In this document: positions 1-64,000 of the stretch, piece by piece
How the letters are laid out: every line of letters begins with the position of its first letter
Numbering within the stretch: the stretch's first letter is position 1
Virus record (IMG/VR): IMGVR_UViG_3300044695_008209
Span: 1 to 64,000 of that record
From: a virus
Length of the DNA: 64,000 bases
Reading direction: 5' to 3' (one strand)
Program-made: the position numbers and the translations under genes
The notes under the pieces: generated by a model
Seen by the model: only the letters and a program-made list of their open reading frames with translations
Databases searched by the model: none
Told to the model about the DNA's origin: nothing

Positions 1-1182
1 CAAGCCGATGTGCCCGCCTCCGCCCGTGACCGTGGGCACTGGGCTGCCGAGCCCGCTCCCCGTCGAGGTCCCGTAGAACTTCGTGAGGTGCGCGCTCACC
101 ACCGCGTGGTGGTCCTTCCCGGTGATGGTCCCCGTCGGCTTGCGCATGTCGAGCCCGACCACACCGCCGTAGTGCTTGGCGAGGAAGGCGGTCACCAGCG
201 CGTGCTTGGCTCCGCCGCCGACCACCGTACCCAGGGGCTCCTCGATGTTCAGGGTGCGCGGCCGCTGCCCCACCCGCTCGCCGTACCCGGTCTGGATGAG
301 CGTGGCCACCGCCACGACGTGTCGTGCCTTCGACGTCACCGTCGAGAGGGGATCCCGTGCACTCGAGGTCGCCGAGCGAGCGCTCGTGGACCGGTGGTCG
401 ATGGAGGCCACGAGAGGAGCAAGACGCCCATCCGTGTCGACCGAGAGGAGGAAGGGGTCCTTCGACTCGAAGAAGTACCGCTTCAGCCCCTCCGCGATCC
501 GCCGCTCGGTCGCCTCCGCCAACGGCTTGGAGCGGTCGAAGATGCTCGGCACCGGGATGTCCCAGTCGATGCACTCCGCGGCCGTGCGGTACGCGTGTGG
601 CCGCCCCGGGCCGTGTGTGGGCGTGGGCCACCGGATGGGGAGTCCGTCCCGACGAGCGACGAGGAAAAGCCGCTTCCTGGACGTTGGGGCGCCGAAGTCC
701 GCGGCGACGAGGGCCTTCCACGCCACCTCGTAGCCCCGGTTGTTGAGGCGCTCGACGAAGTCCGCGAAGGTCTCGCCGGCCCTCTCCTTGATGGGCTCGC
801 CGCGGTGGAGAGGTCCCCACGTGAGGAACTCCGGCACGTTCTCCATGCAGATCATGCGCGGCCGTACCTGCTCGGCCCACTTCACGATGACCCACGCGAG
901 CCCACGGATCTTCTTGCTCTTCGGCTTCCCGCCCTTGGCTCGGGAGAAGTGGGTGCAGTCGGGGGATGCCCACAGGAGATCCACGGGACGTGAGCCCACG
1001 GCCCGCTTCGGGTTCACCTTGAACACGTCGTCGTGGAAGTGCAGCGTCTCCGGGTGGTTCTTCTCGTGCATCAGGATGGCGTTGAGGTTGTGGTTGATGG
1101 CGATGTAGGGGGCGCGCCCGGTGGCCCGGAAGATCCCCTCGGACGCGCCGCCCCCGCCCGCGAAAAGGTCAACTGAAAACAA
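1..1182 (-). CDS. DNA (cytosine-5)-methyltransferase, C-terminus runs off window start
   Basis: Manual translation from TTG at 1182 (AGGAG upstream): MFSVDLFAGGGGAS (motif I), LLWASPDCTHFS (motif IV PC), ICMENVPEF (motif VI ENV). Not in the ORF track because it has no stop inside the window. Confidence 0.92.
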   Translation of the reverse strand, partial: MFSVDLFAGGGGASEGIFRATGRAPYIAINHNLNAILMHEKNHPETLHFHDDVFKVNPKRAVGSRPVDLLWASPDCTHFSRAKGGKPKSKKIRGLAWVIVKWAEQVRPRMICMENVPEFLTWGPLHRGEPIKERAGETFADFVERLNNRGYEVAWKALVAADFGAPTSRKRLFLVARRDGLPIRWPTPTHGPGRPHAYRTAAECIDWDIPVPSIFDRSKPLAEATERRIAEGLKRYFFESKDPFLLSVDTDGRLAPLVASIDHRSTSARSATSSARDPLSTVTSKARHVVAVATLIQTGYGERVGQRPRTLNIEEPLGTVVGGGAKHALVTAFLAKHYGGVVGLDMRKPTGTITGKDHHAVVSAHLTKFYGTSTGSGLGSPVPTVTGGGGHIGL

Positions 1183-1191
1183 TGGCTGCTC

Positions 1192-1464
1192 CTACTCTTT
1201 TGCGTTCATCCACAGACCGAGGTGCCGCAGTCCGCGCAGCAGGAATGCCGACTTCACTGCGTTGAAGCCGCGGCGCTTCACGATCCACTCGAGTTCGTCG
1301 GGACCCACGGGCTCGCCGAGCTTCTCCCACATCTCGAGTTCCTGCCAGACCATCTGACCCCACTCGAACCTGCCCTTCTTCCCGGCAGCGTCGTCGACTG
1401 CGACCTGCTCCATGATGTGAGGCAGCTGCTCGTTCCACCAGCTGACCAGACTCTCCGAGGCCAT
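1192..1464 (-). CDS. hypothetical protein (90 aa)
   Basis: High GC3, translationally coupled to neighbours. Confidence 0.75.
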   Translation of the reverse strand: MASESLVSWWNEQLPHIMEQVAVDDAAGKKGRFEWGQMVWQELEMWEKLGEPVGPDELEWIVKRRGFNAVKSAFLLRGLRHLGLWMNAKE

Positions 1465-1976
1465 CAGTCGACCGTCGGTGGGTGTTCACCGAGCGCCACC
1501 AGGCGATCACATGCCAGCTCGTAGGCACGACGCAGCTTGTCGTACTCTACGCTCTGCACGTCCTGCTGCCAGGCAGGCACCTTCTGGTCCGTGGCCAGCA
1601 GGTTCTGCAGCTCCTCACGCTCGGCGTCCTCGAACTGCGCCGCTTTCCTACCCGCAGCGACGTTCGCGTCGCGCTTCTTCTCGAAGGAGCTGTGCAACGC
1701 CAGGACCTCCGGGTGACTGACGAGCTCGTTGAGGATGCGGTCCAGCGTGGCACCACGACCGCGGAACTCCTCCATCTTCGGAAGGTGGAAGTGCGTGGCG
1801 CTCTCCGCGTCGGTCACCGGAGCGACGACCGTCTGCGGCACCGGCACGCCCAGGTCGAGACGCACCATGTTCTCTGTGAGCCGCGCGTTCGGGTACCGCG
1901 ACAGGATGACGTCCGCGAGGTGGTCGAGGCGGACGCCTCCTTGCACGAAAAGGCCGTGTGTTCGGTTCCGGCTCAT
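1464..1976 (-). CDS. hypothetical protein (170 aa)
   Basis: High GC3, TGATG/ATGA overlaps. Confidence 0.75.
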   Translation of the reverse strand: MSRNRTHGLFVQGGVRLDHLADVILSRYPNARLTENMVRLDLGVPVPQTVVAPVTDAESATHFHLPKMEEFRGRGATLDRILNELVSHPEVLALHSSFEKKRDANVAAGRKAAQFEDAEREELQNLLATDQKVPAWQQDVQSVEYDKLRRAYELACDRLVALGEHPPTVD

Positions 1977-2266
1977 GGCTGCTCCGTGTCAGAGTGCCCT
2001 TCGAGGAGGAAGAAGCGGCCGTTAGTGCCGCGGTTCTCGCCCTCGTCCTCACAGCGGAGGAAGTCGTTCTCCCAGAGGTTGACGAGACGGTCGTGAGCCT
2101 GCTGGTGCGTCATCTCGGCCTTGTTCGCGAGCTCGCTCGCGTTCATACCGGGAGCACCGATGTGCCGCAGCCACTCGAGGACCACCTCTTCGGTCTCGAC
2201 GCCGCCCTCTTCCTCCACGTCCTCGTCGATGTTGATGTCGCAGGCGTTTCCACGCGGGTCTTTCAT
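1973..2266 (-). CDS. winged helix-turn-helix DNA-binding protein
   Basis: MNASELANKAEMTHQQAHDRLVNLWENDFLR pattern followed by a beta-wing. Confidence 0.55.
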   Translation of the reverse strand: MKDPRGNACDINIDEDVEEEGGVETEEVVLEWLRHIGAPGMNASELANKAEMTHQQAHDRLVNLWENDFLRCEDEGENRGTNGRFFLLEGHSDTEQP

Positions 2267-2269
2267 CCT

Positions 2270-2746
2270 CTACTCCCTTCGGGGCATCGCGCCCCAGCGT
2301 TGAACAGGCTCCTCATCATCCGGATCGTCTCCGTCCTCGAGCACCCGCGGTTCGGGCTCGTGGAAGGGCCTGACCTCCGCACTGCACTCGGCGCAGTACT
2401 CGACGTCACCTTCCATGTGGTGCATCCAGCCCACGGTCTCGCCCTTCTTCAGCGCCTTCGTGGCGCACTTGAAGCAGAGGGTGTCCCCGCCATCGGCCGG
2501 CACCGTGTACAGGTACGGGTACCCCCCGTCGCCGAACTGCATGAGGACCCCCTCGTGCATGTCCAGTCCGCAGCGGTTGTTCGCGTAGTTGCCCCACGCG
2601 AACCTCTGCAGGTACTCCAGACTCTCAGCGTCGAGGTCGCCGTCGCAGCCCTCGTACTCCACGAGGTGCACGATGAGGTCGGCGCGGGTCATCTCGTCGA
2701 AGTCCTGGTAGAACTTCGCGCCTACGTCCTTCTTCGAGTCTCTCAT
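2270..2746 (-). CDS. hypothetical protein with two CxxC motifs
   Basis: LCFKC and YCAEC; ATGA overlap. Confidence 0.7.
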   Translation of the reverse strand: MRDSKKDVGAKFYQDFDEMTRADLIVHLVEYEGCDGDLDAESLEYLQRFAWGNYANNRCGLDMHEGVLMQFGDGGYPYLYTVPADGGDTLCFKCATKALKKGETVGWMHHMEGDVEYCAECSAEVRPFHEPEPRVLEDGDDPDDEEPVQRWGAMPRRE

Positions 2747-3135
2747 GTGATCAGTTCTCCGAGAATGGCGGGCCTCGTGCGGGTCTGGAAGTCGACCTGC
2801 TCGTAGATCACCGTGTTGTGTCCGTCGACCTCGAAGTCGAACGCCGCGTGGACGAACGTGAGGTCCTCCGCAACCACCTCACCGGGGTGCACCCCGACGC
2901 GCTCGATGCGCAGGACCAGCCCCTCCTCCCACTCTTTCAGGAGGGGGATGTCGGCCGGCATCAGGAGGCGCTTGATGCGGATGCCCCACAACTGGTTCCC
3001 CTCCCCCGGCATCTCGTGCTTCAGGAAGATGTCCGCGGTCTGGCCCATGCCGGCGACGACCTCGTCGCCACGACAGAGCACCAGGATCTGGTGGCCGAGC
3101 AGGGCCCGCTTCTTGGGCAGTTCGCGGTGGCTCAC
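2743..3135 (-). CDS. hypothetical protein (130 aa)
   Basis: ATGA/GTGA overlaps, codon bias. Confidence 0.7.
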   Translation of the reverse strand: MSHRELPKKRALLGHQILVLCRGDEVVAGMGQTADIFLKHEMPGEGNQLWGIRIKRLLMPADIPLLKEWEEGLVLRIERVGVHPGEVVAEDLTFVHAAFDFEVDGHNTVIYEQVDFQTRTRPAILGELIT

Positions 3136-3359
3136 GCCCGCTCCTGCGCTTCGGCGATCGTCTTGGCCGCGGCGTCCCGTCCCTGCAGGCGCAGGAGCAG
3201 GACCATCGAGCTGTTGATGTCACCGATGCTCTTGGGCACGAACCCGCCCTTCCCCAGCCATTCAGCGAGGTCCTCGCATGCCTCCAGGAAGGGCTCCATG
3301 TCCACGGCGCCCTCGCCGCAGGCGTCCAGAATGCGCTGCACGCAGACTTCAGGATCCAT
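3132..3359 (-). CDS. hypothetical protein (75 aa)
   Basis: GGAGG upstream, codon bias. Confidence 0.7.
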   Translation of the reverse strand: MDPEVCVQRILDACGEGAVDMEPFLEACEDLAEWLGKGGFVPKSIGDINSSMVLLLRLQGRDAAAKTIAEAQERA

Positions 3360-3654
3360 CAGGTACCTCCAACTTCCCGTCGTCCGGGAGCTCTGCTGCG
3401 TTGACCCGGTGCACGAGCACGTAGGCGTGGTTGATCACGGTGTCGGTGTCGGGGAGCCGCGCCGGCAGCTCCAGGAACGTGCAGCCCTCCCCGTACCGGA
3501 GGAACTGCACGTGCCCGCGCTTCGAGGAGTCGAAGTTCAGGTTCGTGATGGGCCCGAACACCGAGTCCGGGCGCGTCATCGTCACGTCGTACTCCTGGTC
3601 GGTGCTCCGCTTCCAGATCGCCTGTCCGTACTTCGACTGTCCGTTCACGCCCAT
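3349..3654 (-). CDS. hypothetical protein (101 aa)
   Basis: GGAGG RBS, codon bias. Confidence 0.7.
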   Translation of the reverse strand: MGVNGQSKYGQAIWKRSTDQEYDVTMTRPDSVFGPITNLNFDSSKRGHVQFLRYGEGCTFLELPARLPDTDTVINHAYVLVHRVNAAELPDDGKLEVPDGS

Positions 3655-3953
3655 GTCGGGTCCTCCGGGTCGTTGATGTTGGGGACGTTGTCCGCGCCGA
3701 AGTAGGAGCGGCAGTCCTTACGGATCTCCACGCGGTTGCTGCGGTGCTTCAGCAGGCGCGACAAGATCCCCTCGTAGTCGGGCCAGTTCTCTGTCTGGTT
3801 GTCCTCGTTGAGCGCAGACTCGTCGAGCCACGAGCGCCAGTCCGCGAACGAAGCCACCGACTGCCAGTCCGTCGGCTTCATCCAGGACAGCTCCGGGAAG
3901 CGCTCGGTGAGAGCCGCGACCTCCTTCTTGACCAGCGTTTCTTTCTTCGCCAT
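3645..3953 (-). CDS. hypothetical protein (MAKKETLV...)
   Basis: TGATG overlap with upstream gene; start reassigned from ORF track. Confidence 0.7.
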   Translation of the reverse strand: MAKKETLVKKEVAALTERFPELSWMKPTDWQSVASFADWRSWLDESALNEDNQTENWPDYEGILSRLLKHRSNRVEIRKDCRSYFGADNVPNINDPEDPTWA

Positions 3954-4972
3954 CACCACTCCCACTTCGGAAGGTGATCGTAGGTCCCGCTGTCCTGGTC
4001 GAAGTTGATGACCAGGCATTCCTCCTCACGGGCGTACTCGAGCAGCTCCCTCAACCACGCAGGCTCGCCGGAGATCTGCGCCTCGGACGGCGTGCCGTCG
4101 ACACCGGGCACGAAGGCCACCCACCCGGTCTCGTGCTGCACCGCGCGCACGCTGCCCCAGTCTGGGGAGGTCGAGGGCATGTGGGCGGTGGAGACGTCGA
4201 GCATCTTGTGCACCGCACTGGAGCGCTGGAGCAGGTCCTTCTTGGTCCAGCCGCTCTCGAGGAGGTACCGCACCTGCGCCTCCGGACCCCCGTTGTTGAT
4301 GTCGGACGCCTCCGCGGACTTCGTGTCGTGCACGAGGTCGTCGAGGTCCGCACGCTGCTCGACTTCTTCGCAGAACCGCGTGAACTCCGCCTTTTCAGTG
4401 GCCAGGCCGCGTGCGACAACCTGGGCCGCCTCGCGCGCGTCCTCCTCCACAGCCTCCATGCCGTAGAAGCCCCAGCAGCTCTCCTCGTCCCTGCCCTCGA
4501 TGGTGTAGCCGTACACGTCGCCGGCGAGGAACTGGTTCCACTCCTTCACGTGAGCTTCGGCGATCTCGAGCCACTTGACCTCCTCCATCGGGGTGCCGGA
4601 GTACTCGACCCACTGCGCGCGGGGGATGAGGATGAAGCCGCAGCGACTCACGTCCCACTTCTGATCGGGGAAGTTGGAGGCAGCGTCCGTGCCCTTGATG
4701 GCCAGCACCACGCCCCCGTGGATGTAGCTCAGCAGGGGCCAGATGCCCCAGGACTGCGGTTTCCCCTCCGCGAGGATGCCGCTCCACCACTCGTGGAACT
4801 CCGCGGGCGTCTTGAAGGGCAGGTCCTTCGAGCACTGGTAGAAGTCTCGGTGGTAGTGGTAGAGGTAGACCGGGGCATCGGTCATCTGTTCGGGGTTCTG
4901 GGCGTCCTCGTCCTGGTAGATCTTGACGACGAGACCCTCGATGTCGAGGGTCTTCACGGGTTCGGCTTTCAT
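3953..4972 (-). CDS. multi-domain hypothetical protein, C-terminal DUF5983-like domain
   Basis: Start MKAEPVK at 4972 (AAGGA upstream). C-terminal MLDVSTAH...INFDQD...LPKWEW resembles DUF5983 by recall. Confidence 0.6.
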   Translation of the reverse strand: MKAEPVKTLDIEGLVVKIYQDEDAQNPEQMTDAPVYLYHYHRDFYQCSKDLPFKTPAEFHEWWSGILAEGKPQSWGIWPLLSYIHGGVVLAIKGTDAASNFPDQKWDVSRCGFILIPRAQWVEYSGTPMEEVKWLEIAEAHVKEWNQFLAGDVYGYTIEGRDEESCWGFYGMEAVEEDAREAAQVVARGLATEKAEFTRFCEEVEQRADLDDLVHDTKSAEASDINNGGPEAQVRYLLESGWTKKDLLQRSSAVHKMLDVSTAHMPSTSPDWGSVRAVQHETGWVAFVPGVDGTPSEAQISGEPAWLRELLEYAREEECLVINFDQDSGTYDHLPKWEW

Positions 4973-4983
4973 GGATTTGGTCC

Positions 4984-5451
4984 TTAGAAAGGGATTTCTT
5001 CGTCGGGAAGCTGCGGCTCCGGTTCCTCCACTTGCGGGAAGGAGAGCCGAGTCTGTGGGCTCCAGTTCGTGTTGAGGCGGCGCAGTTCCTTCAACCACGC
5101 CGGCGGATCCTTCACCAGGCGGTTCGCGCGTCGCCGCAGGTGTAGGGTCAGCGGCTGGGCCTGCTCGACGAGGCGCCTGCGCAGGTGGTGCTCGCTGATC
5201 TGCAAGGAGGTCGCGAAGCTCTTCCAACTCTCCGAGTTACGACGCAGCCCGTTGCAGTACATGCACGCGCTGATCAGGTTGGTGTGCGCGTTCGAGCCGC
5301 CTTCAGAACGAGCGACGATGTGGTCGATGGTCAGCCCCGCGACGGACCAGTCCTGCATGCAGTAGGCGCAGCAGAGTCCGTCGCGGAGGTAGATCCCCAC
5401 GCGGGTGGATGGGCGCACCCAGGAGGAAGTGTACCCGCCCCACCGTGTCAC
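4984..5451 (-). CDS. HNH endonuclease
   Basis: CAYC...IDHIVARSEGGSNAHTNLISACMYCN (McrA-type HNH with Zn sites). Confidence 0.9.
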   Translation of the reverse strand: MTRWGGYTSSWVRPSTRVGIYLRDGLCCAYCMQDWSVAGLTIDHIVARSEGGSNAHTNLISACMYCNGLRRNSESWKSFATSLQISEHHLRRRLVEQAQPLTLHLRRRANRLVKDPPAWLKELRRLNTNWSPQTRLSFPQVEEPEPQLPDEEIPF

Positions 5452-6074
5452 TTGAGGCTGCCTACCCGGGCCACCGCAGCGTCGAGGAGCTCGGTCTCGT
5501 GTGCGAGGTAGTAGTCCGCGAGCATCTCCGCGAGCTCATGCCTCTCCACCCGGAGCACCGGTGCCAGCCCTTCCTGCAGCTCCGAGGCATCCGAGCGACT
5601 CAGCTTCGGGGTCCGCATCGGTGGGTCACCTTCTCGCTCCACGCGTTCGTGCGGGCCCACCATCCGGATCACGTCGGCGGCGTACGTGTACGGGTAGCGA
5701 GGGCTCGACCTCCGGGGGTCCGCCCGAACCTGAGCGCGCCTCCACGCCTGCAGCGCCTCCTCGAGGGGCTGCGTCTGGTCCTCCCAGTTGATCGTGCCGA
5801 AGGAGGCGAGGGAGTAGACCGTGTCGAGCTTCAGGAGCCACCCGCCCGTGGAGTCCTGGATCTGGTCGGAGTTCTCGACGTTGCTGTGGCCGCCGTTGAA
5901 CGTGGTGAGGAAGTCGATGACCTCCCTTCCCGTGGCCACCGCCTCCTTCATGTGGTCGCGGACGGCCTTCTCGACGATGGCCATGATCTCGGGGGCGCCC
6001 GGGCCGTCGACCCTGATGGTCCCGGTCTCCGCGCCCTGCGAGACCAGGGCGTAGCTGAAGTCCTTGGTCGGCAT
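5448..6074 (-). CDS. hypothetical protein (MPTKDFSY...)
   Basis: Codon bias, GTGA overlap with HNH gene. Confidence 0.7.
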   Translation of the reverse strand: MPTKDFSYALVSQGAETGTIRVDGPGAPEIMAIVEKAVRDHMKEAVATGREVIDFLTTFNGGHSNVENSDQIQDSTGGWLLKLDTVYSLASFGTINWEDQTQPLEEALQAWRRAQVRADPRRSSPRYPYTYAADVIRMVGPHERVEREGDPPMRTPKLSRSDASELQEGLAPVLRVERHELAEMLADYYLAHETELLDAAVARVGSLK

Positions 6075-6082
6075 GTTGCTTC

Positions 6083-7996
6083 CTATCCGTCTGTGGGGTT
6101 GATCGGGCACTCGCCGAGATGTTCGCCTGCTTCTTCGATGTAGGGCAGCCGCATCCGTACATCGGAGCCCATGAGGTCCTGCAGGGTCGCAGCTGTCGCC
6201 AGCTCCTCCCCGTCTGGGATCTCGACCCGCAGCAGCCGCCGACTCTTCGGGTCCATCGTCGTGGCGTACAGCATCTGCGCAGGCATCTCGCCGAGGCCCT
6301 TGAAGTAGGACACCTGTGCGTCCGCGCGCATCTTCTTCGGGAGGGAGTCGATGTAGTCGTCTCGCTCCTCGTCACTGGTCGCCCAGAACGACGCGTTGCC
6401 GGAGTTGATGCGGTAGAGCGGCGGGCACGCCAGGAACAGCTTCCCGGCACGGATGAGCTGCGGCATCGCCCGGAAGAAGAAGGTCAAGAGCAGCGTCGCG
6501 ATGTGGTGCCCGTCGATGTCGGCGTCGACCATGATGATGACCTTGCCGTAGCGCAGGCGCTTCAGGTCGAAGTCGTTGCCGATGCTGCATCCCAGCGCCT
6601 GGATGAGGTTCGAGATCTCCTGATTCGACTCCATCTTCGGGAGGGACACCTCCATCACGTTCAGGACCTTGCCCCGCAAAGGGAGGATGGCCTGGGTGTC
6701 CCGGTCCCTGCCCTGCTTCGCCGAACCGCCGGCGGAGTCCCCCTCGACGACGAAGAGCTCCGTCTCCGCCACGTCGGAGGACGAGCAGTCCGCCAGCTTG
6801 CCAGGGAGGGTGAGGGAGTGCACCACGCTCTTCCGGCGCACGTCGTAGACGGCATCGCGCGCGGCGGTTCTGGCACGCGCAGCGTCGACCACCCTGGCGG
6901 CCAGGCGCTCTGCCTGCTTGCCGTTGGCGCTCAACCACGTTCCGAGCGCCTTCCGAACCTCGGAGGCGACGAGCCCCTGCACCTCGGGGTTGTTCAGGCG
7001 GTCCTTCGTCTGCCCCTGGAACTGCGGGTTCTCCACCAGCACGTGGATGGCCCCGATGAGGCCCTCGCGGACGTCCTCCGCCTCGACGACAGGCTTGCGC
7101 GGGAGGAGCCCGTGCTCTTCCATGTAGTCGCGCACCACCGCTGCTACGGTGGTCTTCAGGCCAGAGACGTGAGTGCCACCGTCTCTGGTCGGGATGCCGT
7201 TGGCGAACGCCCGCAGCACCTCGTCCATCTGCCGATGGTCCGTCGTCCACGTGAGGGCCACGTGGAGGTTCGGCAGCGTCAGCAGGAAGGGGAACTCGGT
7301 CACCGGCGTGAGCTTCTCGTCGACGAGCAGGGCCGCCAGCATGTCCGAGAGCCCGCCCTTGTAGCAGAACTCCTCCTCGCCCAGTAGGAACCGGACGCCG
7401 GGGTTCAGGTAGGCCTTCACCCGGATGCGCTCGCGCACCAGGTCCAGGTCGAACTCCTGGGCCCCGAAGATCTGCGCGTCGGGGGTGAACGTGATGGTCG
7501 TCCCCCTGCGGGTGGCGCGGCCCGTGCGCGAGACCTTGGGCTTCCCTGGGACACCGCGGCTGTAGCCCTGCTTGTAGGTCTCCTCGCCCCTGCAGATGGT
7601 GACTTGCAGGTCGGAGGAAAGGGCGTTGACCACCGAGCTGCCCACTCCGTGCAGGCCGCCCGCGTTCTTGTAGGCACCGCCTCCGAACTTCCCACCAGCG
7701 TGCAGCGTGGTGAGGATCACCTCGACCGCGGGCCTGCCTCCCTTGTGCGCGTCGAAGGGGATGCCGCGGCCGTTGTCTGACACGGTGGCCGTCGGCACCG
7801 GCGAGTTGGACACCACCACATCAACACGGGTGGCGTGCCCTGCGATCGCCTCGTCGACCGAGTTGTCGACGATCTCCCACAGCAGGTGGTGGAAGCCCTC
7901 CTTCCCCGTCCCACCGACGTACATGCCCGGACGCCGGCGCACCGGGTCCAGGCCCTCGAGTACCTCGATGCTCGAGGCGTCGTACTCCTTGCTCAC
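6083..7996 (-). CDS. gyrB: type IIA DNA topoisomerase B subunit (GyrB/ParE-like, 637 aa)
   Basis: EGLDPVRRRPGMY, EIVDNSVDE, DNGRGIP, LHAGGKF, GLHGVGSSVVNALS (GHKL ATPase); VEGDSAGG, PLRGK, DADIDG (TOPRIM); FKGLGEM. GyrB vs ParE cannot be resolved by eye. Confidence 0.95.
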   Translation of the reverse strand: MSKEYDASSIEVLEGLDPVRRRPGMYVGGTGKEGFHHLLWEIVDNSVDEAIAGHATRVDVVVSNSPVPTATVSDNGRGIPFDAHKGGRPAVEVILTTLHAGGKFGGGAYKNAGGLHGVGSSVVNALSSDLQVTICRGEETYKQGYSRGVPGKPKVSRTGRATRRGTTITFTPDAQIFGAQEFDLDLVRERIRVKAYLNPGVRFLLGEEEFCYKGGLSDMLAALLVDEKLTPVTEFPFLLTLPNLHVALTWTTDHRQMDEVLRAFANGIPTRDGGTHVSGLKTTVAAVVRDYMEEHGLLPRKPVVEAEDVREGLIGAIHVLVENPQFQGQTKDRLNNPEVQGLVASEVRKALGTWLSANGKQAERLAARVVDAARARTAARDAVYDVRRKSVVHSLTLPGKLADCSSSDVAETELFVVEGDSAGGSAKQGRDRDTQAILPLRGKVLNVMEVSLPKMESNQEISNLIQALGCSIGNDFDLKRLRYGKVIIMVDADIDGHHIATLLLTFFFRAMPQLIRAGKLFLACPPLYRINSGNASFWATSDEERDDYIDSLPKKMRADAQVSYFKGLGEMPAQMLYATTMDPKSRRLLRVEIPDGEELATAATLQDLMGSDVRMRLPYIEEAGEHLGECPINPTDG

Positions 7997-8211
7997 GACA
8001 GCGCCCAGATGCCGTTTCGGAGAACAAGCTCTACGACCCGGGTCAGTCGGTGGTAGCGGATGAGCACGGAGTGCTTGCCCGCCCCCTCGACCTGCTGCCT
8101 GTTGATGAGGCGCTCGTCGGGTTGGAGCGTGAAGTCCTTGTTCTCGACGAAGTCCGCGAGAACCGCGGACTTCGAGTCGTAGTCGCGGCCATAGGCCGGG
8201 GTCAACGTCAT
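7993..8211 (-). CDS. small hypothetical phage protein (72 aa)
   Basis: GGAGG RBS; CATAAG at 8245-8250; GTGA overlap with topoisomerase gene. Confidence 0.7.
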   Translation of the reverse strand: MTLTPAYGRDYDSKSAVLADFVENKDFTLQPDERLINRQQVEGAGKHSVLIRYHRLTRVVELVLRNGIWALS

Positions 8212-8254
8212 GGTGCAGCCTCCTTTATCATTGGTTGCACCGTGCTTATGACGA

Positions 8255-8998
8255 TTACCCGGAGACCTTCACCCACACGTGGTTGGCCTTGAGGGCGCGC
8301 AGGGCGCTGAGGAGCATCTCGACGTGTGGGTACTTGGACGCGTAGTTCGCGCCCAGGGCCAGCTTGGTCGCAGCCACCGTACGCTTCCCGACGATGCCGT
8401 CGGGCTCGCCGATGTCGTACCCGGCGCGGAGGAGCAGGGCCTGCATGAGGCGGTTGTTCGACTGCCACTCACCAGCCTGGCCGACGTCGAGAGCGGAGCA
8501 CATGCAGGCGGTCTCGTACCCGATGCGGGTCTTCACGCCGATCCAGTCGTTCCAGCAGTCGAAGTGCCACCGCTCGCTCTTCTCCTCATCGGGCTTGGAG
8601 ATGATCGGAGTGAAGCCGAAGGGCTTGCCCGTCTCCCAGAGCAGGTCGATCTGCTTGTCGGCCGGCGCACCGGGGAAGACGTTCTTGGTGGACACGTCGA
8701 TCGCGCGCCCGCCCTGGTGGTTGGAGCGTCCGGGCTTGTTGGCCGCGGCGACCGCGGTGGGAGCCTTCCCGACCTTGCCCCCGGCCTCCCAGGCGCTCAG
8801 GTCGTTGAGGTACTTGACGTAGGCGTCGCGGAGGGGCTGCTGCTGAGCGCAGGTGCGCGTCAGGGAGTTGGCGACGAGCTTGCCGCCCTTCGCCTCGACT
8901 GCGGCCTTCCATGCCAGCAGCTGGTCGTGGATGTCATCGGCGCAGACAGCGTTCTTGCCGAACTCGGGGATGGCGACGAGGGGGCGGTACTGGGGCAC
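8255..8998 (-). CDS. endolysin: M15 Zn peptidase plus C-terminal peptidoglycan-binding domain
   Basis: SNHQGGRAID and ERWHFD Zn-ligand motifs; EPDGIVGKRT PG_binding_1-like motif. Confidence 0.85.
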   Translation of the reverse strand: MPQYRPLVAIPEFGKNAVCADDIHDQLLAWKAAVEAKGGKLVANSLTRTCAQQQPLRDAYVKYLNDLSAWEAGGKVGKAPTAVAAANKPGRSNHQGGRAIDVSTKNVFPGAPADKQIDLLWETGKPFGFTPIISKPDEEKSERWHFDCWNDWIGVKTRIGYETACMCSALDVGQAGEWQSNNRLMQALLLRAGYDIGEPDGIVGKRTVAATKLALGANYASKYPHVEMLLSALRALKANHVWVKVSG

Positions 8999-9071
8999 GG
9001 CAGCTCCTGGGTTGGGGGGTGGTCTCCCCTAACAAGAGAACCCCCGAGCGGGCTCTCTGTCCACCGATCGC

Positions 9072-9522
9072 TCACCCCTCCAGGGAGGTGAGGTGCTCGA
9101 TGCCCTTGCCGCGTTTCACGACGGCCTTCACGACAGCACGCAGTGTCGTACCGATCGCCGGCACCCCTCGGAGCATCTCGCGCACCATGGGCTCGCGGAG
9201 CAGCTCGTTGCTGTAGACGGGCTTCGTGCCCTCCGCGCACGAGATGGTGATGTGCGGGACCTCGTTCAGCCCCACCAGCCCGGCCGGACCGGCGATGGCG
9301 GCGGCTTGGCCGCGGTCGTCAGCGGCGAACCCGATCATGGTGTAGTCGACCTCCTTGCCGAGCAGTGCGAAGAGAGGGTCGTCCTCCTTCGGCTTGAAGC
9401 TCAACGTGATGTGCTCGGCGTAGACGGACAGCGTGCAGGGGCGGAACTGCGGCGAGCAGGCGCGCCTTGGATTCGGTGGTGAGGAACGCGCCGATGTAGA
9501 TGACCTGGGAGCGAGTGACCAT
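9072..9522 (-). CDS. 2H phosphoesterase (two HxT motifs), interrupted by an apparent +1 frameshift near 9426
   Basis: MVTRSQVIYIGAFL...PPLHAV in one frame joins VYAEHITLSF...PHITIS in the next; span 451 nt = 150 codons + 1. Confidence 0.7.
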
Positions 9523-9699
9523 GGTTTGACCTCCATCCTCCTTATGCCGATTCGAGCTAAGAAATAGAGCACGCGGTGTGCGTGGCAGGGCTTGACCCCC
9601 ACCACGCACACCGACTTCAGCTTACTCGTCGTCCCGCCCAGGAACATCCAGGCTTTTGCGGGCTAACGAGCGACCACCTCTGCAGGTGGTCGCCTCTTC

Positions 9700-9984
9700 T
9701 CACTGCCAGGGATCTCCCACCGGCTGCTCCGCCTCCACCGCCTGGGCGTAGAGCCCGCGCAGCTCCGGCCGGTCCGCAAGAAGCTGCGTCCACCGCAGCA
9801 CCCCATCCTCCGTCTTGTCGAGCCGGAGGAAGAAGTCTCCCCAATACGCGACGTCACCGACCTCGACCCCATGGGCAGTGACGAGCGCCTCACCCGTCTT
9901 GGTGATGTCGGCGTCCGGCAGGTAGACCGTCTTCTTGTACTTGTAGCCATCCCCCTCGGGGGAGAACGTCCTGATTCGCTGCAT
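9700..9984 (-). CDS. hypothetical protein (94 aa)
   Basis: GAGGTGAAC-ATG start. Confidence 0.75.
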   Translation of the reverse strand: MQRIRTFSPEGDGYKYKKTVYLPDADITKTGEALVTAHGVEVGDVAYWGDFFLRLDKTEDGVLRWTQLLADRPELRGLYAQAVEAEQPVGDPWQ

Positions 9985-10010
9985 GTTCACCTCGGTTGCA
10001 GTGGTTGTTG

Positions 10011-10256
10011 CTACTCCAGCGGAACGACGAGTTCGTCCGCATACCAGAAGCCGGCGTTCTCCCGGCCCTTGTCATCCGCCACACGCTTCTGCTGCTCGTG
10101 GCCCTCGATGAGGACGCGGTAGAGGACCACTTCCCCGCGGTTGTCCTCCTTCTTCTCCCGGGCGGTGATCCGCCCCTCACCGCCCGGGTCGTGACCCCCG
10201 CGCGACGGTAGAACCCTCACACGCTCCTGCATCTCGAACCTGTAGCTGGCCGACAT
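10011..10256 (-). CDS. hypothetical protein (81 aa, SH3-like beta pattern)
   Basis: GGAGGTC RBS; CATAAG at 10286-10291. Confidence 0.7.
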   Translation of the reverse strand: MSASYRFEMQERVRVLPSRGGHDPGGEGRITAREKKEDNRGEVVLYRVLIEGHEQQKRVADDKGRENAGFWYADELVVPLE

Positions 10257-10376
10257 CTTGACCTCCTGTTGTTGGTGCTACTGTCCTTATGACCAGAGTG
10301 GCCTTCCTTCTGCGTCCGAGCGCCTGCCGAGGACACGGCACTTCGGTTACCCTGCTCGAGCAGGAGCGCGTAGTAA

Positions 10377-10790
10377 ATGAGCACCGACCCGCACGATCAC
10401 CCTCCGCCCAAAGCCATGGACCCGATCGCGGAGTGGATGCTGGAGATGACAGCGTCGCTCGAGCGGCTCTCCGCGCGTGTGCAGGCTGCCGAGAAGTCGG
10501 TGGACCAGCACGGTATTGCGCTCACGGCCAACAACGCGACCGCGGCGGCGGCGGCCAGTGCGCTGACGCGCATCGCAAAGACCGAGGAGGACCGCCTCGT
10601 CTTCGAGCGCCAGCTGGAGGCCGCGAAGAAGGAAGACGCAGCCGCCGAAAAGCTCAGATCAGACCAGTGGATGCAACGCTTCTGGGGATCGCAAGCAGTG
10701 CAGCTCCTGTTCCTGGGCATCGTGCTGGCGCTCTTGCAGTATCTCGGGGTCTCGCACATGCTGAGTCAGATCAAGGGGGTGGCTCCGTGA
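10377..10790 (+). CDS. coiled-coil membrane protein, holin-like
   Basis: Coiled-coil N-terminus, single C-terminal hydrophobic helix AVQLLFLGIVLALLQYLGV; near endolysin. Confidence 0.55.
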   Translation: MSTDPHDHPPPKAMDPIAEWMLEMTASLERLSARVQAAEKSVDQHGIALTANNATAAAAASALTRIAKTEEDRLVFERQLEAAKKEDAAAEKLRSDQWMQRFWGSQAVQLLFLGIVLALLQYLGVSHMLSQIKGVAP

Positions 10791-11002
10791 CGCGTGCGAC
10801 GGACTTGGCCCAAGAAGCTGCGACCGGCCTCGAGACCCTGAGGTCGCGCACCACCCCGGAGACCACGATCGTCGCCCGGAACATGCTGAGCCGCCTGCGC
10901 CTGCTGAAGGACGCAGACGAGCTAAGAGAGCGCCCCTCCCCAGAGGAAGGGGCGCCCAGCCCGGACGGCCCGCAGCGACGCGCTACGCCAGCTCGTCCTT
11001 GA
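10787..11002 (+). CDS. hypothetical protein (GTG start)
   Basis: GTGA overlap with the membrane protein gene. Confidence 0.45.
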   Translation: MTRATDLAQEAATGLETLRSRTTPETTIVARNMLSRLRLLKDADELRERPSPEEGAPSPDGPQRRATPARP

Positions 11003-12470
11003 GGCTCGCGACCTGCGTCCGCAGGCGCCGCACGCTGCCCCCGATCTTCTCGCTCGTGATGCGGACCTCCTCCTCGATGCTGTTCGCCGCAGAGCGGATG
11101 GTCTCGCACTTCTTCCCGATGTTCGCCACTCGCTCGACCATCTTCTCGATCTCGGCGATCTCGGTGTCGACCTTGCTGAAGTCGAAGTCGACGGCGTCCT
11201 TCTCGCGCGCGGCCTTGGCGATGAGCGCCGTGGCCAACGCATGCGCCGCCTCGAGGTAGACGAGCGAGCGGTCGTCGTCTTGGTCCCACACGACGAGCAC
11301 GCAGTCCCCGATGCGCCGCAGCGGCTTCATCCCCTCAGGGGCCGTGCGCTTGCTGAACACGAAGACGCCGACGCGCGCGTCGCGGTTCTTCATCCCGACA
11401 TCGATCTCTGCGAGCGCCTTGGTGTCCCCGTAGGACTGGTCCTCCTTGGCCTCATAGACGATCTTCTGACCAGCGCCCAGGCGGTCCGGGCCGATGGTGA
11501 TGACCGCGTCGCCGACCTTGCAGTTGCGCACGAGCCCCGTGGTGTTGCCCGTGGCGTCGAAGAGCTCGCCGGCGTTCTCGGCCATGGCCTCCAGCTGCGT
11601 GAGCAGAGCGAACTCGAAGACCTGCCCGTGCTGCGTGCCCGTAGCACCGACCCGCTTCTTCTCGTCGAAGCGCACCAGCATCTCGAGCACGCTGGTCTGG
11701 AAGTCCTGTTGCGAGCGTCCGAGCTCCGTGATGCGCCCCTCGAGCGTGAGACGGAGGCGCGTGAGGGCGCTCGCCTCGTTGTCGAGAGTGAGTTCCGCGA
11801 CGCTCTTCGCCGCGGCGGCGTCCACCCGCTGCACCAGGCGGGAGAGGGCCGAGTCGTTCTTGTCGAGGGAGAGCTCGGTGGTGAGCTGCGTGTTGCTCTC
11901 GGACACCTCGCGCAGCAAGCGCGACAGCGCGGAGTCTGGCCTGTCGAGGCTGAACTCGGAGAGCACCGCCGTGCGCTGTGCCTGGATGCCGTCCTGCAGG
12001 AGCTTCTCGATGCGCGCCCGCAGGCCGCTCTCCTGTCCAGGGTCGAGCATGCGGAGCAGGGGGCTGCCCTCGCCGATGTAGCGCAGCAGCGTCTTCGCGA
12101 CGGTGCCGCTCTCCCCGACGTGGGCCATCACGGCTCCGTTGAGGAGGTCGATGTGCGCGATGCTGCCCGCACGCAGCTTCGCGATGCTGGCCTCGAGCGC
12201 CCCCGTGCTGGGGTCGAGGTAGCGCGCGAGCTCCTGCGAGGTCGTCGTCGCCACCTGCGTTGCGTGGGCCGTGAGGACCGCGCGCACCTCGCCGATGACG
12301 TGGGCGCCCTCGTTGCGCATGGCCTCGACGTCCATCGCACCCTCGGCGTTGCTCAGAGCGAGCACGCCGATCCGGAGAGCGAGGCGAGCACGCTGGAGCA
12401 TGTCCAGGCTGTTGTTCTTCGTGAGGTAGGCAACGACCTCGGGGTCGTTCACAGAGAGGTTCAGTTCCAT
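10983..12470 (-). CDS. long coiled-coil protein with PD-(D/E)XK nuclease-like domain (RmuC/DUF2130-like)
   Basis: Repeating coiled-coil, then HGQVFE...GDAVITI...IVYEAK, then coiled-coil. Confidence 0.6.
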   Translation of the reverse strand: MELNLSVNDPEVVAYLTKNNSLDMLQRARLALRIGVLALSNAEGAMDVEAMRNEGAHVIGEVRAVLTAHATQVATTTSQELARYLDPSTGALEASIAKLRAGSIAHIDLLNGAVMAHVGESGTVAKTLLRYIGEGSPLLRMLDPGQESGLRARIEKLLQDGIQAQRTAVLSEFSLDRPDSALSRLLREVSESNTQLTTELSLDKNDSALSRLVQRVDAAAAKSVAELTLDNEASALTRLRLTLEGRITELGRSQQDFQTSVLEMLVRFDEKKRVGATGTQHGQVFEFALLTQLEAMAENAGELFDATGNTTGLVRNCKVGDAVITIGPDRLGAGQKIVYEAKEDQSYGDTKALAEIDVGMKNRDARVGVFVFSKRTAPEGMKPLRRIGDCVLVVWDQDDDRSLVYLEAAHALATALIAKAAREKDAVDFDFSKVDTEIAEIEKMVERVANIGKKCETIRSAANSIEEEVRITSEKIGGSVRRLRTQVASLKDELA

Positions 12471-12475
12471 GGTCT

Positions 12476-12661
12476 TCAGTCCTTCTTGGTGAGCTGCACA
12501 GGGCGGGCAGGTTTGTCGGGGTAGATCTCGAGGAGCTTGATGTCGGCCACGACTCCGGGCCGGTTGAACAGCTCAGCGAGCTTGGCGTCGACGACGGCCC
12601 GCGCGGCGGGGTCGTCGGGCGATTGGAATGGAAGCAAGATCTTCAGGATGTAGTCCTTCAT
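12476..12661 (-). CDS. hypothetical protein (61 aa)
   Basis: GGAG RBS. Confidence 0.6.
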   Translation of the reverse strand: MKDYILKILLPFQSPDDPAARAVVDAKLAELFNRPGVVADIKLLEIYPDKPARPVQLTKKD

Positions 12662-12917
12662 GTTCTCCTCGGATGAGGGCATGTTTCCATGCAGCGGGCG
12701 CGCGCTTCAGGCGCCACTCCACCCGGAGGGCTTGGATCTTGTCGCCGATGTAGTGCACGTAAACGAGCGCCACCGGGCGCCGTTTGCTGGTGAACCGAGC
12801 TCCGCCAACCAACTCCCCGTTGTGCTGGCGGAGCCTGCGCTCGGGGTCGGGGGACACACCGCAGTACAGGCGCCCATCTGCGCAATGAACCAGGTACACC
12901 CACCAGCCCGGGCTCAC
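12573..12917 (-). CDS. GIY-YIG nuclease (UPF0213/SLX1-like)
   Basis: WVYLVHCADGRLYCGVSPDPERRLRQHNG...GARFT...EWRLK; GTG start. The tail overlapping the next gene is doubtful. Confidence 0.88.
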   Translation of the reverse strand: MSPGWWVYLVHCADGRLYCGVSPDPERRLRQHNGELVGGARFTSKRRPVALVYVHYIGDKIQALRVEWRLKRAPAAWKHALIRGEHEGLHPEDLASIPIARRPRRAGRRRRQAR

Positions 12918-13105
12918 AGGGTGTTTCCGCCCTCGGTGCAGGGGTAGCTGCTCTGCACGCTCACGGGAACACCCGGGTTCGCCTTCTTGTAGAGCCGGAG
13001 CGCACGCTGTTCGGTCTCCGGACCGCTGACGCGTTCTTCGAGAACCCAACTGTCCACCCCGGACACGCTCCGTGGCAGGTTGAAGACCACAGCGCGCCAC
13101 TTCAC
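12914..13105 (-). CDS. hypothetical protein (63 aa)
   Basis: GTGA overlaps on both sides. Confidence 0.6.
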   Translation of the reverse strand: MKWRAVVFNLPRSVSGVDSWVLEERVSGPETEQRALRLYKKANPGVPVSVQSSYPCTEGGNTL

Positions 13106-13587
13106 GGTGCACGCCCCTCGATGCGGTCCAGCCTCTTCAGCAGGAACTTCAGGTCGTCGAGGGCGTCATGGGGCCTGCTGACACCGTCGTGGTACCCGAG
13201 GCGCATGCCCGCGCGGTCGTTGAGGGTCACGAGGGTGCGGATCTCCTCCACCATCTTCCTTTCTCGAACTTCACGATGGTCCCACCCACAGCGTAGACAA
13301 ATGTCCGGAGGCTGATGCGACATGGGCGCGACCATCGAGACGCACATGGCTGCCGAGCGCTTCCCGCCGACGTAGGCGTTCTCGCGCAGCCACTTCAGCT
13401 GGTCCGTGTCGCCCTGGTTGAGGGGATGGTTGTCCTCCCACTCCCCGAGCTCGAAGGTCTCCACCTTCCCGACCTTGGGGTGGATGCAGTCGTTGGCGAA
13501 GTTGGCGGACTGCAGCTCCTCGACAACTCCCTCGGCGCCGAGGCCGTCGTGGTCGAGGATGACGACGGTGAGGATGTGTGCTTTCAC
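13102..13587 (-). CDS. hypothetical protein (161 aa, CxxC)
   Basis: Codon bias, overlaps. Confidence 0.7.
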   Translation of the reverse strand: MKAHILTVVILDHDGLGAEGVVEELQSANFANDCIHPKVGKVETFELGEWEDNHPLNQGDTDQLKWLRENAYVGGKRSAAMCVSMVAPMSHQPPDICLRCGWDHREVRERKMVEEIRTLVTLNDRAGMRLGYHDGVSRPHDALDDLKFLLKRLDRIEGRAP

Positions 13588-13853
13588 GGGTTCTCCGTTG
13601 GCTGTTCATCGAAGCGCCTGCACCAGCAGGACTCGTCGCGGCACTCGACGATCCGGCTCTTGGCCTGCTCATGTCGCAGAAGGATCTCTTCCCGCGTGGT
13701 CTCGTGCAGGACCTCGTTCACGCCCATCCAGCCGCGATAGTTGCCATGCCCAAGCACGGTGATGGTGGTCTTCTCGGGCGGGTTGGGGAGCTCCTCGATG
13801 AGCAACTCCCCACGCCCGGCGAAGGTGTAGACCTTCCCTACTTCGAGCTTCAT
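13584..13853 (-). CDS. hypothetical protein (MKLEVGKV...)
   Basis: AAGGAG RBS, ATGA overlap. Confidence 0.7.
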   Translation of the reverse strand: MKLEVGKVYTFAGRGELLIEELPNPPEKTTITVLGHGNYRGWMGVNEVLHETTREEILLRHEQAKSRIVECRDESCWCRRFDEQPTENP

Positions 13854-14104
13854 CGCGCCTTTCTCCTTTCCAGCAGCACATGCGCTGGAACAACAGATAC
13901 GAAGCATGTTTTCTCTCGTCCATGCACGCGCCAAGAAGCGATAGCCGTGAAGCCCTGGTTGTACAGGACGACACTACATGGCCTTGGTGGGGCGGTTTTC
14001 CTGCTGGCGATGAATACCTGGTCGGGTAGGTGCTCCGGGTCACCGAGATCACGGACATAGCCGTCCGTGATGCGAACCAAGCACTCGCGGTTGGTGTCGA
14101 TCAT
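13850..14104 (-). CDS. hypothetical protein (MIDTNREC...)
   Basis: ATGA overlaps; lower GC than neighbours. Confidence 0.55.
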   Translation of the reverse strand: MIDTNRECLVRITDGYVRDLGDPEHLPDQVFIASRKTAPPRPCSVVLYNQGFTAIASWRVHGREKTCFVSVVPAHVLLERRKAR

Positions 14105-14400
14105 CCCACTGCCCATTCGGATTGCAGGACCTCTCCCTTGTCTGAGTAGTAGATGCCGTGACTGCAGAACTTGGCGCCAGTTCTCGGGTTCTTCCATGTG
14201 ATCCCGGCGATCACGTCCTGGAACACCACGCTGACCTCCCAGTCCCGCAAACAGACCTCGAACGCACCCTCTATGCCTGCGCGCTCAGCCTTCTCCAGCC
14301 TCCGGGCCAGTCTCTCTTTCGCACGCGGGGCTGGAGATGGTGTGTACTCCAGGCGCCAGAACGGCGGCCCCATGCGCTCGTGTAGAACCTGGACGGTCAT
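14101..14400 (-). CDS. hypothetical protein (99 aa)
   Basis: ATGA overlaps. Confidence 0.65.
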   Translation of the reverse strand: MTVQVLHERMGPPFWRLEYTPSPAPRAKERLARRLEKAERAGIEGAFEVCLRDWEVSVVFQDVIAGITWKNPRTGAKFCSHGIYYSDKGEVLQSEWAVG

Positions 14401-14852
14401 CGGGGTCGTGCTCCTGGAAGGCCGAAGTAGTCCTTGATGTTCTGCGAGTACTCCGGCTTGGGAGGCGGAGGTAGTTCGCTCTCGTCCCTCCGAGCTGACT
14501 TCCCCTCCACCACCCGCTGTCCGAGCTCCACCAGGAGTTCAGGGGTCACGGCGCGGTCGTCGAAGGTCCAGATGCCGTGGCGGCTCGACGTGTGGCGCAG
14601 CATCGGAGGCAGAGCTGCGAGCAGGTCCCGCTCGTGCACGAAGATGGGATTCGCCTCGCGCCAGTAGCGGTAGGCGTCGTCGCCCACGGAGACCGTCACC
14701 GATGCGCCGAACCAGATCAGCAGGCACACCTCGAGATCGAGGTCGTCCCGCTTGACGTGCATCGCGATGCCGCGTGGTGTCCCCTTCTCGTAGTGGTACC
14801 CGCCCCAGTCCTGGGTGTACTTCGCGAGGAACAGCAGGTAGTGGGCCATCAT
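14397..14852 (-). CDS. hypothetical protein
   Basis: ATGA overlaps, codon bias. Confidence 0.65.
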   Translation of the reverse strand: MMAHYLLFLAKYTQDWGGYHYEKGTPRGIAMHVKRDDLDLEVCLLIWFGASVTVSVGDDAYRYWREANPIFVHERDLLAALPPMLRHTSSRHGIWTFDDRAVTPELLVELGQRVVEGKSARRDESELPPPPKPEYSQNIKDYFGLPGARPR

Positions 14853-15046
14853 CCCAGCCCCTTCTTGGTGGCGAACCACTCGGTGATCACGAGCGTGCCG
14901 TCAGTGTCCTTGGCGTACACGTCGCTGTCGTCGTCGATCTGGGACTTGGGCACCCAGATGGGCCCGTCGAAGTCGTCGCACTCGACGAGCACCGCCTTCT
15001 CTGACTCGGCCACGCCCTTGCAGCCGTGCACGCGTACGGCGCTCAC
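14849..15046 (-). CDS. small conserved phage protein (WVPKSQI type)
   Basis: ESEKAVLV...IWVPKSQI...LVITEWFA pattern; GTG start. Confidence 0.7.
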   Translation of the reverse strand: MSAVRVHGCKGVAESEKAVLVECDDFDGPIWVPKSQIDDDSDVYAKDTDGTLVITEWFATKKGLG

Positions 15047-15912
15047 TCGACGCCTCCGCCCATCTCGGCAGGGTCCGGGCGCGTCAGGTGCGTCCACATC
15101 TCCACGACGTTCCGCGGGTTCTGTGGGTCCGCGTAGAGGCGGCGCACGAGTTCGTTGGTCATGCGCTCCAGGCCCTCTCTGGAGGTCCACGTCGGCGCCA
15201 GGGTGCAGTACGAGAAGGTGTCGCTCTCGTGCTCGCTCTTGAGTACGACCACATCCACGCGCAGCCTGGGCTCGTCTCCATCGCTCGCGTGCTTGAAGTC
15301 GAACTCGCCATCGACTCCCTCGCCGATCCACATCCAGGTGACACGGACGCCGTCTCGCTCGAACACCACGTCCTTGAAGTCGATCTCGTCCCCGTTCTCG
15401 ATGCCGAGGAACTCGGGGCTCGACCGCTGGTCGATGAGCAGCTTCCGCATCGTCTGCGGACCCACGATGTCGACGGTCTGACTCTTCAGGTCGACCGAGA
15501 CGTCGTCGAGCGCGAGTACATCGGCGAGCTCCATCTCCTCGGGAATGGGCTCGTCGCGCAGGACCTCGACCCAGTAGTTGGTCTTGTAGAACTTGCGGGG
15601 CGGAGGCGCGCCGTTCATCCCGGGGAACATCGTGCGCTGCCGCGTCACCGCGTCCTGGGGCTCCCGTGACCCGAAGACCCTCTCCGCCAGATCCAGGTGG
15701 GGGTCCTCGCCGTTCTCCAGCGCGTCGATCATCCGCCCCTGTGGCGAGAGGAACACCTCGTCGTAGATGACCCCCTCGCGCCCCTGTGTGTCGGGCAGGT
15801 CGCTCGTGACCGTCAGGTGCCCGAGGTCCACGTCGTACTTGATCTCGAAGCGCCCGTCGGTCTCATGGAGCTCCACCTCAAAAGTGTCGCCCGGCTTCAG
15901 TACCACTTTCAT
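15043..15912 (-). CDS. hypothetical protein (289 aa)
   Basis: Start MKVVLKPG, ATGA overlap. Confidence 0.7.
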   Translation of the reverse strand: MKVVLKPGDTFEVELHETDGRFEIKYDVDLGHLTVTSDLPDTQGREGVIYDEVFLSPQGRMIDALENGEDPHLDLAERVFGSREPQDAVTRQRTMFPGMNGAPPPRKFYKTNYWVEVLRDEPIPEEMELADVLALDDVSVDLKSQTVDIVGPQTMRKLLIDQRSSPEFLGIENGDEIDFKDVVFERDGVRVTWMWIGEGVDGEFDFKHASDGDEPRLRVDVVVLKSEHESDTFSYCTLAPTWTSREGLERMTNELVRRLYADPQNPRNVVEMWTHLTRPDPAEMGGGVE

Positions 15913-16553
15913 TCCGGCTTCTCCGCCAGCGCTTCGAGCGCTGTGATGAGGGTTTCGTCGAACGTCTTCCACGTCTGGTCGTTCTCCACCGCACGAGCAC
16001 CGATCTCCCGGAGCTCGTCGTCGGAGAGGGCGGAGACGAAGTCTCCCCACTCGTCGCTGTCCTCGAAGTGGTCGCGGATGGCCTGCGGCTCGAACGAGAC
16101 CAGCAGGGCACTGTCGTCCGGAACAGGAGGCGCGGCCTCGGCCTTCTCCGCCGCCTCGACCACGTCGATGGCGTCCTGCCAGTAGTCGGGGATGCCCTCA
16201 GGTGTGATGCACGCGACGAACGTGTGGTGCCCGTTCGAGCGGTTCTTGATGTACGTGTCCACCAGCACCTTCAGGACGTCCATCGGGGACTTCTTCGGGG
16301 CGGATTCCGCCACCACCTCCAGCTCATAGTCGATGGTGGTGTACCACTCGTGCGCCTCGCTGCACTGGACGAGGATCTCGCCGGCGTCATTGGTGCGGGG
16401 CATCTGCCCGTCCCAGCACACGCGGGTCTCGCCGCCCCACTCGGTGCGACCGTTCTCGTCGATCTCGCCGAAGAGCGCGATGCCGGGGACGTCGTCTACT
16501 GTGCCCTCGGCGGGCTCACCGCAGTTGGGGCAGTTGGGTACGCTGATCTTCAT
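15909..16553 (-). CDS. hypothetical protein with N-terminal Zn ribbon (CPNC...C..H)
   Basis: GGAG RBS, ATGA overlap. Confidence 0.7.
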   Translation of the reverse strand: MKISVPNCPNCGEPAEGTVDDVPGIALFGEIDENGRTEWGGETRVCWDGQMPRTNDAGEILVQCSEAHEWYTTIDYELEVVAESAPKKSPMDVLKVLVDTYIKNRSNGHHTFVACITPEGIPDYWQDAIDVVEAAEKAEAAPPVPDDSALLVSFEPQAIRDHFEDSDEWGDFVSALSDDELREIGARAVENDQTWKTFDETLITALEALAEKPE

Positions 16554-16960
16554 GCTTTCTCCAGGTTGCTTCGGATCTTGTTGATGAGCACCTCTGCGGC
16601 CGCACCGGCTTTCCGGTCGTGCGGGAGGATGGGCTCCGCTCGCATGGCGCCGGCGTAGAGGGTCAGCGCGGCCTCGACCAGGCGCTGCTCTCCCTCGTCG
16701 ATCTCGATGTCGGGCGCTGTGAAACCGACACGCGCTGCCTCGTCTCGCGCACGAAGCCTCGCGATGTACTCCCGCGCCTTCTCCCTGCGCGTAGCCCCCT
16801 TCGAGAGCCACATCTCATGGTTGGTGAGCAGTTCGTGGATCAGCTCCTCCTTTGTGAGGGTGAAGGCCTCGATGACCTGTGCATTCTCGCCAACCAGCAG
16901 AGTGCGCAGCACCGGCTTCTTCAAGAGCTCGAGCTCCTCTCGTACCAGGGGGGTGCTCAC
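16550..16960 (-). CDS. hypothetical protein (136 aa)
   Basis: GTGA overlap, codon bias. Confidence 0.7.
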   Translation of the reverse strand: MSTPLVREELELLKKPVLRTLLVGENAQVIEAFTLTKEELIHELLTNHEMWLSKGATRREKAREYIARLRARDEAARVGFTAPDIEIDEGEQRLVEAALTLYAGAMRAEPILPHDRKAGAAAEVLINKIRSNLEKA

Positions 16961-17565
16961 AGGCCGGCCTTCCGAAGCTCCGCTTTCTCGACCATGCGCT
17001 CGAGCCAGCGGAAGTCTGTCCAGTCCCGCATCTCGTAGTCGTGAGACGTCGAGTCACGGTTCCACCGCTGCTCGAAGAGCACGTGCTCCCACACGGGTTC
17101 GGGCTCGCCCCTCTTGAGCGTGTAGGTGCGGAGGTCGGGTCGGTCGTCGATGAGCGCGTCCGCGTTCACCAGGGACTTCTTCTTGATGATGTGCGCCCGG
17201 TCGGCCCACCAGTCGCCGAGGTTCTTGCGGATCCAGTACAACTTCTCTGCCGTACAGTTGGGGTGCTCGTCCAGGGGCTTCGAGCAGATGCGCACGTCGT
17301 GCATGCCCGCCAGGTGCTCCACACCGGCGAAGCCACCGGGGATGAGCTCCATGGACTCGAAGAAGCCCGGCTCGACCGTCACGGCCCGGGCTGCACGGGC
17401 CGCTTCCTTGCCGTGCGCCTTCGTGTAGGCCCCGGTGCCGTAGAAGTCCCACACGCGGGAAGGGTGGACAGTCGGCAGACCTCGTTCGGTCAGGATGTCG
17501 TAGCGGCGCTTCTCGAAGTCGGCGAGGACGCCGTCCAGGTCGACGAGGAGGACGAGTTCCGTCAC
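16957..17565 (-). CDS. 5'(3')-deoxyribonucleotidase (NT5C, HAD superfamily)
   Basis: LVDLDGVLADF (HAD motif I), ICSKP, EKLYWI, KKKSLVNADALIDDRP. Confidence 0.88.
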   Translation of the reverse strand: MTELVLLVDLDGVLADFEKRRYDILTERGLPTVHPSRVWDFYGTGAYTKAHGKEAARAARAVTVEPGFFESMELIPGGFAGVEHLAGMHDVRICSKPLDEHPNCTAEKLYWIRKNLGDWWADRAHIIKKKSLVNADALIDDRPDLRTYTLKRGEPEPVWEHVLFEQRWNRDSTSHDYEMRDWTDFRWLERMVEKAELRKAGL

Positions 17566-17801
17566 GCCCGCACCAGCTGCACGTCGAAGTCGGTGAAGCC
17601 CTGCGTGTTCCCGACGTAGTCGGTCGGCCACCACAGCCCGTCTCGGAACCGAGCGACGACCCTGCCCTCGGCGTCGTCGTTACCGAACCGCGGCCCAGGC
17701 CCTGCGCGCAGAGTGTCACCCTCCTGCCAGACCCACCCGAAGGTGCCGGCAGTGAAGATCTCGTCGTGTTTCTCGGTGTTGATCCAGAAGTCCAGTTTCA
17801 T
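17562..17801 (-). CDS. hypothetical protein (79 aa)
   Basis: AGGAG RBS, overlaps. Confidence 0.65.
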   Translation of the reverse strand: MKLDFWINTEKHDEIFTAGTFGWVWQEGDTLRAGPGPRFGNDDAEGRVVARFRDGLWWPTDYVGNTQGFTDFDVQLVRA

Positions 17802-18172
17802 GACTCTCCTTGGTTGTATGCAGCCAATGCGGCTGCCTTTGGTGCGTTGAGGATGGCCGCTGTCAGCCTGTCGATGTCGACGAGGCTCTCCACGAAGTCG
17901 AGCCAGAGCCCCTCGCGCTCGTGGTCCATGCGGCGCCCCTTCTCGTTCCAGTGCTGCGCGGCCGCGTCCCACAGCTGGGCGAACTCCTCGCCGCCGTACC
18001 CGAGGGCACCGCAGCTGAAGACGCCGCCGCAGTACACGACGCTGGTGTTCTCCCCGTCGCTCTGGGTGTGGACCTCGGACATGGCCACATTGAGCCTGCG
18101 CATCATCTCGTGCATGCACAGGGCGGTTCGGATGGCCTCTGGGTAGTCCCGGAGGCGTGGTCTCTTCTCCAT
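17798..18172 (-). CDS. hypothetical protein (124 aa)
   Basis: GAGGAG RBS. Confidence 0.7.
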   Translation of the reverse strand: MEKRPRLRDYPEAIRTALCMHEMMRRLNVAMSEVHTQSDGENTSVVYCGGVFSCGALGYGGEEFAQLWDAAAQHWNEKGRRMDHEREGLWLDFVESLVDIDRLTAAILNAPKAAALAAYNQGES

Positions 18173-18174
18173 GG

Positions 18175-18366
18175 TCACTCCTCTGAGTCTGCCGCAGCAG
18201 CAAAGATGGCTGCGACGAGGGGGTGGTTTCCGAACTCCAGATGTTGCTCGTCGCTCATCAGCTCCCACGCTGCGGACAGTGCATCCTGGAGGTCACCGAT
18301 CTCGTGATCCGATTCCGAGGCCATGCCGTGTTTCGTCGCAGCCTCGAACAGTTGGTCGAGCGTCAC
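18175..18366 (-). CDS. hypothetical protein (63 aa)
   Basis: GAGGTGAT RBS, GTGA overlap. Confidence 0.65.
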   Translation of the reverse strand: MTLDQLFEAATKHGMASESDHEIGDLQDALSAAWELMSDEQHLEFGNHPLVAAIFAAAADSEE

Positions 18367-18707
18367 CACATCACCTCTTCGGCCGTGACCGTGGAGCTGC
18401 CAGAGCGGCCGCACTTCCGACAGTTCACGTGGAAGACGAGCGTGTCCCGCTGCACCTCGCAGTTCCCGTCGAACTCGATCTCATCGTGGTTGCACGCGGC
18501 CTTCTCGTCGAGGATGTTCGCTGCGAGGCGGTATGTGATCCACACGGCCTTCATGTCGAGCCCGAGGATCTTCGCCGTCGCCTCGATCGCTGCCCGCTGG
18601 ACCTCCACCTCGAGGTCGAGCATGCACGCCACCAGCGCGCCGAGCGCCGTGGCTTCCTCACTCCACGAGTCTCCGATCTCCACGCGTACGGGAGTGCTGT
18701 TCACCAT
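18363..18707 (-). CDS. hypothetical protein with C-terminal Zn-ribbon-like motif
   Basis: GAGGTGAGC-ATG; CNH...CRKC. Confidence 0.7.
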   Translation of the reverse strand: MVNSTPVRVEIGDSWSEEATALGALVACMLDLEVEVQRAAIEATAKILGLDMKAVWITYRLAANILDEKAACNHDEIEFDGNCEVQRDTLVFHVNCRKCGRSGSSTVTAEEVMW

Positions 18708-18797
18708 GCTCACCTCTGACAAAGTTGGTTGCAGCTCGCTTATGACAGCTAAAGGGACGGGCTGCGGGCCCCGTCCACCACCCGTGGAGAGATGCGA

Positions 18798-19136
18798 CTA
18801 CGCCTCGCCCGGCGTGTCGATGCCGAAGCCTCGGCCCCGCCCGAAGGAGGGCTGGGTCGGGTCGTGGTGGTGCGCCTCCCCGGCCGGCAGCTTCTCCATG
18901 GCCTCCAGCACCATGTCGACCACGCTGACATCCGCGGCCAGCAGGATGTGGAACTTCGAGGAGTTGCAGGTGTGGAACTTCACGAACGAGCCCGTGCGCT
19001 TGTTCGAGAGCTTGGAGAGCCCCTCAGGGAGGACCTCCGGCACGTGCATGATGACGCCGATGCCGTCCTGGGAGAGGAGGGACTCTGCGACGTTCCACCA
19101 GGACTGCTGGCGGGCCCAGTTCAGAAGAAGGGACAT
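18798..19136 (-). CDS. hypothetical protein (112 aa)
   Basis: CATAAG-6nt-GAGGTGAAC-ATG. Confidence 0.7.
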   Translation of the reverse strand: MSLLLNWARQQSWWNVAESLLSQDGIGVIMHVPEVLPEGLSKLSNKRTGSFVKFHTCNSSKFHILLAADVSVVDMVLEAMEKLPAGEAHHHDPTQPSFGRGRGFGIDTPGEA

Positions 19137-19152
19137 GTTCACCTCACCCCTC

Positions 19153-19569
19153 TTATGACGTGGGCGGTTGCGGACTTTCGAGAACCTCGCAGACCTGGGC
19201 GTCCGGTGTCACCAGCCAGAGTTCGGTCTTGTGGGTCAGCTCGTTGTACCACTCGACCTTCACTGGAAGGAGGAGCATCGGGGGCAGCACATGGCGGAAG
19301 AAGTACAACACGGTGTCGTCGGCCCCCGCCTTGATGGAACAACACACGTGCCACGTCGGCACCCCGCTCACGTCCTGCACGTCGCGCGCCTGTTCCCAGC
19401 CATCCGGTTCGTAGCTCAGGGACCCGAAAGGGATGAAGTGCGCGCGAGGCATGGCTGCGAAGGAGTCGTGGATGGTGTCCCAAGACCCCCAGTGCAAGAG
19501 CGTGCGTACCCGGGCTGCTCCCTGCGGTGTGAGCGCGGCCGTGAACCTCAACGAGTAGTAGTCGCCCAT
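19153..19569 (-). CDS. hypothetical protein (138 aa)
   Basis: TGATG overlap; its TAA stop lies inside the next CATAAG. Confidence 0.65.
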   Translation of the reverse strand: MGDYYSLRFTAALTPQGAARVRTLLHWGSWDTIHDSFAAMPRAHFIPFGSLSYEPDGWEQARDVQDVSGVPTWHVCCSIKAGADDTVLYFFRHVLPPMLLLPVKVEWYNELTHKTELWLVTPDAQVCEVLESPQPPTS

Positions 19570-20663
19570 CAGGCCCTCACGATGACGGTCTTCGTCGGTG
19601 GTTTGGGGAGGTCAGCACCCTGGAGGTAGGGCGCCAGCAGGTATTCGACCAGGTAGAGTGGGCCACCCTTCCCCTCCTTCGTCTCGAGCACGCGCTCCTT
19701 GGCGGCGTCCTTCACCCAGTAGCGATGGAAGTGCCCCGAGATGTACTTCGGGTGCTTGAGCTTGCGCTCGGGAGCAGCCGCCTCCTCACGACCCTCGGCA
19801 GGGCGCGCGCTGCGCACCGTCTTGCTCAGGCTGAGCACGGTGTACGCGTCGAGGGTCTTCCCGCCCTCCTCCAGCAGCTTCTTCGCCTTCGCCGGTCTGC
19901 GCTTGGCCATCTTCTCGCCCATCTCGGGCTGCCGGCGCTCCGCCACCACGCTGGTGGTGTTCTGCATGGCATACAGCAGGTTCACGACCACGCGCTCGAG
20001 CTCGGCGATGCCGCCGAAAGCGTGCTTCGTGCCCTCGCCCAGCGGGATGCCCGGGCACAGGTGGAACACCACCAACGCGTCGTCCCGCATCTCCTTCAGG
20101 TTCCAGCGGAAGCCCTTGGGGCGGCCCACGCCGACGCAAGTGATGCCTTGGATGGCCTGGTACCCATCATCCGTGCTCACTACGGTGCGCTTCCCGTTCT
20201 TCAGGTGCTCGACTGTGTGGAAGTTCGGTGCGCCATCCTCGCCGCGGGGCACGGCGATGAGGTCCTTCACCAAGTAGAAGCCCTCGACCAGGTGCCGGCT
20301 CGTGTCGGGGTTCTCGATGTCGAACAGCGGGGGCAGGGTGACGTACATCCCGTTGTCTGGGATCCACGCTGGCAGGTCGAAGGTGCTCATGGGCATCTCC
20401 GTGTGCGTCAGCGTCTCGGCCAGCCCCTCCTCGAGGAAGTACACGGCCCTGCCGTTGTCCTTCCACGCCAGGAGGGCGAAGCACATGGCGCCCTGCGCCG
20501 TGTCGAAGCCGTCTCCGAGCCCGTCGAGCAGGCCTTGGATCTGACCAGAGGAGCGCAGTTCGCCTTCATCGAACTGCGCGCGCAGCGCAGCGTAGAGCGG
20601 GGGTCCGTAGATGCCCGCGAACATGATCTCGGGGTGTTGTTGCGAACGTGGGAGATACTTCAT
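19569..20663 (-). CDS. conserved hypothetical phage protein (364 aa, C-terminal GHFHRYW motif)
   Basis: Full CATAAG/GAGGTGAAC cassette start, strong codon bias. Confidence 0.8.
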   Translation of the reverse strand: MKYLPRSQQHPEIMFAGIYGPPLYAALRAQFDEGELRSSGQIQGLLDGLGDGFDTAQGAMCFALLAWKDNGRAVYFLEEGLAETLTHTEMPMSTFDLPAWIPDNGMYVTLPPLFDIENPDTSRHLVEGFYLVKDLIAVPRGEDGAPNFHTVEHLKNGKRTVVSTDDGYQAIQGITCVGVGRPKGFRWNLKEMRDDALVVFHLCPGIPLGEGTKHAFGGIAELERVVVNLLYAMQNTTSVVAERRQPEMGEKMAKRRPAKAKKLLEEGGKTLDAYTVLSLSKTVRSARPAEGREEAAAPERKLKHPKYISGHFHRYWVKDAAKERVLETKEGKGGPLYLVEYLLAPYLQGADLPKPPTKTVIVRA

Positions 20664-20739
20664 GGTTCACCTCACGGCCCTTATGACAGGAACAACCCGG
20701 AGCTAAACGGACAGCGGCCCCCGTGGGCTTGTCCTCCTC

Positions 20740-21396
20740 TCAGCTCGGACGCAGCGTGGTATTCAGCAGGAGCATGGCCTCGTGGGCCCGCTCTCTGCGC
20801 TCCGGGACGTGCACGTCGGGGTGCACGAGCCCAGCGAGCAGCCTCCACTCCTTCTTGCCGATGGTCGGTGTTGTCTCCCGCATTGCCCGCAGGCGCTCGA
20901 GGTCGACCTGTGCCTGGAGCTTCGCGAGTTCGGCCTCATCCCGCTCGCGCGCAAGCTGTTTCATCATGACCCGCATCGCCCCGACCTCCTCTGCCGCTAC
21001 GCGGCGCTCTTCGGCTACCTGCTTGAGGTTGCGCACCTCGCTGCGCAGGTGCTCATTGGCCTCCGCGAGCTGGGTCACACGTGCGAGTGCGTACGTCGCC
21101 TGCGCCTGCTCAGACTCGAACGCGCGAGTGACCTGCATGAGCATCTCCTCTCGCCGGTGGATGCGGTCGCGCGCTCCTTTCAGCACGCGGGCCAGCCTGT
21201 CGAGGTCAAGGCCCTCGGTCTCGAAGCGCTGCAGGCGCCTCAGCTCCACCATGTCGGCCCGGTGGCGCGCGCGCATCTCTGCAAGCACGCTGTTCGCCTC
21301 GTGGAGTTCGGCCTGGAGTTCTGCGTTCGAGCTCATGAGCTCTTCCCGCACTGTGAGCTTGGCCGCCCGGTGCCTTCCGTTTCTTCCCTTACCCAT
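20740..21396 (-). CDS. coiled-coil protein with C-terminal J-domain-like HPD motif
   Basis: KKEWRLLAGLVHPDV...ERAHEAMLLLN. Confidence 0.55.
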   Translation of the reverse strand: MGKGRNGRHRAAKLTVREELMSSNAELQAELHEANSVLAEMRARHRADMVELRRLQRFETEGLDLDRLARVLKGARDRIHRREEMLMQVTRAFESEQAQATYALARVTQLAEANEHLRSEVRNLKQVAEERRVAAEEVGAMRVMMKQLARERDEAELAKLQAQVDLERLRAMRETTPTIGKKEWRLLAGLVHPDVHVPERRERAHEAMLLLNTTLRPS

Positions 21397-21464
21397 GGTT
21401 CACCTCGGAGACTTATGCCCGGATGTACCCGCTAAATGAGGCGCCCAAGGGCGGCGCCTGTCCA

Positions 21465-22280
21465 TCACTCCTCGACCTTGACCGAGGGGTGCAGGTAGAC
21501 CCGCTCCTCCTCTTCTCCGTCGAGGCGCGCCATGTCGCGCACGGGTGACTCGCCGGCGGTCATGGCCTCCACGATGTCCTCCGTGGACACCTTCCCGCGC
21601 ACCAGGATGAAGCCCAGGCCCTCCCAGAAGAAGGAGCCGTGCACGTCGTGGCCGAAGCGCGCCCAGCGCTCGCTGATGCCCTTCCGCACGGCCAGCCGCG
21701 CAGTCTCGTCTCCGGCGCTCTCGTAGCGGAAGCCGTAGCGCCGCGGGAACGTGTGCTTCACCAGCTCCACGATGTTCCCGTTGCCGTCCACCTTCACGAT
21801 GTCGGCCCAATGGTAGCCCTTCTCCAGCGGCTGGTTGTCGAGCATCCGCAGCGTCGGGCCCAGCTTGCGCGCCCACAGGGACTCGCCGGAGAAGCGGACC
21901 TTGGTGTGCGGCCAGCGCTCGCTGCGCACAGGCTCCTCCAGCTTGTAGTACTCGTCGAAATCGAACTCGATTGCGTCAGACACGTTCACCTCTTTGGTTG
22001 GTTCGAGGCGGAACCACACCCAGTAGTTCCGGGTGTGGCAGCTCCGCCAGGGGTTCTTCTCGGGCCACGGGGCCTCTCGCTTCTTCAGCTCCTCTTCTCG
22101 CCACCCGGCCCAGACGATGTCCCAGGCCGTGCTCCTGGCCCGCACCACCGCCATGTCCTCCTTCGCCATGTGGGCCTTGGCGAAGAACTGCACCTCGGCG
22201 TACGGCCGTCGAGGGTCCTGGAGGTCGGGGCAGAGCCGCTTGTGGACCTCTTCGGGCAGGTCTGCCCAGATCACGGCCAC
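21465..22280 (-). CDS. hypothetical protein (271 aa)
   Basis: Codon bias; followed by hairpin-TTTAGC. Confidence 0.7.
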   Translation of the reverse strand: MAVIWADLPEEVHKRLCPDLQDPRRPYAEVQFFAKAHMAKEDMAVVRARSTAWDIVWAGWREEELKKREAPWPEKNPWRSCHTRNYWVWFRLEPTKEVNVSDAIEFDFDEYYKLEEPVRSERWPHTKVRFSGESLWARKLGPTLRMLDNQPLEKGYHWADIVKVDGNGNIVELVKHTFPRRYGFRYESAGDETARLAVRKGISERWARFGHDVHGSFFWEGLGFILVRGKVSTEDIVEAMTAGESPVRDMARLDGEEEERVYLHPSVKVEE

Positions 22281-22282
22281 GG

Positions 22283-22606
22283 TCAGTACATCAGCTGGCG
22301 CCAGGCGCGCGCCGCGGTGAAGTGTGCGACTGCCCCGACCTGGTGCTCGGGCGGCAGCACCGAGGCTGCCTTGAGGATCTCCGCAGCCCAGGTCGCCGCG
22401 AACACGCCCTTGCCGTGGGCGTTCAGCAGCGCGCGGCTCTGGGCCGTCTGCGCGAGGTCAGGACTCAGCCCCTCCTCGTGGAGCATGCGCAGCACGAGCT
22501 CGGGCCCGAAGCCCTTGTCCACGGTCCCTGAAAGGTGGGCCACCATGCCCGCGATCGAGAAGCGGGCCACCACGCGCACGAAGCGCTCGAAGGTGTTGAA
22601 GTCCAT
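22283..22606 (-). CDS. hypothetical protein (107 aa)
   Basis: TGATG overlap. Confidence 0.7.
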   Translation of the reverse strand: MDFNTFERFVRVVARFSIAGMVAHLSGTVDKGFGPELVLRMLHEEGLSPDLAQTAQSRALLNAHGKGVFAATWAAEILKAASVLPPEHQVGAVAHFTAARAWRQLMY

Positions 22607-23076
22607 CAGCGCCACACCACGGCGGCGCCGATGTCCAGCAGCTGCTGCACACCCGGGGACTCGAGGTTGCGCACGCCGAGGCTCTTGGGCAGAGACTCGA
22701 CCAGGTCCTTGGCCTCCTTGAGCCCGAGGTCGGTGATGCTGCGCACGGCCTTGATCGTCTCGATCTTCCCGCTGGTGACCCAGGCACCGGAGTCCGTCTT
22801 CCTGTCCTCCGCCATCTTCAGGAGCCACAGGTCGCCGTTGAGGAGGGGAGGCCTCGTTGGCGACACACCGGCCTCAGCGGCGTCCTTCAGGGCCACGATG
22901 TGGTTGAGGGTGTTGGTGAGCAGTCGGGAGAGCCCGGCTGCCGTCTCCAGCAGCACCGACAACTCCGGGTCGGTCTTCCGCATCGGGATGCCGAGGTTGC
23001 CGAGCTCGTGCGCGATGTACTCGGCGTACGTGGCGCACCCGCGGATGCGGTCGTGGGGTTCAGGGACGTTGGACAT
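22606..23076 (-). CDS. protein with C-terminal ribosomal protein L7/L12 (bL12) CTD
   Basis: GKIETIKAVRSITDLGLKEAKDLVESLPK matches the bL12 CTD signature. Confidence 0.8.
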   Translation of the reverse strand: MSNVPEPHDRIRGCATYAEYIAHELGNLGIPMRKTDPELSVLLETAAGLSRLLTNTLNHIVALKDAAEAGVSPTRPPLLNGDLWLLKMAEDRKTDSGAWVTSGKIETIKAVRSITDLGLKEAKDLVESLPKSLGVRNLESPGVQQLLDIGAAVVWR

Positions 23077-23154
23077 GGTTGACCTCCGCAGTTCTTATGG
23101 CCGCAAACCTGCAGATCTAAAGAACAGAGCCCCTGCGGGTTGTCCTTGCAACCG

Positions 23155-23367
23155 TCAGTCCTTGCCGTCGCCGGTGTAGCCGGGGGGCTGCTGCACGGTC
23201 GCAGTAGCGGCGAGGTCGTACTCACCCGTCGGCATGTCCCTCTGGTCGAGGACAGGTGTGACGGAGGTGTTGAGATCGAGCACGCTCATGTTGAAGTGCC
23301 TCACGATGTACTCCTTGCACGCCTGAGCGATCTCTCTCTTGGTCAAGGTGATCTTCATCGTGGCCAT
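23155..23367 (-). CDS. hypothetical protein (70 aa)
   Basis: TGATG overlap. Confidence 0.65.
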   Translation of the reverse strand: MATMKITLTKREIAQACKEYIVRHFNMSVLDLNTSVTPVLDQRDMPTGEYDLAATATVQQPPGYTGDGKD

Positions 23368-23600
23368 CAGCCCTTCCTCAGTGCGTGCTTCGTGATCACC
23401 GCCTCGGCCCACAGGCGCTCGAGCTCTTCCTGCGCCAGGTCGCACCCCTTGTTCATGGCCACGACCTTCGTGCCGAACTTCACGTCGCTCTTCTCCCCGT
23501 GCACGTGATGGACCACACCTCGAGCGATGAAGCCGTACCCCTCCTCCTTCAGGTACGTCTTCAGGTTCGAGTCCTCGACGAGCGTGTACGTGGGCATCAC
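23367..23600 (-). CDS. hypothetical protein (77 aa)
   Basis: GTGA overlap. Confidence 0.65.
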   Translation of the reverse strand: MMPTYTLVEDSNLKTYLKEEGYGFIARGVVHHVHGEKSDVKFGTKVVAMNKGCDLAQEELERLWAEAVITKHALRKG

Positions 23601-24598
23601 TCCCTCTCTTCCAAGGCCAAAGCAAGGCTCTCGACCTGGACGCTGAGCATGTCGAGCCTCGCGTCGATCTCCAAGCGCAGCTCCTCGATCTTCTTCTTGA
23701 GCATGTCCCTGTTCGAGAACACCAGGGCACGCACGTACTTGACCGTGGCGGGTGAGTCGGGGTCGAGTTTCTCCTTCTCCTCAGCAGGCTCCTCGACCGG
23801 CTTCGCAACCTCCTCGGCCTCCGGCACCTCGGGGCTCTTCGTGTGGGACACCACCGTGGCGCTGTCCCACTCGCGGATACCAGGGAAGGTAGGCTCGAGC
23901 AGCACATAGAGCTCCTCGTGGTCCTTCTGAAAGAGGCCGAGGTCGTTGCACTTCGCCACCCCCGCACTGACTGCGAGATCACGGAGCTCGGGCTTCTTGG
24001 GCTTGTCCGGCGGTGTTGAGCTACGCTCGGTCAGGCGCTGGTGGCCTCCCTTCTTGCGTGCCGCCACGCGCGCGACAGCCACCATCTTGGGTGGTGGGGC
24101 CTGGACTACCCCCGCCGACATCAACACCGACACGATGCCGTCGACGTAGTCCCCGACGGCCACCCCACCCGCCCTCTCGGCCAGCTGCACCAAGCTGTAG
24201 TAGGTGGTGGTGCTGACCTGCACCATCTTCCGGTTCTTCTCTGCAGCCATCATTGCCTCCTCTGCGACGTCGGGGTTCGGGTGAAAGACCACTGTGTCCT
24301 GGCGCGCCTTCCAGCGTGCCCAGGCCTCGCACAGCTCCGGGATGTAGCAGTGGTACATCGACTGTCGCGGCCCACCGATGGCCGCCCTGCTCTCGTTCCA
24401 CATCTTCGACTCCAGGGACATGGAGGAGTAGTCCGGTCCCTTGCTGCTCCACCTGGCGATGCAGCAGACACCGAGGGTCTCTCGAGGGCACACGTACAGG
24501 TCGAAGTCGTACATGTGCGTGTAGTGCCCGAGGAAGATGCACGCCTCGCAGTCGTGCTCGTATCGGGGCTTCTGGTCGCTGCGCTCTATCGAACCCAT
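23597..24598 (-). CDS. hypothetical multi-domain protein (333 aa)
   Basis: Start MGSIERS, TGATG overlap. Confidence 0.7.
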   Translation of the reverse strand: MGSIERSDQKPRYEHDCEACIFLGHYTHMYDFDLYVCPRETLGVCCIARWSSKGPDYSSMSLESKMWNESRAAIGGPRQSMYHCYIPELCEAWARWKARQDTVVFHPNPDVAEEAMMAAEKNRKMVQVSTTTYYSLVQLAERAGGVAVGDYVDGIVSVLMSAGVVQAPPPKMVAVARVAARKKGGHQRLTERSSTPPDKPKKPELRDLAVSAGVAKCNDLGLFQKDHEELYVLLEPTFPGIREWDSATVVSHTKSPEVPEAEEVAKPVEEPAEEKEKLDPDSPATVKYVRALVFSNRDMLKKKIEELRLEIDARLDMLSVQVESLALALEERE

Positions 24599-24861
24599 CA
24601 GATCTCCCTTTCGGACTCGTTGGGGGTGAACCACACCTGCTTGTGCTTGCTGAAGCACCGGCCAGCGTGCCCAGGCTTCAGCTCGTGCCCCGTGCCTGCG
24701 AGGCGGAAGCGCCGAACGCACTCTCCCTCACTGGGGTCGACGCGCGCCCACACGCACAGCACTCCGCCCTGCACCGCCGTGTGCAGGAGCACCGCGTTCT
24801 TCTTCATCTCCACCGACGGGTAGTCCACCGCCGACAGAACGTACTTGTACACAACAGCCAT
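24598..24861 (-). CDS. hypothetical protein (87 aa)
   Basis: CATAAG-GGAGGTC-ATG. Confidence 0.7.
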   Translation of the reverse strand: MAVVYKYVLSAVDYPSVEMKKNAVLLHTAVQGGVLCVWARVDPSEGECVRRFRLAGTGHELKPGHAGRCFSKHKQVWFTPNESEREI

Positions 24862-24940
24862 CTTGACCTCCACCATGCTTATGACCGTTTACGGCTAAAC
24901 GAACAGCACCCACTGGGTGTGTCCGCCCACCTACCGTTCC

Positions 24941-25213
24941 CTACTCCGGATACAGCACGAGTTCGCCAAACTGCACGTTCAGCGCACACGCCAGGTCCAT
25001 CAACGTGTTCAATCGCGGATTGCTCGTGCCGGACTCGATGGCGACCACCGTGGCGCGCGACATGCCAGATGCTTCGGCCATCTCGGCCTGCGTCCACCCT
25101 TTCGCCAGACGCCACCGCACGATGTTGCGCGCCAACGTCATCCCCAACCCGTCTCCGTCTCGATGGAGGAGAAAGTCATTGGCGCGGTTGATGTGTGTTG
25201 GGACAGAAGACAC
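24941..25213 (-). CDS. XRE-family HTH transcriptional regulator
   Basis: NIVRWRLAKGWTQAEMAEASGMSRATVVAIESGTSNPRLNTLMDLACAL. Confidence 0.92.
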   Translation of the reverse strand: MSSVPTHINRANDFLLHRDGDGLGMTLARNIVRWRLAKGWTQAEMAEASGMSRATVVAIESGTSNPRLNTLMDLACALNVQFGELVLYPE

Positions 25214-25289
25214 GTTCACCTCAAGCTCCTTATGACCGATTCAAGGCAGGTCTAATGAACAGAGCCCCCGTGAGGAGGATGTTCGCGCC

Positions 25290-25673
25290 TCAGTCCCACA
25301 CCATGCGACGCACATCGGCCCAGGACCCCATCGGCTGCCCGAGTCCTTCGGCGACGTAGATGACGAGTGCGGCCTTGTAGACGTGGACCTGCATCTCCAT
25401 CAGCTGTCTCTTCGGGTACAGGTCCAGCAGCTGCTTGCCGTCACCGGCATAGTACGAGCGCACCTGGTCTTCACGCTCGAACAGCTGCGCGTACAGCATG
25501 TCCATGTCAGCGGCGTACCTCAGGCGCCGAGGCGCAAGCCGCCGCACGGCCTCAAGCGCTTCAGGCACTTTCGCCCAGTAGCGATCTACGACCGGGAAGA
25601 CAGTCCCAGAACAGGCCTCGGAGAGATCCTGCTTGAGTCGTACCGTCTGGTACATCCCCAGGGACAGGCCCAT
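25290..25673 (-). CDS. hypothetical protein (127 aa)
   Basis: TGATG overlap. Confidence 0.7.
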   Translation of the reverse strand: MGLSLGMYQTVRLKQDLSEACSGTVFPVVDRYWAKVPEALEAVRRLAPRRLRYAADMDMLYAQLFEREDQVRSYYAGDGKQLLDLYPKRQLMEMQVHVYKAALVIYVAEGLGQPMGSWADVRRMVWD

Positions 25674-26293
25674 CAGCTTCCCCCCGCGCGAACGCGCTTC
25701 AGCACCATCGCGTGGACCGCATGTACGGCCGCACGTGTGCCGTACATGTGCGCTGCCCAGGACAGTCGACCGCGGTCGCCACCGTGAACGTGGTTCCGCA
25801 CATTGTACCAGGGCATGTACCAGTCACCACCACAAGCTGTAGCGTCGGCCGGGCGCGCCTCCTGCTGCGCGAAGATGTCCTCGAGCTCGCCGTTCTCGAG
25901 GATGAGCCACCACCGGCAATCTGCATCGTGGTCGAGCACGAGCAGCGCCTCCTCTTCAGGCAGGAGGAGGATGTCGCTGGGGGTGCGCGAGGGCGCGACC
26001 GCCGGCACGGCACCCCAGAGCTCACCCTCATCGTCCTTGTGGCAGACCCACTTCCAGCCGGCGTAGTGCAGCACCAGCTCGTGACCCGCGATGTGCAGCT
26101 CGACCAGCTGGTCTGTTGACCAGTCGCCCTGGGCGCCGTCCACGGTCCAGTGCGCTACACCGAGTTCGCCCACGTCGTCGCTGACGTCGAAGTTCGAGAA
26201 GCGCCGGGAGTTCAGACGCGAGTTGATCAGCGGGAGCAGGTCGCGGTCGTCGTTGATGGGATGCGTGGAGTAGTCAGAGAACGTAACAAACAT
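25673..26293 (-). CDS. hypothetical protein (206 aa)
   Basis: CATAAG-6nt-GAGGTGAATC-ATG. Confidence 0.75.
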   Translation of the reverse strand: MFVTFSDYSTHPINDDRDLLPLINSRLNSRRFSNFDVSDDVGELGVAHWTVDGAQGDWSTDQLVELHIAGHELVLHYAGWKWVCHKDDEGELWGAVPAVAPSRTPSDILLLPEEEALLVLDHDADCRWWLILENGELEDIFAQQEARPADATACGGDWYMPWYNVRNHVHGGDRGRLSWAAHMYGTRAAVHAVHAMVLKRVRAGGS

Positions 26294-26319
26294 GATTCAC
26301 CTCAAGCTCCTTATGACCG

Positions 26320-27180
26320 CGCATCAACGCGTTTCGCATCAACCGCACCAGGAACAAATCGCCCCAACCGCTCTCGAAGGAACGCACACCACGCACACTA
26401 CAGTACCAAGGACACTCCCGTAGGAACGAAATCGGCGCATCAGGGCACGCAGGGTGAGTAGTGCGCATACAGGTAAGAACAGGGCAAGCTATGCGTTCTA
26501 AGGAATAGCAGAATGGGCTTCTTAGGGCTATTCATACAAGAACAGCATGCGCATAGGCACTCTTGTGTGTAAGAACAGTACGCGTATGGGCCATCTTGAG
26601 TGCACACAGAGTGCGTCAGCAGGGCGAAATCGCGTCTTTGTGTCTGTGGTGAACACCGCCCGGGCCGGATTTGGTCATGTTCACAACACGCACTCCTACG
26701 AGGGTTCTTGTACACGGTGTTTGCGCGCACTTCTTGCACACGCACCCACATGTACGGGCTAACACAATGACGCCACCAAGGGACGCCACCTCCTTGCGGG
26801 GGTGTGCGTGATGGGAGTCGAACCCATAGTTCACTGCTCAACTCTTATGGACGCGTTTCACGCAGATTTGCACACACGCTCATGCACGCTGCAGGACGCG
26901 CACAAGCACTCTCGTAGAGCTTAGCGTGTAGGTCCTTAGGGCCAGAGGAATCGCACCTGGGTGGAAGAAGGGGACACAGAGGTACCCAAGGCCCCAGCAC
27001 GATTTTGCTCGTACCTAAAATCAGCACTAAGACCCCCACTCTGAGGTACCTGAAGTCCTGGGCCGCGTTTGGTGCGTCTTGAAACAGGCACTTTCAGGGC
27101 GACTCCAGAACTGCTACTCCCGACACCAGTCCTACGTTCCACCACATTTCCGGGTACGGGAATGGTCGTCTTGAGAACGG
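26320..27180. other. ~860-nt low-GC non-coding block (origin/regulatory candidate)
   Basis: No ORF with the genome's codon bias; repeated AAGAACAG, GCGCATA and GCACAC words. Confidence 0.55.
26765..26837 (-). ncRNA. candidate small RNA with T-loop hairpin and GNRA hairpin
   Basis: CATAAG at 26844-26849; ATGGG-TTCGACT-CCCAT; CACCCCC-GCAA-GGAGGTG; GTTAGC at 26758. Confidence 0.4.
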
Positions 27181-27222
27181 GCTAAACAGGCACCCCCTTG
27201 CGGGAGGGTGGCTGTCGTGGCG

Positions 27223-27765
27223 TCAGTCGAATGGCGACCTGGAGAACATCTCCCGGAGCGGCCGCAGGTGCGGCTTCCGGAAGCTGCTGCTCCAGTTGAG
27301 GACCTCGCGCAGGTCCTCCGTCATCCAGCCCTTCGCCTCCAGCTTCGCCCGGAGGCGACGCTGGTACTGCGCGGAGATGGTCGGGGTGTGCCCGCACTCC
27401 GCAGCCGGAAGGCCACGGAAGCTGATATCCCACCCCACCTGCCACTTCCTCTCCTCGGTGGCCTTCTGCCAGGAGTCGAGGTCCTTCCAGGCGGCCGCCT
27501 GGAACGCCACCGCGGCACGGAGCAGGACGGCGACTTCTCGCGCCTCCTCCATCGCCCGAGCCTGGGCCTTCGCGGCACGGGCGGCCCGACGGGCGGCGAT
27601 CCTGGGGGCGCGCTGCTCCGCACGCCAGACGTCGATCGACGCGCGGAGGCGGATGGATGCCGCGAACCGCGCGGGATGCGTGGCTCCGGCGGCCCGGGCC
27701 TCCGCCGCGGTCAGAGTGAGCTTGCGCTCGCGCGGGACTACAACCTTCTTGACGATAGCAGCCAT
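27223..27765 (-). CDS. hypothetical Arg/Ala-rich protein (180 aa)
   Basis: Full cassette start. Confidence 0.75.
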   Translation of the reverse strand: MAAIVKKVVVPRERKLTLTAAEARAAGATHPARFAASIRLRASIDVWRAEQRAPRIAARRAARAAKAQARAMEEAREVAVLLRAAVAFQAAAWKDLDSWQKATEERKWQVGWDISFRGLPAAECGHTPTISAQYQRRLRAKLEAKGWMTEDLREVLNWSSSFRKPHLRPLREMFSRSPFD

Positions 27766-27865
27766 GTTCACCTCACACTACTTATGTCCGAAATGGAGGG
27801 GTTCTTGAGGGCGGGCTAAACGCACGGCACCCTCACGGGGTCGTGCGTTCCACTCGGGGCGCTCG

Positions 27866-28246
27866 TCAGTTGACGAACACGCCCGAGTCCCCGTCGAGGA
27901 TGCGCTGCGCGATGCGGTTCCCGTGCATCTCGCCGAGCTCGGTGAACTTGGGCAGCATCGAGGACATCTTCCCCATCACGCGGACCCCGATGGGGTCCTC
28001 GTAGAAGGCGATGATGAACTCCAGCTCCTGCTCGTCCATCGCCTCGGCGTACACCGCGCCGAGATCGCTCTTCATCGCCTCGAGAATGCCCTTGCCGAGG
28101 GCGTCCCACTGGGCGTCGGTCGGCGCGAACAGCATCGGGAAGCCCTTGAACGCCTGCAGCATGGCGTTGACCATCTGCTCCATCGTGGTGGTGATCTGGG
28201 GCAGGTTGATGAGCTTGTTGGCCAGCTCGAGCCGGGTGGTGGACAT
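27866..28246 (-). CDS. DUF2059-like protein
   Basis: AVYAEAMDEQELEFIIAFYEDPIGVRVMGK. Confidence 0.7.
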   Translation of the reverse strand: MSTTRLELANKLINLPQITTTMEQMVNAMLQAFKGFPMLFAPTDAQWDALGKGILEAMKSDLGAVYAEAMDEQELEFIIAFYEDPIGVRVMGKMSSMLPKFTELGEMHGNRIAQRILDGDSGVFVN

Positions 28247-28435
28247 CGTAGATTCCGGTGACGAGAGGAAGGTTGTAGTTCCCGTCACTCTACTTATGCC
28301 CATAAAAGTACCGTTCTTGCGTCCAGCTAAACGGGCGCCCGCAACGGCGGTTCCCGTCCCTGATGTCGCAGCCTGCGACACAGACCGGGGGAGTCCCCTC
28401 CCCCGGTCCTTCACGCGCGCGAACCGCCGGACGCC

Positions 28436-28690
28436 TCAGCCGGGCGGCGCGAACATCGGCAGGTACCACGCGTTCGGCTGGTTCTTGAGCAGCCAGGCGT
28501 GCGCGACGCTCCGTGCCATGAGGAGCAGAGCCGCCTGCAGCATCGGCGGGTAGTCGGCGACGGGGTCCGCCCACCGGTTCGACATCGTGTCCTTCATCAC
28601 CTCCTTGACCTCGACCATGACCGCGGGGACGTCCTCGGGCCACAAGCCGCGCTCCTCGAGGTGGCCAGCGACGAGCTTCTCGAACGTCAT
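28436..28690 (-). CDS. hypothetical protein (84 aa)
   Basis: ATGA overlap. Confidence 0.7.
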   Translation of the reverse strand: MTFEKLVAGHLEERGLWPEDVPAVMVEVKEVMKDTMSNRWADPVADYPPMLQAALLLMARSVAHAWLLKNQPNAWYLPMFAPPG

Positions 28691-29196
28691 GTGGCACCCA
28701 CGTTCAGCAGGGCGAGCGCCAGGTCGGACGGGATCCACAGGCCGTCCGGGGAGGCCGGGTCCCGCTGGCGCATGCACTGGACGAGGAGGGAGCCGCCGGC
28801 GAGGATCTGGCGCGCGATCGTCTCGTTCAGGGCCCACAGGTTCTCGAACATGAGCGCGACGTCGCGCTCCGGGTACTCGGCGAGGGCCGGGAACCGCTCG
28901 CGAACAGCGCGCAGGTGGGCGGCCTGCTCCAGCGCGGGGCTCGGCACGGGGTTGTCCTCGCGGAGCAGCTCCAGGACCTCCGCCGCGGTCTCCTCGACCT
29001 CGAGGTAGAAGCACGCGGGTCCGCCCGCCACGAGGGGGATGCCGCCCGAGCCCGGGTACAGCGTGAGGCACGTGGGACGCGGCGGGGAGCACTGACTGTT
29101 GTCGAAGACGAGCGCGACGCTCCGCGGGGACAGGTGGATGCGGGCGCCGCCGAGCAGGGAGAGCCCGATGGTTCGGGGGCGGGACGGGAAAGACAT
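28687..29196 (-). CDS. hypothetical protein (169 aa)
   Basis: CATAAG-GAGGTCAAC-ATG. Confidence 0.65.
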   Translation of the reverse strand: MSFPSRPRTIGLSLLGGARIHLSPRSVALVFDNSQCSPPRPTCLTLYPGSGGIPLVAGGPACFYLEVEETAAEVLELLREDNPVPSPALEQAAHLRAVRERFPALAEYPERDVALMFENLWALNETIARQILAGGSLLVQCMRQRDPASPDGLWIPSDLALALLNVGAT

Positions 29197-29213
29197 GTTG
29201 ACCTCCGAAGCCC

Positions 29214-29693
29214 TTATGCGCGGGACCGGAGGGCTCTTGCGTGCTCGCCGGGGTGCAGCACGTACCCGCCGCCGCGGAGCTCGGGCCACAGGTAGGGGAG
29301 GTCCGGGGGCGTGTCGGGCCACAGCAGGCCGTAGTGCGCGGGGTCCTTGCGGCGGAGGTTCGACTGGTGCGCGCGGTGGAAGGAGGGGTCGCCGACCCAC
29401 GGCGGGAGTTCTTCCGGCTCGGTCAGGTCCGCGAGCGCGGCGGTGATCTTGTCGGCGCAGGTGTCTTGATAGCCGCGGCCGGTCCAGGTCTCGCACACCA
29501 CGAGGCCGTAGAAGCAGAGCGCCGGGCGGTGTCCGGCCCACATGCGCGCCGCGGGGTGGTTTCGCCAGCCGGCGCCGTCCGGACCCAGGGCCTTGAGCAG
29601 CTGGAGGACCTCGACGCGCTGCTTGCCGAGGCGCTGCCGGTCGAGCGCGGCCGCGGACGCGTCGAAGGATGGGTAGGGGAGGAAGGTCTGCAC
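29214..29693 (-). CDS. MSMEG_6728-family / pyrimidine-dimer glycosylase (DenV)-like protein
   Basis: MQTFLPYPSF...LDRQRLGKQRVE...HPAARMWAGH...HRAHQSNLRRKDP. Confidence 0.85.
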   Translation of the reverse strand: MQTFLPYPSFDASAAALDRQRLGKQRVEVLQLLKALGPDGAGWRNHPAARMWAGHRPALCFYGLVVCETWTGRGYQDTCADKITAALADLTEPEELPPWVGDPSFHRAHQSNLRRKDPAHYGLLWPDTPPDLPYLWPELRGGGYVLHPGEHARALRSRA

Positions 29694-29781
29694 GGGCGAC
29701 TCCGGGGAGTGCAGGCTTATGCCCGAACGCGCAGGTGCATTGGGCTAAACGGACAGTCCCCCGCGGGGGACTGTCCTCTGC

Positions 29782-30111
29782 TCACGACTCCCGGTCCCCG
29801 AGGAAGTCGGCGGAGGGCATCGTGCGCGTGAAGCGCTTGATGCCGGCCTCGCGGTTCTTCTCGACGGTGCCCAGGTCGTCAACTGCACCGAAGGCCGCGA
29901 ACGCGGACCGCCGGAACTCGTCGACGCTGGTCCGTGCGCCGGTGGCTGCAGTGATGGGGAACACGCGCTCCACCTCCTGCCCGTACTTGCCGAACAGGAC
30001 GATGCAGTGCTCGTTCCGGCCCAGGCCGTTGGAGGGCCACCGCTGCTTGATCCCGAACCGGACCACGATGCCGCCGGCGTCGAGGGTGTCCTCAACGAAC
30101 TCGGCGCTCAC
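29782..30111 (-). CDS. hypothetical protein (109 aa)
   Basis: GGAG upstream, GTGA overlap. Confidence 0.65.
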   Translation of the reverse strand: MSAEFVEDTLDAGGIVVRFGIKQRWPSNGLGRNEHCIVLFGKYGQEVERVFPITAATGARTSVDEFRRSAFAAFGAVDDLGTVEKNREAGIKRFTRTMPSADFLGDRES

Positions 30112-30500
30112 AGAGCACCGCCGATCTGCACCGCGCGGCGCACCGTGCGCTTGTCGGTCTCGAATGCGAGGGCGTCGACGACGTCCTCGAAGCGCACCGG
30201 GTCGATGACGTGCCGGTGGAGCAGGATCGCCGCGTTGGTCTGGCCGGCGCCGAACGTGAAGCAGGCAACGAGCTCCGCCGCCTGCGCGCAGGTGAAGCGG
30301 GGTTGCGCGGCGCACACCATGCGCAGGGCGTCGAAGCGCCCGCTGTCGAAGCTCTGGTTGTCGACGGCGCGCAGGATGCGCCGGAACGTGACGAGGTCGA
30401 TGGCAGCCCGGGCGTTCTCCGGGGAAAGGGGTGGCGGCACCGGCGCGGACGCGGTGATGAAGTTGACGACGAAGAGGGGGAAGTTGGCGTAGAGAGACAT
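30108..30500 (-). CDS. DUF4476-like protein
   Basis: SFDSGR...FTCAQAAELVACFTF...VIDPVRFEDVVDALAF. Confidence 0.7.
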   Translation of the reverse strand: MSLYANFPLFVVNFITASAPVPPPLSPENARAAIDLVTFRRILRAVDNQSFDSGRFDALRMVCAAQPRFTCAQAAELVACFTFGAGQTNAAILLHRHVIDPVRFEDVVDALAFETDKRTVRRAVQIGGAL

Positions 30501-30592
30501 GTTCACCTCAGCCTCCTTATGTCCGGATCCTGCACGGGTTTCATCCACTGCCTCCAGCGCCTCAGCTAAAGGGGCGAGCCCCTGGGGGGTGC

Positions 30593-30982
30593 TCACCCGC
30601 GGCCGACGGGCCCGAGGAGCCCACCCTCGTCCTCGGGGACGCTGGCGAACCTCTCGAGGAGCTGGAGCAACTCCAGCTCGGCCTGCCGACCGCCCCAGGC
30701 GGCCAGGGACTCGACCGGGGCGGGGAGCCTGAGACCCCTCGCCTCGCGGGCGATGAGCTTGAAGACCAGGTCCTCGACGTGGAGGGCCGCGGCCTCCACG
30801 TCGCCATCCCCGAGGGGGAAGAGCTCCTCCCCCGCCCACTGCACGAAGTGGGCATGGACGAGTTCGAGATCCTCCGGCACGCGGGGGAGCTCCGTGACCT
30901 CACGGAGCGCCTGCCGCAGCTCGGCGACGGGGATGACCTCGCGCTTCGCCCAGCGCTCGGCCATCTGCTGGATCATGGACAT
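30593..30982 (-). CDS. hypothetical protein (129 aa)
   Basis: GAGGTGAAC-ATG. Confidence 0.7.
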   Translation of the reverse strand: MSMIQQMAERWAKREVIPVAELRQALREVTELPRVPEDLELVHAHFVQWAGEELFPLGDGDVEAAALHVEDLVFKLIAREARGLRLPAPVESLAAWGGRQAELELLQLLERFASVPEDEGGLLGPVGRG

Positions 30983-30994
30983 GTTCACCTCGAA

Positions 30995-31377
30995 GTTGGA
31001 AGGGAAGCCGATGCTCTGGGCGACCCCAGAACGTGCTCGGCAAACACACCACGATGCGCCTCGTGTAGCCCCCAGACCGGGGGTCAGGTTGTTCCCAGCC
31101 TCGTGGCAGCGCGAGCATCCTCGCCTGACTCGCGCCACAGGATCCCTCCTGGATCCCAGACTTTCGCCCCCGCTTGTCTCGGCTCGGGGTGAGCCTACCG
31201 GCGTACGTTTGCCCTGCTCCTTCAGTCGAGTCAGGGACTCCTCGAGACGTCTCTCGAGGCACCACTGCATCTCGCAGCGTTCGTTCCGATAGCCCGGCGA
31301 GGTGGTCAGCCCCATTCTCGCCCCAGGCATGGCACAGCAGCGTTGTTCACCTCCGAAGATGAGTGTAGAAGTCTGCT
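30995..31377 (-). ncRNA. long structured 5' leader / ncRNA candidate
   Basis: Follows CATAAG (31384-31389); cUUCGg and GNRA loops; 9-bp long-range pair CCTGACTCG/CGAGTCAGG (31227-31235 with 31124-31132). Confidence 0.5.
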
Positions 31378-31503
31378 ACCTACCTTATGGCGTAGAACCT
31401 GCGGAGTTTCCCCTAAATGGACGCGCCGGGTGGGAGGTAACGAGAGGATGCAGCGACTTTGTCGGTCTGCATCGTTCCCGCCCACCCTCACGTCGAGAGG
31501 ACC

Positions 31504-32076
31504 TCAGACCCCCTCGACCACGTCGAGGAGCTCCAGGACCCAGCCGCGGTGCGCGACGCGGCTGCGCTCGAACCGCACCTGCTCGCGCAGGTGCGAGCGC
31601 AGGTCCGGACGCACGTCGAGCACCGAGGCCACCTGCGAGAGCACCTCCTCCGCCACTCGCTGCGACCCAGAGTGCTCGACGAAGGCCTCCGCGGCCTCTA
31701 CGAGCCACACTGCCTCGACGAACCACAGGTCCGTCGAGAGGAGGGTCTCCTCCGATCTCGGCAGCTGCAGGAACTCGGCCTCGTAGAAGCCGAGCATCCG
31801 CCCGGCCGCCAGGTGGTCGAACAGAGCCGAGCCCGCCTCGGGCCCGACATCATCCCGCCATCGGAGAGCAATCTCCGCCTCCCCGCGCCACCGCGGGGAA
31901 CGACAGACGTGCTCCCTGTACAGGTCGTACAGGTAGACGGCACGCGCCCGCGCCAGCGCCGCGCGGAGCAGATTGTTCAGCTCGGCAACGGAGTCCACGG
32001 GCAGGCCGAGCGGCTCGGTGCGGGAGAGGCTCTCCGCGTGGCGGAGGGTCTCGCGGGCAGAAGGGGAGAGACGCAT
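31504..32076 (-). CDS. hypothetical protein (190 aa)
   Basis: Full cassette start. Confidence 0.75.
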   Translation of the reverse strand: MRLSPSARETLRHAESLSRTEPLGLPVDSVAELNNLLRAALARARAVYLYDLYREHVCRSPRWRGEAEIALRWRDDVGPEAGSALFDHLAAGRMLGFYEAEFLQLPRSEETLLSTDLWFVEAVWLVEAAEAFVEHSGSQRVAEEVLSQVASVLDVRPDLRSHLREQVRFERSRVAHRGWVLELLDVVEGV

Positions 32077-32123
32077 GTTCACCTCACCATACTTATGCCC
32101 AGAATCGGCCGGGGTTTGAGCTA

Positions 32124-32269
32124 AGAAACGGGGGTGGGAGAGGGGGTTTCAGCTGCTCGCGCAGTTTCGCAGTGTGCACCACACCGAGCCGAGTTGCCGG
32201 GGCGTCCCCCGGCGTGTGGACGCGCATCTCTGCGCGTCACTCCTCAGCAGCCCCTCTCCCGGCGTTTCT
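32124..32269. repeat. 146-nt multi-stem inverted-repeat element abutting TTAGC
   Basis: AGAAACG/CGTTTCT, GGGAGAGGGG/CCCCTCTCCC, CTGCT/AGCAG closing stems; internal GACGCGCA-GAGA-TGCGCGTC and GCCGGGG-GAC-GCCCCGGC hairpins. Confidence 0.7.
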
Positions 32270-32339
32270 GACTGGGGCCCGCGCGGACCCCATCCCTACT
32301 CCGCCAGTGCCGCCCTTCCGGGCTTCCCGTTTCCCCACG

Positions 32340-32579
32340 TCACCACGCAGGCCCCTCGTGGACGTTGCCCTGTCCCAGACCGTGCTGGTCGAAGCGCACG
32401 CCCTGCTGCAGCATCCAGGGCAGGCTCGACAGCACCTCCGCGAGGAAGAGGCTGCCGCCCGAGTCGGGCTCCCCCGGCGCCCACTCGAAGGTGCCGGGGT
32501 CGTCCTCCTTGTACTTCGCCAGCGGGCGCGGCTTGCCGGCCGGGTCCGTCAGGTCGTAGGTGAGCCAGAGGTAGGTCAC
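32340..32579 (-). CDS. hypothetical protein (79 aa)
   Basis: GTGA overlap. Confidence 0.6.
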   Translation of the reverse strand: MTYLWLTYDLTDPAGKPRPLAKYKEDDPGTFEWAPGEPDSGGSLFLAEVLSSLPWMLQQGVRFDQHGLGQGNVHEGPAW

Positions 32580-32935
32580 GACCCGCCCTCATCGAGGGTG
32601 TGGCAGTTCGGCCGGTGCCGGCCGCGCGTTCCACCACACAGGCAGGTCGGCGGGCCCTCGTCCTCACGCGGGAGTGGCGCCGTCAGGAGGCTCGACATCG
32701 CCAGGAGGAGGCCGAGTCTGCCCCCACCGCGGCGCCCGGGCTCCCCGATCTCCACCACGCGCCGCGGTGGGGGCTCCACCTTGGGCGGGACTGGCGCGGG
32801 CATCGACTCCCCCGGCGCGTGATACCCGGTGCACGTGCACCCCTCGACGGGACACGCGTGTTCCTGCGGGAGCGCGCGGTGCTCGCCGCGGCGGTGCCCG
32901 CAGCCGCAGAGCGCCCGGAGTTCGCGGGACGTCAC
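32576..32935 (-). CDS. hypothetical Cys/His-rich protein
   Basis: CGCGH..H...C...C.C and CLCG...H...CH clusters; GTGA overlaps. Confidence 0.55.
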   Translation of the reverse strand: MTSRELRALCGCGHRRGEHRALPQEHACPVEGCTCTGYHAPGESMPAPVPPKVEPPPRRVVEIGEPGRRGGGRLGLLLAMSSLLTAPLPREDEGPPTCLCGGTRGRHRPNCHTLDEGGS

Positions 32936-33360
32936 TCCGCACCCCGCACGCAGATGCCCTGCTCGAAGAGCCACGCCTCGTCGACGATGAAGACGCCTGC
33001 GAGCTCGAGCGCCGCGCGCACCTTCCGCACCTTGGCGAAGTTCCCGCCGCCGATGAGGAAGACCCGGTCGTAGCCGGTCCCGTAGTGCTCGAAGATCCGC
33101 CTCCACGTCTCCAGGCGCTTCTCGAACTTTCGAGCCGCGTAGAGCCCCAGTCCGGGCAGGATCGGCATCCAGCCGATCGGCCACCCCCGCGCGTGCAGGT
33201 GGGCCAGGCCCAGGCACATGACGTCGGACCACTCCTCGCGGATGCCCGACCAGCTGCGCGCGACGAGCTCCACGCGCAACTCCTCGCACTCGCCCTTCCA
33301 GTACGCGAAGGTAACGGGGCCAGCGAGGACCTCGTGCACCAGGTGGTTGACAGTCAGCAT
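32932..33360 (-). CDS. MazG-like NTP pyrophosphohydrolase-fold protein
   Basis: GECEEL...IREEWSDV acidic motif; full cassette start. Confidence 0.5.
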   Translation of the reverse strand: MLTVNHLVHEVLAGPVTFAYWKGECEELRVELVARSWSGIREEWSDVMCLGLAHLHARGWPIGWMPILPGLGLYAARKFEKRLETWRRIFEHYGTGYDRVFLIGGGNFAKVRKVRAALELAGVFIVDEAWLFEQGICVRGAE

Positions 33361-33400
33361 GTTCACCTCACTCCTCTTATGCCCGAAGAAGGCCGTATCT

Positions 33401-33450
33401 TGGCTAAAAGAGCGCGACCACCACCGTACTCCCTTCCGGTGGTGGTCGCG
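33401..33450 (-). terminator. intrinsic terminator-like hairpin
   Basis: Perfect 14-bp stem 33413-33426/33437-33450, 10-nt loop, then CTCTTTTAGC on minus strand. Confidence 0.8.
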
Positions 33451-33466
33451 TCTTGTCCTGAAGTAG

Positions 33467-33694
33467 TGGAGGGGAGGGGACTCGAACCCCACTCGCCCGC
33501 TTCGTTCCGACCAGTTAGCCGCTCTTCGCCCCCCTGCAGGGATTCAAGATGCTGGTCCAGCGCCTCACTCAGAGCTGCGCAGACCGCGATGCGTGATTTA
33601 GGCGTGAGTCTCGACCGACTTCCTCGGTCCTCAGTTCGTGCGAGCCTCGTGTCCGTCTATTAGGACGTCCGGCACCTGCACGGATTCCCCCTCC
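33467..33694 (-). ncRNA. 228-nt tRNA-shaped RNA with ~150-nt insertion (tRNA/tmRNA-like)
   Basis: Acceptor GGAGGGG/CCCCTCC+A; D arm TCCG/CGGA with GG; CGTC-CTAATA-GACG arm; T arm GGGG-TTCGAGT-CCCC; own promoter and terminator; no encoded CCA. Confidence 0.7.
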
Positions 33695-33712
33695 AGCACA
33701 CTTATGCCCGAA

Positions 33713-34156
33713 CTACGCGGCGTTTTCCACACGGAAGGTGCCGTCCGGCCAGACGATGAAGACCGGAATGCCGCGCTTCCTGGCCCTGCGGATCGTCGAC
33801 CAGGTGCCCGACCGGAGCTCTTCCTCGAACCCCGCCGGCGCGGCGATGAGGACGTCGCTCTCATCCACGATGTCCTGATTGCGGTCCAGGGGCGGCTTCG
33901 GGGGCCTCTCGCTGAGGTAGTACGGCAGCGCGTCGTGCCACTTCAGGCAGTTCGCCCGCTTCGACGGGATGTCGCATGGGTGCGCGATCACGTTGATGCT
34001 GCGGACGCCGCACAGGTAGTCGAACTCCCCATCGGCGCCGACGCAGTCGCCGTGCCGCGCGAACGAGATGTCCTGCGTGTCCGAGAGCATCTCGCCCACG
34101 CGGAGCTTCTGGGCCCCGGTCATGCCCTTCTGGGTCCCGGTGAACCCGACGATCAT
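33713..34156 (-). CDS. SLOG-superfamily (DprA/YspA-like) nucleotide-binding protein
   Basis: IVGFTG...HGDCVGAD...LDRNQDIVDESDVLIA...SGTWSTIRRARKRGIPV. Confidence 0.8.
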   Translation of the reverse strand: MIVGFTGTQKGMTGAQKLRVGEMLSDTQDISFARHGDCVGADGEFDYLCGVRSINVIAHPCDIPSKRANCLKWHDALPYYLSERPPKPPLDRNQDIVDESDVLIAAPAGFEEELRSGTWSTIRRARKRGIPVFIVWPDGTFRVENAA

Positions 34157-34476
34157 CGGCCGCCCGGCGGGGAGTCGAACTCCGCGACGTCGCAGCGGTC
34201 CCAGTCACCGCAGGAGTTGTTGGCCACCAGGATCGCGACCAGCTTCCAGCGGTAGGGGCCGTAGATTCGGGTCTCGACCTCGGGATTGAAGAAGGGCGGC
34301 GTTACCTTCTGGTGCCGGATGTACCAGCGCGGCGCCGGCAGGCGTGCGAGGAACCTGTGCTTGAGCCCGCGGAAGTACCCGAGGACGAGGGACCAGAGCA
34401 CCGCTCCGGTCGAGAACAGGAAGGAGGCGAAGGCGAACTCGCCGTGGTCGTTGTGCAGGTGCTGGAGCCAGTCCAT
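34153..34476 (-). CDS. small membrane protein
   Basis: Hydrophobic FAFASFLFSTGAVLWSLVLGYF; TGATG overlap. Confidence 0.6.
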   Translation of the reverse strand: MDWLQHLHNDHGEFAFASFLFSTGAVLWSLVLGYFRGLKHRFLARLPAPRWYIRHQKVTPPFFNPEVETRIYGPYRWKLVAILVANNSCGDWDRCDVAEFDSPPGGR

Positions 34477-34850
34477 CAGAGTTTCCTCCCTGCGAGCGCT
34501 GTCTCGAGCACCTGGAAGTGCCCCGTCGCGCGCAGCGCGTACTGCTGGACCCCGCGGTCGTTGACCTCGGTGTCGCCCATGTACTGCACGAACGTGGCTG
34601 CCGCACTCCTGAGGAGGTCGTAGCCCTCCAGCCGCGCGACAGCGTCGTGCTCGCCCGCGAGTGCCGCGTACTCTTCGTCGGTGATGAGCCCGGCGTCGTG
34701 CAGTGCACCGCGCTGGTGCCGTACCAGGTCGTGCTCGCGCTGCTGCGCGTCGAGGCGCGCGACCGCGCAGTTGTGGTGACCCTGCTCGCGCCAGCACCCC
34801 TCGAAGTGGGTCTGTCCGGGGTTCTCCGGGTAGGGAAACTTGGTGCCCAT
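34476..34850 (-). CDS. hypothetical protein (124 aa)
   Basis: GGAGG RBS. Confidence 0.7.
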   Translation of the reverse strand: MGTKFPYPENPGQTHFEGCWREQGHHNCAVARLDAQQREHDLVRHQRGALHDAGLITDEEYAALAGEHDAVARLEGYDLLRSAAATFVQYMGDTEVNDRGVQQYALRATGHFQVLETALAGRKL

Positions 34851-34988
34851 GGGGCCTCCGTGAGAGTGAAGGGGAGGTACCGAACGAGCAGGAGGGACGG
34901 CCCTTGGGGGCCGTCCCTCCTGCTGCCCTCTACTGGCCCGGCAGGCCCGCGCGGATCTTCGGCGTGCGGAGACTGGAGGGTGGAGAGA

Positions 34989-35618
34989 TCAGCCGATCGA
35001 GATCTGGCCGGGGAAGAGGCAGACCTCGGGCGAGCGAGACGCGGCCCACGTCGCCACGTCGGCCAGGAACGCCGCGCGCGCCGCCCGGTAGTCCGTCTGG
35101 ACCCCGAGGCGGACCCCGTTCGTCTGGGCCTTCACGACCACCGTGGTCGTGACGCCGTTCTTCTCGGTCGACCATGTCCAGCTCGACCGCGTCGCGTTCT
35201 TCTTCCGGGTGGTCGAGCTGTTGTCCTCGTCGTCCTCCTCCTCGCTGACCTCGATGGTCTCCTTCGAGACCTGGATCTTGGGGAGATTCTCGGGGCAGCC
35301 GAGTCGCTCGAGGAGGCGCTTCACCTCGGGCCGGTTCGAGTCCCCCTCGGCCTTGTGCACGCCTCCGTCGTCGACGGAGCGGTCGCGGTATCCGCCGTCG
35401 TACACGGCTTCCGCGTGGAGGACGCGGAGGGACACGCGGCGCTCCCCGTCCGCGTTGCGCTCCAGGAACGTGATCTGGGTGGCGAGGGAGCTGCTCTCGT
35501 GGAACAGCATCATCCCTGGGCGGTGGTGCGCGCTCAGGATGTCGGCAAGCGCGCCGGCAGCGGGCGCACCGGTGGTGTTGATGGTGATGTCGCGGGGACG
35601 GGGAGAAGACGAGGACAT
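34989..35618 (-). CDS. hypothetical protein (209 aa)
   Basis: CATAAG at 35658; 16-bp hairpin downstream (~34877-34924). Confidence 0.75.
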   Translation of the reverse strand: MSSSSPRPRDITINTTGAPAAGALADILSAHHRPGMMLFHESSSLATQITFLERNADGERRVSLRVLHAEAVYDGGYRDRSVDDGGVHKAEGDSNRPEVKRLLERLGCPENLPKIQVSKETIEVSEEEDDEDNSSTTRKKNATRSSWTWSTEKNGVTTTVVVKAQTNGVRLGVQTDYRAARAAFLADVATWAASRSPEVCLFPGQISIG

Positions 35619-35794
35619 GAGTGGACTCCTGAGCCGGGTAGTGGATGGCTCAAGGTGCTTATGTCCGGGAACATCGACGTTTGCAGGCTAAGAAACAGGG
35701 TGGTCGTGGGGGCGATTGAAGTGCCCCCGCGCCGCCTACCCGTCAGCAGCCGAGCGCAGCTAAAGAGGCGGACGGGGTCGTGCCGTCGCCCCCG

Positions 35795-36154
35795 TCAGCG
35801 ACTCTCCTCTCGCAGCCACTCGGTGAGGGCCGCGATGCCGAGCTCCACCCCGTCATCGTAGAGCCGGTTCCGGCAGGTCTCCCATAGGTCAGCCACGGCC
35901 CTCCCCACCTCGGCCTCCGTCCAGGAGGCGACAGGATCACGCTCGTCGACCTCCCGCAGGTGCGCCCAGAGCGTCCCGCTCTTCGAGCTCTGGGTGAGCT
36001 CGATGTAGAAGGTCGCCTTCGCGTCGAGACCCAGGATGATGGACCCCTCGTCTACCCCCCGAACGGGAGAGACTTTTCCGCCCTCTACGGCGTCCCGAAA
36101 GACGCTGAGGATGGCCCGCATCTCTGCGGGCCCGTCCAGGTAGGAGCCGCTCAT
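35795..36154 (-). CDS. hypothetical protein (119 aa)
   Basis: ATGA overlap. Confidence 0.7.
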   Translation of the reverse strand: MSGSYLDGPAEMRAILSVFRDAVEGGKVSPVRGVDEGSIILGLDAKATFYIELTQSSKSGTLWAHLREVDERDPVASWTEAEVGRAVADLWETCRNRLYDDGVELGIAALTEWLREESR

Positions 36155-36285
36155 GGCGACCCCAGGACTGAGGCCTGCCAGGCGATGATCGCCCGGTCGA
36201 CTTCGCGGGTGTCCGTCACGAGGTAGAAGACGAAGAACGCGGCCAGAGCCGTGCTCACCAGGAAGCCGAAGAAGTCACAAAGCAT
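36151..36285 (-). CDS. small membrane protein (44 aa)
   Basis: Full cassette start; FFGFLVSTALAAFFVFYLV. Confidence 0.65.
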   Translation of the reverse strand: MLCDFFGFLVSTALAAFFVFYLVTDTREVDRAIIAWQASVLGSP

Positions 36286-36302
36286 GTTCACCTCCGTGCT
36301 TC

Positions 36303-36620
36303 TTATGCCTCTTCGTAGTTCCCCTTTTCGTTCTTCCGGTACTTGACGGTCTCCGTCCCGCGGGAACGCAGGATGGTGTTGATGCTCCTCAGGAACGGGA
36401 GAGGCATGGTGCTGTCCTCGAGCGCCTTCGGGATGGGGACGTCGCCGAGTTCGGCGGCGCGGCCGACCAGGAGCACGAAGCGGATCTCGGTGGTGGTCTT
36501 GGGGTCGACGTACACGCCGGCGCGGACGCACTCCCAGGACACGCCGTCCTCCTCGTCGATGAGGACGTCCCCCGTCTTGGGGAAGAACTTCTTGTGACTC
36601 AGAACACCGATGGCGGGCAT
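36303..36620 (-). CDS. hypothetical protein (105 aa)
   Basis: GGAG RBS; TATAAG variant at 36652-36657. Confidence 0.65.
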   Translation of the reverse strand: MPAIGVLSHKKFFPKTGDVLIDEEDGVSWECVRAGVYVDPKTTTEIRFVLLVGRAAELGDVPIPKALEDSTMPLPFLRSINTILRSRGTETVKYRKNEKGNYEEA

Positions 36621-36668
36621 GCGGACTCCAGGTGGTTTCAGTTTCGGGGTTCTTATAGCCCCTCTTGA

Positions 36669-36701
36669 GTGTGAGTACAAGTCTTGCGCGTGTACTCACA
36701 C
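36669..36701. promoter_or_regulatory. perfect 11-bp inverted repeat (operator candidate) between divergent promoters
   Basis: GTGTGAGTACA-N11-TGTACTCACAC; half-site recurs at 38322-38334 and 46505-46514. Confidence 0.65.
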
Positions 36702-36718
36702 CCGGGTATGACCCGCCC
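36684..36718 (+). promoter_or_regulatory. sigma70-like promoter for leaderless mRNA
   Basis: TTGCGC-N17-TATGAC-N6-ATG, no Shine-Dalgarno. Confidence 0.55.
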
Positions 36719-37099
36719 ATGCCAGTTCTTCACGTACCTGCTACCGGCGGCGGCCTTCAGGAGACCCACGTCTCCTCCGGGCAGTCCCTGGCAGCCGCAC
36801 TCAAGGAGCTGAACCTCCTGGGTCTGGCCGCGCAGCGCGGGATGGAACGAAGGACCTCGGCGGGGTGGGTGCGGGTCAACACCTCTCGTACCCTCCGCCC
36901 GACGGACATCATCCGGATGCGTCCGCCTGTGCAGCAGGAGCGCAAGGACCAGGGCGCCGGCGTCGCCGCCGTCCTCACGAAGCTCATGAAGGCGCTCACG
37001 CGCAAGAAGGTACCCGATGAAGTTGATCGAGCTGGTGTACGAAGGCGGCGAGGTTCTCGACCTGTGCCTCGACTCCCAGAGGGAGTACCTCCGAAGTGA
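36719..37099 (+). CDS. hypothetical protein, possible beta-grasp (ThiS/MoaD-like) fold
   Basis: GQSLAAALKELNL...RVN...LRPTDIIRM pattern; 3' end overlapping next gene is doubtful. Confidence 0.5.
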   Translation: MPVLHVPATGGGLQETHVSSGQSLAAALKELNLLGLAAQRGMERRTSAGWVRVNTSRTLRPTDIIRMRPPVQQERKDQGAGVAAVLTKLMKALTRKKVPDEVDRAGVRRRRGSRPVPRLPEGVPPK

Positions 37100-37901
37100 G
37101 CTGCGAGAGCGCTTCCTCAGCGTCGACCTTCGCGGGAAGAACGCCCTCGAGAGGAAGGTGGTGCTCCAGCGCCTCGTGGCGAAGAGCGCGGTGTTCAACA
37201 ACGTCCTGATCCGAGGGCTGTCCGGATTGGCCGAGGCATCGCAGTTCTTCACGCGATCGAGCCTGCTCCTCGACGCCCTCGGGCGGTCCGAACTCCCCGG
37301 CACCCGCGAGCTCTCCCAGTGGGCGTTCCGCACGAAGAGGGTCTTCGCCTACAGCAGCCTGATGGCCTCCGCGATCCGGGCTGCGGGCATCGGAGCCATC
37401 TCGCGCCACATCGGGCCGTGGTTCCCCACGATCGACTTCGGAGTCAGCGAGGAGGTCTCGAACAGCATCGGGGTGCTCGGGCTGGGTCGCGGCGCCCTCA
37501 TCGTGTTGGGTGACCTCAAGCGCCGGCGGGAGCAGGAGGGGCTCGAGTACGACCTGGTCACGACCGAGAGTGTCCCCGGCACCATCAAGGCCTCCTCCGC
37601 CCTCGACGTCGCAGAGCGGTGCGGCCTCCTCGTGGCGCCCTACGAGGAGATCGACAACGGCGGACCCAACGAAGCGGCGTTGCTCGCCTTGGGCACGCGG
37701 CGCGTCCTCTGCACTTCGCCGACCAGTGCCATCTACGACCTGCGCATGGACGGTCGGCTGCTGAGCGCCGCTCGCTACGAGAAGGGCAGCTACGCGGACG
37801 CCGCGCTACGCTACCAGGGCATCGAGGCGTACATGGAGGCGATCAGCTCCACGCGCCTCAACGGGTACACCATTCCGGACGAAATCCTCAGGAGACTCTG
37901 A
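37017..37901 (+). CDS. glycosyltransferase GT-B (GT4)-like protein, divergent
   Basis: LLVAPYEEIDNGGPNEAALLALGTRRVLCTS aligns by eye to the GT4 C-terminal motif. Confidence 0.45.
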   Translation: MKLIELVYEGGEVLDLCLDSQREYLRSELRERFLSVDLRGKNALERKVVLQRLVAKSAVFNNVLIRGLSGLAEASQFFTRSSLLLDALGRSELPGTRELSQWAFRTKRVFAYSSLMASAIRAAGIGAISRHIGPWFPTIDFGVSEEVSNSIGVLGLGRGALIVLGDLKRRREQEGLEYDLVTTESVPGTIKASSALDVAERCGLLVAPYEEIDNGGPNEAALLALGTRRVLCTSPTSAIYDLRMDGRLLSAARYEKGSYADAALRYQGIEAYMEAISSTRLNGYTIPDEILRRL

Positions 37902-38131
37902 TGCCCACCTCGAGCGAGGCCTACTCCGCGGTCCCGGTGAACCGGAACGCACGCCAGCGTCTCATGCGCGCAGCGCGTCTCGGTACCCGACCTGTCCGAG
38001 AGACCCCGAACATCGGAGACGCCGTGCGCGCCGTCAGTGCGGTGGCTGCGGTGGCCGATGGGTGGAGCAGCAGCTCCGCGCCGTTCCCGAGTGCGATGAA
38101 GGAAGCCTGGGCCGCACGGACGGAGAGGTAG
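37901..38131 (+). CDS. hypothetical protein (76 aa)
   Basis: TGATG overlap, GGAG RBS. Confidence 0.6.
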   Translation: MPTSSEAYSAVPVNRNARQRLMRAARLGTRPVRETPNIGDAVRAVSAVAAVADGWSSSSAPFPSAMKEAWAARTER

Positions 38132-38134
38132 TCA

Positions 38135-38308
38135 GTGCCGCGACTCGTCCCGCTCAACCCGGCCGTATGCCCGCATTGCCGGAAGAAGGAGACCAAGCGC
38201 CTCGGCTTCTCCGAGGGCGACAAGGGCTCGATCTGGCAGTGCAGCGCGACGGAGTGCGGGAAGACCTTCACCGTCCCTACGCTCTCCCTCGTGAAGAAAC
38301 CCGGTTGA
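38135..38308 (+). CDS. small Zn-ribbon protein (57 aa), not in ORF track
   Basis: Manual translation: MPRLVPLNPAVCPHCRKK...IWQCSATECGKTF; GGAGAGG RBS. Confidence 0.7.
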   Translation: MPRLVPLNPAVCPHCRKKETKRLGFSEGDKGSIWQCSATECGKTFTVPTLSLVKKPG

Positions 38309-38342
38309 CAGGTGTGCTCACGTGTGAGTACAAGGCAGATGT

Positions 38343-38807
38343 ATGGCGTGGCCACTCGACCAGTCCCCGATTCCGGAAGTGGAGGAAGACGAAGTCGTCC
38401 CTCCCTCGGATGACATCGTGCGCGCAGCGTCTACCATGCCCGCGGGAGAGGCCAAGCGCTCGAACGCGGACGCCGTCCTCGACGCAGTTGCAGGTCGTGC
38501 ACCCTTCAAGAGACGTGACCCGCGCCTCTGTCCGAAGTGCGGATCGGCGTCGAAGACCCGCGGTTCGGTGATCGGGACCCAGACGCTCACCAGGCGCTGC
38601 CAGAACCCGAAATGCAAGAACGAGTTCATGACGGGCTCCATCCGGAACAACATCGAGGTTCCGCCTCCGCCCCCCAACCCGATGCTGCTCGGCGGCCCCT
38701 ACAAGGGCGGACCGGACCGCGGCATCGGGCGCCCTCCCATCGATCCGTACGAACCCATCAACCGCCGAGTCGCCGAGGTGATTCGCAGGAGCGTAGATGA
38801 AGACTGA
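38343..38807 (+). CDS. protein with Ogr/Delta-like Zn finger
   Basis: CPKCG-x19-CQNPKCKNEF spacing resembles P2 Ogr. Confidence 0.5.
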   Translation: MAWPLDQSPIPEVEEDEVVPPSDDIVRAASTMPAGEAKRSNADAVLDAVAGRAPFKRRDPRLCPKCGSASKTRGSVIGTQTLTRRCQNPKCKNEFMTGSIRNNIEVPPPPPNPMLLGGPYKGGPDRGIGRPPIDPYEPINRRVAEVIRRSVDED

Positions 38808-39702
38808 AGCGACCAGCTTCCCCCAGAGGGAAGACGGTGAACAGGCCTCGCGGCGACGCGCGGTACTCGAGCGCGCGAAGGCGCGTGCAGGGGCGGGCGG
38901 CGCACGTCCCGGACCGATGGAGAACGTCCCTCGGTTCGACGAAGTGCACGCCGCGGGCAAGACCATGAAGCCCGCGCCGGGACACGCCACGCCGCCGCCC
39001 GGGCTGTCCAAGGGCACCTCCGAGGCGCTCGCCGCGGTCGAGCGCGCGAACGAGGGCCGGCAGGCCCCCGCGGCGGAGCCGGAGGCCCCCGCGGAGGTGC
39101 AGGCTGAGGGGCCCCTGGACAGGGACGACATCGCCGCCCTCTTCGGCATCCCGCTCGACCGTGCCAGCGAGATCTTCAGCATCGCGTACCCGACGGCGGA
39201 CGACAACGTCTCGGTGCGTCGGCGCGTCGAGAGGCGTCTGCCCGCGCTCGACATCGGGGAGTTCCTGATGAACGGGAGTGCGACGCAGGCGGTCCCCCTG
39301 ATCCCGGTCACCGAGACCGTGAAGAAGGGCCTCACGATCACCTACCAGTCCGTGACCGAAGCCGTGGAGGCCGTGGTCGACTACCGGCTCTCCACCGAGG
39401 CCGCGAAGATCCGCAAGGAGCGGGACGGGGAGAAGTTCGTCGACGTCGAGATGTCCCAGCGGGAGTACGTGCGTCGCCAGAACGAGTACTCCCTCGCGGT
39501 CCACGTGCACGCCTACGGCGAGCAGAAGTGGCCCGCGCTCCTGACGGCGGCAGGCGCGGTCGACGAGAACTCGCTCGACTCGCGCCTGGCCAAGGTCCGG
39601 CAGATCCCCGCCCCCCTCTTCGTGATGGCCATCCAGAACCTCGCCTGGTTCCTCGACCGCGTGCAGCGGACACTGGAGGTAGCGGTTCTGGGAAATGGAT
39701 GA
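38797..39702 (+). CDS. putative tail assembly chaperone (G-like), ends in G GGA AAT slippery site
   Basis: X XXY YYZ heptamer at 39690-39696 in frame just before the stop. Confidence 0.55.
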   Translation: MKTEATSFPQREDGEQASRRRAVLERAKARAGAGGARPGPMENVPRFDEVHAAGKTMKPAPGHATPPPGLSKGTSEALAAVERANEGRQAPAAEPEAPAEVQAEGPLDRDDIAALFGIPLDRASEIFSIAYPTADDNVSVRRRVERRLPALDIGEFLMNGSATQAVPLIPVTETVKKGLTITYQSVTEAVEAVVDYRLSTEAAKIRKERDGEKFVDVEMSQREYVRRQNEYSLAVHVHAYGEQKWPALLTAAGAVDENSLDSRLAKVRQIPAPLFVMAIQNLAWFLDRVQRTLEVAVLGNG

Positions 39703-40139
39703 AGACCCCGTTGGGTTGGGCGAGGGCTCAGCTGATCGCAGATCACCTGGTCAAGCCCCCGCCTTACGGGTCTCTCCTCGAGCTCATGTGCCTGGTCGTC
39801 CAACGCGAACGAGCACAACTCCGGGTCCTGGGGGCCCGCGCGCAAGCGCAGGCGGCACTGGGTGGAGAGAGCGCAGAAGCAGCCTTCAAGGACTTCGTCA
39901 ACGCGAGCAACCGAGTTGAGACCGAGGACGTCAAGAAGCGGCTGCAGGTGCAGCTCGAGAAGCTCAAGGAGATCAAGGAGATCAGGTTCAAGCCGATGGA
40001 AGTGACCGGGAAGCAGCTCAAGCTGCCGAAGGTGACCGCGGGACAGCTCCGGGAGGCCGGAGTCCTCACCGACCAGATGAGACCCGCAGGACTGCCACAA
40101 CGCCCGCAGAGGGCACGAACGCAGAGGATCAGCAGATGA
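39699..40139 (+). CDS. putative tail assembly chaperone T-like segment (-1 frame partner)
   Basis: Open in the -1 frame through the slippery site; ATGA overlap. Confidence 0.55.
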   Translation: MKTPLGWARAQLIADHLVKPPPYGSLLELMCLVVQRERAQLRVLGARAQAQAALGGESAEAAFKDFVNASNRVETEDVKKRLQVQLEKLKEIKEIRFKPMEVTGKQLKLPKVTAGQLREAGVLTDQMRPAGLPQRPQRARTQRISR

Positions 40140-40453
40140 CAATCGACCTCCACCTGATCGGCGCGGGCGAGTTTCGCTCCTTCCGGGAGGACATCCAGGA
40201 CACCACGTACTTCCTGCGTTTCCTGCGGGCGGACGGGGCCATGTTCGACCTCTCCGCGACGGAGGAACAGCTCGGGCGGGTCCTCGGCTTCGCTGCATCG
40301 GCGGAGCCTGCCACCGAGGACCCGCCCGCCCCGCCGCTTCGCGCTGCGTCCCCGCCCGCCCCGGACGAGGATGCCCCGCCGCCTCTGCAGCTCCGCCGCC
40401 CGGCAGTGGCTCCCGTCCTGTTCCAGACCGATGACGACGAGCACGAGCTGTGA
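40136..40453 (+). CDS. hypothetical protein (105 aa)
   Basis: ATGA overlap. Confidence 0.7.
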   Translation: MTIDLHLIGAGEFRSFREDIQDTTYFLRFLRADGAMFDLSATEEQLGRVLGFAASAEPATEDPPAPPLRAASPPAPDEDAPPPLQLRRPAVAPVLFQTDDDEHEL

Positions 40454-40803
40454 GCACCGCGAGCTCCCTCGCCCTGCTGAGGATCGAGCACAAGCTCGAT
40501 CTTCTCCTCGCGTCTCTCAGCGCGAAGGACCCTGCGCTCCGTGTGCTCCTCGCAGAGGCAACAGGGCTGAGGGACTACAACGGCGACACCTGCCCGACCT
40601 GTCAGACGGAGATCAAGATCCGCTCCGACCTGACCACTGAAGAGTATGTCCGGACCTGCGGGTGCCGGCCCGAGATCCTCATCATCCCGGGAATCTCGGA
40701 TCTGAACATCCCGATCGTCGAAAAGAAGCCGACCGTCCACCCCCACGAACCAGAGGAACCCGACAATGCCGAAGTCCCAACTCCGAGCACGCGCCAAGGC
40801 TGA
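40450..40803 (+). CDS. hypothetical Zn-finger protein
   Basis: CPTC...CGC; GTGA overlap. Confidence 0.65.
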   Translation: MSTASSLALLRIEHKLDLLLASLSAKDPALRVLLAEATGLRDYNGDTCPTCQTEIKIRSDLTTEEYVRTCGCRPEILIIPGISDLNIPIVEKKPTVHPHEPEEPDNAEVPTPSTRQG

Positions 40804-41107
40804 GATCTTCCAGTGCATCATCTACGACACGAAGTCGCGGAAGCGCGCCATCGTGGTCTACGCCTGCGGTGACGACGTGAAGTGGTCGACCGACATCTTC
40901 GGGCTCTTCGACCGCGACCGCGTCAACGACGCCCCGAAGTGGCTGAAGGACCAGATCTTGGACCTCCCGGCGGATGCCGAGGCGCTGGACTTCCGCGGCC
41001 GCCCGGTGACGGGGAGCCCGCCGCAGCCCCAGGACAACGCTCCCGTGCTTCGGATGCCCGAGGGCGAGTCTCTCGGCGACGAGGACTCCATCCGGCAGGG
41101 GGTCTGA
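40766..41107 (+). CDS. hypothetical protein (113 aa)
   Basis: GAGG RBS, codon bias. Confidence 0.7.
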   Translation: MPKSQLRARAKAEIFQCIIYDTKSRKRAIVVYACGDDVKWSTDIFGLFDRDRVNDAPKWLKDQILDLPADAEALDFRGRPVTGSPPQPQDNAPVLRMPEGESLGDEDSIRQGV

Positions 41108-41108
41108 C

Positions 41109-41480
41109 GTGTACAGCGTCGACAAGATCCGGCCCCAGCCAGGGTGGGCGCTCTGCCGCACCCTGAAGCCGGTCACCTCCACGCGGAGCGGGCTCGTCTT
41201 GGCCGCGGGTGACCTGGAGACGGGAAAGACCACCGAAGCCGTCGCCGAGGTCCTCCGCGTCACGCCCGCCGTCGCCGATGGCGGGCGTGAGGTCGATCCC
41301 GGTTTCCAGGCGGGAGACAAGATCCTCATCCGTGACTTCGTGAAGTTCGCCAATCCGGTGGGCGATCTCGTCGGTGCGGATCGGAACGACCGCGTCTTCC
41401 TCCTCAACAACACGGACGCGTTCGCCGTGGTGAGCGGCCCCGGGACGCTCGGCTACTACGGCGAATACCAACTCGAGTAG
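41109..41480 (+). CDS. groES: GroES/Cpn10-like co-chaperonin
   Basis: KIRPQPGWALCR...TRSGLVL...AEVLRV...FQAGDKIL...LLNNTDAFAVV. Confidence 0.75.
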   Translation: MYSVDKIRPQPGWALCRTLKPVTSTRSGLVLAAGDLETGKTTEAVAEVLRVTPAVADGGREVDPGFQAGDKILIRDFVKFANPVGDLVGADRNDRVFLLNNTDAFAVVSGPGTLGYYGEYQLE

Positions 41481-41489
41481 GAGGGCGGC

Positions 41490-41732
41490 ATGCCTGGTAA
41501 CAAGGACGATCGCCTCCAGCTTCGGATGGAGCCGGAGCTCAAGGACTGGTTCAAGGACGATGCCGCCCCCGAAGGCGGCATGAGCCGCGTCGTCCACCAG
41601 CATGTCGCAGCCCGCTACGAGAAGAAGACCGGCAAACCTTGGAAAGGGAGCACCTCCGATGGAACGACAAAGACTGATCCCGGTGACGGAGGAGCGGCCG
41701 ATCTCGCGGAGCACGGTGCCGGGACTGATTGA
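41490..41732 (+). CDS. ribbon-helix-helix-like DNA-binding protein
   Basis: RLQLRMEPELKDWF...GGMSRVVHQHV. Confidence 0.55.
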   Translation: MPGNKDDRLQLRMEPELKDWFKDDAAPEGGMSRVVHQHVAARYEKKTGKPWKGSTSDGTTKTDPGDGGAADLAEHGAGTD

Positions 41733-42198
41733 GGCGTTCCAGGACGCGTTCCGCCATCCCTACAAGGTCGAGCTCCTCGTGTACCGCCGAGGGGAGCCCA
41801 CGTTCACTGTGGAGCGCCTCGTGCCGGAGAGCGCTCAACCCGGGAAGGAGGGAGCGGAAGACGGGATGGAGCAGTTCCTCACCCCCTTCCAGATGATCCG
41901 TCAGCACGCGGAGCTCGAGATCCAGGAACCGTACGGCCTCCTCCTGGAAGCGATCAGCCGTGCGATCCAGTCCCTCACGACCCGCGGGTTCAAGCTCACG
42001 ATGTTCGTCTGCTCCGACAAGGCGCTGGTGCGGAAGATGGGTCGAGACCTCCGCATCGAGGACATCTGGCAGGTGCCGCTCCACGAGGACCCGGACGCCC
42101 AGGACGGCGGGGTCTTCGTCGTCGGGTCCAAGACGGGCTCCAACATCCGGGACATCGAGACGGCAGTCATGTGCCGCATGGAAGGGGGCGTGCTGTGA
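41659..42198 (+). CDS. hypothetical protein (179 aa)
   Basis: Codon bias; GTGA overlap. Confidence 0.7.
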   Translation: MERQRLIPVTEERPISRSTVPGLIEAFQDAFRHPYKVELLVYRRGEPTFTVERLVPESAQPGKEGAEDGMEQFLTPFQMIRQHAELEIQEPYGLLLEAISRAIQSLTTRGFKLTMFVCSDKALVRKMGRDLRIEDIWQVPLHEDPDAQDGGVFVVGSKTGSNIRDIETAVMCRMEGGVL

Positions 42199-42875
42199 TC
42201 GCCGAGCTGTGCACGACCAACATCATCGAGGTCATCGCCGAGGCCATCGACCCGGAGAACCAGTCCGGGAAGATCGTCCTCAAGGTCCTGGAGGAGAAGC
42301 TCTGGATCCGGATGATGCAGGACCTCCTGCGCGCCGCGAACCCGCCAGACGGGTCCTTCGGCCTGGAGGCGCACAAGGTCTTCCACCTGGGCCAGGCAGG
42401 GGTCCAGTACACTTGGATTCTGGTGGTGTGGGGCGACCCGACGGACATCCTTCCGGCACTGACGGCCATCTTGGGCCGGAAGGTCGCTGCGCCGCCGGCG
42501 TTCGCGCTGGGCCGCGCCGCCCCGACTGCTCGGACCTCGGCGACGGCCCCGGCCGCTCCGTCGCCGACGAAGACTCCCAGGCCACCGCGCGCTGCCGATG
42601 CCGATGAGGACGCCCCGCTTCCCGAGGTCCGACTGGTCCTGAAGGAAGGGACCCACAACATCAAGCGGGTCGAGGACGTCGACAACGGCGTGACCAAGAC
42701 GCGCACAACGATCAAGTTGGCCCACGTGCGGGGCGAGCGCTTCGTCAGGAACAAGAACCAGCACGAGACCATCACGCTCGACAGCGGGCGAGGGCGGTTC
42801 AAGGCTGTGGTGCAAGGCCTCACGTCAGAGGCAGGATTCTCGTATCGCCGTGAAGGCGGGGATGGAGCGCTGTGA
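42195..42875 (+). CDS. hypothetical protein (226 aa)
   Basis: GTGA overlaps. Confidence 0.7.
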   Translation: MIAELCTTNIIEVIAEAIDPENQSGKIVLKVLEEKLWIRMMQDLLRAANPPDGSFGLEAHKVFHLGQAGVQYTWILVVWGDPTDILPALTAILGRKVAAPPAFALGRAAPTARTSATAPAAPSPTKTPRPPRAADADEDAPLPEVRLVLKEGTHNIKRVEDVDNGVTKTRTTIKLAHVRGERFVRNKNQHETITLDSGRGRFKAVVQGLTSEAGFSYRREGGDGAL

Positions 42876-43645
42876 TGATCGACCAGAACGCCGCAGCCCG
42901 ACGGAGCAAGATCGGGAGCTTGAGCTCGGGAGCCGTCCCGCACTACAAGAGGGGGACGAAGGCCCCCGCACCGCTGGGTGTGGACGGGAGCGAGGCCGGG
43001 ACGGAGGCGCTGAAGAGCCTTCTCGCCCGGGAGCCGGTGGAGAAGCTCGAGAGCGCGGGCAAGTTCTCGCGCGCCAAGTGGAAGCTCCAGATCTGGATCA
43101 AGTCGGGGCGCTCCATCCACAAGCCCTTCACGTTCACCCTCTCCTTCTGGGAATCCGGGAAGCGCCTGCACGGTGGCGGCGACGAGTCGGCCTTCATCTG
43201 CCGCCGGAATCCGAACGCCCCGAAACCGGTGCGCCCTCCCTTCCTCGCGATCGGACACAGCTCGACCTTCAAGAAGGAGGCGACTGCGGACGGGTGCGAC
43301 GGCATCATCCCCGGCGAAAACGTGATCGGTGGCTTCGCGATCTGCCCGGACTGCGGGATCCGCTGGGACACCGAGCACATCGCCGACTCCCTCTTCTACG
43401 TCCTCCCCGTCGAGGTCGCGGCCACCGTCATCGCCCAGTGGTTCAGGAAGCTGGACAGCAACTGCGACCTGTACCTGAAGTACCGGGACGAGGACATCCG
43501 GGTCAAGATGATGGCGCAATCCTACGGCTTGCACGAGGCCATGCGACACAAGGGCCTGATGATCTACTCGCTGGCGCGACTCATGCGAGATCTGGCCGGA
43601 GAGGCTACCTTGGAGTCTCGCATCAAGGCGGTCCTCCTGGCGTGA
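42872..43645 (+). CDS. hypothetical Zn-binding protein (257 aa)
   Basis: FIC...GC...CPDCG. Confidence 0.7.
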   Translation: MMIDQNAAARRSKIGSLSSGAVPHYKRGTKAPAPLGVDGSEAGTEALKSLLAREPVEKLESAGKFSRAKWKLQIWIKSGRSIHKPFTFTLSFWESGKRLHGGGDESAFICRRNPNAPKPVRPPFLAIGHSSTFKKEATADGCDGIIPGENVIGGFAICPDCGIRWDTEHIADSLFYVLPVEVAATVIAQWFRKLDSNCDLYLKYRDEDIRVKMMAQSYGLHEAMRHKGLMIYSLARLMRDLAGEATLESRIKAVLLA

Positions 43646-43679
43646 GGACTCCAGCACCTCCGCGGAGTATGCTCTCCTC

Positions 43680-44264
43680 ATGATCGACCAACACCAGGTG
43701 CACTTCTGCTTCGCCGAGATCACCAAGGCCGCTGCGATGCCGGGTGCCCTGGCACGTGCTGGGATCGGAGCTGCCGCCGGTGCCATCGCTGACGGCGGTC
43801 CCGCGGCGATGCACGCGCTCCGGGCGCACTCGGACGTGACTCGCCTTCGCGCTGCGGGAGCCCTCTCGCCCGAGCAGGAGAAGGCGTTCACTGCCCGCCA
43901 GAAGATCCACGCGGGCTCGCACGCCCTGCGCGGGGCACTCCTCGGCGCGGCCGGCGGTGTGGCCCTCCCGCACGCTGCGACCGCGGTGAAGAAGTACTCC
44001 GGAGAGGCCGCTGCACACCTCGGGCGCGAGTTCGGCCGCGGGGCTGCCGAGCACGCAGCTCCCGCTGCCAGGGCCGCGATGCACGAGGTCGCCGGCGCCG
44101 CGCCGGCCGTGGGACGTGCCGCAGCGGCGGGCGCCGCAGGTGCCGCAGGTGCCGTGGGAGAGAACGCAGCACGCGGCGCGGTCAAGGGCGCCAAGGACGC
44201 GCTGACTCCCTCCTGGGCCGGGCGACTCAAGGAGCACGCCGCGCGCTTCATGCGGGAGGAGTAG
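43680..44264 (+). CDS. Ala/Gly-rich protein, probable virion component
   Basis: TATGCT-N6-ATG leaderless start; hydrophobic Gly/Ala helices. Confidence 0.65.
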   Translation: MIDQHQVHFCFAEITKAAAMPGALARAGIGAAAGAIADGGPAAMHALRAHSDVTRLRAAGALSPEQEKAFTARQKIHAGSHALRGALLGAAGGVALPHAATAVKKYSGEAAAHLGREFGRGAAEHAAPAARAAMHEVAGAAPAVGRAAAAGAAGAAGAVGENAARGAVKGAKDALTPSWAGRLKEHAARFMREE

Positions 44265-44266
44265 TC

Positions 44267-45964
44267 GTGCCAACGGACGTTCCAGGGCTGCTCTCCTCCA
44301 TGGGTCCCCCCGGCGAGTGGTCGGGAGCCGTGGCAGGGACCGTCTCGCCCGAACAGCGGCAGGACCTCCTCCGCGCGTGGCGCTCGATGTCCGCAGAGGA
44401 GAGGAACACGATCGTCGCGAAGTGGCGTGAGCGCTTCAACGCACCAGCGGACAAGACGGCGTCGGAGGGCCGCGTCACCGCCGGCATCCTCCACGCCCTG
44501 GGCCATGCGGCCGCAGCTGAGCGGGTCGCCGTGGGCGGTCAGCGCGCGGCCGCGTACCTGCGCTCTGCGCTGCTGCACGAACCGTCGTGGCAGCCGGCTG
44601 CGCTCAAGCGTCCCACCGAGGTGATCAAGCGCGCGGGCCTGCCCGTCTCGAAGGAGCACAGGGAAGCTGCGCGCCGCGTCGACACGCACTTCCGCAGCAA
44701 CGACCCCAAGAAGTGGGACACCCTCATGGACAACGTGCAGCGCAAGTCCTTCGTGGCCGCGGTGAAGCAGGACACCCGGGCTGATCCCAAGTTCGAGCGC
44801 CACGTCGACCAGATGGGGCGGCTCCTCACCGGGAAGGCGATCGGGAAGGTCGGGCAGTACGACATCGTCCGGATGCGTGGAGGCGGCATCGGCTGCACCT
44901 GCCCCGACTGGCGCTACAAGAAGTCGGTCGCCAGTGCCGGCGAGCAGGACTGCAAGCACATTGCGGAGTGGAGAGCGACGAAGGGGGTGAAGACCGCCGC
45001 GGCCCTCTCCCCGACCACCGCCAAGAAGGTCTTCGCAGCAGGCACGGCACTCGGACTTGGGGCCCTGGCCGTAGGCCTGCACCGCAACGCGAAGAGCACC
45101 CAGTTCACGCCGGCGCAGAAGCAGATGCGCAGCCTGGCCATGCACGAGGTCGCGGGGCTCGGCATGCTGGCCAGCCCGTACGCCGCGTCCCTCGCGTCCG
45201 CCGGCGCAGAGGCCCTCTCGGGACGTCCAGGACGTGTAGGTGTCGCAGCCCGCGCTGCGCACGCGGTGCTGGAGCCGCTCTCGCACGCGATGCACGGTGG
45301 CGAGGGGCACTCCACCGTCCTCCCGCACGCGAACGAACTCCTCGGCCTCGGGCTCCTCGTGCGCCCGTCGATGCAGGAGCTGCACCACCTGAACTCCCAG
45401 ATGAAGAAGCACGGTATGGCTGCGGTAGACCGCACCGAGGTGCTCAACGACGTCGGGTTCCACACGAGGGACAACAGGTACGTCACCTTGACCGACAAGA
45501 AGTACCTGAGCGCGCTCGCGGACGGGCACATCAAGGACAACAAGGTCTTCAAGGTCCCGCACGATGTCCAGCGGCTGCACGAGCGCCTATACGATCAGGG
45601 GCTGAAGCTCCCGCACAAAGACGCCGCGATCTACCTGCGCATGGAGCACGCTGCCGCGCAGACGCCGGGAGGCAACCGCATCAAGGTGCCGGGCGAAGCA
45701 CATGCCCCTGTTCATCTCGTAGGGGACCATGGCGTTCTACGCGATCTTGGAAACCTCACGTGGTCGCCAGACAAGAAGGGACGCGGAATCCTTACGACCT
45801 TCCGCACCCCCGAGATGGGGCTAAGAACACCGTTGACCGGACAGGCGGGCCGCAGCACTCTCCTCGCCGATGTGTTCAGCCACGAGCCGAAGCTCATGGC
45901 TGAACACAAGGAGCTTCGGAACGCGGCGCGCCGGTTCCTCGGGGCGTCGGTCAAGTCCCTGTAG
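44267..45964 (+). CDS. modular protein with SWIM Zn finger and hydrophobic segments (565 aa)
   Basis: GCTCPDWRYKK...DCKHI (CxC...CxH). Confidence 0.75.
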   Translation: MPTDVPGLLSSMGPPGEWSGAVAGTVSPEQRQDLLRAWRSMSAEERNTIVAKWRERFNAPADKTASEGRVTAGILHALGHAAAAERVAVGGQRAAAYLRSALLHEPSWQPAALKRPTEVIKRAGLPVSKEHREAARRVDTHFRSNDPKKWDTLMDNVQRKSFVAAVKQDTRADPKFERHVDQMGRLLTGKAIGKVGQYDIVRMRGGGIGCTCPDWRYKKSVASAGEQDCKHIAEWRATKGVKTAAALSPTTAKKVFAAGTALGLGALAVGLHRNAKSTQFTPAQKQMRSLAMHEVAGLGMLASPYAASLASAGAEALSGRPGRVGVAARAAHAVLEPLSHAMHGGEGHSTVLPHANELLGLGLLVRPSMQELHHLNSQMKKHGMAAVDRTEVLNDVGFHTRDNRYVTLTDKKYLSALADGHIKDNKVFKVPHDVQRLHERLYDQGLKLPHKDAAIYLRMEHAAAQTPGGNRIKVPGEAHAPVHLVGDHGVLRDLGNLTWSPDKKGRGILTTFRTPEMGLRTPLTGQAGRSTLLADVFSHEPKLMAEHKELRNAARRFLGASVKSL

Positions 45965-46262
45965 GACCATCCCGGTGCGTGCGCACCAAGATGCGCAGGA
46001 CCCGGTCGTTCTTGACCCAGACGTGCACGGACGCGTGCGGGTACGCCACCACGATTTCCGCGGTGTCCGCATCCGCGTCCGTGCATCCAGGCAGGACATC
46101 AAGCAGCAAAAGCTGCGACTCCTCCTTCGTTTCCTCGTGTGTCCTCTCCGTGTACTGGAGGCGGGAGCCGTGCGGCCCTTCGTGGATCCAGGTCTCTTCC
46201 CCAACAGGGACCGTGACCTCTCCCCCGCCGGGAAGCTCCAACGTCTTCGGGATCTTCTCCAT
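45951..46262 (-). CDS. hypothetical protein (103 aa)
   Basis: TGATG overlap. Confidence 0.65.
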   Translation of the reverse strand: MEKIPKTLELPGGGEVTVPVGEETWIHEGPHGSRLQYTERTHEETKEESQLLLLDVLPGCTDADADTAEIVVAYPHASVHVWVKNDRVLRILVRTHRDGPTGT

Positions 46263-46447
46263 CACACCACCGTCATACGGCGGCAGGCCTGGCGGTTCGC
46301 CTCCTTCTTCCTGTCGCGCTGCACCAAGTGCATACCGCGCCACTCGTGGACACTGCCTCCGGCCGCGAAGTGCTCCTTGCGGATCACTCCCTGGACGGCG
46401 CGCAGGCGCTTGATGATCGCCTGCGCGCTCTTGTTCTTCTGAGTCAT
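46262..46447 (-). CDS. small basic phage protein (61 aa)
   Basis: Full CATAAG/GAGGTGAAC start. Confidence 0.75.
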   Translation of the reverse strand: MTQKNKSAQAIIKRLRAVQGVIRKEHFAAGGSVHEWRGMHLVQRDRKKEANRQACRRMTVV

Positions 46448-46661
46448 GGTTCACCTCAGCTTCCTTATGCCCAGATCCGACCCGTGGTTGCGCGTGCCGT
46501 AGAATGTGAGTACATCAGGGCTAAGAATGTTCACCGGCTCGCTTTCGTCGACCATCGACTACGCCCGAGTCGGGCGTCTACTCCCGCACTGTGGCCTGCA
46601 GGGCTGTAGCACCGGCAGTTTCAACACATGATCCTTATCCCCTGATTCTTCGGAGGTTGTA

Positions 46662-46922
46662 GTGCCCACTCTCGGCGAGTCCATCACCCAGGTGCGCGAC
46701 ATGGAGGGGCGCGCCGTCGTGCTCCGCACCGTCGCCTCCCACCTCCGCACGAAATACGTCTCGCGCGACTCGACCCCCGCCCTGGCGCAGATGCGCTCCC
46801 CTGACGGGAGCCCGGTCATCGAGGCGGTGATCGAGAACACGGCCGGGGAGTTCGAGCGGGAAGCCGCGCAGCTCGAGCAGGCAGTCAAGGCCGCGAAGGC
46901 CACCGAGGTGTCCGATGGGTAG
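46662..46922 (+). CDS. hypothetical protein (86 aa)
   Basis: GGAGG RBS, GTG start. Confidence 0.7.
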   Translation: MPTLGESITQVRDMEGRAVVLRTVASHLRTKYVSRDSTPALAQMRSPDGSPVIEAVIENTAGEFEREAAQLEQAVKAAKATEVSDG

Positions 46923-47421
46923 GGAGAAGGACGAGCAGAAGGCACGTGCGGCGACCCGCCGGGAGCGACTCCTGGACGAGCTCATGACCGGGGCCATGAC
47001 CGAGAACTGGGCCAAGAGCCCGAACCCGGTGAAGCGGCGCATCGGCCGGCTCGAGGTCGGCTGGCGCGAGGGTATCCAGTGGCTGGCCGAGGACATCCGC
47101 AAGATGTACCTCAACTTCACCACCGTCAGCGACGCCTACGACATCCTCGACGTCAACCTCGCCGCGATCAAGAGCCTCTGCATCGACAAGGGCATCTTCA
47201 CCGAGGAGCAGTTCACGTTGCGTCGGGACGACATCATGGCGTACGTGGACGCGGAGCGGACGCGCCGGCAGGCCGAGATGGAGGCGATCGCCGAGGCGGC
47301 GCGCGTCGAGGCTGCGAAGCCGCCCGAGGAGAAGGTCGATGCTGACCTGGTGCGGATGCACGACTCCGCGGCTGCCACCACGGACGAAGACCACATCCCC
47401 AAGAGCGCGACCCTGTTCTGA
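46915..47421 (+). CDS. hypothetical protein (168 aa)
   Basis: GAGGTG RBS. Confidence 0.75.
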   Translation: MGREKDEQKARAATRRERLLDELMTGAMTENWAKSPNPVKRRIGRLEVGWREGIQWLAEDIRKMYLNFTTVSDAYDILDVNLAAIKSLCIDKGIFTEEQFTLRRDDIMAYVDAERTRRQAEMEAIAEAARVEAAKPPEEKVDADLVRMHDSAAATTDEDHIPKSATLF

Positions 47422-47422
47422 A

Positions 47423-47707
47423 CTACGCGTTCGTGGGAGGGTCCTCGCCGTCCGCGCGCTGAACGGGCGGCGTCGGCGTCTTCTTCGTCAGCCCGTGCTC
47501 GGCAGCATTGCCGCTGACGAAGGTGGCGAGGATGCCGGCCAATCCCAGCAGCAGAGAGTCGAGCTCGCTCTGCGAGATCTCGGGACCGTTCGGGCCCAGG
47601 CCACCGGCACCGAGTGCCAACAGGAACAGCATGAGCAGCGCCTTGTCGTAGGCATCGCCCTTGCGGCCAGCAGTCCGCACTGACTTCAGGAACGTGGTCA
47701 TATGCAC
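47423..47707 (-). CDS. two-TM membrane protein, holin-like
   Basis: LLMLFLLALGAGGLG and LLLGLAGILATFVSG. Confidence 0.55.
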   Translation of the reverse strand: MHMTTFLKSVRTAGRKGDAYDKALLMLFLLALGAGGLGPNGPEISQSELDSLLLGLAGILATFVSGNAAEHGLTKKTPTPPVQRADGEDPPTNA

Positions 47708-47738
47708 CTCGTGGGCATTCTACAACGGAGGGATCCAG

Positions 47739-47988
47739 ATGCTTCAGGTCGTGCAGGAGTACTACTCCAATCTGCGGAAGGACGGGACCTTGTGGGGGTG
47801 TGGGCATCGCGTTGAGGATCTCGCGGTGGACGAGAACGGGCAGGTGGTGTGCGCGGTGTGCTCGGGCTACACTGCCCCTGAACGGCAACTCGTTGAAGCT
47901 GGACGGCGGAAGCGGGCTCGCCCTGCGGGAGCTGCGTTCCCGGCTGAACTACAAGGAGCAGTGCGCTGACTCCTCGAAGGAGGAGTAG
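47739..47988 (+). CDS. small Zn-ribbon protein with apparent +1 frameshift at GGG 47864-47866
   Basis: MLQVVQEY...GCGH...VCAVCS joins ATLPLNGNSLKL...KEE; span 250 nt = 83 codons + 1. Confidence 0.5.
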
Positions 47989-48357
47989 GTGTACGAGTAC
48001 AACGCGACGGTCGAGCGTGTGGTGGACGGAGACACGGTCGACCTGCTGATCGACCTGGGCTTCAAGATGCTGTACCGGCACTCGTGTCGGCTGTACGGCA
48101 TCAACGCGAACGAGCACGGGACGGAGGCAGGCGAGGCCGCGAAGGCGTACCTCACGCAGATGCTACCGGTCGGTATGAAGGTCGTCGTCAAGACGGAGAA
48201 GGACAAGGCCGAGAAGTACGGTCGAATCCTGGGCAGTCTCTACCTCGTGTCCGTGAAGAAGCGAAAGGTCGTGGTCGAGACCGTCTCGATCAACATGCGG
48301 CTGGTCACGGAGGGGCACGCCAAGGCCTGGGATGGTCAGGGCGCGAAGCCCGTGTAG
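47989..48357 (+). CDS. thermonuclease (SNase family)
   Basis: VERVVDGDTVDLLIDLGF, RLYGINANE, EKYGRIL, INMRLVTEGHA. Confidence 0.9.
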   Translation: MYEYNATVERVVDGDTVDLLIDLGFKMLYRHSCRLYGINANEHGTEAGEAAKAYLTQMLPVGMKVVVKTEKDKAEKYGRILGSLYLVSVKKRKVVVETVSINMRLVTEGHAKAWDGQGAKPV

Positions 48358-48607
48358 CTACGGCTCGGGGCCGATGCGCCAGGGCTTGCGCGGCGGTTCT
48401 GTGGGAGTCGGCGCCGGTGCTGGCGGTGGTACAGGAGCCGGCTTCACGACAGGAGATGAGACAGGTTCCGGAGCGGGCTCCGGATCTGGACCGACGGCCA
48501 CGGCCAGCAGCAGGCGACAGCTGAAGATGTGGACGTTGAACAAGTTCACCTCGCCGCTAATCTACGCGGCGAGGGGCAGCTTTGCCAGCTAAACAAGAGA
48601 CCGTCGC

Positions 48608-48645
48608 GCAGGTGGACACGCCCCAGAAGGGCGTGTCCACCTGCA
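48608..48645 (-). terminator. long perfect hairpin preceding TTTAGC
   Basis: GCAGGTGGACACGCC-C-CAGAA-GGGCGTGTCCACCTGC; GCTAAAC at 48588. Confidence 0.75.
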
Positions 48646-48651
48646 CCTTCG

Positions 48652-49080
48652 CTACTCCGCCGAGAGCGCGTGGACCGCCCAGAACTGGACAGCCTCCTCC
48701 GCGGCCTCGGGGGGCAGGCTGGCGTCGGTGATCTCACGCGGGGCGGCCGGGCCACCGTACGCCGTGAACACCTTCACGACGTTGCCCTCGCGCACTCCGA
48801 TGACGGTCATCAGGGTGGTCACGCGGGGCGTCCGGCCGCAGAGGCGCGAGAGCCCCTTGCGGTTCCCGCGCGTGGCCCAGCGGACTTCCGTGGAGGGCAC
48901 CGGCGCGTCCCCGGCGATGGGGCCGTGGATCCCGCTCATCAGGGGGGCGCATCCGTTGGGGAGCTCCACCGTCTTCAGCAGGAAGCCTTCGCCGGCCTCC
49001 GCGAAGAGGGAGAGGATGACGTCCTTGTGGGACGCCTCGATGCCGTGGTCGGCGTGGAAGATGGTGAGCGAGAGGGACAT
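48652..49080 (-). CDS. conserved hypothetical phage protein (142 aa)
   Basis: CATAAG at 49124; codon bias. Confidence 0.75.
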   Translation of the reverse strand: MSLSLTIFHADHGIEASHKDVILSLFAEAGEGFLLKTVELPNGCAPLMSGIHGPIAGDAPVPSTEVRWATRGNRKGLSRLCGRTPRVTTLMTVIGVREGNVVKVFTAYGGPAAPREITDASLPPEAAEEAVQFWAVHALSAE

Positions 49081-49188
49081 GGCGGGCTCCGGCAGGAAGG
49101 GCTGTATTCCCTGCGCTATCTTCCTTATGGCTGATTCAACCTGCTCATTTAGCTAAGAGGACGACCCCGCAAAGCGGAGCCGCCTCAC

Positions 49189-49923
49189 CTACTCGAGGTC
49201 GACGTCGTCGTTGTCGTCCCCGCCGGCCGGGTCACGGTCGTCCGGCTCCGCTGCATCTGCGCGCTGTCCCTCAGCGACCTTCTCCAGGAACCTCCGGAAC
49301 TCCAGGTCCAGGCCCTGCTCCCCGATGAACGCGCAGCAGAGCTCCTTGAGGGACTTCTCGTCCCAGTCCAGCCCGTCCATGACGTCGTCGAGGTGCGCCA
49401 CGGGGTCGTCTCCGGTGCCCAGCATGGCGCGCTCCAGCCGGTCGCCCGCCGCGCTCGCGTGCGCCCAGCGGATGTCGTCCCGCGTGATGATCACGCAGAA
49501 ACCGCCGTACCCGTCGAACAGCGGCCGCGACGCCGTGTTCGCCCCCTCCACTCGGAGGAACCGAACCTCCTCCGGGAGGTAGGACAGGAGCCACTGGAGC
49601 CACACCGCGCTCTGGTCGTCGATGCTCTCGTCGAAGAAGATGTGCGTGTTCTCCTCGTAGCGGGTGACGCTCATGCACCGGACGCCCGAGAGCGCCTCCT
49701 CGGTCCAGGCCCAGTTCATGCGGTTGTCGGGGGCGAGGTCCTCCCCAAGTTCAATCAGTCCCGCCTCGACGAGCGTGTTGAAGAAGTCGCGGTCGGCCCA
49801 GAGCTCGTCGAGGAGGGCGTCCTCGTCTCCGCCCGAACTCGCCTCGAGCAGGATGTGGTGCACGAAGTCGGGGACGTTTTCGATCGGCGCGGTCACGCAC
49901 GCCGGCGTGTAGTAGCCGGCCAC
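49189..49923 (-). CDS. hypothetical acidic protein (244 aa)
   Basis: GGAG RBS, GTG start directly after upstream TAG. Confidence 0.7.
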   Translation of the reverse strand: MAGYYTPACVTAPIENVPDFVHHILLEASSGGDEDALLDELWADRDFFNTLVEAGLIELGEDLAPDNRMNWAWTEEALSGVRCMSVTRYEENTHIFFDESIDDQSAVWLQWLLSYLPEEVRFLRVEGANTASRPLFDGYGGFCVIITRDDIRWAHASAAGDRLERAMLGTGDDPVAHLDDVMDGLDWDEKSLKELCCAFIGEQGLDLEFRRFLEKVAEGQRADAAEPDDRDPAGGDDNDDVDLE

Positions 49924-50208
49924 CTACTTCTCCTTCTTGCTCTGACGTACGCGCCAGATGCGGGGGTCTTCTTCTCCGGCCAGGGCCGTGGACACGACCT
50001 TGCCGAGGCGGTCCTTGTCGTCGAGGTAGAGCCGTTCCACGCTCACACGCGAGTCGAGACCGCGGCTGCGCAGCGTGGTCTCGGTCTCGTCGTGGGTGAG
50101 GTACGTCACGGCACGCCCCTTCCCAGCCTCCTCATTCGCGACCAGGATGAGCATGGCCGTCTTGTACGTCTTGGGCGGACCCTTGATGGTGGTGATGTTC
50201 TTGGGCAT
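49924..50208 (-). CDS. small RecA/KaiC-like P-loop fragment, degenerate Walker A
   Basis: ITTIKGPPKTYKT...AVTYLTHDE. Confidence 0.45.
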   Translation of the reverse strand: MPKNITTIKGPPKTYKTAMLILVANEEAGKGRAVTYLTHDETETTLRSRGLDSRVSVERLYLDDKDRLGKVVSTALAGEEDPRIWRVRQSKKEK

Positions 50209-50209
50209 C

Positions 50210-50599
50210 TCAGTTCTCCTCCTCGTCCTGGACGACGCGGGGGACGAACCCGGTGCGCCTCTCTTCGATCGGCGCGGGGCCGGTGACCGGGAACGTGGGG
50301 GCCAGCTGCGCGATGCACGCGTACGGGATCTCGACCGCGTACAGGCGGTCGAAGCTGAGGTTGCACGACACGTGGTCGTCGTGGAACTCCGCGCACATGC
50401 TGTCGAACACCTTCGCCTCCAGCGCCAGGAGAAGGATCGGGTTCCAGGTCGGATCCTCGAGGACGTGGAGCGGGAACCCGTTGTTCGGGTGCAGGCGGAG
50501 CACCGGCGTCACCAGGCACATGCCGAAGTCGACGTAGCTCTCGAAGGTCATCTTGAGGATCGTGCGCACGGTGCGGATCCTGTCCTTGTCGTCGTTCAT
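50210..50599 (-). CDS. sspB: SspB-like ClpXP adaptor (stringent starvation protein B)
   Basis: GFPLHV...ILLL...MCAEFHDDHVSCNLSFD..YAVEIPYACIAQL, acidic tail. Confidence 0.65.
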   Translation of the reverse strand: MNDDKDRIRTVRTILKMTFESYVDFGMCLVTPVLRLHPNNGFPLHVLEDPTWNPILLLALEAKVFDSMCAEFHDDHVSCNLSFDRLYAVEIPYACIAQLAPTFPVTGPAPIEERRTGFVPRVVQDEEEN

Positions 50600-51171
50600 G
50601 CTTCCTCGATGGTGAAGGTGGCGTGGATGTTGAAGCGGAGGGGAATCTTGGTGTCCTGATGCACACCGGCGAGCTTGTGTGCGGTGAGCTCGATGAGCGA
50701 CCCACTGGGCACGCGGTGCGCGGAGAAGATCCGCCCCGCGCGATCAGCGAGCACGGGCAACAGGCGCACTTCCTCGGTCCCGCCCCCCGTACTCTGGAGC
50801 CGCGGCACGACGACCCGGTTCGTCCCCAAGGCGGAGGAGCGCCCGGCCAACACGACGAGACACACCTCGATCCTGGTGGTGTCCATCCGCAGGACCGCCT
50901 CCATCAGAGGGGCCTCCAGCTGGCTGAGGTCGAGGACGACCGCGTCGAAGGTGGCCAGTACCGGCGTCTGCGCGGGCCACGGCGCTTTCCCGTAGAGCTG
51001 CTCCGGGGTGATGATCTCCGGTCGGTGCACCGACGGGAACCACCGCTCGATGCTGAATGCCTCGTCGGAGACCACGAGGACGTGCTTGCCCGCCTCCTCC
51101 ATCTGCCGACTGACCCAGCTGGCCAAGGCCGTGCGCCCGCTCTTGGCGGGTCCCGTGATGACCGTGAGCAT
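50596..51171 (-). CDS. P-loop NTPase-like protein, degenerate Walker A
   Basis: VITGPAKSGRT, VLVVSDE, FDAVVLD. Confidence 0.55.
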   Translation of the reverse strand: MLTVITGPAKSGRTALASWVSRQMEEAGKHVLVVSDEAFSIERWFPSVHRPEIITPEQLYGKAPWPAQTPVLATFDAVVLDLSQLEAPLMEAVLRMDTTRIEVCLVVLAGRSSALGTNRVVVPRLQSTGGGTEEVRLLPVLADRAGRIFSAHRVPSGSLIELTAHKLAGVHQDTKIPLRFNIHATFTIEEA

Positions 51172-51431
51172 CAGGACGCCTCTTTCGGAACCACGAGCGC
51201 CTGCTCTTCGAGCATGGCCTTCAGGTCCGCGCGCATCTCCGGGGACACCGCCAAGGCCTCCTTCAGGCAGACCATCACGTCGCCCCAGCCGACGGCGAGG
51301 CACTTCTTGCCGGACTTCGGCACGAGGAGCCCTTCCGAGAACGCTTCCGGCTGCGCCAGCGCCTTGGACATCGTGAACTCCATCGTGATGCCGCTGCGCT
51401 TCACGCCGTAGTACATGGCCTTCTTCATCAC
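51171..51431 (-). CDS. hypothetical protein (86 aa)
   Basis: Overlaps. Confidence 0.7.
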   Translation of the reverse strand: MMKKAMYYGVKRSGITMEFTMSKALAQPEAFSEGLLVPKSGKKCLAVGWGDVMVCLKEALAVSPEMRADLKAMLEEQALVVPKEAS

Positions 51432-51847
51432 TCTTCTCCGTCCCGCCAGTGGCAGTCTTGGAGCGTCCAGTCGGTACGCTCCGGTTGTTGGATCAGCCGG
51501 CGCTCGAGCGCCGCGTAGTCGACGGTCAGGAACGTGGTCATCTCAGGCCACGTCTCCTTGCGCATCTTGTGCATGAGCAGCCGAAATCGGTCGCCCTCCT
51601 CCGTGCGGGGCATCGGGATGTTCTGCAGCGCAGGACCACGTCGATGGCGATCCAGGACCCGCACCCCCTCGAACGTGACGGGGTTGTTCTTCGCGAGGCG
51701 CCGCAGCTCCCACACGAACTCGTCCATCTTGGCCCGGTCCTCCGGCGAGAGCAGTCGGTCCGTGGAGATCAGCGAGATGCTGTCGCGGAAGAAGGGGACT
51801 ACCGGAATGCTGCCGAAGAGAAGCTCAAAATCATCCTTGCGGCTCAT
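51428..51847 (-). CDS. hypothetical protein (139 aa)
   Basis: AGGAG RBS; ERRL/YAALE segment weakly PolA-like. Confidence 0.6.
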   Translation of the reverse strand: MSRKDDFELLFGSIPVVPFFRDSISLISTDRLLSPEDRAKMDEFVWELRRLAKNNPVTFEGVRVLDRHRRGPALQNIPMPRTEEGDRFRLLMHKMRKETWPEMTTFLTVDYAALERRLIQQPERTDWTLQDCHWRDGEE

Positions 51848-52055
51848 GCGCCTTCTCCTTCTTGGGCGGAGTGATCCGCACGTAGACATCCTTGAGCCAG
51901 TGCCGGAACTTGTGGACCTCCGAGCCCTTCCGGTCCACGAGGTTCTCGTTGCTCGCCTGCACGACTGTCCAGTCCAGGCGTTCCGGCAGGAACACCCCGA
52001 TGGGAGAGTCCATCGGGGTGACGCGGAAGTCGCGCACCAAGGGCCTGGGCTCCAT
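51831..52055 (-). CDS. hypothetical protein (74 aa)
   Basis: TGATG overlap. Confidence 0.65.
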   Translation of the reverse strand: MEPRPLVRDFRVTPMDSPIGVFLPERLDWTVVQASNENLVDRKGSEVHKFRHWLKDVYVRITPPKKEKAHEPQG

Positions 52056-52282
52056 CAGGACTTCCTCTCGCGGCTGCGCCTGAACCCCTCGAGCGCGTCA
52101 GTTGTGCGCTGGCACTCCACCCAGGGGAAGTGGAAGTACGGTCCAAGGATGCTGAGATCGCGTGCCAGGCCCTGGTAGAACTTGAGCGCGGTGTCGAGCT
52201 CGGCGTCCGTGAGCCCGTCGCCGACGGAGATCTTGCGGATGATCTCCTTGGTCATCCCTACGTTGTCGCGGTTGCTCGCCAT
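52055..52282 (-). CDS. hypothetical protein (75 aa)
   Basis: TGATG overlap with ligase stop. Confidence 0.65.
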   Translation of the reverse strand: MASNRDNVGMTKEIIRKISVGDGLTDAELDTALKFYQGLARDLSILGPYFHFPWVECQRTTDALEGFRRSRERKS

Positions 52283-53637
52283 CACAGCCTCGGGTTGATG
52301 CACTCGTCGAGCTTCTTGTCGAAGCGGACGCCGAGCACGCGTGGGTAGGTGAGAGCGTCGGTCTTCTCGCCCTCGGACTTGTAGGTGCGCGCCGTGTACT
52401 CCACCTGGAGCACGATCGGGTAGTCGGCGGGGTCCGAGTACTTCTCACGGAACTTGTCGTCGATGCCGCCGCCGCACTCGCAGATGTAGATGAGGTCGCC
52501 GGTGCTGTTGTACTGGTAGAGGCTGACCGCCCCGACCATGCCGCGGTTGTTGCCGGAACCCCACTTGCCCTGGACGCCCTCGCCACGCGCGTTGTTGGGG
52601 TCGAACTTCGCGACGAAGTCGTCCTCGTAGCAGGGCTTGAGCTTCCCGCAGAACTTCCCCGGGCGGTCGGTCTTGCCGCGGAAGTTGTAGGCCTTGTCGC
52701 CGTAGGTGCCCTCCGGATCAACGACGACCCAACCCTCCCACTTCCACTTCTTGGACACGGCCTGGGCGAACTCGCTGTGGTCCTTGATGTCCTGCTCGGG
52801 CTTGTCGTGGAACATGCGCCGCAGCTGCCCGACCTCCCAGACCTCCACCGGGAGGAACCAGCTGGTGCCCTTCCAGGAGTGGTCGAAGACGTCCCAGATG
52901 AGCTCGTAGCGCTTCCCGATCGGCAGCGTGCTCGCCAAGTCCGCCCCGTCCCAGAACGGGATGTCCCAGACGTAGAGGAAGGGAGGCGGCATGTCGTCGA
53001 GCGCCTCGGGAGTGAGGCTCTTCATGAACGACGCGATGCTCCACCGGGTGTCGTCCTTCGCGTCCCCCACGATGTCGCCGAGCAGGATCGAGTTGTTCGG
53101 GACGTCGGTGCGTGCCTCGAGCTCGGCCACCATCCGCACCAGGCGGTCGCGCCACTCGTACTGACCCACCTCGAGGTGGTGGCAGCGGAGCATCGTCCGC
53201 GAGTAGACGTCCACGTGGCCGTCGGGCCCCTTGACGATGACGAGGCACTCGCCGTCGCGCTTGCGCCCCAGCCACGCCGTTCGAGCTTCGACCTTCTTCA
53301 GCAGCGCGGTGCTGAGGGTGTTGTCCGGCTTGTAGAACCGGAGGTTGATGGGCAGCGTGCTGTTCCAGTCGATGCTGGTGGCGCGCTCCGAGCCCTCCTC
53401 CGTGTAGCCGGTCCTCGTCTTCTTCAGGATCGCGCGCCCGGCCTCGTACAGCGCGTCCTCCTCGGGGGTGACCTCGTTGGACCGGCCGATGTTCTTCCCG
53501 ACGCCCACGTCGACGACGGTCTGCATCTTCCCGCCGTCCTCGCCGTAGGCGGAGCGGATCTCCGCGCCCACGACCTCGATGGTCCAGATGCGGGTCTTGC
53601 CCGTCCGCGACACCTGCCGGAACTCACGCTTCTCCAT
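52282..53637 (-). CDS. ATP-dependent DNA ligase with N-terminal WGR-like domain
   Basis: KRDG (motif I), YSR, YVWD (IIIa), EGWVV (IV), KLKP..EDD (V), OB-fold CGGG...YPR...RFDK. Confidence 0.85.
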   Translation of the reverse strand: MEKREFRQVSRTGKTRIWTIEVVGAEIRSAYGEDGGKMQTVVDVGVGKNIGRSNEVTPEEDALYEAGRAILKKTRTGYTEEGSERATSIDWNSTLPINLRFYKPDNTLSTALLKKVEARTAWLGRKRDGECLVIVKGPDGHVDVYSRTMLRCHHLEVGQYEWRDRLVRMVAELEARTDVPNNSILLGDIVGDAKDDTRWSIASFMKSLTPEALDDMPPPFLYVWDIPFWDGADLASTLPIGKRYELIWDVFDHSWKGTSWFLPVEVWEVGQLRRMFHDKPEQDIKDHSEFAQAVSKKWKWEGWVVVDPEGTYGDKAYNFRGKTDRPGKFCGKLKPCYEDDFVAKFDPNNARGEGVQGKWGSGNNRGMVGAVSLYQYNSTGDLIYICECGGGIDDKFREKYSDPADYPIVLQVEYTARTYKSEGEKTDALTYPRVLGVRFDKKLDECINPRL

Positions 53638-53672
53638 GTTGCTCTCCTGTACTCACAAGGGTAGTTGTCTGC

Positions 53673-53888
53673 ATGAACTCGATCACCGTCACCGGCCCTG
53701 TCGACCTCCCCGCGATGAAGACCGCCGTCGAGCGCGAGCTCGAGGAGTTCGACGCGTTCTTCACCCGGCCCGTTTCCGACGGCGGGGCTGGGAACTCGGA
53801 CCCACTCCTCCCGATGGAGAAGGCCCTCCTCCGGACCTACCTCCTCGCCCACCTCTCTGGTCGGTTTTCTCCCCCAGCGGGGAGCTGA
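53673..53888 (+). CDS. hypothetical protein (71 aa)
   Basis: Codon bias; divergent from ligase. Confidence 0.55.
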   Translation: MNSITVTGPVDLPAMKTAVERELEEFDAFFTRPVSDGGAGNSDPLLPMEKALLRTYLLAHLSGRFSPPAGS

Positions 53889-54198
53889 ACAGTCCCTCCC
53901 GGAGACGCACCAACTCCCCAGGGGGACCACGAGCGGGCAGGGGCGCATCGCGCAGCTCGCTCTCGGTGCTGCAGTAGCCGAGCAGAGTCGAGGTCAGGGA
54001 GCCGGGGACGCGTCGCCCGGACGCATCGACCTCCCACCGCGCGTACGCCTGGATGTAGCACTCCAGCTCGGGGCGCCAAGTCACGTAGACGCCGCCCACG
54101 ACGTCCCCGTCGACCTCCACGAACCCCACTGACCAGAAGTCGACGGGACCCGCTCCGCAGGTCGGGCACTGGTACAGCGCCGAGGCGACCTCCACCAT
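53761..54198 (-). CDS. hypothetical protein (CPTC); 3' end uncertain
   Basis: Codon bias in the N-terminal half only. Confidence 0.45.
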   Translation of the reverse strand: MVEVASALYQCPTCGAGPVDFWSVGFVEVDGDVVGGVYVTWRPELECYIQAYARWEVDASGRRVPGSLTSTLLGYCSTESELRDAPLPARGPPGELVRLREGLFSSPLGEKTDQRGGRGGRSGGGPSPSGGVGPSSQPRRRKRAG

Positions 54199-54353
54199 GA
54201 GATGCGCCGGCTGAATCGGACAATGAAGCTGCATTATTCCTCCACTAAGAAAGATGCCTCGCGAACTTCGTAGGTCCGCAGAGAGGCGAGGTAGGGTTCT
54301 GCAGTTCCATAGTTCTTATGCGTCTTTTAGCTGGGAGTTATGGGACGACCCCC

Positions 54354-54722
54354 TCAGGCGGAGGGGGTGTTGTCCAGGGTCTGCTGCCGGATCTGCATCA
54401 GCAGCAGGAGCGCGCGGGCGTCACCCGGCTCCTCCAGGGCCTCGTTGAGCAAATCGACCTGCTCGTCCGTGGCGAAGTACGCCACCCCGCCGATGGTGAC
54501 CGGCTTGTAGGGAGAGGTCCCCTTCCCGTCGAACTCCTTGCGCACGGCCGCGGCGATGCGCTCCGCGGCCCCCGACTGCGCGCTGTTCAGCATCACGCCC
54601 GCCATCAGGCGTCGCGCGCGCATGTCCTTGATGTGCTTCTCGCTCTGCCAGGCGGCGACGCTGAGCGCCGCGTCCAGGGCAGCAGCCGCTGGAAGCGCGG
54701 CGAGGATGAAGAGAAAGGGCAT
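54354..54722 (-). CDS. hypothetical protein with hydrophobic N-terminus
   Basis: CATAAG at 54746; GGAGG RBS. Confidence 0.65.
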   Translation of the reverse strand: MPFLFILAALPAAAALDAALSVAAWQSEKHIKDMRARRLMAGVMLNSAQSGAAERIAAAVRKEFDGKGTSPYKPVTIGGVAYFATDEQVDLLNEALEEPGDARALLLLMQIRQQTLDNTPSA

Positions 54723-54794
54723 GGTTGTAGTGCCTCCTTGGCTACCTTATGACCAGGAAGGGCATCGACTTGCCCGGGCTGCTATGCTGCCTCC

Positions 54795-57700
54795 ATGCTG
54801 GTGTACCCCGATCAGATGCAGGGAGGTCCGGGCGGACAGATGCCCGGCGCCGTGCCTGTGCCCGGGCAGTCGGTCTACCCGCCGCAGTTCTCCTACGCGC
54901 CCCGGAACTACGGCGGGCCCGCGAACAACATGGCGTCAGGCATTGGGGCCGGCGTGGCCAGCATCCCATCGGCGATGAGCACGGTCGGCATGGTGGCCGG
55001 CGTCGGGTCGATGTTCTCCTCGAGCCCGATGCTTCGAGGGCTGTCCTTCCTCGACCCGACGACTGCGGGCTTCGAGATGGGTGCAGCCCGCTTCGCTGCT
55101 TCGCGAGCTGCCGGAGCCGGAATCGGGTCGGCCCTCGGAGCTGGCGCGGCGGTGGCCCTTCCCGTAGCGGCCGCCGGCATGGCTGCGTTCGAGGGCATGC
55201 GGTACACCGGGCAGCAGTTCATGACGGGTGCGCGCGAGCAGCAGATGCTCGGAGCGCAGCTGGGCGGCATCGGCTTCGCCAACGCCGGCGCGATGGGCGG
55301 TCGCGGGTTCGGGTTCGGACAGCAGCGGCAGATCGGCCAGATGATGCGCGAGATCGACGCGGCCGACCCCTTCACCACGATGGGTGACCTGAACAAGTCC
55401 ATGGACCAGTTCACCGGTCTGGGGATGCACCGCGGCATCGAGGACGCCAAGGAGTTCGCCAAGAAGTTCGAGCAGTTCGCCAAGACGACGAAGGAGATGG
55501 CCAAGATCCTCGGCAAGACCCAGGAGGAGGCGGGGGCCATCTTCGCCCAGATGAAGCACTCGGGGTTCTACACGGCGAACGACGTGATGGGGAACACGCG
55601 TCAGCTGGGCATGGCGCGGAGCATGGGCATGGACGAGCAGACGTTCCACGCCATGCAGGGTCAGGGGGCCGGAACCGCGCGCGCCCTGGGGATGCGTGGA
55701 CGCGCCGGCGCGGTCTCCTCTGCGCGCTTCGCGTCCGACCTCATGCTCGGCGCTACGAGCCGCGCCTCCGGTGGAGTCGGTGCCTTCTCGGACACCGACC
55801 TCATGGACATCACGGGCGCTGGAACCGGGGCCGAGGCTGCCGCGCAGATGGGCGCGCAGATGTCCGCGACGATCGGCAACTTCCTGACCAACACGGCCGC
55901 GGGCCGCGGGTTCACCTCCGTGCTCGGGGAGAAGCGCGGAGGCCGCTACACCGGCGGGCTGGACCAAGCGATGGTGGCGAAGATGGCGGGCGGCGGGGTC
56001 GCGTTCCACGATCTCGCGGGGCTGGGGAGCTCGAAGATGGGCGACGCCGCGGGGCGTGCCTCCTTCTCGATCGGGCAGAACAAGATCGCCTCCTCCATCA
56101 TGGAGAGCGACGCCGGAATCGACGCCCTCCTGACCAGCATCGACCGCGAGGCCGACAGCTGGGGACGCAAGAACGGGGTCGCGGAGGAGGATCGGTTCTC
56201 TCTGTTCGCGAAGAAGGTGCTGCAGGACGACGAGCGCATGCTCGAGAAGCTCAAGGAGACGAGGAAGCACGCCCTTGAGCTTCGGGTGGCGACGCTGCGC
56301 AAGATGCGTACGGAGAGCGCCGCAGCCGCCTACCAGGTGGACATGGCCGAGAACTACACCTTCGGCGGGGTGATGGCTCAGGTCGGCGAGGGGCTGTACA
56401 ACGTCACCGGCATGAACACGGTGCGTCAGGCCGGCGCGAACCTCACGTCGAGTTCGCAAGAGACCAGCCAGCGCGTGTGGGACACGATCACGGGGACTGA
56501 GCGGTTGAACATCTCCGACGCCAGTGCGCGTCAGAGTCTGATGCGGATTGTGTCTGGCCGGGGTGGCGGTGCCGGGCTGGGGACCGCCGCTTCGGGGCGA
56601 GACTTCGCCGGCGGGTCCGCGGCGGCGCAGAGCCTCGGTCTCGGGGGTGCCGGTGTTGCGCGAGAGCTGGGCATCCAGACCTCCATCGCTCGCACTGGGC
56701 GCTACGACCAGAACGATGAGAACTGGGGTGGTGGCGAGGGGCAGGCGATCGACTCCTTCATGTCCACCCCACAGGGACTCGCCGCCAAGAGCTACATCAT
56801 GCAGGCCCGTGCGCTGCGCGAGGCCGGCAAGGACGACTCCGAGCCCCTCCGGTTGGCGAGCGAGCTGATCGAGTCGAACCCCGCACTGCGAGCGGGCAAC
56901 GTCGAGCAGGATGTGGATTACCAAGGCGGCGCGGTAGCCAATACCGGACGCCGCGACAAGATCATGGCAGCGGTGATGTCGCGTGCTGGGGACGGGCGCG
57001 CGGCGGCGAAGCTTCGAGGCAAGGGCGGGATCAAGTCCCACGCATACGGAGACCTCAAGAGCGCGCGGGAGGCGGCTGAGGGCGCATGGGGTCCCGGCTC
57101 CGTGTTCGGGAGCGATCTGGAGCGCTCGAAGGTCGCCCTCGCCGCCGGCGGCGTTGGATCGGACCTGTTCGTCGCGATGTCCCAGGATAAAGACCTCCAG
57201 AGGGGGGACAACGCGCACCGCGGCCTCGGTGTTCTGGAGGAGGAGCTGGCGGAGGAACTTCGGTACGCCACAGGAGACGAGCGCCTCGACATTTTGGCCC
57301 GCGGTGCGAGCAAGAAGTACGGGCAGTCGTTCTCCCGGGAATCGGTGAAGGCGCTGGCCAGTGTGGAGGCGCAGGAGTCCGAGTTCTACAACATGAAGTA
57401 CTACCGCCAGGGAGGGGCAGGCTCCGCCGAGGCGCGCAAGGAGCTGTCAGGACTCTACGCGACGGCCGGGATGAAGGCCAAGGACTACCAGGACTACGCG
57501 ATCCAATCCACGACGGCCCGGGGGCTGTCTGGGGTTCTGGGCGGAGCTCCGGAGGAGATCCGGCAGGCGCTCGGCGCGGACTACGACAGAGCGCTCACCT
57601 CGATGCGGGCGCTCGCAGACGGCGGCGGCAACTCCGGCGCGGCATTCAACGACCTGAGCGCGCTGATCACCTCTGTCGGGAGCAAGGACCTCAGCGGGAT

Positions 57701-58097
57701 GGCCGGAGGGAAAGAGCTGATGATGCTCGCTGCCCGCCAGAAGGCGGGACTCACGGCCGCGTCCACCGGGAGCCTCTCTGCGACCGCGAAGGCGATGGGC
57801 GTCTCCGAAGAGGACCTTCGCACTCTTTCCGGCAACGCGAGTGGAACGCTCACCAACGAGGACCTCTCGAAGGCCGTCATGCAGATGAGCGGGGTGCAGA
57901 CTGCCGAGGCGCTCGGCTCCGCACAGGGTGGCGGGATCTTCCGTCGTGGAGAGACCGTGGAGCAGCAGATGATGCTGAACCTGGAGTCCCTGGCGAAGAC
58001 GGTCAAGCAGGCGTCGGAGAACACCGCCATCCTCGCCTACAACATCAAGGAGGGTAAGCCTTTGACGGTGCCTCCTGCTGCGGAGGCACCGAGATGA
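54795..58097 (+). CDS. tape-measure-like protein (1100 aa)
   Basis: Long Gly/Ala/Met-rich helical protein directly upstream of baseplate-like genes; TATGCT-N6-ATG start. Confidence 0.7.
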   Translation: MLVYPDQMQGGPGGQMPGAVPVPGQSVYPPQFSYAPRNYGGPANNMASGIGAGVASIPSAMSTVGMVAGVGSMFSSSPMLRGLSFLDPTTAGFEMGAARFAASRAAGAGIGSALGAGAAVALPVAAAGMAAFEGMRYTGQQFMTGAREQQMLGAQLGGIGFANAGAMGGRGFGFGQQRQIGQMMREIDAADPFTTMGDLNKSMDQFTGLGMHRGIEDAKEFAKKFEQFAKTTKEMAKILGKTQEEAGAIFAQMKHSGFYTANDVMGNTRQLGMARSMGMDEQTFHAMQGQGAGTARALGMRGRAGAVSSARFASDLMLGATSRASGGVGAFSDTDLMDITGAGTGAEAAAQMGAQMSATIGNFLTNTAAGRGFTSVLGEKRGGRYTGGLDQAMVAKMAGGGVAFHDLAGLGSSKMGDAAGRASFSIGQNKIASSIMESDAGIDALLTSIDREADSWGRKNGVAEEDRFSLFAKKVLQDDERMLEKLKETRKHALELRVATLRKMRTESAAAAYQVDMAENYTFGGVMAQVGEGLYNVTGMNTVRQAGANLTSSSQETSQRVWDTITGTERLNISDASARQSLMRIVSGRGGGAGLGTAASGRDFAGGSAAAQSLGLGGAGVARELGIQTSIARTGRYDQNDENWGGGEGQAIDSFMSTPQGLAAKSYIMQARALREAGKDDSEPLRLASELIESNPALRAGNVEQDVDYQGGAVANTGRRDKIMAAVMSRAGDGRAAAKLRGKGGIKSHAYGDLKSAREAAEGAWGPGSVFGSDLERSKVALAAGGVGSDLFVAMSQDKDLQRGDNAHRGLGVLEEELAEELRYATGDERLDILARGASKKYGQSFSRESVKALASVEAQESEFYNMKYYRQGGAGSAEARKELSGLYATAGMKAKDYQDYAIQSTTARGLSGVLGGAPEEIRQALGADYDRALTSMRALADGGGNSGAAFNDLSALITSVGSKDLSGMAGGKELMMLAARQKAGLTAASTGSLSATAKAMGVSEEDLRTLSGNASGTLTNEDLSKAVMQMSGVQTAEALGSAQGGGIFRRGETVEQQMMLNLESLAKTVKQASENTAILAYNIKEGKPLTVPPAAEAPR

Positions 58098-58306
58098 GCC
58101 GCCGAGAGGTCTCCTTCACCATCCAAACCGAGGACGGCCCCAAGACCGTCACGGTTCTCAGCGCGGTCTCCGTGGACGACGTGACCCGCGTGGCCCTCGG
58201 GAGCTACGTGCGCAGCGTGCGTGATGGCACCGAGTACGCTACCCCCTTCTCCCGCGGCATTCGCGACCTGCTCGTGCGCACGCGCATCTCGCAGAGGAGT
58301 TCCTGA
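58094..58306 (+). CDS. hypothetical protein (70 aa)
   Basis: ATGA overlap. Confidence 0.7.
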   Translation: MSRREVSFTIQTEDGPKTVTVLSAVSVDDVTRVALGSYVRSVRDGTEYATPFSRGIRDLLVRTRISQRSS

Positions 58307-59616
58307 TGGAAGGCGCAGGCTCTCCGGTAGCCGTGCTGATCGAGTCGCCCCTCACCGGGGTGACTACGGGTACGCGCTTCACTTCTGGTACGGACATCAA
58401 CAGTCCACTCGGGAAGCAGCACCTGGCGCGGCGGCCGATGCGCGGGATCCAGGTCAAGTCCGAGACCTTCGCCACCTTGGCCCTCTCGACGTCGGCCTTC
58501 GACCTGAAGAACTCCAGCGCACCCTCCACGGGTGCCAGCTTCACGTCGAACTTCCTGCTCCAGTCCGTCTCCGAGCAGCGGCAGGAGAAGTTCCAGACCG
58601 TCCCCACCTTCGGAGCCACCTACGGCTTCTTCTACGGCGAGCAGCCGCGCATCGTCGCTTTCCAGGCCATCCTCCTCAACACCGCCGACTTCCAGTGGGA
58701 GGCGGAGTGGTGGGAAAACTACGACCAGTTCCTCCGCGGGACGCGCCTGGTAGACCGCGGGATGACCGTGACCCTGACGTACGAAGACGTCGCTCTCGAG
58801 GGCTACCTCATCGGTGCCAGCGTCACGAAGCAGGAGCCCAATCCTTGGATCGCGAACCTCTCCTTCACCATGTGGGTGACGCGGGTCACCTACCTGAGTT
58901 CCCCGGTGGGGGCCGGGTACATCCACCCCGACCACCTGCGGTCGGGGCAGACCCAGTACGACGAGTTCGAGTCCAGCGAGGGCCTCGGCAGCGCGCCCTC
59001 CATGCTGGCCGAGGTCCGGGCCCGGAACGTGGCTTCCCTCGCAGCAGGCGAGGCCACGGGCCTTCTGGGAGCACTGTCCAACGCGGCCAACGCCGTGCAG
59101 GGGTTCTCCGACAAGGTCGGCAACGCGGTGGACAACGCACTGGACTGGCTCTACGGCCGGAACATGGTCATCCCGGTGGGCTTCGCCACCTCCGACGATC
59201 GACCGGGCGCAGCCATGATGGCCGACGGATCTGGCACGGTGCTCCTGCCGAACGGCCTGACTGCGGGGACCGCGACCATCCGGTCCCCTGTGCGTGTCGC
59301 TCCGCTGGTTCAGGTGAGCGGCCCGTTCAACTTCTACGACCACAACGTCGACGAGTACCCAGCCCGCTTCCAGGCCGGGGTGCAGCTCGTCGACACCGTG
59401 CAGGAAGAGACGGCGGACCCCGCCATCGCCTTCGCGGAGGAGATGTACCGGAACTTCGGCATCGACGTCAGCAACGAGGAGGGGCAGCAGACGAGCGACG
59501 TGATGCAGGCGCTTGGGCGGGCCACCTTCGCCGCGCTCTCGTACACGGCCAGCGTGCTCAGCGCGCAGGACAAGTCCAACCTCTCCGGCAAGCCCATCGT
59601 CCCTGAGATCACATGA
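58306..59616 (+). CDS. baseplate / tail-tube-initiator-like protein (436 aa)
   Basis: Position between TMP and hub; beta-rich N-terminal domain. Confidence 0.5.
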   Translation: MEGAGSPVAVLIESPLTGVTTGTRFTSGTDINSPLGKQHLARRPMRGIQVKSETFATLALSTSAFDLKNSSAPSTGASFTSNFLLQSVSEQRQEKFQTVPTFGATYGFFYGEQPRIVAFQAILLNTADFQWEAEWWENYDQFLRGTRLVDRGMTVTLTYEDVALEGYLIGASVTKQEPNPWIANLSFTMWVTRVTYLSSPVGAGYIHPDHLRSGQTQYDEFESSEGLGSAPSMLAEVRARNVASLAAGEATGLLGALSNAANAVQGFSDKVGNAVDNALDWLYGRNMVIPVGFATSDDRPGAAMMADGSGTVLLPNGLTAGTATIRSPVRVAPLVQVSGPFNFYDHNVDEYPARFQAGVQLVDTVQEETADPAIAFAEEMYRNFGIDVSNEEGQQTSDVMQALGRATFAALSYTASVLSAQDKSNLSGKPIVPEIT

Positions 59617-62600
59617 GCCAGCTTGGAAGAGCAGAGCCGCTGCACCTGCGCCTCTTCATCGAGGGCATCGAGGTGCCAGTCATCAGTGCGGTCGTCAGCG
59701 GAAACGAGGGTGCGCCGGCGAGCGCGCAGATCGAGATCGTGCCGGCCAACGCGGGGCTGCACCTCGCAGCGCGCAGCAAGGTCATCCTCTTCTTCTACGA
59801 CGGAGGGGACGAGACGGCTCCCTCCGACGCCGACATCGAGGCCAGCAACGCGGGTGCGCGCACCCCGACCGAGGAGCGGAGGCTGGAGGACGAGGGCTAC
59901 TACCAGCTGTTCTCGGGCGAGCTCTTCTCGCTCACCTACTCGAAGTCGGGCGCCGGGTCTCGCGGGCTGGTGCTCCAGTGCCTGGACGACAGCAACAACT
60001 GGGACACGACGTACCTCTACACCCTGCGCTACTCGGCTGACTCCGAGGAGGGGGTGGTCGCGGGCAGCCAAGCAGCCATGATGGGGATCAGTGGCGGGGC
60101 CGCCGCCCCCGACGACATCCTCAACGACCCCCCGCACATCATCAGCACGATCTCCAAGCGGCAGCAGGCGCTCAACCCCTCCGTGGCGGGGTCGAAGGGC
60201 ATGCTCGGCGGCCTGCTCGGCATCCTCGAGCTCATCGGCGGTGTGCCGGGGCAGTACATGGGGATGACCGCCTGGCACACGATCCAGGAGACGCGCGTCC
60301 GGCTCCTGGACCAGATCGCGGCCGACGACGGGGACACGGCGGTGCAGGTCTTCGACGAGACCGCGTTCGAGCACTGGCTACTGGCGGGCGTCGCGGATCT
60401 CGGCACCGTCGTCAGCTTTCGGACGATCGTCGACCTCATCAACCAGTTCATCTACTACACGGTCTCGCCGAACCCGGTCGGGGTCTACATCCCCGGGGAC
60501 GGAGGTGTTCCGAAGTGGCCGGACGGGCTCTTCGACGCGGCGATCGAGAACGAGTCGACGGACGACAAGACCGGGGTGGATGCCGGCATGGATCCGGAGT
60601 TCGCTGAGCTCAAGAATGCCATCCTGGCGTACTTGATCAACGACCTCGGGTGGGACGGGGCATCCGCGAAGTCCGGGGGGAAGCCGCGGGCGCGCATGAC
60701 CAGTGGCTACCGGAGTTCTGCCGAGCAGGCGGCTGTCATGGTCGGTACGGCCCGAGAGGGGCAGACGCCTTCCAGTCCCCACATGGCCGGGTTCGCAGCC
60801 GACTTCAGCACGACGGATGGGATCGGCTTCTGCTACAAGAACAAGCCGAGCGACTCCCCGAAGGCGAGCCTCCACAAGCGGCTGATCTGGGCCGCCACGA
60901 AGTACGGCCTCTCGGACGCGGACAAGATCTACGAGAAGGCAGTCGATAAGGGGCTGCTGACGAAGGTCGAGGTCGCCAGGGCGAAGCAGATGGTCAACTT
61001 CTACCGGGACCTGGAGAAGGCGGTCAAGGAGCGGGGACAGGGGAAGGTGTTCTGGGGGGGCGGCTGGTCTGCCACAGATGCCTGGCTCAAGCTCTACGGG
61101 CTCGGCGGGGACTGCGTGCACACCGAGAGGATCGGGTGGCGCGACAAGGTCAAGGGAGAGGGCAGCGACGGGTCGAAGACGACCTCCCCCGTAGATCTCA
61201 GCGGGTACTACACGTCCAGCCTGATGAACCGCGAGCGACTCTTCACGCAGTTCTTCCACCCCGACATCTGGTTCGCCTCCCCTCCGGCGTGCAACGTCAT
61301 CTTCCCCGAGGAGATCACGACGCTCACGTTCAACCGGGACTTCATGCGCGAGACCACGCGCCTGCAGCTCTCGACGGTCAACGCTGTCATCGGGGACTCG
61401 ACGCTGCTCAACCCCGTCTACTTCGCCCCCACGATCGACAAGGCACTCAACCTGACGAGCGGTGGGCTTGGAACAGCCGCGCGCGCGTTCATCATGCCGC
61501 ACGAGAAGTTCAGCGGCATCGTGCCGAAGATGGAGAAGATCTCGGACCTCTCCCTCTACGTGCGCATCTCCGAGGAGCAGGAGGCGGCGGAGCCCGCCGC
61601 AGCTGCTCCCGCTACCGCAGAGGACCAGTACGCGACGTCCGACCCCAACGCGCCGGAGCCGACCCCATCGACCACGCCTGAGGTGCCGCCCGCAGAGGGG
61701 GAGGAGAAGTCCACGCTCGAGAAGTGGGCCGCGCGCACCACCGCCTTCACGTTCCTCTCGTACAGGTACGACGCGCGCTCCCTGAGCCTGTCCCTGAAGT
61801 TCACCCCCCGCCTCGCGATCGGGTTCCCGGCGCTCGTCGTCGACCGGACGAACCCAGAGACCACGGAGGACGAGCAGAACGAGCCCTCCACCAGCTCCTT
61901 CTCCTCGAACCACTTCCTCGGGACGATCCGCTCTCTCACGCACTCGGTCACCCAGGAGGGCGGCGCCACCACAGCGAGCTTGAGCCACGCGCGCCTCCAC
62001 AAGGCGGCCATGGACGACCTGCACGCCGCTTCCGTCTACGAGAACAAGGGGATGCTCTCCGTCCAGGTCGTGCCCAACCCGGCCGAGCCGCAGACGTACA
62101 CCAACACGGACACCTCGATGGGAACGCGGGTCTTCCGGTGGCTGCAGTCCGTGCGGGACAAGCTGGTCGCCGGGAAGCTCGACCTCGCCAAGCCGGACAT
62201 CCCGGGCCCACACGGAATGGCGCTCACGGGTGCGATCACAGTGGTGAAGGTGCTCCCCGAGGGGGGCACGGTGACGTGGTCTACGAACATCAGGGACCTC
62301 GTCGGACCGCAGCTCCAGGACGAGTTCCCCTTCTCCAGCATCACCTACACGGAGCAGACCGGGACCGCCGCCTACCTGCCTCTCGAGGAGGCGATCAAGC
62401 CCGCCTGGGTATCTGAGACCTACTCGAACAAGCTCATCGGGGGCTTCTACAAGCAGATCCTCGGTTGCGGTTCGATCCACGATCTGTACCCGAACGTCTC
62501 TCCAGGAGAGGCCCCGGACGGGGTGCCCTACTCCGGTGCCAGCATCGAGCGCGTGACGGAGGCCCTGGTGGCGGAGTACTCCGCCAGTTCGGATGGAGGG

Positions 62601-62909
62601 TACCTCGGGCACGAGTTCATCCGCGGGAAGACCGGCCGCAGCTACGCCAGCATCGGCCAGGTGTTCGGCTACGAGACTGGAACCGGAGAGAGCCGGAAGA
62701 AGGTCGAGGGGTTCTACACCCAGTCCATCGGGGACTTCTCCGGGCTCAAGGGGGACCGGTGGACGTGGATGACGGAGTCGAACGGGACGCTGGTGAACGA
62801 GCACGAGGACAACAAGATCGACCCCGGCCTCGACCCGCGAAGCGGGAGACGTGCTCCAGCCCTCGCCTACCAGTACGAGTTGACCCGGGCCTTGGGCCGC
62901 CGGGGTTAG
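59613..62909 (+). CDS. baseplate hub-like protein with internal M15 peptidase domain (1098 aa)
   Basis: N-terminal LRLFIEGIEVPV hub-like start; internal TSGYRS..EQ, SPHMAGFAADF, WGGGW...DCVHTE. Confidence 0.7.
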   Translation: MSQLGRAEPLHLRLFIEGIEVPVISAVVSGNEGAPASAQIEIVPANAGLHLAARSKVILFFYDGGDETAPSDADIEASNAGARTPTEERRLEDEGYYQLFSGELFSLTYSKSGAGSRGLVLQCLDDSNNWDTTYLYTLRYSADSEEGVVAGSQAAMMGISGGAAAPDDILNDPPHIISTISKRQQALNPSVAGSKGMLGGLLGILELIGGVPGQYMGMTAWHTIQETRVRLLDQIAADDGDTAVQVFDETAFEHWLLAGVADLGTVVSFRTIVDLINQFIYYTVSPNPVGVYIPGDGGVPKWPDGLFDAAIENESTDDKTGVDAGMDPEFAELKNAILAYLINDLGWDGASAKSGGKPRARMTSGYRSSAEQAAVMVGTAREGQTPSSPHMAGFAADFSTTDGIGFCYKNKPSDSPKASLHKRLIWAATKYGLSDADKIYEKAVDKGLLTKVEVARAKQMVNFYRDLEKAVKERGQGKVFWGGGWSATDAWLKLYGLGGDCVHTERIGWRDKVKGEGSDGSKTTSPVDLSGYYTSSLMNRERLFTQFFHPDIWFASPPACNVIFPEEITTLTFNRDFMRETTRLQLSTVNAVIGDSTLLNPVYFAPTIDKALNLTSGGLGTAARAFIMPHEKFSGIVPKMEKISDLSLYVRISEEQEAAEPAAAAPATAEDQYATSDPNAPEPTPSTTPEVPPAEGEEKSTLEKWAARTTAFTFLSYRYDARSLSLSLKFTPRLAIGFPALVVDRTNPETTEDEQNEPSTSSFSSNHFLGTIRSLTHSVTQEGGATTASLSHARLHKAAMDDLHAASVYENKGMLSVQVVPNPAEPQTYTNTDTSMGTRVFRWLQSVRDKLVAGKLDLAKPDIPGPHGMALTGAITVVKVLPEGGTVTWSTNIRDLVGPQLQDEFPFSSITYTEQTGTAAYLPLEEAIKPAWVSETYSNKLIGGFYKQILGCGSIHDLYPNVSPGEAPDGVPYSGASIERVTEALVAEYSASSDGGYLGHEFIRGKTGRSYASIGQVFGYETGTGESRKKVEGFYTQSIGDFSGLKGDRWTWMTESNGTLVNEHEDNKIDPGLDPRSGRRAPALAYQYELTRALGRRG

Positions 62910-62938
62910 TATAGAGTCCCATCGTCTCGGAGTCCTGC

Positions 62939-63154
62939 ATGCCGACCGCCATCTCCATCGACACCCTCCGCGCCTTCTCGTCCGAGATCTCTGGGATGCA
63001 GAAGGAGTCCGCGGCCACGCTCCCGGACAAGTGGACGGCAGCAGCCCTTCTTGCCGGCGGAGCGATCGGGTCGCACGTCCTGAAGAAGGCCGTACAGGAC
63101 TGGAAGAACGGGCGGCAGATGCGGGTGCAGCAGGCCAGCTACGGAGGGTACTGA
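62939..63154 (+). CDS. small virion-like protein (71 aa)
   Basis: GGAG RBS; hydrophobic helix. Confidence 0.7.
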   Translation: MPTAISIDTLRAFSSEISGMQKESAATLPDKWTAAALLAGGAIGSHVLKKAVQDWKNGRQMRVQQASYGGY

Positions 63155-63678
63155 TGAGCGACGTCGTCAAGAAGCCGGAACTCCACGACTCCCCCGCGCT
63201 CGAGTCCTACGCGAAGTGGCGCCCTCGCCTGCGCCGTGGGGCCTCGTGGGCGTTCCCCGTCGCCGCGGTCGGCAAGGCTGTCGGCGGCGAGGCGCGTACC
63301 ATCGTCCCGCTCACGATCGCTGCCGGAATGGCAGGCGCCGCGGACGCGACGCTCGAAGAGAAGCTCCGGCAGTACAAGGACCACAAGGCCCGCGCGCTCG
63401 TGCAGCGCGGATTCGAGGAGAAGCACATGAGCAGCAAGAAGGCGAGTGTCGAGGATGCCAGCCTGTTCCCCGACGCTGCGGTCACCGCTGCTGAACGAGA
63501 GGCGAGCATCACGCTCACCGGACTCACGCGCAAGCGCGACGAGCTCTCCGCGCGGGCGAACAGCCAGCTGTCGGACTACTTCCCCTCCGCCGCGAAGCAG
63601 AGCGGCAGCTACGGGCGCGGGCTCCGCGTGACCACCGGCCACGGCTCGATCGCGCAGCTGCTCGCCGGCTCGAAGTAG
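63154..63678 (+). CDS. hypothetical protein (174 aa)
   Basis: TGATG overlap. Confidence 0.7.
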   Translation: MSDVVKKPELHDSPALESYAKWRPRLRRGASWAFPVAAVGKAVGGEARTIVPLTIAAGMAGAADATLEEKLRQYKDHKARALVQRGFEEKHMSSKKASVEDASLFPDAAVTAAEREASITLTGLTRKRDELSARANSQLSDYFPSAAKQSGSYGRGLRVTTGHGSIAQLLAGSK

Positions 63679-63683
63679 GGCGC

Positions 63684-64000
63684 ATGGGCCTCCTCCTGCG
63701 CGCCTTCGAGAAGCGGGCGACGGGCAGTGTTCTGCCGGTCGCGCCGCCCGTGGCTGCGTCTGCGCCAGCCACGCTGCCCGCACCGGCGGCAGGCGTGCAG
63801 TGGCATCCGGACTGGGCACCAGAGGGCGGGTGGCAGGAGCCCGGGAACGCGAAGGGCTGGCGCCGCCCGGCGCAGGAGGGGAGGCGGAAGGAACTCTTCC
63901 TCTGGGACCAATGGAAGAAGGGCGGGCAGACTCCGGAGCTGTCGGCGCCCCTCCTGAAGTCCCTGCGGCCGGTGATCTACTCGCAGGGCGTCCGCGCCTG
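63684..64000 (+). CDS. partial gene, possible sigma-factor-like protein
   Basis: Manual translation: MGLLLRAFEKRA...KELFLWDQWKKGGQTPELSAPLLKSLRPVIYSQGVRA, open to window end. Confidence 0.4.
   Translation, partial: MGLLLRAFEKRATGSVLPVAPPVAASAPATLPAPAAGVQWHPDWAPEGGWQEPGNAKGWRRPAQEGRRKELFLWDQWKKGGQTPELSAPLLKSLRPVIYSQGVRA

Follow-up and report, generated by a model that had tools for sequence, protein, structure and literature searches.

The junctions between early gene blocks of this phage are probably composites of a terminator, a promoter and a ribosome-binding site that make the blocks autonomous transcription units, rather than a special recombination site. The window analyzed is a 64,000-nt stretch of a 182,777-bp genome that is 99% complete. 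Between 8.2 and 36.3 kb it contains 15 junctions with the full module, all on the minus strand.

Anatomy of the junction module

The module follows the order stop codon, GC-rich hairpin, T2-4AG(C), 4–44 nt, (G)GNCATAAG, 5–7 nt, GAGGTGAAC and ATG. The top direct-repeat families in the region (D1-D4, D6, D10) correspond to the promoter-RBS core together with the tail of the hairpin; the core is present in 8–9 copies, one pair of which is identical over 24 nt (25215–25238 and 26296–26319). Together, the 15 junctions and the repeat families confirm the recurring hairpin-TTAGC-promoter-RBS module that the sequence-only reading had described between minus-strand genes. The nine starts it listed (20663, 21396, 23076, 24861, 25213, 27765, 30500, 32076, and 33360) were all reproduced from motif positions, six of them coinciding with called gene starts, and its variable TTAGC–CATAAG distances were recovered with the list offset by one base. 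The full module marks a minority of gene boundaries, about 15 of some 52; the majority of genes form tight operons in which stop and start codons overlap. The full modules, followed by sites carrying one element only, are:

35619..35794, minus strand: tandem hairpin-TTAGC, two copies (TTAG at 35763 and 35691), CATAAG 35663–35658, leader, start 35618
33361..33455, minus strand: hairpin with 16-bp stem (z −6.9), TTTTAGC 33407, 22-nt spacer, CATAAG 33381–33376, GAGGTGAAC 33369–33361, ATG 33360
32077..32339, minus strand: 263-nt structured junction ending in TTTCTTAGC (32124), CATAAG 32097–32092, GAGGTGAAC, ATG 32076
31384..31503, minus strand: hairpin, TTTAGG, 23-nt spacer, CATAAG 31389–31384, leader of ~390 nt, ATG 30982
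30501..30592, minus strand: hairpin, TTTAGC 30569, 44-nt spacer, CATAAG 30521–30516, GAGGTGAAC, ATG 30500 (fold and motif)
29694..29781, minus strand: perfect 11-bp hairpin GGACAGTCCCC/GGGGACTGTCC (z −5.0), GTTTAGCC 29748, CATAAG 29721–29716
28247..28435, minus strand: long structured 3′ region, TTTAGC 28330, CATAAG 28298–28293, leader with ACTACAACC, start 28246
27766..27865, minus strand: hairpin, TTTAGCC 27819, 29-nt spacer, CATAAG 27786–27781, GAGGTGAAC, ATG 27765 (fold and motif)
25214..25289, minus strand: GAACA...CTCTGTTC subfamily hairpin, ATTAGA, 17-nt spacer, CATAAG 25234–25229, GAGGTGAAC, GTG 25213 (HTH_3 gene)
24862..24940, minus strand: hairpin, GTTTAGCC 24898, 11-nt spacer, CATAAG 24883–24878, GGAGGTCAAG, ATG 24861 (fold and motif)
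23077..23154, minus strand: GGACA...CTCTGTTC subfamily hairpin, TTTAGA, 17-nt spacer, CATAAG 23099–23094, GGAGGTCAAC, ATG 23076
21397..21464, minus strand: hairpin AGGCGCC/GGCGCCT, CATTTAGC 21435, 14-nt spacer, CATAAG 21417–21412, GAGGTGAAC, ATG 21396
20664..20739, minus strand: GGACA...CGCTGTCC hairpin, GTTTAGC 20706, 17-nt spacer, CATAAG 20685–20680, GAGGTGAAC, ATG 20663 (AcrVA2-like gene)
18708..18797, minus strand: hairpin, CTTTAGC 18752, spacer of only 4 nt, CATAAG 18744–18739, leader, ATG 18707
9522..9699, minus strand: tandem hairpin-TTAGC, two copies (GTTAGCC 9666; 17-bp stem and TTTCTTAGC 9560), CATAAG 9546–9541, GGAGGTCAAA, ATG ~9521
36286..36307, minus strand: promoter-RBS core without a hairpin on its 5′ side, CATAAG 36307–36302
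33706, 29218, 26849, 26315, 19157, 10291, and 8250, minus strand: further promoter-only sites
27182..27225, minus strand: hairpin-TTTAGCC without a promoter after it
26762, 10925, 9666, and 9032 in the window, and ~111621, ~132441, 136881, 168150, and 182420 in the genome: further hairpin-only sites

Two separable elements

CATAAG occurs 27 times in the window, always on the minus strand, against a shuffle expectation of 4.3 ± 1.9. Genome-wide there are 37 minus-strand and no plus-strand copies, and the bias recurs in relatives (29:1 in G001, 16:0 in L184). Twenty-three of the 37 lie within 8250–36307; 16 of these 23 have GAGGTGAAC (two mismatches at most) 5–7 nt on the 3′ side, then ATG or GTG after 0–2 nt. 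TTAG lies within 75 nt on the 5′ side in 15 of the 23, at gaps of 4, 10, 11, 14, 17, 17, 17, 22, 23, 23, 23, 24, 28, 29, and 44 nt, and eight promoters in this interval have no hairpin. The motif has fixed positions of its own, WA at −20/−19 (A −19 in 31/37) and G at −2 (32/37). Since what follows CATAAG can also be a non-coding stretch or a long leader, it appears to be a transcription rather than a translation signal. It lacks the −7 T of sigma-70 promoters, and a sigma-70-type promoter scan of 8–28 kb returned no sites.

All 12 segments tested fold as RNA hairpins (−10.6 to −33.6 kcal/mol), with the T run 0–3 nt from the stem end. Across five genomes, a hairpin followed by T2-4AG is found 64 times on the gene strand and 15 times on the other strand. 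In this genome, CATAAG is missing behind 15 of 28 hairpin-TTAG elements. This, together with the promoter's own fixed WA, assigns TTAG(C) to the hairpin and not to a −35 box, as the sequence-only reading had proposed. From sequence, we infer that the two elements would act as terminator and promoter.

The hairpin element resembles an intrinsic terminator in its GC-rich stem just past the stop codon, its closely following U run, its sense bias and its tandem copies. It differs in that the U run is only 2–4 nt long, where a typical tract has at least 5 of 8, and only two elements consequently pass a standard terminator scan by the 5-of-8 rule. Conservation extends beyond the T run as A-G-C(-C/T-C) in the five genomes (the base after T2-4AG is C in 44/64 elements), which goes beyond the textbook terminator model, and in the variants CATAGCC and TGTAGCC of L184 the U tract is nearly absent. 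A further difference is that the element is confined to units of one promoter class: it closes CATAAG units of the minus strand in other parts of the genome (e.g. ~111621, ~132441), whereas plus-strand operon ends in this genome carry no hairpin-TTAG tail.

The AG(C) tail may serve as a signal for polymerase-specific termination or for processing. Processing, with a host or phage endoribonuclease cutting long early transcripts beside a protective 3′ hairpin, would account for the conservation past the U run, for variants almost lacking U (ATAGCC, GTAGCC) and for the intergenic, sense-oriented placement of the elements, yet we consider it unlikely. A fresh promoter or a convergent gene end follows nearly every element, and such a promoter would be superfluous if transcription ran through; the tandem copies (35763/35691 and 9666/9560) are typical of terminators, and no nuclease gene was identified here.

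Among the phage's own products is a beta-beta′ RNA polymerase fused into a single polypeptide of 2103 residues, which makes a private promoter and terminator code plausible. It is tempting to speculate, and we do so tentatively, that CATAAG and hairpin-UUAGC are the start and stop code of this polymerase or of a phage factor acting on it, UUAG(C) being a sequence-specific termination or 3′-end signal instead of a generic U tract. The poxvirus virion RNA polymerase, with its sequence-specific early termination signal, offers the closest parallel.

One hairpin subfamily, GRACA..CCC-loop-GGGnCTC-TGTYC, combines sequence conservation with a 3-nt bulge and weak stability (z −0.4 to −1.5), hinting at recognition by a protein. 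The target could be duplex DNA, an operator just 5′ of some CATAAG promoters for a phage regulator such as the Cro/CI-type HTH protein at 24941–25213; the outer arms GRACA...TGTYC are conserved as sequence in 5/5 genomes and lie a fixed 17 nt from CATAAG, an HTH_3 gene stands directly behind one copy, and the low stability would fit. We nevertheless regard an operator as improbable. The inner part is also self-complementary while varying in sequence (ACCC/GGGG, AGCCC/GGGGC, TCCTCC/GGGGG), which suggests that selection acts on a folded strand and not on a duplex spacer, and the same T-run and AG tail follows unrelated hairpins.

Conservation and mosaicism among relatives

Four related phage lineages of ~70–87% identity share the module, while hairpin sequences turn over: at orthologous junctions the hairpin is swapped and TTTAGC and CATAAG are retained. 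At 18708..18797, all four relatives (4/4) keep TTTAGC and GTCATAAG with a replaced hairpin sequence, the L181 spacer being 1 nt shorter. The L178 ortholog of the hairpin at 33361..33455 carries a compensatory change (C-G to A-U), and the junction at 32077..32339 is 87% identical in L178, where it is flanked by other genes. Only part of the gene content is shared (orthologs for 29/53 genes of the region in L178 and 19/53 in G001). The description of an accessory region with self-expressing units holds: this part of the genome is hypervariable, and each unit brings its own promoter and RBS.

The sequence-only reading had further suggested that hairpin-TTAGC is a structure-specific recombination or insertion site, attC-like or HUH-type, capturing self-expressing cassettes. 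The resemblance to attC is that of an imperfect, variable-length hairpin, conserved over a short core at one end and located 3′ of small accessory genes; TTAGC is similar to the integron core GTTRRRY, the region is strongly mosaic, and the GRACA...TGTYC hairpins have a conserved bulge. We find this proposal very improbable. Searches of the 99%-complete genome gave no match to the tyrosine recombinase family Phage_integrase (PF00589) at E ≤ 0.1, and the serine Resolvase (PF00239) and Y1 HUH family Y1_Tnp (PF01797) were absent; looking beyond the window, as the sequence-only reading had proposed, thus gave no tyrosine or Y1 HUH recombinase. R″/R′ pairing is lacking: TTAG is unpaired in the folds and lies outside the stem, and the inverse core GCTAA occurs within 70 nt 5′ of TTAGC in just 1/64 elements of the five genomes. 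Integron cassettes are promoterless, are expressed from a common Pc and have a cognate tyrosine recombinase, IntI; the units here carry their own CATAAG promoters. Hairpin-TTAGC also ends conserved units beyond the accessory region.

Gene order gives no support to such a site either. Synteny breaks fall at 32/40 module boundaries and at 56/70 boundaries without a module (80% vs 80%, Fisher p = 1, for relatives diverged to 70–87% identity, too far to place breaks to the base), so that gain and loss breakpoints appear random with respect to TTAGC, and many gene replacements sit inside tight, hairpin-less operons. Five chimeric junctions were found, all within modules, and their crossover zones differ from one another. 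In one (L178_17073 against the junction at 28298) the partner switch is at or next to TTAGC, as an insertion site would predict; in the other four it has no fixed position, falling in the spacer from TTAGC to CATAAG, directly ahead of CATAAG, within the CATAAG-SD core, or at the SD.

Copies of the module might instead drive cassette exchange by homologous recombination (deletion, mini-circle, and re-insertion), an active role for which T4-type phages offer a precedent (PMC2839356, PMC4122927) and which is compatible with terminator-promoter junctions. No repeat family of the region ranks above the promoter-RBS core, and L178 has an extra gene, hairpin and promoter unit inserted exactly between promoter-RBS cores. 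L178_18438 joins the hairpin of junction 32097 to the promoter and gene of junction 30521, and the hairpin of 23077..23154 is near-identical (27/29 nt) in L178 behind a different gene. Against this, break frequency is no higher at modules than elsewhere, and the spacers of two chimeric junctions (L178_18438 and the 27/29-nt hairpin case) match neither parent. The relatives, at 70–87% identity, are too diverged for clean events, and the only two contigs closer than these match the window at 100% identity. An active role is possible, although we lean against it.

Proposed autonomous early units and their parallels

With composite terminator-promoter junctions, each junction would join two transcription signals end to end, each of which can also stand alone. 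The first, terminator-type, would be the GC-rich RNA hairpin just past the stop codon with U2-4 and the conserved AG(C), ending the upstream unit. The second would be a phage-specific promoter (WA at −20/−19, CATAAG as a −10-like box, G at −2) starting the next unit; it adjoins the strong Shine-Dalgarno sequence GAGGTGAAC and would fire so close to it that the mRNA begins at about the ribosome-binding site. Either the host RNA polymerase or the phage fused beta-beta′ enzyme could read these signals. The early leftward region would then be a series of autonomous, moron-like blocks of 1–8 genes that may be gained, lost or reshuffled with their neighbors undisturbed. The mosaicism would stem from illegitimate or short-homology recombination of the ordinary kind, acting at gene boundaries generally, the repeated module (24–70 nt) being one among several homology patches, like the PeSLs of T4.

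Promoter-early stem-loops, or PeSLs, were described in T4-type phages (Arbiol et al. 2010, PMC2839356; Comeau et al. 2014, PMC4122927) as composite terminator/promoter motifs of hyperplastic regions (PMC4122927). The junctions here are likewise short composite motifs (hairpin-TTAG and CATAAG within 4–44 nt at 15 junctions), present in many related copies in a hyperplastic early region, flanking small genes whose function is unknown and which vary from one related phage to another, with some junctions chimeric. In contrast to PeSLs, they belong to a high-GC phage lineage that is unrelated and has a beta-beta′ fusion as RNA polymerase, use CATAAG with WA at −20/−19 where PeSLs have a host sigma-70 early promoter, and add a near-invariant RBS and the AG(C) tail. 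Breakpoint enrichment at the motif was sought here among these diverged relatives and none was found.

A second parallel is provided by morons, which in the Hendrix/Juhala concept are autonomous units of promoter, gene and terminator in lambdoid and other phages. Morons and the units here are both self-contained, with their own promoter and terminator, lie between other genes and vary in gene content. Whereas morons have scattered host-type signals and are expressed from the prophage, such units are the rule across this 28-kb early region, with one stereotyped, phage-specific promoter and terminator.

The module maps about 37 predicted transcription starts and about 30 predicted ends in an uncultivated lineage of ~183–188-kb high-GC phages. 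If AG(C) is read by the fused beta-beta′ polymerase, CATAAG and hairpin-UUAGC would form an orthogonal promoter/terminator set, and polymerase specificity would be directly testable in vitro. The PeSL idea of stereotyped terminator-promoter junctions framing swappable early genes is also extended beyond T4-type phages, to a lineage in which these junctions are not the site of most gene turnover.

A recurring junction in a leftward accessory region

The window covers the opening 64 kb of one 182,777-bp virus contig (66.6% G+C; 99% complete by CheckV), in which all genes between 8 and 36.6 kb, with one exception, read leftward. This region has no DNA or protein match in the annotated phage collection. 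Its best-conserved gene (19569-20663, minus strand; 44-92% identity in nine metagenomic homologs) encodes a 364-aa protein assigned to Pfam PF26125 (AcrVA2-like) by precomputed matches on the identical protein and on homologs; a direct Pfam-A scan of the protein gave no family at E up to 0.01. The cassette gene 27223-27765 is an ORFan, and no other genomic context was found for it.

Further annotated genes of the region
8255-8998, minus: VanY-type peptidase (PG-binding match weak, sub-threshold)
16957-17565, minus: NT5C 5'-nucleotidase
22606-23076, minus: ribosomal L7/L12 C-terminal-domain protein
24941-25213, minus: Cro/CI-type HTH protein
29214-29693, minus: pyrimidine-dimer glycosylase (DenV-like)

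The module that the sequence-only reading described between minus-strand genes is borne out by an excess of CATAAG, a print-out of the junctions, RNA folds and repeat families. All 27 CATAAG copies in the window are on the minus strand (4.3 copies would be expected), as are all 37 in the whole genome; 23 sites lie within 8250-36307. At 16 of these 23, GAGGTGAAC (at most two mismatches) follows CATAAG by 5-7 nt with a start codon directly behind, and at 15 a TTAG lies no more than 75 nt upstream. The leftward intergenic regions, all printed, give the order stop codon, hairpin, T2-4AG(C), spacer, (G)GNCATAAG, SD, ATG. Folding placed a hairpin 0-3 nt ahead of the T run in 12 of 12 segments tested, and the largest direct-repeat families of the region are the promoter-RBS core and the hairpin tail. 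The earlier list of TTAG-CATAAG gaps was reproduced from mapped sites, and the nine gene starts named with it were recovered by arithmetic on site positions, six of them being called gene starts too. Of about 52 gene boundaries, only some 15 have the full module; most genes belong to tight operons whose members overlap by 1 or 4 nt.

Promoter-like and hairpin halves

Aligned on CATAAG, 31 of 37 sites have A at -19, with A or T at -20, and 32 of 37 have G at -2; the same upstream positions are fixed in a relative. To judge from this alignment, CATAAG and its fixed-distance upstream element make up a bipartite promoter-like signal. Because CATAAG has this element of its own, TTAG is not the promoter's -35 box; the sequence-only reading had this right. 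TTAGC was rejected as a -35 box, its gap to CATAAG running from 4 to 55 nt and the real fixed element being WA at -20/-19; the exception is a subfamily with exactly 17-nt spacing, in which positions -20/-19 are the TA of TTAG. Some CATAAG sites (31389, 33706, 26849) stand ahead of long leaders or non-coding stretches, as a promoter would but a translation signal would not.

CATAAG units without an immediate GAGGTGAAC have ACTACAACC or GCAACCAA in common in their leaders, and these words recur in leaders of two related contigs, L178 and L184.

Leaders with ACTACAACC or GCAACCAA
8212-8244, minus
10257-10285, minus
18708-18738, minus
28247-28292, minus
54723-54745, minus

A stretch of about 930 nt (26294-27222, minus) has no confident ORF, yet is conserved in L178, L184 and the 188-kb related contig G001; it holds two CATAAG sites, two hairpin-TTAG elements and a T-loop-like GGTTCGACTCC. 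ARAGORN gave no tRNA for the window.

Each half also occurs without the other: eight promoters in the region lack a preceding hairpin (several of them sit within the 3' end of the gene before), and 15 of the genome's 28 automatically detected hairpin-TTAG elements lack a CATAAG within 85 nt. Well beyond the accessory region, several of the elements that have no promoter close leftward units where genes converge (genome positions 111622, 132442 and 182421). At the convergent ends 111622, 132442, 136882 and 182421 the tail complement (GCTAA or ACTAA) also provides the opposing plus-strand gene with its TAA stop codon. The TTAG(C) tail is absent from plus-strand operon ends. Hairpin-TTAGC elements also occur as tandem pairs (35763/35691 and 9666/9560).

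Across five genomes, the gene strand has 64 hairpins with a T2-4AG tail and the opposite strand has 15. Automatic picking of the most stable hairpin over-extended stems and was left out of these counts. In the 64 gene-strand elements the stem ends 0-3 nt from the T run, and the tail continues with C (44/64), then C or T (51/64), then C (36/64). In a permutation control on the minus strand, 20 of the 36 non-coding TTAG words had a hairpin ahead of them, compared with roughly 0-40% for most of the remaining words of T, T, A and G (5 of 8 for GTTA, which overlaps GTTAG); on the plus strand, 2 of 12 TTAG words had one. The TAG of TTAG was rejected as an in-frame back-up stop (frames 27:15:13, none strict).

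Only two of the elements pass a standard terminator scan, their T run being short, and in tail variants of L184 the run is almost gone with TAGCC intact. In one subfamily, GRACA-N-CCC-loop-GGGnCTC-TGTYC-N-TTAG-N17-CATAAG, the sequence itself is conserved in every one of five genomes, often with exactly 17 nt to CATAAG; it has conserved outer arms, a 3-nt CTC bulge and only modest stability. Its 3' arm, CTCTGTTC, may resemble the class II pause/termination motif of T7 RNAP, ATCTGTT.

GRACA/TGTYC hairpins (also in G001, L178 and L184)
20703-20742, minus
23117-23157, minus
24895-24943, minus
25252-25292, minus
29745-29784, minus

The conserved tail bases, the TAGCC variants and the conserved bulged subfamily suggest that something reads the element's sequence as well as its shape; the polymerase itself might do so, or else a termination factor, nuclease or regulator. 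The genome encodes a single-polypeptide (fused beta-beta') RNA polymerase of 2103 aa (genome positions 112319-118630, plus strand) with Rpb2_3/6 and Rpb1_2/3/5 domains (Pfam). The most interesting reading makes hairpin-TTAG(C) a candidate polymerase-specific stop signal, since the element goes with units driven by CATAAG and this polymerase is the phage's own. A proposed sigma-like gene (63684-64571, plus) has a Sigma70_r3 match only, sub-threshold, and a profile search of the genome found no Sigma70_r2.

Around residues 1885-1939 the polymerase also matches Peptidase_M23, weakly and below threshold. A perfect 17-bp hairpin (34887-34924, minus), between genes 34989 and 34850, has neither a TTAG tail nor a following CATAAG; its weak Rfam match to Chloroflexi-1 (E 0.087) is far below the gathering score, and Rfam gave no credible RNA-family match in 8-37.5 kb.

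Conservation in relatives and the recombination-site reading

One IMG/VR contig bearing several modules, G001, came out of a pattern scan; its counts on the window's module strand and the other are 29:1 for CATAAG and 16:5 for TTTAGC. Module-pattern scans of genome contigs, and a looser pattern in viral contigs, gave single chance matches only. Further contigs were reached by protein search with the 364-aa AcrVA2-like gene; a related-locus search from that protein found nothing. DNA identity to the window is 80-87% for L178, L179 and L180, 70-82% for L181 and about 70% for L184 and L185. No very close relatives with indels were found, both closer contigs (L182 and L183) being 100% identical to the window.

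The module is real and conserved, being kept in four of four diverged lineages. At orthologous junctions TTTAGC and CATAAG stay put and the hairpin sequence is replaced: four phages have three different stems at the 18744 junction, all with TTTAGC and GTCATAAG (the L181 spacer is 1 nt shorter), and the 10925 junction follows the same pattern. The L178 ortholog of the 33407 hairpin carries a compensatory change from C-G to A-U. Because hairpins turn over with TTTAGC kept, and given this compensatory change, fold and tail are both under selection.

The sequence-only reading took the junction as a possible structure-specific, attC-like recombination or insertion site, a proposal that the comparisons did not support. 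Profile searches of the 99%-complete genome, with working positive controls, found no match to Phage_integrase, Resolvase or Y1_Tnp, the families of tyrosine, serine and Y1 HUH recombinases. TTAGC has no inverse core to pair with, only 1 of 64 elements having GCTAA upstream. When each leftward gene boundary of the window was scored as intact or broken in four relatives one by one, breakpoints were not enriched at the module: 32 of 40 cases with a module part and 56 of 70 cases of a module-less tight boundary were broken (both 80%; Fisher p = 1), the counts being crude and pseudo-replicated. Whole runs of differing genes are swapped in overlapping-codon operons without any hairpin, as in L181. 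At five chimeric junctions between L178 and the window, the partner switches at differing places.

Switch points at chimeric junctions
Directly after TTAGC
In the TTAGC-CATAAG interval (spacer matches neither parent)
Just ahead of CATAAG
Within the CATAAG-SD core
At the SD

A site-specific crossover would not scatter in this way. The pattern is the expected one if recombinants survive breaks anywhere between a complete upstream and a complete downstream unit, and short conserved islands may sometimes help them.

Possible exchange of self-contained units

Two repeat cores are identical over 24 nt (25215-25238 and 26296-26319), and between two such cores L178 has an extra gene, hairpin and promoter unit relative to the window. 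L178 also carries, behind a different gene, a hairpin identical at 27 of 29 nt to that at 23117-23157. A 263-nt structured junction (32077-32339, minus; original L178 positions 1640-1920) is 87% identical in L178, where it lies between other genes, and is a candidate co-transcribed structured RNA travelling as its own unit. It folds strongly (about -130 kcal/mol), lacks its own promoter and closes with TTTCTTAGC.

The promoter-early stem-loops (PeSLs) of T4-type phages are described as composite terminator/promoter motifs of hyperplastic regions and as points of exchange (PMC4122927; PMC2839356). The repeat cores, the extra L178 unit, the near-identical hairpin and the conserved 263-nt junction support a contribution of the PeSL kind here, and the module resembles PeSLs in its repeated copies and in its putative composite terminator/promoter junctions within a variable region. 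Functional-looking, the module is best explained as a stereotyped terminator-promoter-RBS junction, one that would frame autonomous early transcription units, adding a variant to the theme of PeSLs and morons (autonomous promoter-gene-terminator units) in a phage lineage so far undescribed.

Follow-up and report, generated by a model that had tools for sequence, protein, structure and literature searches.

Structured leaders that occlude a ribosome-binding site (RBS) are represented by riboswitch platforms, RNA thermometers and protein-titrated leaders. Cis-acting RNAs of processive antitermination, such as HK022 put and B. subtilis EAR, sit downstream of early promoters, and the comparative genomics of T4-like phages and mycobacteriophages has established that gene remnants, or scars, occur in the hyperplastic accessory regions of large phages. 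The 5' untranslated regions (UTRs) of the jumbo phage phiKZ are typically 31–40 nt long (PMC8244752). The locus analysed here is a stretch of about 390 nt on the minus strand of an uncultured phage, located between a putative early promoter and the next gene; this length is far above the typical phiKZ values, and by analogy with them the leader appears unusually long.

The leader is similar to RBS-occluding leaders in its position between promoter and start codon, in its several stable predicted hairpins, in a predicted helix over the Shine–Dalgarno (SD) sequence and the AUG, and in the presence of an anti-SD-like CACCUCG word, while it differs from them in having no aptamer family, no conservation and a normal accessibility of the start. 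An array of stem-loops immediately behind an early promoter, in a phage whose cassettes each end in an intrinsic terminator, is reminiscent of HK022 put and B. subtilis EAR; however, the unit to which the leader belongs takes in a single further gene before the next junction closes it, and the likeness is one of layout alone. Gene scars of large phages find parallels in the gene order of the island, which differs in three lineages, in a promoter-SD head of vestigial appearance and in a truncated gene in a relative, the difference being that the leader carries no residual similarity that could name the lost gene.

The window, i.e., the whole stretch of DNA that was analysed, comprises bases 1–64000 of a 182,777-bp IMG/VR virus record (182.8 kb) with an estimated completeness of 99%. 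The genome (G000) has a G+C content of about 66%, and its genes include one for a topoisomerase II / GyrB-like protein. A single ORF of about 2100 aa, located outside the window (G000:C1:112319-118630, plus strand; loci L131–L133), contains beta Rpb2_6 (E 1e-70) and beta' Rpb1_2 (E 1e-25) domains, and the phage is predicted on the basis of these domains to encode a fused beta-beta' RNA polymerase. A search of the phage for a sigma-70 region 2 domain detected none. No tRNA or tmRNA was found by ARAGORN in the window, the whole genome or the genome of the only close relative, G001 (188 kb).

Between approximately 8 and 55 kb, nearly all genes lie on the minus strand and are arranged as short cassettes. 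The hexamer CATAAG occurs in 27 minus-strand copies in the window, and alignment of these sites revealed A at -19 in 24/27, A at -20 in 17/27 and G at -2 in 24/27. CATAAGG was counted 11 times (expected number, 1.3) and the SD-ATG word GAGGTGAACATG 14 times when one mismatch was allowed (expected number, 0.28); the promoter motif and the SD-ATG word are two features far beyond chance. Most CATAAG copies are followed within 6–30 nt by GAGGTGAAC and a start codon, and many of the promoters are preceded by a G+C-rich hairpin ending in UUUAGC, which is the shape of an intrinsic terminator; the true terminators of this phage have stems of 10–14 bp followed by UUUAGC. Since the distance from the terminator tail to CATAAG is variable (3–29 nt), this tail was assigned to the terminator rather than to a -35 box, and TTTAGC was dropped as a -35 element of fixed spacing. 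A recurrent junction module, consisting of a UUUAGC-tailed terminator hairpin, a gap of 3–29 nt, AA-N16-G-N-CATAAG and then GAGGTGAAC-ATG, was observed in the window at 8000–55000 (minus strand), for example at 33375–33470.

The CATAAG site at 31389 has every conserved promoter position (Table 1) and, judged by its letters, is a complete copy of the presumed early promoter motif of the phage. It shares with the early cassettes AA at -20/-19, G at -2, CATAAG and an SD within about 6–30 nt, but lacks the usual start codon behind this SD. A first-pass annotation of this DNA had listed a number of sequence words around this site, and every one of them was recovered in its place on the minus strand. 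As it had described, CATAAG (31389–31384) is followed by the next canonical GAGGTGAAC-ATG about 390 nt away (the word spans 30991–30980, with the ATG at 30982), and no second promoter, neither CATAAG nor a sigma-70-like site, was found between 31384 and 30991. The orphan GAGGTGAAC without ATG that it had noticed near 31345 was located at 31353–31345. Among the 13 promoter-linked GAGGTGAA sites of the genome, no other lacks a start codon 1–2 nt past the 8-mer, and the spacing of this orphan word from the promoter resembles that of other cassettes with leaders of 25–30 nt. ATG 30982 is the sole canonical translation start before the next junction and has no promoter of its own; if the next gene is expressed from the 31389 promoter, the leader of about 390 nt must be transcribed. 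The reported AGCAG/CTGCT and GCC-GGTA-GGC pairs are both present in the leader, as are GGATCC-AGGAG-GGATCC (31156–31140) and the GTGGC..GCGAG/CTCGC..GCCAC hairpin (31138–31104), and the hairpin CCTCGAGA-GACG-TCTCGAGG lies at 31259–31240.

Table 1. Features of the leader and its flanks; positions refer to the window and details are read along the minus strand.
Feature	Position	Strand	Details
Upstream early gene	31504..32082	-	192-aa ORF (190 aa in calls on other contigs), GC3 0.90
Junction element of upstream gene	31412..31503	-	Long imperfect hairpin, arms 31487-31472 / 31443-31428; tail TTTAGG 31417-31412
Early promoter-like motif	31384..31409	-	AA at -20/-19 (31409-31408), G at -2 (31391), CATAAG 31389-31384; logo of 27 copies
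Orphan Shine–Dalgarno word GAGGTGAAC	31345..31353	-	30 nt behind promoter, AAC next instead of start codon
In-frame open stretch, 116 codons	30983..31330	-	Runs from ATG 31330 into next gene; considered untranslated
Domain D1, predicted four-way junction	31190..31297	-	108 nt; closing stem and hairpins 31279-31263, 31259-31240, 31238-31211
'Pseudoknot' of the first-pass annotation	31124..31235	-	CCUGACUCG (31235-31227) and CGAGUCAGG (31132-31124), exact 9-nt complement
Domain D2, three tandem hairpins	31064..31160	-	31157-31139 (AGGAG in loop), 31136-31108, 31107-31068
Weak terminator-like site	31040..31065	-	5-bp hairpin CACGA/UCGUG, then GUGUGUUUGC
Predicted helix over start region	30972..31055	-	31055-31042 pairs with 30986-30972; encloses hairpin 31032-31013 and CCUU/GAGG pairing on SD
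129-aa ORFan gene	30593..30991	-	Canonical SD 30991-30983, ATG 30982-30980, GC3 about 0.93

The absence of a well-biased ORF from the leader was borne out by the codon statistics. The block 31005–31519, the second-largest non-coding block of the genome, shows no codon bias in any of the six frames, and the codon log-likelihood, trained on 90 long phage genes, is negative in all of them. The largest non-coding block (window 26250–27262, 1013 nt, G+C 0.56) has a counterpart of 950 nt in G001 (119766–120715), with a partial blastn alignment. In the frame of ATG 31330 the G+C content of the three codon positions is 0.61/0.63/0.70, compared with a GC3 of 0.78–0.98 in genes, and none of the three sense frames departs from such a flat profile. 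Within the stretch, just one or two stops interrupt four of the six frames, which is usual at this G+C content. Gene calls on independent contigs leave a gap of 521 nt here, and the next gene begins at 30982. An exhaustive profile search with the 245-aa protein of the ATG 31330 frame against 1.84 billion representative proteins matched the protein itself and one low-complexity repeat protein, residues 1–108 being without a relative. No protein homologue was found for a second long sense-strand frame (frame B), Pfam searches with five frames gave no match, and tblastx of the leader against the relatives returned low-complexity noise only. AlphaFold models of the 129-aa and the 245-aa protein (pLDDT 51 and 44, respectively) are both uninformative. 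The stretch is non-coding.

The search for known RNA families with Infernal, which the first-pass annotation had recommended, found no family matching the leader. At the gathering threshold, none of the 4227 covariance models of Rfam 15, which include riboswitches, ribozymes, RNase P, tmRNA, 6S, group I/II introns and GOLLD/ROOL, matched anywhere in the whole window, and in permissive scans of 151-, 421- and 801-nt stretches the best scores for the leader were 14–16 bits with E-values of at least 0.63, i.e., at the chance level. The earlier proposal of a riboswitch, ribozyme or independent ncRNA is supported as to a non-coding stretch behind a genuine promoter motif but not as to specific RNA classes, no Rfam family being matched even at E=0.1. 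The 10-nt word CAGGGCAAAC of c-di-GMP-I riboswitches is indeed present in the leader (31216–31207) and, as had also been stated, the rest of that motif does not fit. The c-di-GMP-I family (GEMM-I, RF01051) is absent from the cmscan lists at E<=10 for three nested stretches. The word CCGGUAGG, located near CAGGGCAAAC, presumably also occurs in the Vc2 aptamer, which we take as a lead only; the words of the leader sit in another helical context than in c-di-GMP-I riboswitches, namely the 3' strand of a D1 hairpin and the closing stem.

Compared with dinucleotide shuffles, the whole leader (401 nt) folds with a z-score of -2.87 on the sense and -2.29 on the antisense strand. Among 35 random 401-nt windows of the genome the mean z is -0.56 (sd 1.16), and 3/35 are at or below -2.87. 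Perfect hairpins of at least 6 bp number four in the leader, where shuffles average 1.0 +/- 0.9 (P=0.01); four or more such hairpins occur in 7% of genome windows, and the adjacent coding windows have 4–8. The main source of the hairpins is a set of repeated palindromic hexamers, CTCGAG and GGATCC among them. The predicted structure thus seems ordinary, or at most marginally unusual, for this genome. Within the leader, domain D1 has predicted pair probabilities of 0.74–0.99 in the full-length fold, and its z is -3.63 for the minus strand but -0.81 for the plus strand; 0.44% of 454 background windows of 108 nt reach -3.63, all of them gene-junction terminators. The boundaries of D1 were picked after folding; on a fixed, unbiased grid, the best window of the leader has a z of -2.86, roughly a 5–10% event per leader. 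For domain D2 the z is alike on both strands (-2.0 minus, -2.5 plus), and D2 is therefore regarded as a set of strand-symmetric DNA palindromes. Fold z-scores of the 5' and 3' parts of the leader are not significant. The junction element 31412..31503 of the upstream gene has a fold z of -3.9 (-5.0 on the grid). Another junction element, in the window at 32120–32269 (minus strand), is a multibranched structure of 150 nt ending in UUUCUUAGC, with z-scores of -5.5 (sense) and -3.2 (antisense), a much stronger signal than any within the leader.

A pseudoknot or switch formed by two complementary words had been proposed for the leader. The exact 9-nt complement is there, but the pairing does not go beyond chance, because complements of at least 9 nt arise in 31% of dinucleotide shuffles. 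An H-type pseudoknot or alternative-pairing switch was dropped, as the complement is at the chance level and its 5' partner lies inside a D1 hairpin with a pair probability of 0.98. The helix over the start region is predicted with pair probabilities of 0.78–0.86. The unpaired probability of this region, 0.29, falls within the range of 0.10–0.78 for 32 SD-ATG genes, and sequestration of the SD as a distinctive feature was dropped for this reason. The anti-SD-like CACCUCG (31305–31299) is predicted to be able to pair with either SD, and an 18-nt, 72% complement connects 31315–31298 with the true SD-AUG region; by our estimate, rather than by calculation, an anti-SD-like 6-7-mer may be expected about once per ten leaders. 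A terminator scan revealed no convincing terminator or expression platform in the leader: one terminator-like site was found against 1.6 expected by chance in 5 kb.

The 129-aa protein is represented by a single sequence in a collection of 15 billion proteins, where it occurs on seven contigs. DNA was retrieved for three of these contigs, and it departs from the window by a single SNP at most. This U>G variant at 31001 (minus strand) is the only one among independent contigs in the region, is common to an ENA and a JGI contig, and disrupts the predicted CCUU/GAGG pairing on the SD; all other copies of the leader are about 100% identical. In protein-anchored searches of IMG/VR with both flanking genes, these genes appeared as ORFans. 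Blastn against GenBank phages gave no match to the leader, and its own genome holds no paralogue. Exact-word scans of the IMG/VR, metagenome and genome collections returned chance matches only, several of which represent an unrelated ATPase gene (KQGKRT...).

Searches anchored on the neighbouring Pyr_excise and SLOG genes led to one true relative, G001, whose promoters and SD words follow the same grammar. An alignment of G000 with G001 spans 76% of the genome, at about 76% identity, but has almost no coverage at 30000–31500, and the interval from SLOG to Pyr_excise is filled differently in G001. In this relative the leader was matched neither at the DNA level, nor in six-frame comparison, nor by covariance models. 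The single-sequence covariance models of D1 and D2 (R1 and R2) hit the leader alone; this genome and four large phage genomes, among which kinship is shown for G001 only, yielded no paralogue or structural look-alike. A third lineage (L119–L121) carries a 50%-identical homologue of the upstream gene (P0004) and the same TTTAGG-CATAAG junction, and the leader is absent: in L119, the promoter behind the homologue drives an ordinary 153-aa gene directly. Gene order in the island differs in all three lineages, and, judging from these comparisons, the island is hypervariable and made up of shuffled cassettes. The ENA contig L119 contains at positions 1–300, in this order, a tRNA-Arg(GCG), a TTAGCC junction and a 19-aa C-terminal SLOG-like remnant, 74% identical to window 33713–34156, with the next promoter immediately downstream; this remnant indicates that truncation scars occur in this group. 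G000 and G001, unlike L119, are without tRNA genes.

Candidates for a gene lost from the leader (the 153-aa gene of L119, the 174- and 196-aa genes of G001 and a 169-aa gene of G000) share only SD words with it. One cassette head of G001 matches the 3' end of the leader (TCCCTTCC..TTCGAGGTGAACATG, P<0.005), and by eye, without scoring, the same head resembles the 5' head of the leader in AGCAGA and in a spacing of 29–30 nt from CATAAG. An insertion or rearrangement that split one head in two could account for this resemblance. Since the leader has the sole promoter-linked SD without a start codon and matches this G001 head, its promoter-SD head looks vestigial.

We consider it about an even chance that the stretch serves the 129-aa early gene as a non-coding 5' leader specific to this lineage, passive, remnant-derived and belonging to no recognisable RNA class. 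In favour of this reading are the lack of coding signal, the promoter motif, the vestigial look of the head, the hypervariability of the island, the ordinary fold and start accessibility, and the absence of a matching RNA family. According to this reading, RNA polymerase would start at 31389 and read through about 390 nt without a convincing terminator, and ribosomes would then load at the 30991 SD. The orphan SD could be what is left of a former cassette head, the ORF behind it having been lost or replaced as cassettes were shuffled within the island; as there is no residual similarity to any gene, this lost ORF is purely conjectural. The hairpins would be an ordinary by-product of a sequence with 63–68% G+C that is rich in palindromic hexamers, and might at most slightly dampen translation via partial occlusion of the start region. 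Against a remnant origin, compact phage genomes would not be expected to keep about 400 nt of junk after an active promoter, the sense-strand bias of D1 is not predicted for a neutral remnant, and RNA genes may be a habit of this phage, given its other promoter-driven units without ORFs. These same observations lend themselves to a functional structured RNA, a tentative and less probable reading in which the stretch would be either a cis-regulatory leader of the 129-aa gene or a stable early ncRNA around D1 freed by processing. The cis-regulator could be a ligand-, protein- or temperature-responsive switch acting via the SD, the anti-SD CACCUCG and the orphan SD. A consensus promoter ahead of the stretch in a compact genome, the lower whole-leader z on the sense strand, the strand bias and high pair probabilities of D1 together with its rarity among background windows, the 18-nt complement to the true SD-AUG, and further non-ORF promoter units in the same early region are all consistent with such an RNA. 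However, it has no Rfam match and no homologue in the searched collections, hence no covariation, and it is missing in both related lineages; the best grid window is roughly a 5–10% event and the whole-leader z is equalled by 3/35 windows; accessibility of the start region is unremarkable, a natural SNP disrupts one predicted SD pairing, and no credible terminator or expression platform is present. That a D1-centred leader is a new phage-encoded structured RNA, acting as a cis-regulator of the accessory gene or as a processed early ncRNA directed at a host or defence factor, seems improbable; in that case the early region would hold several promoter-driven RNA units, the D1 RNA among them, in a phage with a predicted fused beta-beta' RNA polymerase.

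Translation of the stretch, yielding a 245-aa protein from ATG 31330 or a 180-aa protein from GUG 31136 and thus an N-terminal extension of the 129-aa protein, is very unlikely. In its favour are 116 open codons that share the phase of the gene downstream, a GC3 of 0.82 over the first 33 of them, and a loop-displayed AGGAGG that precedes the in-frame GUG 31136 by 6 nt; but the flat G+C of the codon positions, the negative codon log-likelihood, the lack of a homologue for residues 1–108 and of a Pfam match, and the start at 30982 chosen by gene callers all argue for a non-coding stretch. Moreover, ATG 31330 lies 14 nt past the end of the SD word, against 0–2 nt after GAGGTGAAC in every other cassette, and an open frame is of little weight where four of six frames have one or two stops, as is usual at this G+C. 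An event at the DNA level, in which a non-autonomous mobile element or recombination insert of about 349 bp (31344–30996) would have split an ancestral head and duplicated CTTCG(G)AGGTGAAC, is likewise very unlikely. Near-identical words of 13–14 nt on both flanks, the resemblance of a single G001 head to the two halves and sub-terminal imperfect inverted repeats (31330–31318 / 31023–31011) would fit such an insertion, whereas unrelated heads (29212 and G001 126639) likewise have CTTCG ahead of their SD, so that the 'duplication' may be SD consensus; in addition, the inverted repeats are non-terminal and of chance quality, this genome, G001, IMG/VR and GenBank phages hold no second copy, and no transposase-like ORF is present. 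An element of the MITE or IS type was rejected, its repeats being sub-terminal and imperfect, its flanking repeat being explained by the SD consensus and no further copy being found.

The significance of a passive, remnant-derived leader, if that reading is right, would be mainly annotational: the promoter-SD-ORF-terminator cassettes of an uncultured 183-kb phage would shuffle and leave vestigial heads behind. The locus also serves as a warning that hairpin-rich, stop-free, G+C-rich spacers mimic structured RNAs. If instead the minority reading of a structured RNA were true, the phage would carry an undescribed early RNA element. The length of the leader relative to the phiKZ UTRs keeps the finding from being wholly trivial.

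Other promoters of this type were also observed in the window. Further CATAAG promoters at 33706 and 54320 (window 33401–33706, minus strand, and 54161–54399) are followed by no supported ORF for more than 200 nt, and ARAGORN calls no tRNA in the 33401–33706 unit. A CATAAG-driven unit without an ORF at 26757–26849 of the window (minus strand), seen also at L002:7539-7590, carries a T-loop-like GGTTCGACTCCCA; this unit is conserved in G001 (GGTCCAACTCCCA).

Follow-up and report, generated by a model that had tools for sequence, protein, structure and literature searches.

The minus strand of the window (the whole analysed stretch of 64,000 nucleotides of the phage record IMGVR_UViG_3300044695_008209) carries at positions 33694-33467 a single-copy transcription unit without an open reading frame, located in a high-GC phage genome of 183 kb. 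Its product, best read as a new family of non-decoding tRNA mimic that belongs to no Rfam family, is very probably an independently transcribed RNA of ~228 nt derived from a class II tRNA of the tRNA-Tyr type. A covariance model (R1) finds one copy of the 228-nt RNA in the genome, where it is the sole tRNA-like gene, and three homologues were identified in metagenomic phage contigs (L045:2671-2896, L044:1409-1641 and L053:1282-1489).

The predicted mature RNA (33467-33694) extends over 228 nt from G1 to the discriminator A and is followed by CUA (33466-33464), so that the window copy reads ACUA at its 3' end versus ACCA in L045, L044 and L053. The acceptor stem, correctly placed by the original prediction, is formed by GGAGGGG (nt 1-7, 33688-33694) and CCCCUCC (33474-33468), the latter adjoining the discriminator A33467 (3' strand with discriminator, 33467-33474). 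All seven pairs hold in each of the four sequences. Both members are substituted in pairs 5 and 6 (G-C to A-U and G-C to C-G), and the pairs G1-C72, G2-C71, A3-U70 and G4-C69 are invariant. Thus pairs 1-4 and A73 are fixed, as is CCA in three of the four sequences, whereas pairs 5-7 vary, a pattern of substitutions suggesting that the acceptor end is under selection. The acceptor had been described as being of the tRNA-Tyr type, which is borne out through the L044 homologue: its acceptor and discriminator are exactly those of a phage tRNA-Tyr(GUA) in L005. A G-run inside the RNA that could serve as acceptor strand instead, with G3:U70, shows no covariation with the L053 3' strand and was rejected.

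Three nucleotides separate the acceptor from a D-arm-like hairpin (nt 11-27, 33668-33684) with the 4-bp stem UCCG/CGGA and a 9-nt loop containing GG, as had been proposed. The corresponding stem of L044 is GCCA/UUGC, the outer and inner pairs being changed on both sides; the formal covariation count shows no D-stem change because this stretch of L044 is misaligned in the model-fitted alignment. A hairpin also occupies the anticodon position (nt 29-44, 33651-33666), although the CGUC/GACG stem with a 6-nt loop originally assigned to it is better replaced by a 4-bp GUCC/GGAC stem with an 8-nt A/U-rich loop. The latter register is preferred because L045 has it too and L044 supports it by covariation (CUUC/GAAG, with both bases exchanged in two pairs), neither of which holds for the former. 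In three of the sequences this loop is 8 nt long; it has no U33, and its sequence is variable. L053 has a closely similar loop word. The T arm (nt 204-220, 33475-33491) directly adjoins the 3' strand of the acceptor and consists, as predicted, of a GGGG/CCCC stem and the canonical 7-nt loop UUCGAGU, with a U-U at 49:65. The most divergent homologue, L053, has a T arm with a GUGGG/CCCGC stem and the changed loop UGGAAUC. It has no D arm, and the concomitant loss of UUC from its T loop points to D-loop/T-loop coupling.

The ~150-nt insert occupies the position of the variable arm. The CUCGC/GCGAG pairing that had been thought to close it proved to be the start of an 8-bp helix between nt 51-58 (33637-33644), at the variable-arm stem position, and nt 196-203 (33499-33492), which end one nucleotide before the T stem. 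Comparison of the window, L045 and L044 shows two pairs of this helix altered in both bases and three in one base only. The 137-nt interior (nt 59-195, 33500-33636) contains invariant sequence blocks, and the longest invariant blocks of the RNA lie in the insert rather than in the tRNA frame. Compensatory changes are found in a local hairpin at nt 66-82 (33629-33613) and in a central hairpin, GGUC-GCGC...GCGC-GACC, at nt 110-141 (33585-33554); a palindromic hairpin, CCCUGCAGGG, is located at nt 154-163 (33541-33532). The GACCGA-GGAAG-UCGGUC hairpin of the original prediction is present, while its CUCAC/GUGAG helix is unsupported, since L044 lacks GUGAG, and the central hairpin at nt 110-141 is the supported one. 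The overall topology of the interior is ambiguous on folding.

Identity to the window RNA amounts to 85% in L045, 70% in L044 and 59% in L053, values similar to those of the flanking protein genes. The search for homologues and covariation on which the original prediction was made to depend thus turned out in its favour, as the architecture is retained in all three, with compensatory substitutions affecting the acceptor, D, anticodon-like, T and insert-closing helices and in two internal hairpins. Across the four sequences, 86.5% of the cells of the model structure are paired versus 40-53% with slid partners, and 13 pairs are changed on both sides versus 0-3 in the slid controls; none of 500 shuffles reached the observed values for paired cells or two-sided changes. 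The folding energy of the whole molecule is ordinary (z -0.8), and the support for the RNA structure is therefore comparative, not thermodynamic. No open reading frame within the RNA is conserved across the homologues. Four members of the family were found (the window RNA, L045, L044 and L053), three of them close relatives, and the conservation of the top of the acceptor may therefore partly reflect shared ancestry.

The distribution of the RNA is narrow. It is absent from the whole genome of the closest IMG/VR relative (G001), where the syntenic site runs straight to the next gene, and it was found in only 3 of 12 examined contexts of homologues of the downstream gene, P0002, most of which have no RNA upstream. 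The RNA is thus dispensable. Neither a nucleotide search of the phage collection with the RNA nor exact and degenerate DNA patterns in IMG/VR and in metagenome contigs gave a match. A three-block pattern run on 185,579 prokaryote genomes returned 91 stretches, none of which was confirmed by the covariance model.

The unit appears to have its own promoter. The promoter-like region (33701-33727, minus strand) comprises a GAAAAC box (33727-33722), a 15-nt spacer in which the upstream gene has its stop codon, and a CATAAG -10-like box (33706-33701) ending 6 nt before G1, a spacing that is identical at all four loci (window, L045, L044 and L053). In the 183-kb genome CATAAG occurs 37 times on the minus strand and not once on the plus strand, mostly directly 5' of starts with a Shine-Dalgarno sequence and ATG. 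The box postulated originally is thus confirmed and strand-specific genome-wide, and its sequence context suggests use as a promoter. Downstream lies an intrinsic terminator (33406-33454, minus strand), likewise confirmed, in which 14 perfect base pairs (33450-33437 with 33426-33413) enclose a 10-nt loop and are followed by a U-run. Its hairpin has a folding energy of -35.2 kcal/mol (z -5.8), and none of 200 shuffles was as stable. In L045 the hairpin persists, with a compensatory substitution, and its place is taken in L044 by another strong hairpin. A simple promoter/terminator scanner called neither element at the RNA locus, because the promoter does not follow the sigma-70 consensus and the 10-nt loop exceeds the scanner's limit of 8.

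The upstream gene, P0001 (33713-34156, minus strand), encodes a SLOG/DprA-like Rossmann protein of 147 aa, whose predicted structure (pLDDT 92.7) matched ShosA (8zva, E 4.7e-5, TM 0.68) and also DprA, LOG and YpsA in Foldseek. It lies 5' of the RNA in the window, L045 and L044, and not in L053. The downstream gene, P0002 (32932-33360, minus strand), encodes an all-alpha, weakly MazG-like protein of 142 aa, has its own CATAAG box at 33381-33376 and is situated 3' of the RNA at all four loci. The setting is an early-gene-like block of small genes, with the RNA beside the ShosA/DprA-like SLOG protein and the MazG-like protein. A 12-nt direct repeat flanking the unit had suggested a mobile element; the repeat is the promoter consensus and is found throughout the genome, so this candidate was dropped. 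No gene for SmpB, a CCA-adding enzyme, Thg1 or RtcB was found in the phage genome.

ARAGORN reported no tRNA or tmRNA gene in the window or in the whole 183-kb genome. In Rfam the RNA had no match at gathering or E-value thresholds, the hits being noise (Pxr, snoRNA, and tRNA-Sec at 15 bits); the tRNA-Sec hit, the sole one from the tRNA clan, covers the last 72 nt and compares with a gathering score of 47. The model RF00005 did not match the native RNA at E up to 10. These results uphold the view that the RNA is neither a standard tRNA nor a standard tmRNA. The molecule does have a cloverleaf with acceptor, D arm, T arm, T-loop consensus and discriminator, ending in ACCA in three of four sequences, and its anticodon-like arm has 4 bp and an 8-nt loop instead of a 5-bp stem and a 7-nt loop with U33. 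Once a tetraloop takes the place of the insert interior in silico, default ARAGORN settings suffice for the window copy, L045 and L044 each to be called as a tRNA with a long variable arm, the D-arm-like hairpin being drawn in these capped constructs. The true acceptor and 8-nt loops are kept in the window and L044 constructs, and a shifted acceptor register and a 6-nt loop are obtained with L045; the reported 'anticodons' are 4-nt or 2-nt. Having no usable anticodon and no Rfam match, the RNA is not a tRNA. The possibility that it is an attP site or a fragment of a host tRNA was discarded, both acceptor strands and the full cloverleaf being present. A tRNA with an identical 3' half was not found in 401 actinobacterial genomes, the best having 1-2 mismatches and other identities; this tally includes the unpublished G181, G089 and G095, and the conclusion is independent of them.

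Among the three identities originally put forward (a tRNA mimic, an intron-containing tRNA and a minimal tmRNA variant), only the first survives. That the ~150-nt insert is spliced out to leave a working tRNA is extremely unlikely. At an 80% threshold ARAGORN can be made to yield an intron-bearing tRNA in the window, the intron measuring 148 nt, yet the models obtained in this way disagree across the homologues (Thr-GGU, Leu-UAG and Leu-CAG), and at default settings with introns allowed it finds nothing in any homologue. The insert sits at the variable-arm position rather than in the anticodon loop, which still has 6 or 8 nt after in-silico removal of the insert (8 nt in the preferred register), and it matches no group I or group II intron family; ~150 nt is also below the size of known group I introns. 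A tmRNA analogue entering stalled ribosomes, or a decoy titrating SmpB, is improbable as well, even though several features speak for one or the other. The giant domain points away from the tRNA body in the same direction as a class II variable arm, like the connector helix of tmRNA (Bessho 2007, as cited in PMC3985003); the 3' end reads ...CUCCACCA, as in tmRNA; all four sequences share the position of a stop triplet (UAA or UGA), in an invariant box; and the TLD-only RNA of mycobacteriophage DS6A, proposed to titrate SmpB, offers a precedent for a decoy, a TLD-like molecule being inhibitory to tmRNA (PMC4131195). Against this, G3:U70 is completely conserved in tmRNA (PMC3985003), whereas A3:U70 is found in all four sequences, as the original prediction had remarked for the window copy together with its D stem. 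The D and anticodon-like hairpins, both covarying, fill the place that SmpB would take, and the phage has no SmpB gene. The frames 5' of the stop triplet are shifted by 1-nt indels between close homologues (the window and L045), so that neither a tag frame nor a tag peptide is conserved. The tmRNA model RF00023 had no match in the genome and one 20-bit match in L045, which was below threshold and was not reproduced, and ARAGORN finds no tmRNA. The minimal tmRNA variant is therefore abandoned.

Of the explanations that give up tRNA biology, one supposes that the tRNA frame only stabilises and trims the transcript, as in engineered tRNA scaffolds, while the ~150-nt domain acts on a phage or host protein or RNA. 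The concentration of the longest invariant blocks in the insert, the freely drifting anticodon loop and the 'moron'-type cassette running from promoter to terminator would all suit such an effector, which is possible, if unlikely. A pure scaffold offers no reason for pairs 1-4, A73 and CCA to be fixed and pairs 5-7 variable; moreover, the insert contains no Rfam motif, and the phage's own genome offers no antisense target longer than 13 nt, with none above background (23 twelve-mers versus 12.4 expected from shuffles). The degenerate anticodon loop, the CUA of the window copy, the unexceptional folding energy (z -0.8) and the rarity of the family could instead be those of a decaying tRNA pseudogene or of a functionless, chance tRNA-like stem in a spacer. 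This is highly improbable given the compensatory changes in eight helices, the long invariant blocks, conservation on a par with the neighbouring genes, and a dedicated promoter and terminator conserved in four phages. Finally, the GGAGG at the 5' end resembles the Shine-Dalgarno sequences after other CATAAG boxes and is followed 8 nt on by a GUG (nt 14-16 in the window) that opens a 16-codon reading frame. A small protein gene is nevertheless scarcely credible, as the start codon and the reading frame are missing from L045 and L044, and substitutions and indels track base pairing, not codons.

The preferred reading of the RNA as a tRNA mimic suggests the following mechanism. Transcription would start at G1 from the CATAAG promoter, in which case no RNase P step is needed, and would end at the terminator; host tRNA 3'-processing enzymes may then trim the transcript to the discriminator or CCA, the host CCA-adding enzyme completing the CUA end of the window copy. 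A host factor able to recognise class II tRNAs would then meet, in the L-shaped frame, an acceptor end and elbow resembling those of a tRNA; this factor could be a synthetase, EF-Tu, the ribosome, or a toxin or defence enzyme directed against tRNA. The RNA would be unable to read codons, and the invariant blocks of the giant variable-arm domain may carry a phage-specific activity, e.g. the sequestering or blocking of the host factor. This mechanism, somewhat less likely than not, has some background: the actinobacterial MenT3 is a tRNA-directed toxin that depends on the long variable loop (PMC11162799), and phage tRNA genes counter tRNA-depleting defences (PMC11555353). The tRNA-mimic explanation as a whole, with the ~150-nt variable-arm domain as the working part, is about as likely to be right as wrong. 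Counting against it are the requirement in T5 that the phage tRNA be a working decoder and not a decoy (PMC11555353), the CUA in place of CCA in the window copy, the ambiguous topology of the interior, and the dispensability of an RNA that is absent from G001 and from most phages with a P0002 gene. A more speculative and rather improbable extension would make the RNA a counterpart of the tmRNA-SmpB particle that consists of RNA alone, or an intermediate in the evolution of this design, or else a decoy for toxins or defence enzymes that target long-variable-arm tRNAs. As such a counterpart, its D and anticodon-like arms would play the part of SmpB and its variable arm would carry the functional domain; it would be charged by a non-alanine synthetase, in keeping with A73 and the Tyr/Leu-type acceptor, and, in the course of infection, would either enter ribosomes or ribosome-rescue factors or block them.

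Non-decoding look-alikes of tRNA turn up repeatedly in phages, and almost none has a known function. The present family keeps a complete class II cloverleaf and therefore shows the conversion of a tRNA by growth of the variable arm, whose exit point is the same as that of the tmRNA body; its tRNA-Tyr-type acceptor end is kept under apparent selection while the anticodon decays. The RNA is the only tRNA-like gene in the 183 kb of the phage genome and has a strong promoter-like box to itself, which argues for a dedicated role in takeover or counter-defence and not in codon supply. If the partner is a synthetase, the ribosome or a tRNA-directed toxin, the RNA would provide a testable case in which phages of high-GC hosts use mimicry of tRNA as a weapon, as well as a new entry for RNA family databases.

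The species 1 and species 2 RNAs of phage T4 (rnaC and rnaD) are products of stable-RNA-type genes that have a tRNA-like acceptor/T-arm frame, no usable anticodon and an extra structured insert. By description, all three traits are common to the RNA reported here, which differs in apparently belonging to another sequence family, in high-GC phages, in keeping D and anticodon-like arms with the insert in the variable arm, and in lying outside any tRNA array, in a genome without tRNA genes. The YrlA-type Y RNAs, tRNA mimics bound by Ro60/Rsr, are also non-coding RNAs with a tRNA-like module and are likewise present in actinobacterial phages (PMC4201824). In YrlA the two ends pair as the Ro-binding stem, with the tRNA-like part inside the molecule, whereas the ends of the phage RNA form an acceptor stem with a free ACCA; no Y-RNA or YrlA family of Rfam matched it, and its neighbours are SLOG-like and MazG-like proteins instead of an adjoining rsr. 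With tmRNA and the TLD-only RNA of DS6A it shares a tRNA-like acceptor/T-arm module around a large structured domain (PMC3985003), and phage-encoded examples of tmRNA exist; in contrast to tmRNA, it has 228 nt, A3:U70, D and anticodon-like arms, and no identified series of pseudoknots. The class II tRNAs (tRNA-Tyr, tRNA-Leu and tRNA-Ser) have in common with it the 7-bp acceptor, A73, the CCA encoded in its relatives, a D arm with GG, a canonical T arm and a helix that projects from between the anticodon and T arms. It departs from them in the 4-bp anticodon stem and 8-nt loop without U33, in the three nucleotides, rather than two, between acceptor and D stem, and above all in a variable arm of ~150 nt, compared with ~13-25 nt in class II tRNAs.

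The RNA gene lies on the minus strand, from G1 at position 33694 to the discriminator A at 33467, which is followed by CUA. The source virus record (182,777 bp, 66% G+C), of which the window makes up the first 64 kb, is 99% complete by CheckV according to IMG/VR, and a covariance model of the RNA found exactly one copy in it. ARAGORN identified neither tRNA nor tmRNA genes, whether run on the window or on the complete genome, the tmRNA model had no match in the whole genome, and Rfam 15 gave no match at gathering scores, with only noise at E values up to 10. These ARAGORN and Rfam checks agree with the original prediction that the molecule is neither a standard tRNA nor a standard tmRNA. No reading frame in the RNA is conserved between the window and the homologues; the sole SD-like start in the window RNA, a GUG at nt 14, is absent from them.

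Nucleotide searches and exact patterns recovered no homologue from the phage collection, IMG/VR, metagenome contigs or prokaryote genomes. Homologues were instead reached via the downstream gene product, P0002, which has 26 relatives. In three of the gene contexts retrieved for these relatives, all on metagenomic phage contigs, the RNA is found directly upstream of the P0002 homologue: L045 (2671-2896; 85% RNA identity to the window), L044 (1409-1641; 70%) and the most divergent, L053 (1282-1489; 59%), values similar to those of the flanking protein genes. All three end in ...CUCCACCA, so that the ACUA of the window represents a C-to-U change in the encoded CCA. The RNA is absent from most other P0002 contexts inspected and from the whole genome of G001, the closest IMG/VR relative, and is therefore an accessory cassette. 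The family is new and rare, with four members found.

All seven acceptor pairs are kept in each of the four sequences; pairs 1-4 (A3:U70 among them) and A73 never vary, while pairs 5 and 6 are changed on both sides (GGAGGGG, GGAGAGG and GGAGACG with matching 3' strands). The T arm adjoins the acceptor exactly as in tRNA, with the loop UUCGAGU or UUCAAGU; in L053 the T stem covaries, the loop is UGGAAUC and the D arm is missing. This joint loss of the D arm and the T-loop UC would be expected if the D-loop GG contacts the T-loop UC in the other three RNAs. The D stem is UCCG/CGGA in the window versus GCCA/UUGC in L044, and the anticodon-like hairpin is GUCC/GGAC in the window and L045 and CUUC/GAAG in L044. 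A closing helix of 8 bp (nt 51-58 with 196-203), with two double and three single compensatory changes, encloses the remaining ~137 nt and stops one nucleotide short of the T stem. The original observation of a tRNA-shaped RNA is confirmed, but its CUCAC/GUGAG helix is not preserved in L044. The interior also covaries, in a hairpin at nt 66-82 and in a two-part central hairpin at nt 110-141. An alternative, long-range pairing of nt 79-83 with nt 174-178 covaries as well, so that the interior may adopt either topology.

In a formal count over 47 pairs in the four sequences, 86.5% of cells were paired, against 40-53% when partners were slid by 1-3 columns, and 13 pairs were changed on both sides, against 0-3; none of 500 shuffles reached either value, although these counts are only indicative because the alignment is model-fitted and three of the sequences are close relatives. 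Folding energies of the whole molecule are unremarkable (z about -0.8). The palindrome CCCUGCAGGG (33532-33541, minus strand), which as DNA is a PstI site, is unchanged in every one of the four RNAs, the divergent L053 included; it might fold into a 3-bp hairpin or act as a self-complementary kissing loop.

Across the genome, the minus strand has 37 copies of the hexamer CATAAG, for example at 32092-32097 and 29716-29721, and the plus strand has none. Most of them precede a GAGGTGAAC-ATG type start by 5-7 nt, and a GAAAAC-like box often lies 15 nt further upstream. This strand bias and placement point to a phage promoter-like -10 element, and CATAAG appears to define a phage-specific promoter-like class with very short leaders. 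The copy at the RNA (33706-33701) stops exactly 6 nt ahead of G1, a spacing identical in all three homologues; another (33381-33376) is followed by the SD-ATG of the next gene. The 12-nt direct repeat bracketing the RNA unit consists of these two promoter copies. Downstream of the RNA is a perfect 14-bp hairpin with a U-run (-35.2 kcal/mol, z -5.8). The RNA was originally predicted to have its own promoter and terminator, and the conserved box and the hairpin are consistent with this. A consensus promoter/terminator scanner called neither site, because the promoter departs from the sigma-70 consensus and the 10-nt terminator loop is longer than the scanner allows. The locus is a tRNA-shaped RNA gene, conserved and structured, that has a promoter-like box and a terminator dedicated to it.

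The interior beyond the closing helix was replaced in silico by a tetraloop and the constructs were submitted to ARAGORN at default thresholds. A tRNA with a long variable arm was called in each of the capped window, L045 and L044 sequences. The window and L044 constructs retained the true acceptor, with 4-nt 'anticodons' in 8-nt loops, and the L045 construct used a shifted acceptor register and a 6-nt loop; a broader in-silico deletion scan left this picture unchanged. The acceptor and A73 of the L044 RNA are identical to those of a genuine phage tRNA-Tyr(GUA) on contig L005, which, together with the capped calls, identifies a class II tRNA frame of the Tyr type, with the insert in the position of the variable arm.

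The original interpretation was partly right: of the tRNA mimic, the intron-containing tRNA and the minimal tmRNA variant that it left open, the mimic stands. Decoding is excluded by the anticodon-like loop, always 8 nt, A/U-rich and without U33 in the window, L045 and L044. The insert is misplaced for an intron-bearing tRNA; when introns were allowed, ARAGORN returned nothing at default and inconsistent anticodons at a relaxed threshold, and the RNA matched no intron family. The tmRNA reading could draw on a conserved UAA/UGA box and on one 20-bit sub-threshold match of the tmRNA model to L045. A repeat did not reproduce this match, and single-base indels between the window and L045 shift the frames ending at the box, so that no tag is conserved. 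In tmRNA, G3:U70 is completely conserved (PMC3985003), whereas all four RNAs carry A3:U70; D and anticodon-like arms occur, and the phage genome encodes no SmpB. A tmRNA-like role is unlikely. An attP-type copy of a host tRNA end was also rejected, since the same 3' half was found in none of 401 actinobacterial genomes sampled (three unpublished genomes, G181, G089 and G095, are counted among these, and no conclusion rests on them). The RNA is a tRNA mimic, neither an intron-bearing tRNA nor a tmRNA.

The product of the upstream gene, P0001 (33713-34156, minus strand), is predicted to adopt an SLOG/DprA-like Rossmann domain. Its best match among solved structures is ShosA (8zva; E 4.7e-5, TM 0.68), the DprA-like component of the ShosTA system, and two of 18 relatives match PF10686. 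A P0001 homologue precedes the RNA in three of the four loci; in more distant phages, tRNA genes follow it at a distance of no more than about 70 nt, as tRNA-Gln does in L015, L017 and L018. As a stand-alone phage copy, P0001 could be a counter-defence protein. P0002 (32932-33360, minus strand) has no Pfam or PHROG family; its confident all-alpha model (pLDDT 94) best matches, weakly, MazG pyrophosphohydrolases (3crc and 1vmg), and its invariant acidic motif (E..E...E / REEW.D) appears to resemble the metal-binding acidic motif of MazG-type NTP pyrophosphohydrolases. By the identities of these neighbours, the region looks like an early, takeover-type gene block.

In related phages the surroundings of P0002 are rich in tRNA genes, whereas the phage of the window has none. 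tRNA arrays lie within 2 kb of the P0002 homologue in L046 and L053. Inside the array of L046 (at about 2810-3240, minus strand), and likewise in L047, lie several tRNA-like genes with non-canonical T loops missed by ARAGORN, among them a 72-nt element (3046-2975) with a G3:U70 acceptor, differing from that of the L053 RNA at position 3 only, and ACCA. In L053, the RNA and the P0002 homologue are separated by about 510 nt (1490-2000) of G+C-rich, ORF-poor sequence with many short hairpins and repeated CCCGAGAG words, which has no Rfam match. Contigs L071-L073 carry a Thg1-like gene (about 2963-3438) for a 3'-5' nucleotidyltransferase acting on tRNA 5' ends, at a distance of some 1 kb from the P0002 homologue.

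The acceptor top, discriminator and CCA are fixed (CUA in the window copy), the anticodon loop is decayed, and the ~150-nt variable-arm domain contains long invariant blocks. Transcription would begin at G1, followed by 3' trimming and CCA completion by host enzymes; the phage genome has no tRNA-processing genes of its own. The RNA would then fold into an L-shape and engage, via its acceptor end, elbow and long variable arm, a host factor recognising class II tRNAs. This partner could be a synthetase, EF-Tu or the ribosome, or else a toxin directed at tRNAs; one such toxin, MenT3 of Mycobacterium, requires the long variable loop (PMC11162799). The phage's own genome contains no antisense target that stands out.

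Phage tRNA genes are used against tRNA-depleting defences, where the tRNA must decode (PMC11555353). The RNA resembles tmRNA in that the tmRNA connector helix exits along the direction of the class II variable arm (PMC3985003), and there is a proposal that the TLD-only RNA of phage DS6A titrates SmpB (PMC4131195). The family described here belongs to a known general kind, the phage tRNA-like non-coding RNAs, and is distinguished by a complete class II cloverleaf in which the variable arm has been turned into the main body of the molecule.
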